A stretch of DNA of 64,000 bases from Tubiluchus corallicola (lineage: Eukaryota; Animalia; Priapulida). The notes beneath the pieces were generated by a model. It made no database searches. It saw only the letters and a list, made by a program, of their open reading frames with translations, and was not told the origin of the DNA. The stretch lies in assembly GCA_030141605.1 (NCBI GenBank), contig JAQGDQ010000337.1, forward strand, positions 1-64,000. The letters are read 5' to 3'. The translations under genes were made by a program, and so were the position numbers. This document shows positions 1 through 64,000 of the stretch, one piece after another (position 1 is the first letter of the stretch; every line of letters begins with the position of its first letter).

Positions 1-1
1 T

Positions 2-178
2 CACTCAGGTGAGGAATTCAGAAACTTGATGAATGCTGTGAGACAGAGACGTGAGGATTGGCTGAGACGAGCTTCGCAACCGATTCCCGATGATACGCTA
101 TCTCATGAACGGAAAGGTATATCGTTCGTTCTTTTATATCGTAAGTGTTACTGGCGGAAATGGTTTTTTGTGGAGTAA
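2..178 (+). CDS. Possible terminal exon fragment of an unidentified gene entering from the left
   Basis: Open frame HSGEEFRNLMNAVRQRREDWLRRASQPIPDDTLSHERKG...FVE*; protein-like composition; possible donor AG|gtatat near 116; AATAAA downstream near 615 and 678. Family not recognised. Confidence 0.3.
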   Translation, partial: HSGEEFRNLMNAVRQRREDWLRRASQPIPDDTLSHERKGISFVLLYRKCYWRKWFFVE

Positions 179-765
179 TGATAACCTGCTTGAATTCAAG
201 CACTGGTAAATATACTTGTTTATCTAAGTATTTGGCTCGTGCATCTTATATCTTATTAAAAAATGCTTTCCAACATTTCTTTATCATGTAAGTTTTTGTG
301 CTTTGGTTGTCCCGTGGTGTTTGTTGGCTCCATAGATTTAAACATGCGCGTGCAATGGACTCACAGAAAAGTGAGGCAACAATGGACACTATGTTCTAAT
401 ACAACTTCTATGCTCTGATGTATGACAAACACTGTGCGCCATGTTGTGCAATGAAAAACACGCAACTACAATTGAGGTAACAGTAAGGAATTGTGATGAC
501 AGTAAAGAATTGTTCGAAATCTACTTTGGTGAAAACGCAGAAACAAGATAATAGTCTTCTTCTTGAAATGCCTAACTTTATATGCACCACAGAAGCAATT
601 TTAGGTAAAAAGTAAATAAATTAAGCAGATGGACATCTAAAAAGTTGTACTCTAATCAGAGAATCGCAGGCTAGAGAAATAAATAAGTTTAAATTATCGC
701 CGTCACTTTCAGAAATGTTCCTTTAATCTTGAAGATATTTTTTAAAAAAAAAGAAAAATCCTTTA

Positions 766-3700
766 CTAGTTTCTGTGCAACGTACTTCTTTGTTTCCGCA
801 ATTCCAACTCTGAATCATCCAGTATTTTTGGCATTTTCTCTCCACTAGGTGGAGCTGGTGACTTGATCGTACCAGGTTTCTTCTGAGGGGTTCTTTTACG
901 CTTTGGTTTGGGCGTCTTCTGCTCCATTGGGATTGTCCAACAAGCAAACTTTGCTGGTGAGTCTGTCATGTCTTGAAAAAATGATTGCTGTTGGGTCAAT
1001 ACAATGTAATTAACATGAAGTCTCACACTGTAAGTATCGTTTCAACTTTGCGTAATCAAAGTTTATTTCCGTCCAGACACAAAAAAGAAAGAAATTCGTT
1101 TTTCACTTCTGTTCTGTTGAAATATGTGCCAATTTGTTTTGCAACAAATAGTGAACTAGCGATACTTTTTAAAGAATGTTTTATTGACAAACGAAAAATG
1201 GCTGATCTAGTTTATTTAAAGATAAGTTTACTTTAAGCTACGTAAGTGTCGCTGAAATATATCAGGAGTAAAAAATATTCAAGACGGGTGCGAGCGAGTT
1301 AGAGGGTTGCTCTGACTGAGGGGACGTCATAATTTCATTAGCCTAGGAACCCCAAAAAGTCGCAATCCAGTCCTGCATTACACAGACGGCTCAGAATGAG
1401 AAAAGATAGTTAGATTGTAGTCTAAACAGGTTGGTGGTTGTTTTGCTGAAAAGCATCGAAATTTCATCTGCGGATATTTTACATGCGGCGACGTGAAATT
1501 TTAGAAATCTTCGCACAGCAGTGCAGTTTACACATGACGTGTGCATTAAGAGTAAGTCAGAAGTACCGTTTCATTTTCAACACAGTGTAGTTTTTCTAAT
1601 TATCTTAATCAATAACCTTTTACATAGTCTTTATAGTATATATTATACATGCTATAAAAATGACTAGTCTGAAACATTAATAAATAGTTTATTTCAACAG
1701 CAATAGACAAAAACATCCAAAACTGACTTAATCAATCTGTAATCACAGTAACTCACTAACTATTATTAATCAACTCAGTAACTAAAGAGCATGGAAATTA
1801 AGTTATCCCACATACGTACCATGTTCCTGAATTTTGTCTCTATGAGGAAGTTGGTCGGGTTCAGTGGCCTCTGGACCAAGCTCTCCCGTCAACGTCACAT
1901 CCAAACTTGCATCTTTTAATTGTGCTAAAAGTCAGAACAAATCAAGTATTGGTAATCTCAGTTTTTTTAAACAGTTGTAGGGTATTAAGCAGTGCAGGCA
2001 TATAAACTTCTGTAGTACTCATTATTAAGGAGCCTAAGAGGCTTAGTTTTCATCATTTATTGCAAAAAGGGAAAATTCACAAATGTGAAATCATGGTATA
2101 TTGAGTTTAGACAGATGAAAATTTAAATTTCAGAGTTTATATTTCAAAATATCTTCTTCATAAGCTTTCAGAATATAAAAAAAAGTTTTACCGGTTTCAG
2201 CTACACGTCTAGCGAACTGTGTTTCTAAATTCAGTTGATGATCGTACTGCTGACTTGGTCCACCAATTCTCTGAAAAATGTTGGGACTTTGTTAAATTTT
2301 ACATGAAATGCTCAAACTCTAAGAAACAATTCTTGCAAACTGCTCGTTTATAATTAATGCTATTAAAAACAACAGTCGTTAGACGAATGGAAAATAGAAA
2401 TTGAGACATGCCTTCTGATTGGACGGGCAGGCATATTTAACACTAGTGATTATCTACCTACCAGTTTTTTAAAACTAATAGTTATGGAGCTCAACATCAC
2501 TTTTGCCTTGCTTCTCTTATGTCACTATTTTTGCTATGCGTTTACAAAAAGATATAAATGATACTGGCCTTCTATTTCACAAACTGGCAAAAGAATAAAT
2601 TTTAGTTAAATCAGTTAAACTTAATTCAAATTTAATCAACACAAGAACTCTTACAGCAACTTTTGCCTCATGCCATCTGTGTCGGTCGTGTTGAGCCATT
2701 TTTTCTAGATCCTCTATCAGTCTGTTATATTCCTGAAAAAAGACAAAAAAGTTTTAAATTTGATAATGATTTAGACTGACTGAACATTCAGAAACAACAC
2801 AATGAAAAATACGGTAATTTAGAATCATATTTCTATGATGTTAAAGACTTGAATCGCGCTAGAATCGCAGTGATTTAGAATCATATTTCTATGATGTTAA
2901 AGACTTGAATCGCGCTAGAATCGCAGTGATTTAGAATCACATTTCTGTGATGTTGAAGACTTGAGTCGCGCTAGAATCGCAGTAATTTAGAATCATATTT
3001 CTGTGATGTTAAAGACTTGAATCGCGCTAGAATCGCGGTAATTTAGAATCATATTTCTGTGATGTTAAAGACTTGAATCGCCCTAGAATCGTGGTGATTT
3101 AGAATCATATTTCTGTGATGTTAAAGACTTGAATCGCCCTAGAATCGCGGTAATTTAGAATCATATTTCTATGATGTTAAAGACTTGAATCGCCCTAGAA
3201 TCGTGGTGATTTAGAATCATATTTCTATGATGTTAAAGACTTGAATCGCCCTAGAATCGCATTGATTTAGAATCATATTTCTATGATGTTAAAGACTTGA
3301 ATCGCCCTAGAATCGCGGTGATTTAGAATCACATTTCTATGATGTTAAAGACTTGAATCGCAGTGATTTACAATCATATTTCTATGATATTAAAGACTTG
3401 TATGACAATGTGGTTTCTATCACAAAACGCTAGAATCCTAACCAGTCCAAATGAAAGCGTTTCTGTCGTCACACAGGGTTTTACAAAACAGCTGTGTGTT
3501 CTACAAAACTTGCAGCATAGCAGACAAATGTCTCAAAACCAATGAGAATGCAAGACAGTTTCGAGCATAAAAATAAAGATCTGTACCGTCACATGCATCA
3601 GTTAGCAAAGAAATTTACACCCATTGATAACATTTTTTGGTTTTGGGTGCCAGGGTGTCAAAATTTGAAAGATAATGTCCTGTTCAGAGCCAAATAAAAA

Positions 3701-6700
3701 CTTCAGAAGATTACCTGTCTCGCTCGTTCTGACTGCAAAGCGTGTCTGTGTCTAAGGTCGGCTCGACTAGACTGCTCGGCAGCGAGCTGCTCTGCTTCCT
3801 CTCTCTGCGTTGCCATGGTAACTTCTTCCTCAGCTGCAGCGGTTATAGCATCCTGGACCTAAAATCATAAAACATGTTCATGATTGCTTGCAATAAAATC
3901 TATAAGTGAAACAATAATTGCAAACATCATCAAGCAAACTGTACACACCCAAAATAATTCAGCTCAAATAATTCATTAAATTCATAATCTTAGCCGCAAA
4001 TTTGTTATTAATAGAATAAAACTACAATTTTTAATTTTTATAACTAAAGGAAATGAAATGCGTAAAAGACGAGATCCTATTTGAATCAGGACTTCTGTAC
4101 CTTAGCTCTGGTACCATGTCCGCAAGATGACACAGCTCATTAAGGTCTTAAATCACGATAATTGTGGGTTCATCAACCAAGTTTAACATCTTACCAAACT
4201 GAAACCTATGTAAACTTCCCTACATACATCTTATGATAACAGTTGTAAACAAACCAAGCTAGTTAAAAAATTCACAACCTAACGACTAAACGCATGATGC
4301 AGAGCACTACGTTAATAACACGTACTTTGCCATAACTTACCTGGTCAAAAGCGGTTGCACGTTCCACACCTGCCATTGTTTGTACTGGCCACGTTAGACC
4401 ACTTTCTGTCGTTAATTCCACTTTAGATGGCGGCTCAACTTTAGCAGATACATTTGCATGTGCAGCATGCATTTTAGATTTGCCAATAACTAACATTGTA
4501 AGAAAACACCCATAAATTAAGGTAAAAAAAGTTACGCGGATGGTTTTTTATACGCACATAACGATCTAACGAGTTTTATAAGTTTCTCTTTTAAAGTGAA
4601 AAAGCACATTAATATATTAAATTTATTACATTATTTCACCATAAACAGTTAAGCAGCATCAGTATAAAGATATTCAAACAATATCAAATTGATGCAGTAT
4701 CGCCATTTTTGCATCATTTGACTCTTGTGAGTGTAGTGACTAGATTCTGCTATGATGCCTGCTACAGTGACAAGTGGCTGAGAAGCCCAACCGGCATCTT
4801 AATAAAGACAACACGCCTCGCAAACAGGTAAAATTTTGGTTTGAAAGTTGTTGGAAGCAAAAAAGTTCGATTTAAACAGAAACATTTATCTGATTTTTCA
4901 ATGCTTAACTCAGTAGTAAATTTACCTTGCGAACAATGTTTTTCAAGAAAGGTAAAGTCTTATGTTAATAAAACGCCTAGTCACAAGTATGGAACCAGCA
5001 AGTGAAGCCACAATTTTATGTTAATAAAACGCCTAGTCACAAGTATGGAACCAGCAAGTGAAGCCACAATTTTATGTTAATAAAACGCCTAGTCACAAGT
5101 ATGGAACCAGCAAGTGAAGCCACAATTTTATGTCAATAAAACGCCCAGTCACAAGTATGGAACCAGCAAGTGAAGCCACAATTTTATGTTAATAAAACGC
5201 CTAGTCACAAGTATGGAACCAGCAAGTGAAGCCACAATTTTATGTTAATAAAACGCCTAGTCACAAGTATGGAACCAGCAAGTGAAGCCACAATTTTATG
5301 TTAATAAAACGCCTAGTCACAAGTATGGAACCAGCAAGTGAAGCCACAATTTTATGTCAATAAAACGCCCAGTCACAAGTATGGAACCAGCAAGTGAAGC
5401 CACAATTTTATGTTAATAAAACGCCTAGTCACAAGTATGGAACCAGCAAGTGAAACCACAATTTCATGTTAATAAAACGCCCAGTCACAAGCATGGAACC
5501 AGCAAGTGAAACCACAATTTTATGTTAATAAAACGCCTAGTCACAAGTATGGAACCAGCAAGTGAAGCCACAATTTTATGTTAATAAAACGCCTAGTCAC
5601 AAGCATGGAACCAGCAAGTGAAACCACAATTTTATGTTAATAAAACGCCTAGTCACAAGTATGGAACCAGCAAGTGAAGCCACAATTTAATGTTAATAAA
5701 ACGCCTAGTCACAAGTATGGAACCAGCAAGTGAAGCCACAATTTAATGTTAATAAAACGCCTAGTCACAAGTATGGAACCAGCAAGTGAAACCACAATTT
5801 TATGTTAATAAAATGCCTAGTCACAAGTATGGAACCAGCAAGTGAAGCCACAATTTTATGTTAATAAAACGCCTAGTCACAAGTATGGAACCAGCAAGTG
5901 AAACCACAATTTTATGTCAATAAAACGCCTAATCACAAGTATGGAACCAGCAAGTGAAGCCACAATTTTATGTTAATAAAACGCGTAGTCACAAGCATGG
6001 AACCAGCAAGTGAAACCACAATTTTATGTTAATAAAACGCCTAGTCACAAGTATGGAACCAGCAAGTGAAGCCACAATTTTATGTTAATAAAACGCCTAG
6101 TCACAAGTATGGAACCAGCAAGTGAAACCACAATTTTATGTCAATAAAACGCCTAGTCACAAGTATGGAACCAGCAAGTGAAACCACAATTTTATGTTAA
6201 TAAAATGCCTAGTCACAAGTATGGAACCAGCAAGTGAAACCACAATTTTATGTCAATAAAACGCCTAGTCACAAGTATGGAACCAGCAAGTGAAGCCACA
6301 ATTTAATGTTAATAAAACGCCTAGTCACAAGTATGGAACCAGCAAGTGAAACCACAATTTTATGTTAATAAAATGCCTAGTCACAAGTATGGAACCAGCA
6401 AGTGAAACCACAATTTTATGTTAATAAAACGCCTAGTCACAAGTATGGAACCAGCAAGTGAAGCCACAATTTCATGTTAATAAAACGCCTAGTCACAAGT
6501 ATGGAACCAGCAAGTGAAGCCACCATTTTATGTCAATAAAACGCCTAGTCACAAGTATGGAACCAGCAAGTGAAACCACAATTTTATGTTAATAAAATGC
6601 CTAGTCACAAGTATGGAACCAGCAAGTGAAGCCACAATGTAGTGTAAGTATTTCATACATTTTAACGAAGAACAGTATTACAACAGAATATTAAAAGAGA

Positions 6701-9700
6701 AGCTGTAATACACATTTCTAGTTAGCAAATTAAAAACTCACTGGTATCTTTTTCAGAATCATCTCTGGGGGTCGAAGAAGGCGGTGGTTTTTTCGGTCTG
6801 CTGGCCACTGCGGCAGCTCTAGCTTTTTCTATTTCCAATGCAGATTTTCTAGAAGTTTTCAAAACAAATGTAAATTGAATTGAAAATCAAATTAATATGC
6901 ATGCCTACAAAACCCCACATGATGAAATCTTGGCTCTGATAAATCAAATAGGCACACGAACCTGTCAAGGGCAAGCTTGTTCTCATAAGCCGTTGCCGTC
7001 GCTTGTTTTTCACGTTCGTGTTGTATAGCAGCTTTATGTCTTAATTCTGCCCTGTGTTTATTACTTGCCGCTGACTTTTCTTTCAGACCCAGACTTTTCA
7101 GTTTTTCCTGCAAAGAACCGGAATGATCCATCAAAATTAAGCCGCTCGACACATTTTTGTGATAAACTGGAAAGAGCTGGTGAAATTTTTTAATTGTTAG
7201 CGACTCTTCTAGAAGCATAAAGTATTCCTTTTGTCAACTAACTGATTATTAACTTTAGTATCACTTTGTACTTTTACTGCTTTTTAAATGTAAGTTTAGA
7301 TGATAAGTTAGAGGTAAAAAGGTTTGCACCAAAATATGACAAAAATTTGTTTTACAACCTGCACCAAAAGGTGTCAATGCAAAATAACCAACACTTTTCA
7401 CATTTTTATGAACTCACTGTTCGCTAGGCTTTGCAATCCCACTTGCTAACTTTTCATCCCAACCATTTCCTTCTGGCCACTTTACTGACAATTCTATTTC
7501 CAATACCCAGTATATCTATTCTACAAATGCAGTGACTCGCAATAATATCCAAATACTAATATGTGGTGATATCTCACTTACTCCTAATTCTAACAATGCT
7601 ATAGTATCTATTGTGAATTCATTTATTATGCAGAGTTGGGCGCTTTAATCGTAAAATTAGATCTATAAAAAACTCTGATTTCTACCTTACAGAGTAAATT
7701 ATTTATTCTTGTGTTCCTGTGATTCCAACACCTCGTTTCATCTTTCTTTCATTAGCTTCTTCATCACTCATTCTATTCTTGTAGTATTATATCAATATCA
7801 AATACATCATAATCAACTTGTCCCCACCCTTTCTCACAGCCGCTATTCAACAAATAAGTTACATAAATCTCTTAATCTCATTCTCACTTGTAGAGTAACT
7901 AGCAATTTCTGTAATAGTGTGTCTGTGGAACTTATAAGTGATATTTCTACTCTCTGAAAAGCCTTTATAATGGGTATACCTGTTAAGCAATCAGCATTTG
8001 ATTACATGATCATTGTACTTATTATAAATGTACTTGTAATTGCAATGTCTTTTGTCAAACTAAAAGACTGTTTAAAGTAATGTCCCACTTCTGCATATGT
8101 TAAAAAAGACTTTGAAAATGAGAGACAAGGTGTAAAAAGTAAATTTATCTTGCAAAAATCTTAATCTCAGAAACATTAAATGCTAATAATCACAAGCTAA
8201 AGTTTTTGTGAAAATAGAATTTCCACACAAGGTTTCTGAATCTTTACTTCTCTTACAGAAACTTACCCATCAAGAATCATTTGCAAATAATTTTGAACTT
8301 TAGCACTAATTCATTCAGTACAAAGCGATTTAGTAGAACAGGTAGAAATTGTTACTTGATAAAAATATTTTACTCGAAAATTCTACGAAAACAAGCTGCA
8401 AATAATATCATTAAATTCAAGCTGTTTCAAAAGCAATTGCTTTCTTATAAGTGTTTTGTGCATACAAGCCGTCTGGATAAGACACTCCTTTTGGTGTTCA
8501 ATGATGAAAACTTGGTGACTTGTTGTGAGATTAGTGACTAATCTCCACAGTGAAAGCTCAATTCTAAACAAACAGATCATCAAGAGCAACGATGATCATT
8601 GGAAAACCGTAGAGTCTCAAGACTTGTCAAAACATTTTGCCTGCAATTTTCTTAAAACCAGCCAAATGTGGAAAACATTAACAGCAACATACAAGCAGAT
8701 TCCCTAAAATTAGCAAAATCATAAACTGCAACATTATTACTGCAAATAAGAAATTATAGAAAGAGTTTACAGTTCCCACACAATTTAAATACCATAACCT
8801 AGCCCTAACTGTAATCCTAGCCCAACCCTGACACTAACCCCAACCCTAACACTAACCACAACCCTAATCCTATGCTAATCCTAATCCAAACTTCACAAAC
8901 TAATTTCTAGAAACGGCAAGCACCGAGATACACTTTGACCTGCTTTACCTCTTTGACTGCATTATGATGAGCATCTCCTACATGCTGTAAGCTTTGCATG
9001 TACAAGTTTTCCAGCTCCTCTATCCGGTTTTCTTTGTCTTGTAACCATTCATCCTAACAAAACAACATCAGACAAATTCAACAAATTTCACTCAAAAAAA
9101 CACCAAAAACATATTTATTTTCAATTGAACTTTGCTGTGAGTGTTAAAATTATTGAACCTACCAATTTATGCGGAATGGTGGCTATTACCTGTATGGCTA
9201 ATTTGCTGATAGATGAAAACCTTAAAAATGTGGGAACTGGTCAAGTATTGAACTCAACACTTTGTGATTAGAATGGGTGCATATCTGCCACTGAATTGCA
9301 GACTCAAACAGACAAGCAGCTCACAGTTAGAATTCAGTGTTGAGTTGTGCAAATCAAGAAAAATTAAATGCAACTTAAATTGTAAAACATTAATTTGTAG
9401 TGATACAATATGTTGTTTGATTGCTGGGAGCCAAACAGGACCTGCCAGACTCTATAATTTGATCCGGTTTTGGCACTCAGCAGTAAGACCTAGCAGTGTA
9501 ATGACTTGGTTCAGCAAATACACCCAGTGATCTGGGACAAAAATTTAACCAAGCGACCAAAAGGTATAAATGTAAATTTCATTATTGTATTACTTCTTGC
9601 ATTTAATAACTGTATAATTGGAAATTTCGTAACACTCAAAATTTCAAATACTCCAGTCCCATTGGACAAAAAAATCTATCAATAGCTTTTTCAAAATAAA

Positions 9701-10622
9701 AAAAGACAATTTCTTCAAATGGAAGTCATGCATCTATTCTACAAATATATCTATGAGCTTCAGAAAAACACAAGTGAACAATTCACTAAAAACAAGAAAA
9801 TGACTGAGCATTGTTTAACAGTTTATTATCCAAATAAGGCAATTGGTAAAATTTACCTCTATCTCAGCAGCTAGAACTCGCAGATGTTTTGCACGTGACT
9901 GTTTTACTTTTTCACGAATTGCTGCCGCATGTTGTTTTGCCTGCTGCCTTACCTTTATTAAAAAATTAAAGGCAATAAAATTCACTCGATGCCAAAAGCA
10001 TTACGTAGTGTACACATATTTTAAACAATGTTAAGCAAAGAAAAGTGATTATCATCATTTGAGGAGCAATGGCTTTAGAGTTAGCCATTAACAGATATCA
10101 CTAAGCTGGATAAAGTCATAACTTATGCAACTAATTTCAAACCTTATGTTGAACTAGTTGATTCTTAGCTGACTCAGAACTATGACTGCAAATAATAATA
10201 AGCTGTTGTGTAATTAAGTACATTTGCTTCAAGGATTTTTTAGATTATGTCTTAAAAAACTTGGAAGCACTTGCTGGTAATTGTGCTAAGTACTTATCAC
10301 AAACACATTCTCAAAATATTACAAAACTCACTAATAATAAGGTAAAAGCAGAATATACTTATTTAAAATATATAAATAATATGTGTGTGCGTGTGTATAC
10401 TGTATCAATGTATGTATTATAAATTTATATATAGTCCATATTACAACCGAAAAGTAAAGCTACCAGTCAGTAAATTTTGATGAAAATACAGCAATACATT
10501 AAAGCCTAATTAAGCACACAAATTTTTACCTGGATAATCCTTAGTTTCCTTCGCCTCTCCGTTTCCTCTTTTAGAATTCTGGCTTCCTCGTTCGGACTTA
10601 GGCGATACTGTGGGTAGGCCAT
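766..10622 (-). CDS. CEP295: CEP295/Ana1-like centrosomal protein (N-terminal conserved region), 11 coding exons, about 435 aa
   Basis: Exons (minus): 10530-10622, 9857-9952, 8949-9053, 6962-7107, 6742-6848, 4341-4489, 3715-3858, 2655-2732, 2192-2270, 1820-1924, 766-971; all GT-AG with matching phases. Spliced N-terminus MAYPQYRLSPNEEARILKEETERRRKLRIIQVRQQ...EWLQDKENRIEELENLYMQSLQHVGDAH...RAELRHKAA...RKSALEIEKARAAAVAS matches the CEP295 motif RLSPNEEAxILKExxERRRKLRLLQVR. The 3' end is uncertain. Confidence 0.85.
1236..1375 (+). mobile_element. Dispersed repeat fragment (MITE end), second copy at about 38686-38822
   Basis: agctacgtaagtgtcgctgaaatatatcaggagtaaaaaatattcaagacgggtgcgagcgagttagag is nearly identical at both loci; both end in ...aatc(c/t)(a/g)g(t/c)cct like a hAT-type terminus. 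Confidence 0.55.
2813..3400. repeat. 56-bp minisatellite, about 10 copies
   Basis: Unit tttagaatcatatttctatgatgttaaagacttgaatcgc(g/c)ctagaatcgc(a/g)gt(g/a)a repeated head to tail in a CEP295 intron. Confidence 0.95.
4961..6637. repeat. 56-bp minisatellite, about 30 highly similar copies
   Basis: Unit tatgttaataaaacgcctagtcacaagtatggaaccagcaagtgaa(g/a)ccacaattt; no spacers. Confidence 0.97.
8770..8910. repeat. Dispersed repeat with degenerate (CCTAAC)n telomere-like core; related copy at about 42280-42410
   Basis: Both copies: tccc(c)acacaattt(a/c)aatac + degenerate cctaac/cctaat/cctagc run + taatttct. Confidence 0.65.
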
Positions 10623-11961
10623 AATTATATTAAGCCTATAAAAATGACATCAATACAAGTTTAAGAATAAAATTCAGCTAATTCGACTGGCCACGCAATA
10701 GATTGTTGTGTAGGCTATTAACAAATGACAAGTTACGGTATAGTCAGGACGGTAGTATGTGTAGGCCTACTTTCGTGGTGTTTTAATCACCGCATACAAG
10801 CTTCTAAATTAAAATCAAACTCCGGAGAGCTTCAATATGTAAGCACTCAAAGCTACACTTAAATGTCTTCATCGTGTACAAACAGAAATTTACTATAAAA
10901 TAAAGTTTATAAACTTTAAACATGAAATCGCAAACAAAACAAGCGCTATTTAAACCTGAAACATACTTGCGCCGTCTACTGATAGAAATTGCAACTAATC
11001 GAGCTATTTCAGTCAGATTTTATTTTCAGACTCGTAAAGTTTCTTTGCACCACTCCAAATAGTTTTAAAAATCGCAGCCAGTCATACAGTCAGTCGGTAG
11101 TCGGTTCGCTAAATCTGAAAGCTCTGACTAATTTCTTACTGTTAAAATTAAAACATAGTAATCTAACTAGTGTGCCCATGTTAAAGGAGGAGAAAAATAA
11201 TAAATGAACTTTAAACCAACATTAAAAATTATATTAACGTGATTTATTAGCGACGATCGTTTCAATTTGTAACCAGTATCAAGCCAAAATAAGACCACTT
11301 GAAAACAGTGTTTATAGAAACATTATCACAAAAAAATATCTAAAGGCCTGAAACGTTACAGAAAAAGGAAGTCAGTGCTTTTAATAAGCTACTAAAAATA
11401 ATAAAAATTTATCACTATTTTTTGAAGATGTTTTAATGTAGGCAAAGTCTAAGTAACATAGGACAGCTGCTGATCAGCGGTCACATCTGGTTATATAAAT
11501 TTAATGTAAAAAAATATGTATAAAGTAATTGTGTAAGTATAAAATAATACAGTAATGTAATATAAGTACTAAAATAAATTACTTTACAAATTTTAATTTT
11601 CACATGCAATTTACTTATAATTGAAAACGGTTGCTTCAGTAGTACTTTCTATTGTTACTTTTTTGTAGTTAGCTGCATACAGTGTTAAAATTTCAAAACC
11701 AAAAATTCACAAAACAATTAAGTGCCTCAATATCTTTGTGAAAAAAGTGTTATTGCCACCTGTTAATGAGAAAGAGAAAATATTTCAGGTAATGTGCCTT
11801 TAAACTGAGCCTGGAGCTGTGCTGTTAAATACGTGTATTGGGCATAGCTTCAACTAACATTACGCAAAGCAGTCAGTCAGAAATTTAACGCGTAATTCCG
11901 TGTTTGTATTCAAGTGATTTTGGGTGGAGTCGAGTTTTACCACTTGGCGTTCCCCTATTCA

Positions 11962-11968
11962 GCCAATC
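11962..11968 (+). promoter_or_regulatory. CCAAT box about 200 bp upstream of the DOMON-gene ATG, in the divergent intergenic region shared with CEP295
   Basis: agccaatca motif followed by an Inr-like tcattc near 12020; position fits a promoter but motif alone is weak evidence. Confidence 0.3.
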
Positions 11969-12163
11969 AACGATCGTCTGAGGAATTCTAGGTACAGCAG
12001 GTCAGACTGGAGTACGCGCTCATTCAGACTCGGAAACACGCTGCTTGTTTAGTTAATACTTTAAATATTTAAGTAAAATAGTACATGTGGTGCTAAAACT
12101 TATTTAATGGATGTAGGATAATGCTCAGAGGGTTATCAACAGATTCGAGCATGCCTTGGAGTT

Positions 12164-15100
12164 ATGAAAGCGGACACAACGCTTGTTTTTGGATGTTTGT
12201 TGTATATAGTTTTTTATAGTGTATTACTGATAGACTGTCATGTTCAATTAATTTTTCCGCCTGCTAGAAAGTATGCTTTGGACTTTTTGGATAATCAAAG
12301 AACAGTCGCTCCCTGTGGAATGCCTAAAGGTATAATTTTCTGTGTTGTGACTGACAGCTGTTTGATATAAATTTTATATTAATTATTCGTTAATTTCCTA
12401 TATTAACTTAGCTTTGTGACGTGCAAACTTGATCGTAGTTTATAAGAATTATCAAGATCAAAACATGTAATTCCTGCGGGTCTGTCTAGGCTATCCAGTC
12501 CCAGGTGACTGAGTGGCACTCAAGTTGTGATTCATACATGTTATGCGCCCCCACACACTGACTGCGTCTAGACTATCATGCTTCTCTTGTGGGAAATAGC
12601 CAACAAGCGAAAATGAAATTGTGCTCAGCAAAGAACTTTTATTGGTAATATCGTCAAGAGAGCATGCCATTTAAGAATTACGCTATTGAATTTCATTCAT
12701 GATTCAAAAAATGCTGTTTCGCTGTTTGTCTGCTGTTTGTTCGCTGTCTGCAGTAGTGTGTGTCATTCACTCATTCTCACAATGAATTATTGGAGATATT
12801 CCCAACCTCCCCCAGTGAACTGGTCCCACCCTTGGGTACGTCCACATCTCGGCTGAGTCCATTGGATGGGTCATCTCTTCAACCACTCACCGATCCCAAG
12901 AACCTTGCTGCCGGCAGAGTTTCCTTCCATGGGCTTGTTGGTAGTTGTCATAGTCACCTTAACGCCCTGGCATGCAAAAGTAAGGAAAGAATTTGGCTGA
13001 CAAAATTACGAGTTTGCAGTTAAAGACCTGTTTGTATGGTTAAGTTGTGTATGGGAATTAGTTTAATGGAAAAACTAGTTATATTCAGTTTCTTAAGTAG
13101 GCTTATGCTATGCGCCATCACCACCCTGCTATGTTACATGTTCATTTAGCTGATGTTTGAGTTGTTATTACACATTATTTACATTATTCTCAATACCTAA
13201 TCAGACCTGCTTGGCAGGCATACAAATCAGTTGTGTTATTACACTACACATTTTAAATAAATGCAAGATCTATATACCATGAAAAAAAATTGTGCCTCCA
13301 CATCCCCAGCAACCACACAACTCATACCACTTTTGCCATCTCACTCACACTACATCAAGCATTCCACACCATACACAACATCCACTATAACACACTATTC
13401 TCAGCACATTACACCACACCGCATCCATCACAACAACCACACTACACTTACCACACCCTCTACACCATACAAATTGACACCTGACCCACCACATCACGTG
13501 TATTGATGATGATGATGATGTATGAGGAAGATGATAATGACGTACGATGATGATGAGGATGATAATGATGCACGATAATGATAATGATGACAATGACAAC
13601 GATGAAACCAAGCGACACTAACCTCAACAACACAACAGCATAATGAAACCACGCAAAATGCGGAAGTTAACGTACTTTGCACAAATTGTGTCCATAGAAT
13701 TGGTAGACGCCCATAAAAATTGAGCCGTATGCCTCCAAATTGGGTGTAACATGATCACTAATGGAGGAAGTGAACGACAGGCAGTGACCTGTTTGTGTGA
13801 CTAGTTCCTTGCTGTCATCCATGGCTTATAGTGCTAGGCATAACCTTTGTATTGATCATTAGCTAATTTAATCTTACTGTTTACTTTAACTCATGTACAA
13901 TGATTTTTGTGCCTAATAAATAATAATAATAATAATAAGTGTTTGTATTTTGAAGCTGAAAATGAATGAACAGAAATTGAACACCAAGTCCCCAAAATCT
14001 TTTTTTAGAAAGCAATAAGCAATGACAGTAAAAAAGTTTTCTTTTTTCACAGGCATTCCGGGAAGTCCTAAAACGACATTGGTTGCAGGATCAACAGTCA
14101 ACATCTCATGGAAGTTAGCATATCCTAATGTGGTAAATATGCCATTTTCATCCCACAGCTTCATTTTTACTTATAGATGGTGTGGCCTTCTGATTTCGTG
14201 AAAGTTAAGCAGTATTTGGCAGCTTCAGCAGGTAGTTGGATGGGTAAGTCAAAAATGCCAAACTGATAAAACTTTGATAAAAAATTTGAAAATTCTGAGC
14301 ATTGGGTTTATTCTAGGTTTTTAGACCTAGTATTCCTTCTCATATTACAGCAAGTTACAGCACAGTGTAATGACCTTGATAATTTTGTATTTAAATTAAT
14401 ATCATTAAGTTTTCTGTAAGCCGTGAGCCTATTTTTATCTACGTGTTCAAATTCCATTACATTCCATTCCATTTACAGTAACGACAGACTTAAATGGCAT
14501 GTAATGACGAAGGAAGAAACAGCATTTTAAATATTTAAATTTATTGTTTCTAATTGCAAAAAAGACAAGATATTTTTTACAAATTTTTTAAACGTAAATA
14601 TTGACAATAAATTGACGAGAAGACTGTTTTTATTTGTTATTGGTTTTTAAATGAGAAAATTGTACTGCTTTTCCCTATCTACTATGGTCTACTGTCGATA
14701 TCAGCCACTAATAACTGTTTATGTTTATTTTACTGTTTATAGGGAGGTTTTACAATAGATCTGAGAAATTCAACAAGTGATCGTGTAACAGTGCTAGCTG
14801 CCTATAATCCCATTGGTTTAGTTGAACCAGACTATACGTAAGTACTGAGCATAGGCATATTTAAAATTTGTTATGTAGGCTGGCCTATTTTACCAGACAG
14901 ATAATGGAAAATTTAGATGTTATTATGGACGTTTCAGAGTGATATTTACATCAATAATGCGTCTGCTCATCGTTACTTTTTGTCTAAACAGCTGCCTTGA
15001 ATCTGATTTAGTTATTAAACTGAACTGTAATCTTTAAATAAGGAACGATGGCAGGTAAACAAACACGTTTTTGAGATTTTAAGCCAAGCTTAAGCTGCGA

Positions 15101-17451
15101 GACAGGAAACAGTCGCAGACATATACACTCAGGTCAACTGCGCCTGAATTCCAGTAACTAGTAAGGTACATGCAACACTGCTCAGCTTGACCACGACTGA
15201 GTGTACGTGAATGAAGGAACATTCTGACCAGAGCGTGAGACCAGACCATCCCAGAACCATCGTTGAACAATGCTTAGGTTTAAACCGGCAGATGTTCAAT
15301 GCCTGGATTAGGACATGAGCAACTCACTTGAACTGAGTTGCAGTGCATTGAGTTGCATCGTAAGGTTGCTTATGTCAAATGGATGTACTCAGAACTAGTG
15401 GTGTACCATATGTCGCTCAGTTGCAGCCAATTGTCAAGTTTTCAGTTGCTTTGCTTTGCAAGGTCGACCTAAGCTTGCCTTTAGTTGAAAAGATCCACAG
15501 AAACTAGATACTTCTGTAGTGTAACGAGCAAAATGAGTCAGTATGAGCAGGCTGCCTCTGTTTCTTTTTTTTGCAATAAAGTACTCTTTATAAAGCTGTG
15601 TACTTGCTTTAATATATGTTTTCTTATTAAAATGTATGTTTTGACGATTTGACCAGAATGTGTTTATTATGAAGCACAGTTGATGCTGTAATTTTTCTTC
15701 AAAATGACATTTTTTATTTGCGTTTATTTCTTTGTTTCATAGTATCACGCATTGGGCAGTGCAGCTTCCAGATGAAGAGTGCCTGGGATGCTTCATCAGA
15801 ATCCTTCGCGAAGCTGAGGAGTGGCAGAACACAACACAGTGGAGTTGTGGAGACGTTGATATTGTAGATCCAGGTGATCCACGTAGATTTTGCTGTTTAA
15901 ATGTTACGTGTTAGCAGTTAGCTACCTGATTCGTGTTAGTACACATTAGTCATGAAATTTGTTTAGGCTTTTTGTAAAGGGAAGAACAAGTCACTCAGTA
16001 TGTTGGGTTTAGTTATACTGTTATCACTTAAACTTAGAAAAATATAACAAAGAATTTTGCAAAGAACTGCCTATAAAGCATAAACTTAAAATGTACTACC
16101 TCTGTACAGAAATTCTCAGGCGTGGTGGTTGTCACCATTCGCTTGAAAGTCATGACGTAACTGTGAGACTTTGTGACTTTTCGTAAGCGCGCCCTGCTTA
16201 AACTAATTCAAACTTGTGCAGCTTACCTAATGTTCACGCAAAGGTATTACAAGATTGGCTATCTATTTTTTTTACAATAACTTATTATACTTTTAATGAA
16301 GATTGGCGATGAATGACATCAATGAAAGAAGAATAGGCATTGATAATGGGAGTGTCCAAGCACAAATGTTCCTTGATTTGAAAATAGAGATGGAAGGTCA
16401 GAAATTCGAGGTCAAGGTCATTTATACCCTTGTAGTAGGTTTTTGCCATTTTCTTGTGAGCTGCTATTTTCTAGCTTCAATTTGTTGGAAGTTAAGAACA
16501 GCCTTTTTTCGTACTTTTTTGGCAAACTAAGAAAACCCCAATTTATTTTAAAAGAGCAGGCAGTTGGCTTCTAGACAACAAAATTCTGCTGCAGGAGGAG
16601 CAAAGTATGTATAAAAAAACATATACTGAAGTTTTGTCAGCCTTCAATGCTCTTACTTGCATTACTCCTTATTTTTTTGTTATATCCGTGTTATTAAATC
16701 AGAAAATTTTCAGTTATTTGAATACTTCGTACCCACAGCTATCAGCGATCCATTATCCCACATGGTATGCTTCACTTTTGCAGAATCAATGATTTGTGTG
16801 GTGCTTTACAAACCTTAACTGTGGGTCTACGGAAAAAATCTTGCTTCAATTCCTTAACAGATGGAAAGCTATTAAAATGGTTGAGACTAGTAGGCGGAGC
16901 AGGTGTTATAATTTGTAGATTTTAAATAGTGCTGCATGAACTTACATGATGTAAGATACTTATAAATAAGTTAAAAATTTCTAGGTTGGTGTTTTATACT
17001 GCTTGTTACATTTCAAAGTATGATAAGATACTTACAAACGTCTTGCTAATTTGAACATTTATTTGCAGTGGCTTGTTCAATGTGATGATAATACTAGCTC
17101 TTTGTACTTTGTGTGCTTCCAAAGCAGCTTATTATCAGTATAAAGATCATAGGCTGTACATAAGTTAAACCTAAGTTTTTTTTAATATTTGTTTTAATAG
17201 GAGCTGTGGATGGGAAGGAACTCTGCTCGCAACATGGGAGATTGAATGACGGGTCATGTGATTGTGATGAGCTTTATAGCGGAGATTATTGTCAGTATAA
17301 AGGTAGGTTTGTAAGCAGAAATACTCATAATACTTTGTGTGTGCATGCGCGGATATGTGTGTACACCTGAAGGCATAATTGTGTGTGTGCCTGTGTGTGT
17401 GTGTGTGCATGCGCAGACGTGTGTACACCTGAAGGCATAATTGTATGTGTG

Positions 17452-17497
<46 letters not shown>

Positions 17498-20400
17498 TGT
17501 GTGTGTGTGTGCATGCACGGACATGTGTGTACACCTGAAGGCAAAATTGTATGTGTGCACGTGTGTGTGTGCATGCGCGGACATGTGTGTACACCTGAAG
17601 GCATAATTGTGTTTGTGCATGCGTGCGGGCGGGCATGCGTGCGTGTGTGCATGCGCGGACATGTGTGTACACCTGAAGGCATAATTGTGGGTGTGTGTGT
17701 GTGTGTGCGGGCGGGCGGGCATGCGTGCGTGTGTGCATACGTCTTGGATACCCTATAGAAAGGTGAAATGCTTTGCTAACTCCCTTTGTTGAGTGCATTC
17801 AAGTGTATTGTATAAGTGGCTCTAATTGATTGTGTATGACCAGGATGAGATCTCGGACCTGTTTTCTTATGTTGAACCAAATGTTCAAACTGGAGTTCAA
17901 ATCCTAGTTAGCTCAGTTTTTCAGTACTGTTGTTCTTCTTCAGTTAATTAGCCCCTAAGGTTCATTGTTTGTTATGAAGAATGGTGTTTTTTGAATGCGT
18001 ATAATGTGCTAGTTCATCTACTATGCAATTAATTTGGAGTGAAAGCATAAAAATGTCAACTATTTAAGTGAAACTATTGATGCTCATCCATTAACGAGCG
18101 CTGCACCTGATTAAAGACAATGACGTGTGTACACCCGGATAGTAAAACAGTATGACTAAAGGATAATTTATTTATTTATAACCAGCTGTTGGCCATAATC
18201 AAATGCTGTCTTTCACCAAGGACTGGCTGCTTGTGTGTAATGATTTAAAAATTTAGAACTATCTTGTTTTTAATGGTGGCATCATGTGTTTTTGTAACAG
18301 TATTTGGTCTTTTTTTGTTAACAAACGGCGTCGAGTATTGCGGTCTACCAGTTACTGTTAAATTACCTTGCTTTTTCAACATAAAAAAATCTGGTAGTTG
18401 CCTTAATAGATTTTTGGCTGATTTTTCATGATTGGTTTGTGCCTTGGTGTGATTACTTGATTGATTGATTGCTTGATTGATTGACTGACTGATTGATTAA
18501 TTGATTGACTGACTAACTGGTTGGCTGGCTGGCTGGCTGACTGACTGACTGACTGACTGACTGACTGACTGACTGACTGACTGACTGACTGACTGACTGA
18601 CTGATTGATTAGTTGATTGACTTGATTGGTTGATTGACTCATTGGTTGTTTGATCGATTGATTGATTGTGATCAGTCATCTAATGATATTTTTAACCTCA
18701 ATGTTTTTCATTCAGATGAGTGTAAGGAAAACTCTGATTGTGGACCACATGGAAAGTGCCTGGAAACTTATTTCTCTGCTCCTCCCAAGTTCATGTGTTT
18801 CTGTGAGAGGGGATGGTTTGGTACGGGGTGTCTAAAAGGTATTTATGTGTTCTTCTTGTAATTTTATTGGAGCACCACTATTGCACTGGCTAAAATACAC
18901 AGAACTCTAGAGATTAGCAGATTTTCCACTGATTTGTATGTTGCATCCTACAGTTTTGTAATTTTTCATAAATTACATTGCATGTCGTTTATAAGCTGAA
19001 ACTGAAGATTTTCAAGATAAGTACTCTAACAAATCCGCAGTTTGAAATTCAAAACCAAATATGATTGTAAAAAGGGAAATGCGGAAAAATAAAAAAGTCA
19101 CTGGATTTGAACCACGGACCTGTGACTTACTCACGAGTTCAGTCCTGGGAGACTGGTCAACCCCTTGTGATCAAGATTAGGCTGAATTCATTAATTCAGT
19201 CAATGGTTCAACAACATTTCTAGTCACAGTAATTCTACTCAGGAACAATCTGTGGATGATTAACCCAGCAGTACTGTTTTGTGGAGTTTTTAGCTGTTAT
19301 TGAGTTTTAAAGAAGCTGCGAAAATTTACCTTGTAATTAATCAACAGTAAATTACCTTTTTTTAGAATCACCCGTGAAAACTATGAGCCATTGTGAACAC
19401 ACGTACCGAATGATCACCAGCGAGACTGACCTCTACTGGAGAATTTTACAGGTAAAAGTGAAACCACATGGTAATGCCATAAATTTACATATACCTCATT
19501 AATGATTAATGACGATTCCTTGTTCATAAAATTCTAGTGCTTCCTTAGTAAAGTTCAGAGGCTGAATAATCAGAGATTTATCATGATGTTATGGTTAATG
19601 TATTGCTAATTCGGATGCAAATGATACGGGTTCGACTCCAGCAGAGAAAAAATTTTTCTGGTTTTTTACATACATTTTCGGCCACATGGTGTTGTAAAAC
19701 TTCGTTAAAAGTAAAATTAGGTTTAATTTTTGTTTGCATCTCCTGCCCATTTGTTGCCCAGCTGATCAAGTGTATAGTTCTAATATGTCATAAACGTTGG
19801 TTTTTCAAACTTCGTCATACTGCATGCGCTCTGTCGATAAAACAGAATCTTGATAAGCTAGGTTCTGGCCCTGCCACAACTGTTTACACTGATTGTGCTT
19901 TCCCTGTCTCAGCCTCTGGGTGCTGAGTGATGAACTGCATTTAAAAAACTGAAGTCACGTGGGGCAAATTTGAAGCACTCGAAAAGTAAACCTGTTTTTT
20001 ATTCATTCTTGTGCCGGTCTGAATGCAGTTGCATTTGTTAACATTGAATAATTTGGGACGCAGCCTATTTATGTTTACTTTTGATAGAAAAGAAATGTAT
20101 TTGTTGATTCTTAATTCAGATTGTTAATATAGAAAGGGTGATATCAGTTTGTTAAATATCCACAGTATAAATATTTGCTCATTGTGTGAGATACATAACT
20201 AATTTATTATACGACTGTAAGTAATGCAATTACACACTTGCATTTTTAACTTTTACCCCCAGATGGCAGGCAGAAAAATGCTCAATCACCAATGCCCATT
20301 TAGACAGTGTGACGTTAAAAGCTATGGCAGGCTATTGTTTTGTTCCGGCTAAGCTGCGGCTTGCCTCTGTGTGAAATTTTACACTATTTTTTACAAATAT

Positions 20401-23400
20401 CATTAGCGCACAAAAAATCCATGTCCTGCATTTACATAAATGACATATTCCAGTTGAATATTTCGTTAGCTGTTTGAAGATGTTGTCTGTTTTTTTATAA
20501 ATAGGCAAATAATTTAACTACTTGTGAAAAATCTGCCGGGACCACATGAAAAACACTTCATTTACTGAACAACACAGCATGAAACACTTAATAAATTTAC
20601 CGAAAATGAGTATAACCCCAAAATGATCTTGACACAAAAATGTGATAATTAGAAAGCTTTAGAACCCCTCTTGATAGATCCGTTGGTTGTTTTTCCTGCA
20701 AAAACTCATTGTAACAGAATTAACGAATGTTGTGTAAAAAGTGAAATTTCTCAATGGCCATAAAGTTAATTAGGCACAACAATGGAACTTGTAATTGCAT
20801 TATTTGCAGTTGCATTTATGTTGTTGAAAGTTGGAGTTTGGGCTTTGCCCACTGACCTGACTTTCCAACAAGGGCCAAACATGGAGCATTGATTTTTGAA
20901 ACAAAGACACTTCTTCATGGAATTCAGTGCTTTACACGATGGAAGCTGAAATACAGTGTTCCCTCGCTACTTCGCAGTTCGTTTATCGCGTACTCGCTGT
21001 TTCGCGAGTTTTCAAAAATATTAATGTAAAATATTTATTGCGGTATTTTCGCTGTTTCGCGGGTTTTTGCGGTAGTCCGTTTAAAGTATTTTTGCACATG
21101 CGTAGTACATATTGTACTGTAATGTATAGATTTGTTGAATTTTGCATAAAAAATCACAAAACATATAAAAATATATTAAAAATATTAATTCTAGCATTAA
21201 AAGAATATTATAAATCATAAAAAATTACCATTTACAGTAAATAGTGTATTTATTCGGCGGATGAATACACACCAAAAATGAAATGTAGTACTTGTGACCT
21301 AAAATAAATATAGTGTCCCTACTTCGTGGAAATTTACTTATTGCGGGCAGGCCTGGAAAGGAACACCTGCTATAAGTGAGGGAATACTGTATTGCACACC
21401 AAAAATATTTAACTGCAGGCTTACTTAATATACCTGGTTGTGGTGGGACCAGTTCCTTGCTCATTATGCCTCTACCATGATACACTGAATCAGCAGAGGT
21501 GTTTTAGCCATGTTTGGATATACATTCAAAAACTGCAAAGGAAATATTGAACTGAACTGGTTCATTTATCTCAGAGACCAAGTTTTGTTGCCATTCCTAA
21601 CTCTGTTGAGCTTTTGACCATTCAGCTGACCTTGAGACAATTAAAACAACCAAAACAATTTGTGTGATTATAACCAAACATGTCCAAACCAATCTCTTGG
21701 TCATATTTGCTTATTTTTTCACATTTTGTCGTTACTTTCTTAATAATTTTTATTTACTTTGCGGCTAATGCACCACAAGCAGTTAATACCATGTATGTTT
21801 TTGTAAGGCTGTCTTTTACAACACGTTTTTTAATTGTTTCCTCTTCTAAGATTTTCCAAATCTGCCATCTGTTAGTGTGACTAATTGCTGGTATAATTAT
21901 TTTAATCTAAGAGATTTTTAATAAGTGGAATTAAGCAGCAAAACTTGGTTTTTTAAATTTTTTAAATTTTCACTCTTTAAGGCTCACTCAAAGTCGTAAT
22001 TACATATTATGTTTTCCTTTCTCAACTTTCAGGTTTATTGCTCTTATACCATTGCTATTATTACATGATTTACTTCATCCTTATTTACATTAAGTTATCT
22101 ACAGAAGCATGCATAACTATAATCATTTAAGTAAGGTGAGTGTGTTAATGACCGTATGGTCGTACACTCACCTCGCACTACTCAAATTATTTTATTTAAA
22201 ATTTTTTAATGTGTTTGATATTGTATTTTTTGATGTGTGAAATAAAATTCATGGTTCATAGTTCACATTTTTGCCTATTGCATACTTATTACCTCCTGCA
22301 TATATATGTTTTTGCCATTTGTTGTGTTTCAATGTAAAGTTCCATTTTACAATTTAATTCAATGTTTGTTTTTTGTCTGATAACAACAAATAAATTTAAT
22401 TTTTTTAAAAGTTCTAGTTTTGTTTATTACTAATAATATTTAATGTGTATACAGGTATTTTTGTCCTCTATTGTAGAAAACACAAGAGATTGAGGTTATC
22501 TTGCACACAGTTGGTAAGACCTGGTTAGGAGTTGGGTGGAGGCCAGGTCATGACAGCACAGGTGGAACTGGTAATTATTTATTTATCCTCTCATTTCTTT
22601 TTATTCATAATGCGGTCGTTAATGGGATCGAGAATGTGATCATTATTTGTATTTTTTTGTTATTATAACTTCTTATTGCGCAAAATCTGATTCAGTAATA
22701 CTGATTGAAACTTTTCTTGATCCATACCCCATGCTAATGTTAGATGCAGGTTGAGTTGCTACCGAGACAACGATTATATATTATTGAAAAGTATGATTAG
22801 GGTGTTCTTTGTTTAGTTTTCTTTGAGTTTCTGTGCTAGTGTGGTTCAGCCCACTAATATACAGTACGAGTGAGCACTCTCTGCCAGAAAGCGATTTGTA
22901 ATCGAATCGAATTTGTGGATTTCGAATTCGAATTGAATTTGAAAGATTTTCCTACCAGTAGTAAAAAGTGGCCTTACAAAGATCGTGCATATTACTTGAT
23001 TTTGTTCTGCAGTAAAACCACTATTAGTTTGTTAAAAATTTTGCACAGAAAGTGCAGCTAAATTGTGTTAATTGCACGCTGCTTCAAACATTCTAATGAT
23101 ATTGAACGTATATGGCTGAAATGCTGAATTATTCAAATGTATAATTTTAGGTTCAAATCGAATTTGAACTAAAAAAGCTCGTTTGAATTGAAATCGAACG
23201 TTCAATGCTCACCCCTAATATGCAGTAATAATGTTACGCTCATAGACGCAATTCTACAAATGCAAGACTTACACTGATGTCTCGGTGTATCGGAAAATTC
23301 GGATAAAATCTGGACCGTTAAAAGTCCCGCGTAATACGGACACAGTCCGTTATTTATCAAGCTGACCACATTCATCAGTGTAACCATGTATACATCTCTA

Positions 23401-26400
23401 TGTATAAAAATACAGAATCAATTATGCGGAGTTATTTGAGTCAATTGCCGACAGTTTTTATATGCTTTTGCATAGGAGCGGCCCGTACTAGATGTTTTTA
23501 AGACAGTTAGGCGATTGATTCTACATTACCATGAGTCTAATACAAAATACAGACAATCGGCAAATTTGGACCAATGACTCTCCGCTTTTGTTCAGGAAAC
23601 CGAGATATGAGTGTATTTGAGAAACTCCTTATGTATAGGGTAATGATGATATATGACTTCTGAAATGAATAAATGAACGCATGATTTAATAAAGATTAAT
23701 GATGAACAAACACAAGTTATGTGCATTGTCTACCGCTTCTAATAGTTCCTCTTTTTGGTTTCAGAGTTGTCACCGGAATGCAGGAACTTTCCTCCTTTGC
23801 CTCATTATGCTCGTACACACGCTGACACTGGATATGGACCTCAGGGTAGGTGGAGATACTTTAACGTTTTAGTAATTTCAACACTCGACTTAAGAAGAAA
23901 AGTCAGTTTAAAATGCTTGTTGGTGTTTGAAAAAGTAAGGCTACATGCTTCAACTAAGTTGGTCATTACAACAAGTGGCGAAAGATCAAAAATTGTTTAC
24001 CAAAAAAAAATTGCAAAGAGCTTCCGGTATTCAGAGTGAAATTGAGCACTTATAGTGACATCTGTTCAGTCTATTGTGAATTATTTAAAGCAGAAATAGC
24101 TGTCGTACTACACAGATGTGCATTGTGCAATACTAGGAGCATTTTTTACCCCACACTTCCATATTGCTCTACTTTCACTTGTTTAGGTTGCACGTTAGTT
24201 TGTGTAGATTGCCTTACTGCCAGCAAGTTATTGCAAACTCTGACAGTTTCTGCAAGTTACTGTCTGGTGTGAACATCTTGGTGAGTTACTCTCGACACTT
24301 CTTACAGTGAATAGAGAAGGGCATGTCAGCTCACTGTTGGAGAATAACTCACAGCAAGTTTTGCTCTCTAGTCTGAACACGCTTGTGAGTTACTGGGCAA
24401 GTTACTTGATGAGAAACTTGCTAGTCAGAACGCACCATAATGTTGTTCCTGTCTTGTTACAGCGAGTCCTCTTCATGCTATGGACTGTACAGATATGGTC
24501 ATAGCCCAAGTTCGTGGAAACTACAGTCGAGTCAAAGACTCTTATACAAGAGATATTTCTAGTCCAAGAGAAGACGAATTTTTTGATGGACAAGATAGTT
24601 TGACCGCTGCACTAGCTTACGAAGAAGAATGGCCAGATGGGTTCACAAGCACTTGGTTGCTGTTTAGGAAAAAGTTAGTAGGTAAGCAAATTTGGTTTGT
24701 TACACAAAACGTGGAAAATTTAATCACTATTCTTCAATTAAAATATGTAGGCACTGTTTAATAGACTCACTTTAGGATGAAAGTATTTTGACCAAATTAA
24801 CTGACTGAATCAATTAGCCGACGGATGAAGTATTACTACTATAGATATATGAGTCTTCATAACTTTAGTATGCATTGCAGTGGCTTCAAATGAATTTTAG
24901 AAACGAATCAGTGTCAAAGTTCATATATACAATTGTTTAAGTACTAATTTATATAAGCGAATTAATAAAAAATAAACATTGAAAACGAACCTTGATGTGC
25001 ACAACACTTTTACCAATGAATCACTTGGTCATTCACTGACAAACTACAAGGCTATGCTATATGCGATCACAGTTAACTTGCTTCTGTAGCCTATTCACAC
25101 TGAAAGGCGGTGTTGTTCATTTATCCAGCACGACTGCTTGATCCTGTTAAACAGTTATATTAAAACGAAGTCAGAAACAACAGATAGAAACAATTATTTT
25201 ATGTTTAGTAGATTATGTTTATATTTCTTAAACATTGAAAATAAAACCTAGACACCTAGTGCTTGAGCTGCAGTTGGTGACGACCTTGTTTCCCCTGTGA
25301 AAAGCAACGTGAACTTCAAATGCAAGTCGCTGGGCAAGTGATTAAATGTTTAGCTTCCGGAAACAACGAGGTTATTTGCAGTGCATGAGTGGGTGACAGA
25401 TTCAAATCAAAACCGCGACGCTAGCATATTAGCGCATATGATAAACGTGCTGTACCTGTTTACAAACAGGACTGTTTCTACATGTATTATAGTGCACAGA
25501 ATCAATGTAAAAGTGATAGTAGAGCAGTAAAAGCTGTCCGGTTTGCACACAAGTAAAATATTGAGTGAATTGTGTAGATTTATTTGAGTCAATTGCCGAC
25601 GGTTTTCATGTACATTTGAATAGGAGTGCCTGTTCCAGACATCGTTGAATCAATTAAGCGACTGATTCTATTAACTGTGAGTCTGTGAAATGGTGCTTAC
25701 TTGTAGTTATAGCAGTAGTAAACAGTAGTGTACACTGTAGTCATTGTATTTGTATCTTGTTGTTGTATTTCGGATAAAAAGATTAGGTATTTTATCTTAA
25801 ATGTAAAAAATGGATATTTGTAAATTTCATTTGTTAAAAATGTAAATTTAAGCTTGGAAATTGAGTTTATGCCTCAAAATGTACGGTGACAATATCTTTC
25901 AGTCACAGACCGTGCTGATCACAATATCACAGATCATCCGATGCACGTGATATGGGCCGTCGGTCAGACGTCCCAGCAATATACTCACGTGCCTAACTCC
26001 GGTTTGGAAATCATGAACTCAAGTAGGACGGACTTCTATCCCGAGGATGAACTGAAGTATCACGGAAGAGCTGATCTTCAGAGAGGAGCTCTACGAATTA
26101 ATTTTATCTGTAAGTTTATGACCGTATGCTAGTAGCGAAATTTAAAATCAATTGTAAGAAATCTTAATTATTTAAACATATTGAAAGCAGATAGACAGAA
26201 TACGTTTTTTAATGTGGCTTGTTTTCAACTTAAATTCAATAAAATACGTCAAGTTAATTCAAAATAATTTCTTTCATGTTAGCCGAGTGTTTTGATGTTA
26301 TGGTACATGCAACTTTAAAAACATTCTATGATAAATGAAAACAATCAGAAACACTATTAAAATTGAATTTTGCTAGCAATGTAACAGCTATGCAGCTTGC

Positions 26401-29400
26401 TAAAATCTGAGCTAGTTGAATGTTTTGAATTTTCATTTTACTGTAAACAGTGAATTTTAGTTTTTTTTTGTAGCTTGCTTGTTTATTTGTGGGTTCCAGA
26501 ATCTGACAATTTAAGTTTAAATAATTTTGACTGCTTAGAAAAGTGAAAACAAAGAAAAATAACAGAATGTATTGAATTGTTTTCTGAGCACGAAAATGAG
26601 ATTTTTGTTTGTCACACATTCAAAGTATAAAGGTGCTTAATCCTGGTTCCTATTTGTTAGTTATTCATAGTTTGGCAGTATTTCAGTACTTTTAAGGTAG
26701 CATATTTTCCTAGTAACTGTTTGTGGTGTGCTACATTATAATGTAATTTTTGTCTGAAATGATGTGCTTAAATAATTTTATGAAAACATTTCATTCAAAC
26801 TGTTATCTGTCACACTGCAGCTGAAGAGAGTGGTCCGTGTTACGGAAGTTATCGCTACCCTTTCACCTGTGATCCGCAGAATTACACCTGTGATTATTAT
26901 GCCTCGTGGCAGTACAGCCACGTGACAGATGATGTGCAATTTACTCTTAGAATTCGTAATCTGGGAGAAAGGTGGACTGGGATTGGCTATTCAAGAGATA
27001 GATTCATGGTAACCCTAACTTACTTGTTATCAAATTTAAATTCATATTTATTGTGAGGTTAATGTCTTTTCGTAAATTTGAGTTTATTATATTGAATCAA
27101 GTTTTAATCTTTGCTGACTTGTTTAAAACTGTAGTTTAGTTTCTTTAGTGACTTTAGTTTCTAAATGTGCATTTCACAAAACGCTTGCGCTGGAGGCATG
27201 AAACTGTGCTCTGCTAGTACGTGGTTTGAGTGGTTTTTGATGTAGATAAATTTGATGGAACCCACCTTTTCTTTCGAAATTTGACTAGACCAAATGTTTT
27301 TTTTGGGGGGGGGGATTATTTTCCATCTATTTCTGTGATTATCGATTATGCAATTGTTGTTTTTATGCTGTCTGTACAAGCATTCGAGTTTTGGTTTTAA
27401 AACAGTTGGTTTCTTCTTCTTCAATGAATCACTCGTCCAGGGACATGATTCTGCTCACCTCTCTATGCCAGGACTCCCTACATGCTGCAATGCCCCAAGT
27501 GGATTTATTTCTAAGGATCACTGCTGAAGTGTTTAAATCTTTCTGTGCAAAACCTAAGTTGGTATTGAGCAGTGGCAAGATTTATCTAAGAGTAATTAAA
27601 CAAACTCTTCATCCAAGAATTGAAAAATGTTCTCACTGGGTTAGGCTCTGGGTGTCTGTTTTGTCTATCATCTTTGTCTTTTCTCCTATGGGTTCAGATT
27701 CTATTTGACTCAAGATGCCCTTTGGTCAGTGGTCAAGGTTGTAAGCATTTATGCGGAACAAAAGTATGTAATATGTCTTTATGTTTTTAAAGCTGTTAAA
27801 TTTATTCTTATTATTCTGATGTATGTTATTGTAACGTACTTAAATTACTTATTTAATTTACTTACTTAAGATTGTCTATTTTAATTTTACTAACTGCATG
27901 GGCCATTATGGAAACATTGTTCACATGCAATTTTAATGTATCCATGTGAAAAATCAATGGGCCATTATGGAAACATTGTTTACATGCAATTTTATAATGT
28001 ATCCATGTGAAAAATCAATGGGCCATTATGGAAACATTGTTTACATGCAGTTTTAATGTATCCATGTGAAAAATCAATTTGTGTCTATCTATCCGTATTA
28101 TATATTTATTTGCAGAATTACAGCGATGCAGTGATAGCTTGGATTACTGAAGAAGACTTAGTGAGGATTGTTGACAGGTAGAGTTTTATAATTATCGTCT
28201 AACATAAACAGGCGACATATTCAGGGCCTGTATCAGCCTAAGCGAGGCCCGGGGAAGTGGGGGGTGTGAGGTCCCCTGAGGGGGAAGCGCCGGGGAGCGA
28301 GTACCACTTGGTTGGCGCCCAGAAAATTTTTGAACTGCTAGAATGCCGGAGAAGCGTTTTCGAAGAGAAAATATGGAGTATTACGGTTGTTAAAGGAAAG
28401 AACAATTGAAAGAAAAACTGCTTTGTCCTCAAGACCAGTCCTTAATACTTGTGAAATAGTCAAATCAAAAACAACATCTTTGCAATATGTAATACCGTAC
28501 TCTCACTTCCGTACAAGCCTGTGTTACAAATTCCAAAATTGAAAACAGCTGAACATCGGCACCGAGCCGAACAATGCAAATGGCGCTCGTGCGGCAAGAG
28601 AGAGAGACGAGGCAGTATGTTCCCATAAAGCAAAAAAAGTTACCTCGGCGCAAGGCCCCCCTGGAGGGTGAGGTCCCGGGGAAGTATCCCCACTCCCCCC
28701 CTTGAAATAGGGCCTGGACACATTGTTTTTAAGTATTATACATGGACGTCACTGTTCAAATGGGCAACAGCTTTTTGTTTCAATTGTTGATAATCAATTT
28801 GGAAAATAAATTTGCTTTATTAAGAGAATTATTATAAGAAAGTTTTTGGGGACCTAAGCACTAGTCAGCATTCTAGTTTTAAATGACAGGGAACATTGTA
28901 GTAATGCTCAAAATGCATTTTGGTTACTTGATGCATCTCTGCGGTTATGTTATTATTAATTTATTTATATTAGTCATTCATTTTTGCACTTACTGCGAAG
29001 TGTTACGCTCATCTGATATTTGTAGCTGTAGCTGCTTTAGCTAAATGAGTTTATAAATAAGGACACTAACTAACTTGCATAAATTACAGTTTGTATGTAT
29101 GTATTGTCTTGTGTTTTGGTTTTGGTGCAGCACAGTTCTGAGCCACCCAATGATCAACTGTTAACTGTAGCGATTATTACACTGACTGAAGTGAAACTGT
29201 ACTGGCATGCAGACGCGTAAATGTAGCTAAGTTGCCTCATGGTCACAGTATGTATATGTCCTAATAAGTTGAGCACTACTGAGCCTGGTTGTCTATGGCC
29301 ATATCACGTTGAAAACACCGGTTCTAGTCTGATCACCAAAGTTAAGCAACGTAGAGCCTGGTTAGTACTTGGATGGGTGACCGCCTAGGAATGCCAGGTG

Positions 29401-32400
29401 CTGTATGCTTGCGGGATGCCCACACTGTATCTCGACCCAAGGCGGAGGAGCTGCACAAGCAGCCAACGGCTAGAAGGCAGAGGAGGTCAAGTGACCCAAC
29501 GGCCATGTGTAGAGGAGTAAACCTTCCAAATCAGGAGTGGAGCCCCAAAGGTGGACCAGTGCAACATGCTCACTGACTCCGGCAGCTCCTGCAGCCAACC
29601 TGGTGCCAAACGTATTGCTCCGCTTTCCTTTGGGCTACACCAGGGAGGAAGAGAGGGGGTTTCTGTTGTCTGGGCAACTCAGGATTTCCATACACCTTGT
29701 CCAGGCGTGCGCACTGCCACAGTCGACGCTGCAGCTCCATGATCAATAACTGACTCTCTTGGCGCACACTCCATTGTCTTCCGAGACAGAAGGATGCCAA
29801 CAACAACTGAGCCTGCCAAATGAATGGGTAGTTATTGCTGAGAAAACTACTTGTGTGAGGTTATGTCTGCCGTACAGCCGTCAGCTGTTTCCATAATTGA
29901 AATGTATTCAAATGTGGCTATAATATTACTGGCACTTCAATATCTTACAGTTTCATCTTAGAAGCAATTAGATGCAGCAATTTACATAAATTAAGTCTGT
30001 CATTGAGTATTGGATCGCAGCTTTCAGGTTTTCCAAACTTTATAAAAGAAAAAATTAACTAACACTTTACATCTTACATATGCTTAATTGTTTCTATTTT
30101 CAGTCATATAGTAAATAATGATATCATCTTTGATGAAAGCGAGGATATATACAATATCACACGGTCTACTTATCGTAACGTCACAACGTTTACGTTTGCC
30201 CGCAAGATGGTCACTCATAACCAAGACGAGGATCAGCCATTTCGTAAAGATGGGGTATACATGTTTTACCCCGTTTCTGGTTAGTAAAAATTTTTCAGTT
30301 GTTTTTATGCTTGTTGTAACCGTGTGATTTCGGCCAGTCTGAGTAAGTTGAAAGCTGCATCTATTGAAACTTTTTTGAAAGTTTTGAAACGTCAAGCAGC
30401 AACAAGTAACAGTGTGACGCAAAAAACAAATATATAAAAAAATTTTCTTTGAAACTTTCCAAGATTAGATTATATTCTTTGATCGTGCAAGCAGGCACAT
30501 ACTCCAATTGGGCAATTTTTGCATAAAAATGAACTAGTAACTTCGCATCAGTTTTCGTTAAAAAGAGCCTGCCAAACTCACAGCCACGAATAGCAGAAGA
30601 AGGCAATTTTTCTTTACTAAAATTACAACTTGTCCTATTGTAATACAAAAGAAGTTTTTTCACCTCATCTTGAGTTTCCATGTTGTATTTACATGTTTTG
30701 CCTGCTTCTTTTCCTTAGATTTTAGACAAATTCCTCAGAAATTTGCTTCAAGGTAATAAGTGCGCACATTAAACATTGCTCATGTTTCTGATTCTGATTC
30801 TATTGTGTGCTGTGGCTTGTTATTTCCACTTCTGTTCTATCATCATCATCATCATCATAATCATCATCATCATTATCATCATCATCATCATAATCATAAT
30901 CATCATCGTCATCATCATCATCATCATCATCAACAACAACAACATCATCATCATCGTCATCATTATCATCATCTTCATCATCATCATCATCATCATCATC
31001 AACAACAACAACATCATCATCATCATCATCATCATGATTATTATTATTATTATATGTATCATATTATTATTATTATTATTATTATCAAAAAAAGAGCAAA
31101 AAGAAAACTAGTTACATTCTTGTAAATATTAATATGAGTTCTTTACATATTGAATATTTGAAAAATGATTTTGATAGAATTTAGAATTTATTATTGGCAT
31201 TTACATTATACTTTAATGACATAGATACAACATACTTTAATGACATACGTACAACAACAAAATACAAAAGTACAAAACAAAGCTACTACATTATAGCTAT
31301 AGAGTCAAAAAACACACACAAACAAATAACAAATTTACATAATTTTAGCATAGATACAGTTAGTTTGGTATGCAAGAGCATCTGGAAATGTGATCTGACG
31401 AAATTTTTGTTTCACATTTATTGATCCTATTTGTGATGCCGGAAGAAATCATGTAAGCAAAAGTGGAATTTAACAATAGAACGTCTTTTTGCTTTTTTCG
31501 ACAGGTGGAGGATTTGTAAATAAAGAAATAGGAAAGATAGGTAAACACTACCTGCCACCTGAAATCTCGTTAGACAAGGTGTGCATTGGACCTTGTGCAG
31601 GTGATGATTTAAGTTCATCTTAATCCATTTTTAAATCAATAAAATTTACTTAACATAAATTGTTGTGTGTTCTTGTGAAGATTGTAACTATATAGAATCT
31701 TTTTGCTGAAAGTTTAATGAAATATTGTGTTTTTGTATTATTTATTCTGTCTCTTTTGCAACATTTCGATTTATTGTATCATTTTTCAGATTTTTCTTAT
31801 TTTTTTGTACCCTCACCTATGCAGAACTGCGTACGAGTCTTTTTAATTAAGATACTGAAAAAAATCAAGGTTACATTTTTTGTGCTAACTATAAGTTGTT
31901 GTTGTTGTTGTTGTCGTTGCTGTTGTTGGCATTGCTGTTGTTCCTTTCCTGCCTTGCTGTGTTGCTCAAATATGCAATTTTCAGTATGAATATGCAAGTT
32001 GTGTACAGCTTAACACACCACAAACACTTGCTGCCGCAAGGATTACTATATACGTAAATCTTGTAACTTACTTATGTAATAATGCATTGTCCAGGATATA
32101 GTAGAGGAACAATCTTAATGTGGCATAATATTTTCGATGCAACAAAGATTCGGAGATTTAAAAGTTGTTTTAGATTGCTTGAGTGGCATGAAAAGAATCT
32201 AACTTGGGTTACCCTCTTCAAAATGTCAGGAATTTTGATAGGGAGAGGGGCAAAAGGTTACAGAACATTAAGAAAATTCCTCTACTAATAAGAACCACTT
32301 GACAAGGTTTTGATGTGTACGCGTCAACAAAAAAAATAACAAATTTAAATGGCATGCATGGTAAGTCTACGACAAAAACCAAGTAAGAAAAACAACTACT

Positions 32401-35400
32401 ATTTCGCTTTGTGCTATTTTTTTAATTCTTAATTAATATTATTTAGCTTTTTATATATTTAGGTGGCAGAGATCCTCCGAAGAGCCCTGATGACGGAGTT
32501 GTCCCGATCGGGGATGCACAACATAAGAAGATAACTCGACCGAATCTCGTGTGCCAGGGTACAATGTACTACCCTAGTGGCTGTAGACGGAAACAAACCG
32601 ACAACTGCGAGTATGTTATGAAGTGGAAATACAGTACGTCAATGTTAAATATCACATTTAATGTTACGACCAAGCAGAAAGACAAATGGACGGGCGTTGG
32701 TTTTTCAAACGACAAGAATATGGTAAGCGAACCTGTAAATGGCGTTCATAACATTTGAATCATAACCTGTAGATGGCGTTCATAACATTTGAATCGTAAC
32801 CTGTAGATGGCGTTCATAACATTTGAATCGTAACCTGTAGATGGCGTTCATAACATTTGAATCGTAACCTGTAGATGGCGTTCATAACATTTGAATTGTA
32901 ACCTGTAGATGGCGTTCATAACATTTGAATCGTAACCTGTAGATGGCGCTCATGACATTTGAATTGTAAGGCAGAATGAAGACACTGAAGCACGTTAAGT
33001 TCGGGAATTAGTATCAAAATTAAGGACAGACGTTTTGTTTGCTTTATTTGGTCTTTATTTGTGTGTTTACATAGCAAAATCGTCCATAAGTTGGCAATCA
33101 AGATTTTCTAGCTATTCACATATTCTGAATCTGCGTTTCTGAGGATCATTTTGATACCAAGTTCATCACTTTATGTTATTTCTAAGCTGAGATAATCCAC
33201 GTTGAAGATGACGCTACGCACTGAAAAACATAATCTTGAGAAAATCGCTGTTAAAATTAGCCATTGTTTTTTGTTGCGTTTCTACAAAACGCTTAGCAAC
33301 CACACACATGTTAGTTGCTACGGACTTGTACAAGAGCACATTTAAGTTATGTTTAAATCCAGTAGATGGCTCATCCTGGTGAAGAGAGCTGGGCTTGGCA
33401 ACAGAAAAAACCGGAAACAAAATGACAGCTTCCACAAGCTATTATCGGAGTTTAAAAATAGGAGTTTTTTACGATTGCAGTTTCTAGACAGAAAAGTGGA
33501 TAAGGAGTTGTAAAATTAAATTTCTTGTGTTTTTAGAACACTTTCTTGATAATTTGATGCTAGAATATAAAAGTCCAATATATTTAGGTGTTGGTTTTTA
33601 TGAAATACCCAAAATTGGCATTTGACCAAATTTTTGGCACATTCACTTTGAAGCATCATAATGAGCTTTATTTATGCCGACTTTATGGTTGGTTTTGGTG
33701 TGCAAGCACACATTTAGTCAATTACAAATTCTCTGTATTAGCAAGAATAAGCGGAGATTGCAATTTTAGTCAGATCATGTGCTATAAAGTTAAGGAGAGA
33801 GCGCTTTTTACCTTTTTTAAACAAAGACAAGTGTGAGAGACAAGTTTTTAGTAAAAGTGAAGAAACGTAGTATTTTTGCAGTTTTCTTTCGCGCCATTCG
33901 TGATTTCATGTAACGTTTATTTAAATTATGTAACACTTATTTAAAAATATATGAGGTAACGTTATTTAAATTGGGTTGCTATAACAGTTACAAAAGAATC
34001 CTGTTTGTCATGAAATTCTTCCTCTAAACAATGTCTTGTTTTGTCTAAGCACTCATGATTCAAAACAGAAATGATTCTAGGTTATATTTAGACAACTGTG
34101 TGTTTCATACAAATTAGTAAAAGAATCATATCTTGTGTTTCGTTATGGAGGTGGTAATTCCCTTTATTTTGTTTTTCTGTGTTACTGATGTTGTATTTAA
34201 TCTTCTGCAGATTGAAAGTGATGCTATAATTGGCTATGCCTACGATGATGATGATGGCATCACTCACTTTAATATTACAAACAGGTACTGTGGCCAATTT
34301 GTTTTTTTTATTATCCATTCGTTCCGCTTCGCGTATGTCGCTTACCAGATTTCGTCTGCAATCACATCGTCTCTGTGTGGAAACGGCGGTGAAGAAGTGA
34401 AGAGTGTCACACTAGGTTGTGTACATGTGGCCAAGGCAGTGAAGTAGTGAAGAGTGTCACACTAGGTTGTGTACATGCGGCCAAGGCAGTGAAGTAGTGA
34501 AGAGTGTCACACTAGGTTGTGTACATGTGGCCAAGGCAGTGAAGTAGTGAAGAGTGTCACACTAGGTTGTGTACATGTGGCCAAGGCAGTGAAGTAGTGA
34601 AGAGTGTCACACTAGGTTGTGTACATGTGGCCAAGACATTCACACTGAACTTGCACGTATTACAAAATTGTCCGATAGATAGTTATACTTACATTAACTT
34701 TCATGATGTAAATTCATTTTTTTAAACTAATGAATCTCATAAAAATTGTGCCAGAATATTAACTGAATATGATTAAGATTAATGTTGCAATCACTTTGTT
34801 GTTTTAATTAAGAAGGTTGAATGACGTGTAGTATTTTGTCATGGACAAAGTAGAAAATTAAAATGTTTACCCCATTTGTTGTAAATAAAAATATTTTTTG
34901 TCAATAAAACTACATCAACATACATATACATGTCTTAGTAACTTTACTTAAAATTAAATTTTAAATTTCAGTTTTGGCACTAAAAGTGAAATTTTCTAAA
35001 ATTTCTTGCACAGAACTATTTTTCTTGCACAGCTGGTATATTGTTCGACAGTTTTAACTGGTTTTTAAGCGGGCAAAAACAATGAGTTAAAATACTTTAG
35101 CAGTTAAAAATAGTTAGTAAGTTTAATGGGTTGGCGAATTTTTATTGCCACTTACCAACAAAGTAACTCTTGTTTCATACCTTGTGGCAGGTATATCAGG
35201 AATGAACATTAGTTACTTAAACTTATTTACACATTTATTATAAAGTTTTATAAATATTACAAATTAAAATGTTTGAAATCCGATGCAGGTGGATCAGCAA
35301 TAAAACTCAGTCTCCATCAATTGATGCGAATCAGTCGACTATTTACGATGTTGGTGGCAGTCGAAATGACAAGTTTTTGCGAATTTGGGTGAGTGAATGT

Positions 35401-38400
35401 TTTCCTCAGCTACAAAGACTCCAATTTTATTTTTTTAATGTTTATTTACTATAATGTCATAAAATTCATGCTAATGAAAAAAGAAAAGAGTCATTAAGCT
35501 TGAAAAGTTATTTGGTGGACCTACATAGAACTATAACTGTGCAGGAAAAAATTTTGGAAAAATGAGAAATCTAGAGTAGGTTGTAATAGGCACAAATAGG
35601 TAATTCAGAGATATTTACAGTGTAGAAAGCATTATTGTTTATTGAAACTGTAAATCCAGTGCTGGTAAATATAGTCAACACTCACCAATCAAGTTTGCAA
35701 ACAACACAGAAAACAGCTTTCTTATCTATGCTGCTAAGTGACTATAATATTTTTAGTTTACAAGAGATCTAGATTCCGGTTCCGAGGATGACTTGCCGTT
35801 TGGGGAGGACTATTGCTATTACGTCTTCATCCCTTACGAAGGAGGTTCTTTCAACAAGGAAACGGGTGAAATTCGTAAGCACAAGAGGAAGCCAATTCCA
35901 ACAGCAGAGAAAGTGTGCTTCACTACCTGCCCTGGTGAGTTGGTGACATGAATTAAGACTGTTTATTTTATTAATGACCAAATTTATTTTCTTTCTACTA
36001 ACAATGAAACCTGCTTTGTAAATTGTGGAAGGAAGGCAGTCAAAGATTGAGTGATGGTGTTTGCTGTTTTTCTATTTCACATTTGGTATTTAATTGGTGT
36101 TTGAAACTAAGTAACTCACTTGATCTTTAGAGCAGCATATTTTGGAAATTACTAATTGTGCTTGCTTATGAGTATACTCTCTAGTTATTTCTTGTAGCAT
36201 TTGCAAACTTTTTTTCTGATTACTTACTTTACTGCACAATTTAATCTAATGTCTTCTATCACACAATAGTGTTTCTCTAGCTATCTTTACTTGTCGCTTT
36301 GTCTGTAGTTTCAATGTTTGTTTTTTCGTATTCGTTTCCCTTCATATCCGAGGAACTTTACACACGTATACTGACTTCTTAGGCACCCCACTTACACACT
36401 TGATTTTTAAGACTTTAATATTGTTATACATTGTTGTTACATGTACGTAATATGTGGATCTAATAAAACTGTAAAACTGTAGCATGTTACAACTGGAAAA
36501 CTAAAACTGACGTAGTAATATGTTTGCAAACTGACATTTCTTTTATAGTTTAGACTAAAATATGGTTGTTTCTATTTATAGAAATGTTAAACGAAAATAA
36601 AGTATGCTCTAAAATATTAAATATTGCAACAGTTTTTTAAAATCAAAATTAGATTAAAAATAATTTCGGATAGTCCAATATTGTTAAACTTTCAAAGCTA
36701 TTCCCGGCTCGGCAAATCTACTAAGACTGGCAGGGGCGCTTTTTTGTCACATTCGCTTAGCTGACAAATAGGTGCGGTACCATGATAAACATGATCATGA
36801 ACTGCATTGTTCGTCTGTGACGTGCAGCTCATTTTCGTGACCTCACATCAGCGTCTTGTAGCAATCTTCGCTTAAGTAAATGTGCTCGACTGTGCAGAGA
36901 AGATGCCTACTATTGTACAAACTGTGGTTAGTTTGTGATGCAAGCGATAGCTGTGTTCTCGGTTGCCTTTAATTAACTTTCCAAGTTAATTATTCAAATA
37001 TTAGCAATAATTGCTAACTTTTATAGGCAAGAAAATTTATATTTTGGACAGTAAATTAAAATGAGATTGAGTCTAATCAATAGTCCGGTTTTCTTTAAAT
37101 TAATGCCGTAAAGTGCTTGTAATTCTATTTTATGATTGTAGAGGACACTACTACCACTACCATATTGCCGATCAGCACGACTACAGTTTTTGAACCTACA
37201 AGTGCTGCCCCCACTGCACCTTCAACAACGTGGCCTACGGATGCGCAGTACGACGTTGGATTTAAGTTAGACCAAGCGTGGGATGAGTCGTTAGCAGACG
37301 AAACCAGTCAGGTTTTCAAGAGTTTAAAGAAAGAAGTTGAACAGACTGTGAGTTGTGTGGTTTAAACTTATGGTATTTATTCGAGTATAACGCGCACACG
37401 TGTGTAGCGCGCACCCCTAATTTTCGATTAAAAATTGGTATAAAATTTTGTTTCAGTTTTTCTCGGCTGAGACCAACGCATTGTAAGTGACAAACTTTGT
37501 TGAACACGTGCGGCCATGATAAAAATCATTTATTGACAACGTAAAGTATACTATGAACACCCCGAAAAAAGACTTTTTTCTGAGTCTGAGTCCCACAGCA
37601 GGTCGGCATATATTATTGATTATTTCCTTAGCTACGCCTCGCCTCTGCAGTGAGTGTTGCGCATGAGCCATTGAGAATTATTAATCGTCCATGCAAGTGC
37701 TTTGGATACTGTTACTAAAAATAGACCATAGGCGTTTTGTGGGTCAGCGATATCTTCGACTAATGAGTCATTGCACAAATAATATATTGATACATCTAAG
37801 TGTGTCACCCCAGCTCTCGTTTATAACGCGCACCCAAACTTTGTTTTCTTTTTTAGGTAGAAAATTTTGCGCGTTGTACTCGAATAAATACGGTATGTGG
37901 TTTTATTGCATGTGAATTGTAAAACTAAAGTGTGAAATTATACTGACTACATGAATTCGAGCAAATTGCTTATAACTGAAAATTGAAAAGCCGAGACTTC
38001 ACGGAGTTTAAGTGAAACATTAATACTTTGCTAAGGTTGAAAAATTTTTCATACTCTCTCATAACTCCTTTGCTAAAAATAATTTGTTTGCCAAGTGACT
38101 TGCTTAAAATGTTTCATTGATTTTCTGAAACAGAACAACAGCAGGTGATCTGTATAGATTTGGAGATGTTCATTGGTCAGAAAGTAAACGTAACATAACC
38201 ATATTTGGCTTGTGAACTTTCTTCACAAGATAAAGTTTTTTCTGCCCGAATGCAATCAATGTCTCCACTAATCAATTTGAAGATGGCAATTGCTTACTTG
38301 GTCATTGTTCTGTTCTGTTGCAAGCTTAGGTATTTTGCAATGTTGTGCAGAATTGTAGATACTTTTTGTTTGTTGTAGGTTGTATAGCAAAATGTCTTGT

Positions 38401-41400
38401 TCTTTAATGAGTCTGTTACGTAAAATTGTTGGCATTTTTGTAACCGGGGTTGGGCCGGATTATTGTATAGGCTGCTGTCTAAGACCCCGCAAGATTGGGG
38501 GTCGATCAAGCTTTGCTAACATTTGGTAAAAAATCTGTTTTTCACTACGATTGTGATGAAATGTGTATTAATTTGGGTTGTATTAAATAGTGAAATAGTG
38601 TTATTTCTTAAACAGTGCTTTTATTGACAAGCAAAAGATAAATATTTCAGTTTGTTTAAAGAATTTGCAAAAAAGTTTACTTCAAGCTATGTAAATGTCG
38701 CTAAAATATATCAGGAGTGAAAAATGTTCAAGATGGGTGCGAGCGAGTTAGAGGATGACTTCTTCTGGGGGGCCCCATAATTTCGTTAGTCTAAGCGCCC
38801 CAGAATGTCATAATCTGGCCCTAACCGTGGTTGCCTAAAGGCTGACTTGAAATTGAGGTGGTATTTTTAGTGAGGTGAAATTAACTGTATTTTCAGTTTT
38901 ATTTATTTATACCATTTATTCATATTTGTATACGGTACAATAAATACACAAGGAAAATAAGAACTGATAAGAATTACAATAAATTAGTTCAAGCTGTACA
39001 CGTTAAAGAAAAAAGTTTGTTAATTTGTTATAACAAAGTAAAAAAATAATAATAAACCATAGAATCACTTATGTTATCATTTTGGTCTGGATAAATAGTC
39101 AAATAATTTAAAATTTCATATTATTCAGTTCTCCTAAACTAGGAGGTCCTAACTTATACACAAAGACTTGTGTAAATCTATGTGTATTTTTAAGTCACAA
39201 TAGTTGTAGGATAGTTGCGGGTGCTCACGTCTTTTTATACTGTCTGTCACTTTGTGAACTGAGATCCAGTACTCAGAGCTTGTTCCTTGCAGATAGTTGT
39301 GGCTTGACCAGAACTTAGCTCATTATCAAGAATAATCCTCCATGATGAGACGCTAGGCTGGTACGTCCCCGGTTTTTGTCGTGCCGGAGTTTTCACATCA
39401 TCTTCATTTTCTCCGCAGTTGACTCTCTCTTTGCAAGAAGTTGAGGAGGTCCATGCTGTCATAGTGCAGAGGTTCACGAATGGTTCCGTTGACGTCCAGA
39501 GCCGGGTGCTGACCGTTGGCGGTGACGGGTCAGTGAAGGAACAGATTGAAAGCACACTACAGGCTGACATAAGTTCGGGAACATTGGGCAATCTTAGCGT
39601 TGTTGCTGACAGCTTGTCTGTCTCACTGGGTGAGTATGTTTCTGTGTGGAAATCTTGGTAAATAATATAGTAACTCCTTCCTCTTGTTCAACAACAGTTT
39701 AGTGGTATGGGTGCTTGGAATTACTTGATTTTTTTAGATAAATAGCAGTGTATTTTATTTGTATAAATTTTGTGACCTGATTATTATCCTACAATTAGAA
39801 AACTAATTAACCCTGTACACTTAATCAACATTGATCTTGTTAATTGTTATTACAGCACCTCCTGATTCAACTATAACACTTTCTACAATCTCCACAGAAT
39901 CAGCAACAACAGAGCCAATTGGTAAGTTGTAAGTTATTGATATTTCACTCAACAGGTGACAGCACCATGTTGATTCTAGCGCAATAATGTTTATAGTCGT
40001 AGTTAAAGTCGTTTGTCGTTGATTTGTCTTGTTCTTTTAGCATGACAACACGTGTTGCATACAGATACCGTTTATTAATTTTTTATTTTATTGATTAAGA
40101 AACTCGATAATTGCTTTATTTGCAGGAATAAAAGAGTAACTGTGTGAATTGTGTTAAGCGATCTGTGGTTTATGTTCTGTAATAAGAAGTGCAATAAATT
40201 TAATCATGGTCATAAACTTCATCATAAATTTTCTCGGTAAACTTTTTAACAGTAGGCGTACTCTAGAAGATCGCAGTTGACAATTCTTGAGTCTTCCGTC
40301 AAAATGATGTAAGATTTTTGTTTTTTCCAAAAGAATGAGATATGACTAACACAATTTTACTCTAACTCGTGTTGAAAAGTGCAACTATTTCTAGATCCAG
40401 GTAAAAACAAAACTGTCATATATGGCATTGTGGCAGCAGTGGCATTCGTGGGTGTCGTGTTGATCGGTGTCGCCATCTTTGTGATTTGGAGAAAAGAAAA
40501 ACGAGCGAGGGAGCTTGAACAAAAGCCGGGCTCGATGGTTGACATAACAAATGCTGTGAGTTCATTTAATTCCATGTAACGGGCTAAAGTTGGGTGTTTT
40601 CAAGTCTGCTTGCCCTTTTTTTGCCCTACTAGGGCTCATGTAACATTCCGGCTCATTATCGGAGAACCCTTAAAGGTGAAATACTGCACGTGATAAAGTC
40701 TTACCTCAACGAGGTACAGTGTGTAGAGCAGGGGTGTGCAAATTATCAGACTACCCGGGCCACATTAAACATTCCTGCAATTCCTGCGGGCCACAGGCAG
40801 TTTAATCAAGGAGCCAAGTACAGAAAGGCCTAATAATCATTTTTTTGCATCCGACCTGCGTACATCATTACTACTACACTCACGAAACTATTTTAGAAGT
40901 TATTAAAATTTATATTACAAACCATATATGTCTACTTTCAGGACAGATAGTGGTAATTTCATTACAATGCATATTAGTAATGTGTATCACATAGTCTGTG
41001 TAGTACAGTGTTATTAAGCTACAACCTTCTTGTAAGGGTTAATGGCATCCGATCTAGTAGAAAAAACTACCCGCACTATCTTTGGCACGGACTTCAGCTG
41101 GACACACTCAATTAATCGCCCTTGCCGCACTTTCATTAGGTTGATAAATCTCTTTGTGGGCGGGCCGCAATTTGCGCACCCCTGGTGTAGAGTATCGAAC
41201 CCAGACGGTCGTGAAGTATTCAATGTTCAGTGTTGGTCTCTGTCGCTACTTACTTTGCATCACTTTAAACCAGTCCTTCTGTACACGTGTGCAGACTATG
41301 TGTGTATACAGTTGAACGGCTGAGAAAAGTGCGATCGATTTAATGATTTTTTCACCTCTTTAATCAGAAAACCATCTCTACCAAGTGTGATATCTAAAAA

Positions 41401-43788
41401 GGTTGCATTTGCTTTTCTGCATAATCACTTTATTGGCCCTTGAACATGTTTTAAACGAGATTTTTGTTTATTAACATTAGGACGACTGGGGTACGAATCC
41501 TTCGGTTTACAACAGCCATAGTCAGTACACGGAGGTGCGTAGTCGTAGAGCGGACGACAACACGGCGTACAACATGTTTTCACTACGTCCGAGACCGTTC
41601 ACGGATGCAAGGTGGCTGACTGCCGACTGGCCGACGGATTCGGCTGTGCGGCGGAATAGGTGGCAGCAGCAGTCTCGTACAAGGTCGGCTAGCAGCTTGC
41701 TACACTTCTATAGAGACAAGTAAAATATGTTATGCTGTGATTTGTACTAACACTTACACTATCCTAATCTTCACTAGATGTAGACACACTAGTACAACAC
41801 CTTTGAATGCCAGATGGCTTGTACAAGACAAGCCGGAGCAAAAATGCACTAGTTGATACTTCTAACTTAACAATTGACACTACTGTAGTTGCTGTAGGTA
41901 GCTGCATAGAAATGAATGGTTTGGCTTCTTAGCTGAAGCCAGACTAAACTCTCAATATTCGGGGATTGATTTAATATGTGAATAACTGGAAAAACTTAAT
42001 TGCCGAGACGATTTTGCTATGCAAACACACATACTTTGTCTCTTCTTTGAAGTCCAATTTCTCACAAAATAAATGTTTTTAAACTGCAACTGAGCTTATC
42101 TCCTGCAGTGTTATAAAATCTAGCTCCAGAATTGTGCGTCAAAACCTTAGAATTTATTGATTCCTGCCTCTTAAATTGAATTTTTGTTTATGTTGAGCTA
42201 AGTGAATGGTATGCACGCATTCTATAACATTTTCTAGTATTCAAAAGAACTTGGGAAATTTCCCTTGGAACGAGTGTACAATTCCCCACACAATTTCAAT
42301 ACTCTAACCCTAACCCTAGCTAATCTTAATCCTAAAACTAATCCAACCCTCGTCTTAACCCTAACCCTAGCCCTAGCACTAATCCTAATCTGCTTCAGGA
42401 AATAATTTCTTGTGTGTTGCAATTATAAACTTCACCTTTTTCTTTTATTATTAATAGTTCTGGGCTTTTATTGAAGCCATAATTTCTAATTTTAATTTTA
42501 AAACATCATGCCTGCTATAACATGTTTGCTTAACCTAGTCATTGGAAAGTAAGTAGAGCTTTACTAATTTGTAGGATAATAAATTACATTCTATACATAT
42601 GTCAAAAATGTATAGATGTCATAAAATATTTTTCAGATTTTGCCTGTATGATTCAGTTTCACTTTTTAAGTAAACAGTCAAACAGTCAAATAGTCAAACA
42701 GTCAAATAGTCAAACAGTCAGTGCTTTAAATTTACTGTGATTCCACCGTTTATGTAAGTCGCACAACTGAAATCTAATTTTTGAATTATTGATTTTGGTT
42801 TTTGATAGTTATAGCACCACCAACAATGTATTTCAACTGTGGAAGATTATTGTCTAATATATAAGAAGCACTAATCTTGTTAAGTGTTCAGAAATCAATT
42901 GGTTTTTTAAGAGACTAAGATGGAAACACAGTTTTCATTGGTAATTTCTGATTCTTCATTTGCAGTGCAATATAAAAATCAATACTTTGGTAATTTTCAA
43001 TAAACATGAGAACTAATACACTTAAGTGGTATTTACACAGCATCCTGATGCATTTTGGGTGATGCGGAATAGATAGAACCGTTTTATACTGTTTTCAATG
43101 AACCCATTTATCCAGCCTGCACTTATCATGCGGTTTTCTTTTTCTGCAGCTATTCCTATTGATTTTTTCCACAACCATTCTGCAGGTGGAAAATGCATCC
43201 GCATCCATATGTGCTGCGTAGACGCCACTTAAGCGTGACAAAAATTAATACATGTTTGCAGTCTGATGTTGTACGTCTATATCATATTTTGTTTTACACG
43301 AAGATTTCAAACTAAGTCAAAGATTCCTGCTAATTCTAAGTCTTCTTTTGAATTTTAACAGTAGTGACATCATCAGAAGACACAGTAAATCCAGCTCAAT
43401 GGCGTGGACAGAAAGCAGTCTGGGTCCAGACACAGTTAACGGAGATAACACATCCATGTGCGACGAAATGCACATGCAGAAAACAACATCAGCTGAAATA
43501 CATCAGAGCGGTCATCCGACTACGGTAGAAAGGTTTGTATCTTCTGTATGTGTAGTTTACAGTGAGTTACTGTATGCGTCTCCTGCAAAATATTTCCCAT
43601 AATGATTAAATCGTCAAACTTTTTGTTTCCTCACAGTTTAGTATTGAAAAGTGTTTGTATAAGATGAATGTTGGCAGCGAATTTTACGTTGTCGCTAATT
43701 GTTTAATTGCTAATTATCACTAATTGTTTAACTTGTTTGCTTGCAGGCTAGCTTTGATGATATGCCCGACTTTTTAAGTACTTTTTAA
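12164..43788 (+). CDS. Nahoda-like type-I membrane protein: signal peptide, N-terminal His (LPMO-like) domain, 2 EGF, 3 DOMON, Thr-rich stalk, SEA, TM, cytoplasmic tail; about 1201 aa, 26 exons
   Basis: Exons: 12164-12329, 14053-14132, 14743-14837, 15743-15873, 17201-17302, 18716-18838, 19366-19451, 22477-22570, 23765-23845, 24463-24681, 25903-26109, 26821-27008, 28116-28177, 30104-30279, 31505-31600, 32463-32722, 34211-34284, 35289-35388, 35757-35934, 37142-37347, 39419-39629, 39856-39921, 40395-40555, 41481-41719, 43362-43524, 43747-43788. All GT-AG, phases join into one 3606-nt ORF. Motifs: C|HVQLIFPPARKYALDFLDN, EGF CSQHG..CDC..YSGDYC and CGPHGKC..CFCERGWFGTGC, DOMON WLGVGW/WTGIGYS/WTGVGFS, SEA FTNGSVDV, TM VIYGIVAAVAFVGVVLIGVAIFVIW. 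The last two exons are less certain. Confidence 0.88.
13300..13640. repeat. Low-complexity CAC/CA-rich tract followed by degenerate (GAT)n
   Basis: Visible simple-sequence composition; source of His/Thr/Ser-rich spurious ORFs. Confidence 0.8.
17335..17740. repeat. Compound repeat: (TG)n blocks alternating with a conserved ~40-bp unit, 5 copies
   Basis: gcatgcgcggacatgtgtgtacacctgaaggcataattgt recurs, separated by variable-length TG tracts. Confidence 0.9.
18450..18670. repeat. (TGAC)n/(TGAT)n tetranucleotide microsatellite
   Basis: Directly visible. Confidence 0.95.
20954..21389. mobile_element. Tc1/mariner-pogo (Tigger-like) MITE
   Basis: TIR CAGTGTTCCCTCGCTA / TAAGTGAGGGAATACTG flanked by TA on both sides (20952-20953, 21390-21391); AT-rich non-coding interior. 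Confidence 0.8.
22867..23217. mobile_element. Degenerate hAT-like MITE with TTCGAA/ATCGAA subterminal repeats
   Basis: Left gagtgagca, right tgctcacccct; clustered tcgaat/attcga motifs near both ends; TSD not clear. Confidence 0.45.
23430..23540 (+). repeat. Dispersed repeat segment also present at about 25580-25685
   Basis: tatttgagtcaattgccgac(a/g)gtttt...ataggag...gattcta...gagtct shared between two introns. Confidence 0.55.
27898..28078. repeat. Tandem triplication of a ~60-bp unit
   Basis: atgggccattatggaaacattgtt(c/t)acatgca(a/g)ttttaatgtatccatgtgaaaaatca x3. Confidence 0.9.
28222..28716. mobile_element. hAT-type MITE
   Basis: Termini CAGGGCCTGTAT / ATAGGGCCTG; 8-bp TSD gacatatt (28214-28221) / gacacatt (28717-28724); subterminal gaggtcccggggaag repeats. 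Confidence 0.75.
29288..29805 (+). mobile_element. 5S rRNA-derived SINE (SINE3-type) with (CAA)n tail and 10-bp TSD
   Basis: 5S head 29291-29410, about 390-bp GC-richer body, tail ccaacaacaa, TSD actgagcctg at 29278-29287 and 29806-29815. Confidence 0.85.
29291..29410 (+). rRNA. 5S rRNA: Full-length 5S rRNA-like sequence (probably the SINE head, not a functional rDNA unit)
   Basis: gtctatggccatatcacgttgaaaacaccggttctagtctgatcaccaaagttaagcaacgtagagcctggttagtacttggatgggtgaccgcctaggaatgccaggtgctgtatgctt: 120 nt with box A and box C; several CpG-type substitutions; no oligo-T terminator. Confidence 0.8.
30839..31085. repeat. (CAT)n/(CAA)n/(TAT)n trinucleotide microsatellite
   Basis: Directly visible; explains poly-H, poly-I and poly-M ORFs. 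Confidence 0.97.
32731..32968. repeat. 34-bp minisatellite, about 7 copies, starting 8 bp after an exon donor
   Basis: acctgtagatggcgttcataacatttgaatcgta tandem. Confidence 0.93.
34397..34636. repeat. 50-bp minisatellite, about 4.8 copies
   Basis: gtgaagagtgtcacactaggttgtgtacatgtggccaaggcagtgaagta tandem. Confidence 0.93.
37371..37893. mobile_element. pogo-family MITE
   Basis: TIR gtatttattcgagtataacgcgca / tgcgcgttgtactcgaataaatacgg, flanked by TA. Confidence 0.8.
40729..41184. mobile_element. hAT (Charlie-like) MITE with perfect 8-bp TSD
   Basis: TIR CAGGGGTGTGCAAATT / AATTTGCGCACCCCTG; TSD gtgtagag at 40721-40728 and 41185-41192; subterminal gggccaca/gggccgca. Confidence 0.9.
43026..43228. 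mobile_element. Short MITE flanked by TTAA; related copy at about 55035-55240
   Basis: TIR gtggtatttacacagca / tgctgcgtagacgccac; interior tgcggaatagata...ttcaatg(a/c)acccattta..agcctgca shared with the 55-kb copy. Confidence 0.65.
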
Positions 43789-46700
43789 GAGATTGTAATC
43801 CATTTCTTAACAATATCATTTGGTAACTTTGATTTAGAGTGACTTGTTTGACACTCGGATTTTTAATTTTTTGTTTCAGTTTGGATTATTTTTAGTGGAT
43901 TAGCAAATTAGCCGATGCTCGTTACACAATGTTACTGTCACAGTGCAACAGCACAAATCTGTGGAAATAGTAAACCCTGCAGGCCGTGCGGTCAAAATCC
44001 AGTGGACATCTTGTTTAGATACGGAAACTACGTGACTGGATTTTTATTATCACGTAGAAACTACGCATTAAAAAATATGAATTGCTCTCATTACTACGCA
44101 CAACGCTTACTTTTTAAGTATTTGTATATTCTCTAGAAACGTGGTAAACACAAATTTTATAGCAGTTTGTAGATATTTTGAAACGCCACAAATCCCACTA
44201 TGGTGTTGTTTATAATGGTAATTACTAACTGTGCTCAGTAGCCTAAATTATAAGCAAAAATTAAAATTTCCAAAAACTAGTTCATACTTAAATAAAATAC
44301 ACAACACCTGGTTTCGGCTAATTTCTCTGCTCCATTGAAACAACTAATACCATACTTACTGTGTTTATAAAAAATACAAAAAACCATTATGGATTATGTA
44401 GAATTTGACAACAGCCGTATTTTTGTAGAGCAAACAAGAAATGGTCATTTTGGGCATATTGCAAAAAATTACGCTATAGACGCTACACATATTTTAATAC
44501 AGGAAATCCTTTTGCTTTACTTGTTTGATCTGTGATTATACAAACTCTGCCGTGTGATTTTACAATTTACCCACAAATACGGAGTCTACTGACTTTCCTA
44601 GACACGTTTACAGTTTATTTACTTAGGACAGCATGTACAGTCTGATAGTCTTTAGTGTTAGAAGCTATGATGATGATATGATGAAAAGCTATGATGATAT
44701 GATGAGAGTTTTTAGTTACCTGTTCGTAAAGTGGTGCCGTGAACAGTGGTGTGAACAGTTAAGTTCACATTGTTTACAGTTTGTATTATCATAGTACAAA
44801 GACATTAGTCTTAGAAAAGGTGTAACCTTCTTTAACACACCACAAACAGTTGAGAAATATGCTTATATTTTTTAACACACCACAAGTACTTATAAGATTT
44901 TTATTATAAATTCTGTCAACCTGTTTACTGTGTAGAAATGCACTGTTTTATCTGTATTTTAGTTGTTTAGAAAATTGAAATGTAATTAAATCGTGCAAAA
45001 TGTGTGTGCTGTAAAAACAAATTTTGTCATACGCTTGTAAGATGTTGGCCACAATGTATGCAGTTACAAGATGAAGTGTTGGCATGTGCATATTATTGCA
45101 CATTTCTCAGATTAAATGAAGATTTTAGATCTGTAATTAATTGTCTCAAGTTCTTAACTTATAATTTAGGCATTTGACCAATCCTGATTATGATCATATA
45201 AAATTAGAGCCTGTCCAGCCCTGGATTAACCATTACGCATATGCTTAGGGGAAGAGGGACCCGCGCAGTTTTTTCAAATCGAATAATTACTCAAACGTAA
45301 AATGTACGGGACTATGTGTGACAGTTTCGTGCGGTATAGATGGGCATCGAGATTCTGGTTACTGAGCATCGTGAGCTGCTGCTCTCTGCCAACGTGATTT
45401 TAACCGAATATCATTTTCCTATGTAATGTAATGCTAATGCTATAGCATTTACTGTAAATAAATCTTACTGCAGGTTTTTTTCATTTTGAAAGATAAAATT
45501 TTGTTTTACAGTTTAGAATTGTTTCATTCTAAATTACACATATAAGGGGGGTACCATAATCTTTTTGGTTCTTAGGCCCCCCTCTTGAGGTCTGAAGATG
45601 GCTCTGACTCTGCCTATCAAACAGATGCCCAGTACCGATGATTAACAACTCAGAACAATCAAAACACTTTGTTAAATTACTCATAATCAATTAGGGTCGG
45701 ATTTTGATTTTGTAGGCCTACAGATACCGTGAGGCCCGGGCCCCAGTGGCAGTTAACAAAGGCATGACTGTTGGATTCTTCAAATCAGTTTATTCAACTT
45801 CTACAACATAATGTCAACATTAACGGACAAGAAACATTTCCAGTGTATTATTATATAGTATAATATTAATTAATTGAACCCTTTTTAAAGAAATAATTCA
45901 GCAAACTTTTACTCTCATTTTGTAGTAAGTTTTCATAGTAAATTAATTTCACTTAATCTCTGGGAGCCCCTCAGCTTGTGGAGGACCCTGGGATGCAGCT
46001 CATACCTTAATCCGGTACTGTCTAAACTATAATGGTTCTTCTCTAATTTCACTTAATCTCTGGAGGACCCTAGGATACAGCTCGTACCTTAATCAGCCAC
46101 TGTCTAAACTAATGGTTCTTCCTGCTAATCATATTTCTGAACAAATAAATAATCTCTTTTATATGGGTTTCAAGTGTACTGTATTGTCTGTAAACAATGA
46201 CTCAGTAAAAGACATACAATATAAATTTTGAGTCGGCTTTTTTGTAACACTTTTGTGGTTTGTAATTATTATTGTTTAGTGTGTTGTAAAGCAAATGTGC
46301 CTTACGTATTGTAAATAGTGGTTAAATGACATTAGTGGCCCGTGCCACGCGAGCTTTTCACTGGTGCTGTGCTTTCATATTTTTTTAGTTTGCAAAATCT
46401 GTTTCTAAGAAACTAGAGCTTGTTGTTTTAATAAATTATGTGCCATGTATGATTGTAATCTCATTTGTAAGATACTGATAATAATTATGATGATATTAGT
46501 AGCATTTTATGCATATCTCGAATATTGTGTTTTTAAGCTATGTTCGTACATGCTTGCATAGATATGCTGTCAATTATGTAAGTTTCAAATTAAAAACCTG
46601 ATTTGATCAAAATTGGATTGTGTTGTTAAGCAGATTTGGACAGAGCAAAAAAAGCACAGCTAACACAGTACAAGCAGTTTGGTAACAAAGACTTTATTCA

Positions 46701-47104
46701 TATTTCTATAGGCTAAAATATTTCTTTTTCAGTGGTTAAAATTTCAACAATCGTCATTAAAAAGCACAACAATGCTACGATAAAGAAATAATCATAACAA
46801 AATGCTGCTTATAGCAATGATTATTTATACATATACACTAATTTACTACATTTGATACACACATACTAATTTAAAATTATGGTCATGACTTGTATTGGTC
46901 ACTGAATTAACATCGCATAACATATAAGATTTATCTAAAGTGGGCACCCGGGACTTTTGACAACTTGATTCCAATCATTATGGTTGAATCGAAATTGTTG
47001 TCGGCGTTTTGCCAAAGATTCTAGTAAAAGTCCCAAAATTTCTCATATTATTTAAAATTACAAACACGATTCTCTGTTGAAATGAAATTTACGCGTTTTG
47101 GTGG

Positions 47105-48110
47105 TTTTCAGTATGCGTTCACTGTGCTTTCATTGTTTACAGTATGCATTCATTGTTTTCAGTATGCTTTCATTGTTTTCAGTATACTTTCATTGTTTTC
47201 AGTATGCTTTCATTGTTTTCAGTATGCTTTCATTGTTTTCAGTATGATTTCATTGTTTTCAGTATGCTTTCACTGTTTTCAGTATGCTTTCATTGTTTTC
47301 AGTATGCATTCATTGTTTTCAGTATGCATTCATTGTTTTCAGTATGCATTCATTGTTTTCAGTATGATTTCATTGTTTTCAGTATGCTTTTTTGTTTTCA
47401 GTATGCTTTCATTGTTTTCAGTATGCATTCATTGTTTTCAGTATGCATTCATTGTTTTCAGTATGCTTTCATTGTTTTCAGTATGCTTTCATTGTTTTCA
47501 GTATGCTTTCACTGTTTTCAGTATGCTTTCATTGTTTTCAGTATGCATGCATTGTTTTCAGTATCCATTCATTGTTTTCAGTATGCTTTCATTGTTTTCA
47601 GTATGCTTTCATTGTTTTCAGTATGCTTTCACTGTTTTCAGTATGCTTTCATTGTTTTCAGTATGCTTTCATTGTTTTCAGTATGCATTCATTGTTTTCA
47701 GTATGCTTTCATTGTTTTCAGTATGCTTTCATTGTTTTCAGTATGCTTTCATTGTTTTCAGTATGATTTCATTGTTTTCAGTATGAATTCATTGTTTTCA
47801 GTATGCATTCATTGTTTTCAGTATGCTTTCATTGTTTTCAGTATGCTTTCATTGTTTTCAGTATGCTTTTTTGTTTTCAGTATGCTTTCATTGTTTTCAG
47901 TATGCTTTCATTGTTTTCAGTATGCATTCATTGTTTTCAGTATGCATTCATTGTTTTCAGTATGCATTCATTGTTTTCAGTATGCATTCATTGTTTTCAG
48001 TATGCTTTTTTGTTTTCAGTATGCATTCATTGTTTTCAGTATGCATTCATTGTTTTCAGTATGCATTCATTATGCTTCAGTATGCTTTTTTGTTTTTAGT
48101 ATGATTTCAT
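47105..48110. repeat. 20-bp minisatellite, about 50 copies
   Basis: cagtatgc(t/a)ttcattgtttt tandem, just downstream of the VWA8 stop; source of the FSVCFHCFQY ORFs. Confidence 0.97.
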
Positions 48111-48243
48111 TGCACTACCCCATAGGTTTTTCCCCTTTACCTGTTATTTTAAAATTCTACACGAATTTTACGAGTTTATTCACAACATGACAGCTGTTTT
48201 GTGCGTATATAATTCCAGTTCCTCTCATTTTTTGGCACATCAC

Positions 48244-63422
<15,179 letters not shown>

Positions 63423-63471
63423 CTAAAAGGAACACAAAAATTACTTATATTTTTACTTGCTTTACTTTTTT

Positions 63472-63475
<4 letters not shown>

Positions 63476-63524
<49 letters not shown>

Positions 63525-63527
63525 CCT

Positions 63528-63580
<53 letters not shown>
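63476..63580. repeat. (CT)n microsatellite
   Basis: Directly visible. Confidence 0.97.
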
Positions 63581-63584
<4 letters not shown>

Positions 63585-64000
63585 GTGCCATCTCCTTTTT
63601 TCAAAAATCTATATGGCAGTGCAAACATTACCGAAAGTAAGCCAAATGGAGTAGATATATCTGTTATACTGATTTTTTACGAAAGCAATGCAGGTCGAAT
63701 CCAGCCAATAACAAAGGCAGTCCAGGTAACTTTTGCGGCAGCTCACAATGCTGAACTGTTGCATTGTGTACCAGGAGTGAAAGAGGCATGCAGTAGATAA
63801 TAGAGCGGAATATTTTCGCACCAGTAATTAAGTCTGCTCATTTCAGTACTACAATTGGCATTGGGAAACTGAACACTGTAACAAATTGCCTGTTTGAGGC
63901 CTGTTATAAATATTTGGTTTTTCGGAACCAAATTTGCACTCGAAAACCATGGATAACAGAATATTAATGCTCATTGCTACCATTTCTGCTCATATTTATT

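Follow-up and report, generated by a model that had tools for sequence, protein, structure and literature searches.

A nahoda gene of Tubiluchus corallicola

The window analysed here is a stretch of 64,000 nucleotides of Tubiluchus corallicola contig JAQGDQ010000337.1. It carries a gene modelled with 26 exons and 1202 amino acids at 12164-43788 on the forward strand. All 25 introns are GT-AG and no internal stop codon was found. The order of domains is signal peptide, N-terminal head beginning with His1 (the mature histidine), two EGF, three DOMON, SEA, one membrane helix and a tail. Priapulus caudatus protein P0002 aligns with the model from end to end, 575 of 1146 aligned residues being identical (50%), which is far beyond chance. 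The features are as follows.

12164, +, start codon ATG (gene model)
12164..12238, +, predicted signal peptide, aa 1-25, I-D-C then His26 (hydropathy; a small residue, Cys included, precedes the His in homologues)
12239..15869, +, LPMO-like head, aa 26-156, exons 1-4 (family profile, 144 bits; homologue folds)
12164-12329, 14053-14132, 14743-14837, 15743-15873, +, exons 1-4 (head)
12239..12241, +, His26, predicted mature His1, kept (His in 111/111 homologue rows)
14127..14129, +, Asn81 (AAT) at the second-brace-histidine position, TdAA15A His91 (alignment; same in Priapulus and the C1301 copy)
15837..15839, +, Gln146 (CAG) at the axial-Phe position, TdAA15A Tyr184 (alignment; same in Priapulus)
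17218..18837, +, two EGF-like domains, exons 5-6 at 17201-17302 and 18716-18838 (Pfam EGF E 4e-5 and 1e-3, single exons)
18838..26822, +, DOMON1 with internal insertion, exons 7-11 (weak Pfam DOMON match; Met/His invariant in 42 homologues)
24480-24482 and 26061-26063, +, DOMON1 Met326 and His446
26823..31599, +, DOMON2, exons 12-15 including 31505-31600 (Priapulus model, Z 15.6 to the dopamine beta-hydroxylase DOMON)
27006-27008 and 31546-31548, +, DOMON2 Met524 and His618
32549..35933, +, DOMON3, exons 16-19 (Pfam DOMON E 4.7e-8)
32720-32722 and 35880-35882, +, DOMON3 Met722 and His822
35934..40414, +, Thr-rich stalk, SEA (37243-39857) and second stalk, exons 20-23 (Pfam SEA E 0.007, one exon)
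40415..40489, +, single transmembrane helix, then RKEKR (hydropathy peak 3.1)
40490..43788, +, cytoplasmic tail, 170 aa, exons 23-26, including 41481-41719, 43362-43532 and 43752-43788 (tblastn with P0002)
43786-43788, +, stop codon (gene model)

The SEA domain is clearer in the Priapulus homologue (Pfam E 3.5e-8, structural Z 12-14), and 74 of 145 tail residues are identical between the two species. The leader ending LLIDC, His26, the PCG of the head, WSCGDV (encoded in exon 4), two EGF, three DOMON, stalk, SEA and membrane helix described by the sequence-only reading are all present. Its span of 12164..40555 has the correct start; it missed exon 31505-31600, which carries the DOMON2 His, and ended before the three further exons that complete the tail. 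The one RNA run examined left exons 1-5 uncovered, which says nothing about expression, and splicing is therefore supported by homology and splice signals.

The gene belongs to the family labelled 'DOMON-like domain-containing protein nahoda' at NCBI, which ranges from green algae and sponges to insects and, to our knowledge, has barely been studied. Like the family majority, it has the signal peptide, His1 head, EGF pair, DOMON1 split by an insertion, further DOMONs, SEA and membrane helix. Its nearest protein is Priapulus caudatus LOC106808604 (50% identity, clade support 100). The Tubiluchus gene and Priapulus differ from the majority by a His/Asn/Gln site and by having three DOMONs.

The head has an LPMO-like fold

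Fold comparison was carried out with homologue heads as stand-ins for the spliced Tubiluchus head. For an intact family member, the head matched the AA15 LPMO TdAA15A (5MSZ) with Z 13.1 and rmsd 3.2 over 130 aligned residues, and a homologue head matched the X325 structure 6IBH with Z 11.4. The Priapulus head model, poor at residues 29-53 and 56-66 (pLDDT under 50), matched an AA10 with Z 8.8 and rmsd 3.3 over 128 residues. As judged from these homologue models, the LPMO beta-sandwich fold is present, and the structural similarity proposed earlier was found. Profile searches gave fainter signals: Pfam BIM1-like matches among homologues were weak (best E 7e-7), whole-protein Foldseek returned mainly unspecific multi-domain matches, and Pfam LPMO_10 had no match in the Tubiluchus genome, a search that easily misses exon-split genes. 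X325/Bim1 proteins share with the Tubiluchus protein the LPMO-like fold, the weak BIM1-like matches, the cell-surface location and the lack of a known polysaccharide activity. However, the X325 site is His/His/Asp and Bim1 has a GPI anchor, whereas the Tubiluchus protein is multidomain, with a transmembrane helix and tail and no second His.

The leader is hydrophobic with I-D-C directly before His26, a residue invariant in all 111 homologue rows, and signal cleavage is predicted before it.

Two copper-site residues are replaced

With site roles of TdAA15A residues taken from PMC5823890, the family profile Y-P-H aligns with Ala89-Pro90-His91 and the profile F with Tyr184. By this alignment the second brace histidine of the Tubiluchus protein is replaced by Asn81 and the axial aromatic by Gln146, giving T-x-Q where the family shows Y-x-F (the axial N/Q/E-x-F/Y motif of LPMOs). 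The sequence-only reading overlooked both replacements, on which the interpretation turns. The protein resembles TdAA15A in fold (through the intact homologue), in His1 and in the surface aromatic at Tyr166, which is Trp141 here; it differs in both replaced residues, in its membrane anchor and in its fused DOMONs. The entire nahoda family differs from TdAA15A in having Tyr at Ala89 and at Glu182. Both cysteine pairs and Glu140 are also kept in the head, and a usually conserved His preceding the site is Lys76. The description as a histidine-brace enzyme therefore suits the family (LPMO fold, invariant His1) but not the Tubiluchus protein, which has Asn at His91 and Gln at Tyr184.

The His/His/Phe site occurs in 55 of 64 complete family rows, and both histidines are kept in 62 of the 64. 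The Asn/Gln pair is common to the Tubiluchus gene and Priapulus caudatus and is known from these two species only. Among 64 representatives, 28 head columns reach at least 80% conservation. The Tubiluchus gene keeps 25 of them and alters three, and Priapulus alters two; the two altered columns common to both are exactly the site columns. The chance of this coincidence is 1 in 378, or 1 in 126 with His1 counted, and drift alone would keep Asn and Gln in both species with a chance near 0.27 (about 52% identity at variable columns). In these alignments the site changes are targeted, not scattered. The head is also under constraint: its identity to Priapulus (79/128) is on par with that of the best-conserved DOMON, and a second copy on contig C1301 differs from the Tubiluchus gene at 0/472 exon bases but at 73/7524 other bases. 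The altered copper site is the novel element here; the LPMO-DOMON/EGF branch as such is already known, and was reportedly noted by Voshol 2019.

The gene could be decaying, or the replacements could be errors of sequence or model, and the exons 1-5 left uncovered by the single RNA run fit such a reading. However, the frame is open over 26 exons with canonical introns, and Priapulus has the same residues. The C1301 copy carries the Asn81 replacement in the same codons. Intron phases around exon 2 also agree with those of the paralogues. We consider decay or error highly improbable.

A still-active copper oxygenase, driven by its own hemes and acting on chitin, cuticle or mucus, would fit the LPMO fold and the retention of His1, both cysteine pairs, Glu140, Trp141 and the heme ligands described below. 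In CWR-1, however, changing the second His to Ala abolished chitin oxidation while copper binding and O2 reduction were kept, and loss of the axial aromatic also abolished chitin oxidation (PMC9550227). Second-His mutants of two AA10s showed the same loss, as cited in PMC9550227. Either loss is enough in CWR-1, and the Tubiluchus gene has both; a search of introns 1-4 gave no alternative exon encoding the lost His or Phe. Because both positions are changed, the Tubiluchus copy very probably does not cut polysaccharides as an LPMO, judged by sequence and by analogy with these mutants, and an active oxygenase is quite unlikely.

The DOMONs are probable heme domains

Each DOMON of the Tubiluchus gene retains its Met and His, as do 132 of 133 canonical DOMON repeats of the family; the single exception has lost both. 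At the conserved DOMON1 columns, 34 of 35 are kept in the Tubiluchus gene. The family Met aligns with Met65 of cellobiose dehydrogenase (CDH, 1D7B) through homologue P0113 (E 0.007), and the conserved His follows the Met at +120, +94 and +100, compared with +93 in CG8399. The proposed heme type is supported for the Met; for the putative His ligand, the profile alignments stop short of the CDH His. On these residue patterns, the DOMONs are probably heme domains. They resemble the CDH cytochrome and CYBDOM proteins (SDR2/FRRS1, CG8399) in having Met and His at the heme-ligand positions. In contrast to those proteins, the Tubiluchus chain has no flavin or cytochrome b561 domain; cytochrome b561 is fused only in two green-algal homologues (Bryopsis P0182, Mesostigma P0166).

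Among solved DOMONs, that of dopamine beta-hydroxylase, which binds no heme, is nearest in both sequence and fold. The CDH cytochrome is absent among the 50 structural matches listed, and a CDH match may lie beyond them. The DOMONs might be heme-free, in a surface receptor or matrix anchor without redox function that is built of EGF, SEA, stalk and tail and may or may not carry copper at its tip. The SEA domain, stalk and conserved tail (74/145) suit a receptor, and the chain includes no electron source. However, dopamine beta-hydroxylase lacks the Met and His found in all three Tubiluchus DOMONs, and the algal homologues carry cytochrome b561. We regard a heme-free protein as unlikely.

The redox system had been proposed to be self-contained. 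The sequence does not bear this out, because DOMON hemes relay electrons and the chain has no fused electron source: it has a single membrane helix by hydropathy, and neither a cytochrome b561 nor a dehydrogenase domain was found in it.

Paralogues differ in the second ligand

The Tubiluchus genome has at least five paralogues, in which the second ligand is intact, altered or missing. The paralogue on contig C893 is intact. The one on C1584 keeps His1 and has neither a second His nor an Asn at that place. In Priapulus caudatus no intact paralogue was seen in non-exhaustive searches. Deep nodes of the family tree have support of 19-54, and therefore no order of duplication is claimed.

His1 may persist for folding or processing, a counterpoint to copper holding; the C1584 paralogue keeps His1 alone.

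The head may instead belong to a metal-free pseudoenzyme that binds cuticle glycans or a partner, while the hemes supply electrons elsewhere, for instance to the intact paralogue. The two replaced site residues and Lys76, the retained surface Trp141, the intact C893 and differently degenerate C1584 paralogues, and the non-catalytic recognition role that CWR-1 also has (PMC9550227) are consistent with this reading. Against it, the gene retains His1 together with its processing site, CWR-1 single second-His mutants still bind copper (PMC9550227), and both replacements are amides, possible oxygen donors, identical in two species. We consider a metal-free head a doubtful explanation, though a substantial one.

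A proposed role in copper handling

On sequence and analogy, the role we favour for the Tubiluchus protein is the alternative named in the sequence-only reading, handling of copper on the cell surface. The protein is a membrane-anchored nahoda paralogue with His1 kept and an Asn/Gln site. At somewhat short of an even chance, it would be a cell-surface copper holder that cuts no polysaccharide and is reduced through its DOMONs from an outside donor. The predicted copper ligands are the amine and imidazole of His1 and the oxygen of Asn81, which would form a mono-histidine brace; by alignment, Asn81 occupies the second-ligand column of such a site. The DOMONs would bind heme, and electrons would flow from the outside donor through the DOMON hemes to copper. 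The outcome at the epidermis or cuticle would be copper capture or reduction, or slow turnover of O2 to H2O2.

One precedent is the second-His-to-Ala mutant of CWR-1 described above. Another is RbAng-1a, which holds Cu by His1 and Asn41 with a Kd of 74 nM and has weak oxidase activity (PMC12537917). RbAng-1a and YcnI resemble the Tubiluchus protein in the N-terminal His, the exchange of the second His for an oxygen donor and the tether to a membrane protein (PMC12537917, PMC10952591). However, they are bacterial, permease-linked members of unrelated sequence families without heme domains, and their copper binding was measured whereas that of the Tubiluchus protein is predicted. Because the family is different, Ang-1 shows that the chemistry is possible, not that the Tubiluchus protein uses it. 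TrsA (PMC12377627) was rejected as a one-His precedent, its model having two His.

More tentatively, and on balance doubtfully, the LPMO brace may have been rebuilt in an animal lineage into a His1/Asn site with an axial Gln and a three-heme relay, kept beside intact and altered paralogues, in a series running over polysaccharide oxidation, copper capture and peroxide supply.

Nahoda proteins join an LPMO-like head to probable cytochromes, an ancient combination. The C893 paralogue is the better candidate for the enzyme activity of the family, for which the Asn/Gln copy would be the wrong first choice. Because the second ligand is kept in some of the at least five paralogues and changed or lost in others, a single species supplies paired positive and negative controls. 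Should copper bind at the Asn/Gln site, an animal LPMO scaffold would carry a mono-histidine brace.

Gene model and domain organization

The nahoda-family gene begins with an ATG at 12164 on the plus strand, as found by sequence reading and splice-site testing, and the final model encodes 1202 aa in 26 exons, with GT-AG at 25/25 introns and no internal stops. The range of 12164–40555 proposed in the sequence-only reading had the right start but not the right end, since tblastn with the nearest homologue added three further exons beyond 40555; exon 31505–31600 was recovered in the same way. Splicing rests on homology, because one RNA run gave no coverage of exons 1–5. Among proteins, Priapulus caudatus LOC106808604 is nearest (identity 575/1146 aligned residues), and further relatives carry the NCBI name nahoda. 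When 21 stretches were scanned, single exons matched Pfam EGF, DOMON and SEA, the domains read earlier. The DOMON2 exons 12–15 (26821–31600) are flanked by two phase-1 introns. An equivalent skip of DOMON2 is possible in this gene, because Priapulus isoform X4 skips that domain.

The following other features were observed:
10506–10622 (−): neighbour in head-to-head orientation, its first exon lying about 1.5 kb upstream of the gene and resembling the CEP295 N-terminus; no Pfam match
29291–29409 (+): within intron 13, a 5S rRNA sequence of full length (99 bits)
49089–49331 (−): exon of a convergent neighbour; resembles the VWA8 C-terminus; no Pfam match
59880–60464 (+): ORF with a weak interleukin-17 match (E 0.019); by eye, several of the cysteines expected for this fold are missing
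17325–17750, 18460–18640, 30840–31070, 32730–32950, 34390–34630, 47030–48190 and 52820–53850: microsatellites and tandem repeats in introns and downstream, from reading the sequence and ORF list

Fold of the N-terminal head

The N-terminal domain starting at His26 (predicted His1 of the mature protein; the head) is LPMO-like, its fold being read through homologue models. A profile of 24 homologous heads matched the AA15 LPMO TdAA15A at E 6e-5, the sole PDB match below 0.4 among the 5 matches listed. With E up to 1 allowed, 24/24 heads matched both Pfam LPMO_10 and BIM1-like, the strongest matches being 3e-6 and 7e-7, respectively. For the weevil head model (pLDDT 90), the 18 Foldseek matches listed at E up to 0.001 were all LPMOs or LPMO-like proteins. 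A wide structure search with the same head placed TdAA15A (5MSZ) at the top (Z 13.1, rmsd 3.2, 130 residues aligned); ranks 1–21 all belonged to the LPMO superfamily, and the first unrelated match had Z 8.4. The Priapulus head, a low-confidence model cut from the whole-protein prediction, reached Z 8.8 to an AA10. One mite family member is named chitin-binding type-4 protein in UniRef.

Copper site

TdAA15A has a brace of His1 and His91 and the axial residue Tyr184, as described in PMC5823890. In the profile alignment, Ala89-Pro90-His91 is matched by the family Y-P-H, and Tyr184 by the F of F-W-S-C. The LPMO-like N-terminal-His domain proposed earlier is supported as to fold, but the second brace His and the axial aromatic are replaced in this gene:
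14127–14129 (+): Asn81, at the second brace His column
15837–15839 (+): Gln146, at the axial Phe column

Lys76 also stands in place of another His usually conserved in the family. Among 83 near homologues, an arthropod-heavy set that includes isoforms and from which 5 long proteins without the start motif were dropped, His1 was present in 83/83, the second His in 79/83 and Phe in 79/83. For the best 150 of 1233 matches in the 50% library, the counts were 111/111, 132/142 and 96/104, and both His were found in 62/64 rows complete at the three site columns, with Thr in 2.

Asn and Gln occupy both columns in Priapulus as well. In 64 representatives of 250 aa or longer, 28 columns of the head are conserved to at least 80%; this gene is altered at 3/28 and Priapulus at 2/28, and their common changes are exactly the two site columns (chance 1 in 378, or 1 in 126 counting His1). 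No alternative exon for the altered site was found in introns 1–4. This copy has an altered version of the predicted copper site. The head itself is, by sequence comparison, still under constraint, because 79/128 of its residues match Priapulus, versus 84/135, 93/172 and 86/172 for the DOMON parts. As a caution, the Asn and Gln combination occurs in two species only, and the chance of drift keeping both is about 0.27.

In the family head alignment, a nearly fixed Tyr (111/137; 14121–14123 in this gene) falls on TdAA15A Ala89, beside the copper, and another Tyr (87/105) on Glu182. With Tyr at these columns, even the intact family members may lack classical LPMO activity.

Second copy and paralogues

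The region 8238–16248 recurs at the end of another contig (C1301:1–8000) with 98.9% identity; this is probably the second allele or an overlap in the assembly. The two copies differ at 0/472 exon bases, and the Asn81 and Gln146 codons recur. Genome searches found four further family genes in Tubiluchus corallicola:
C893:254563–269460: intact His/His/Phe set (His, W-H-L-G-Y-P-H, Y-L-F-W-S-C)
C1793: His1 and Phe kept; second His displaced by one residue downstream, the loop around it being changed; first intron about 29 kb
C1584: His1 and Phe kept; second His absent
C1158: no head on its contig

The C893 paralogue also carries two DOMONs with Met and His, and it is this genome's best copy for testing enzyme activity. 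A spliced fragment with 86% identity to its head supports its exon joins. In a tree of 26 rows (21/41 chosen homologues passed the motif filter), support was 100 both for this gene with Priapulus and for C893 with C1158, and deeper nodes lacked resolution.

DOMON domains and electron source

Heme DOMONs use Met and His, both of which are absent from dopamine beta-hydroxylase, as stated in PMC10691727. All three DOMONs here carry such a pair:
DOMON1: Met326/His446
DOMON2: Met524/His618
DOMON3: Met722/His822

In DOMON1, the pair shows no variation across 42 aligned homologues. Both residues occur in 132/133 canonical repeats with both columns filled, and the lone exception lost both; the set is redundant, and repeats containing Met served as seeds for its profile. 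In an abalone homologue the DOMON Met aligns with Met65 of cellobiose dehydrogenase (E 0.007); this alignment reaches the Met only, and the His is placed by family conservation. The earlier assignment of three heme-type DOMONs is favoured by the pairs, but DOMON2, in the Priapulus model, has its top structural match in dopamine beta-hydroxylase (Z 15.6), which lacks the two residues.

DOMON was found in 31/41 scanned representatives, and in one of them, from the green alga Bryopsis, cytochrome b561 as well; a Mesostigma protein also has it. Both algal proteins combine an intact head, EGFs, DOMONs and cytochrome b561 in one chain, which from domain content is a predicted complete trans-membrane electron chain. 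In the Tubiluchus protein, there is a single membrane helix, and a cytochrome b561-type domain is absent. Any electrons must therefore come from outside the chain, and the self-contained redox system suggested earlier is not supported.

Proposed function

In a single sentence, PMC6950343 notes that DOMON/EGF sequences occur in an early branch of the LPMOs, and the paper's sequence table may list family proteins. Literature on nahoda, DOMON with heme or LPMO, and AA15, with most subscription papers outside coverage, included no study of the family head or the variant; a preprint touches on DOMON in one passage without treating it further, and five PMC12537917 supplements contained no DOMON, nahoda or Priapulus. 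Named family members include proteins from a sponge, nematodes, molluscs, a hemichordate, Chara and Rhodelphis.

In the AA11 enzyme CWR-1, chitin oxidation was lost when Ala replaced either the second His or the axial Tyr, and second-His variants kept copper and the reduction of O2 to H2O2, as reported in PMC9550227. Bacterial RbAng-1a binds copper with a Kd of 74 nM, using His1 and the oxygen of an Asn, and shows only weak oxidase activity, as described in PMC12537917; a review ties mono-histidine braces mostly to copper transport (PMC10952591). Because of these precedents, we consider it very unlikely that the Tubiluchus protein cuts polysaccharides as an LPMO. The main rival to a copper-holding head, that the head is a metal-free binding module on an electron relay, is less likely. 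From the same precedents we tentatively favour the reading that copper would still be held at a putative His1/Asn81 site and that the probable hemes would reduce it with electrons from an outside donor, which may serve copper capture or a slow supply of peroxide at the cell surface.
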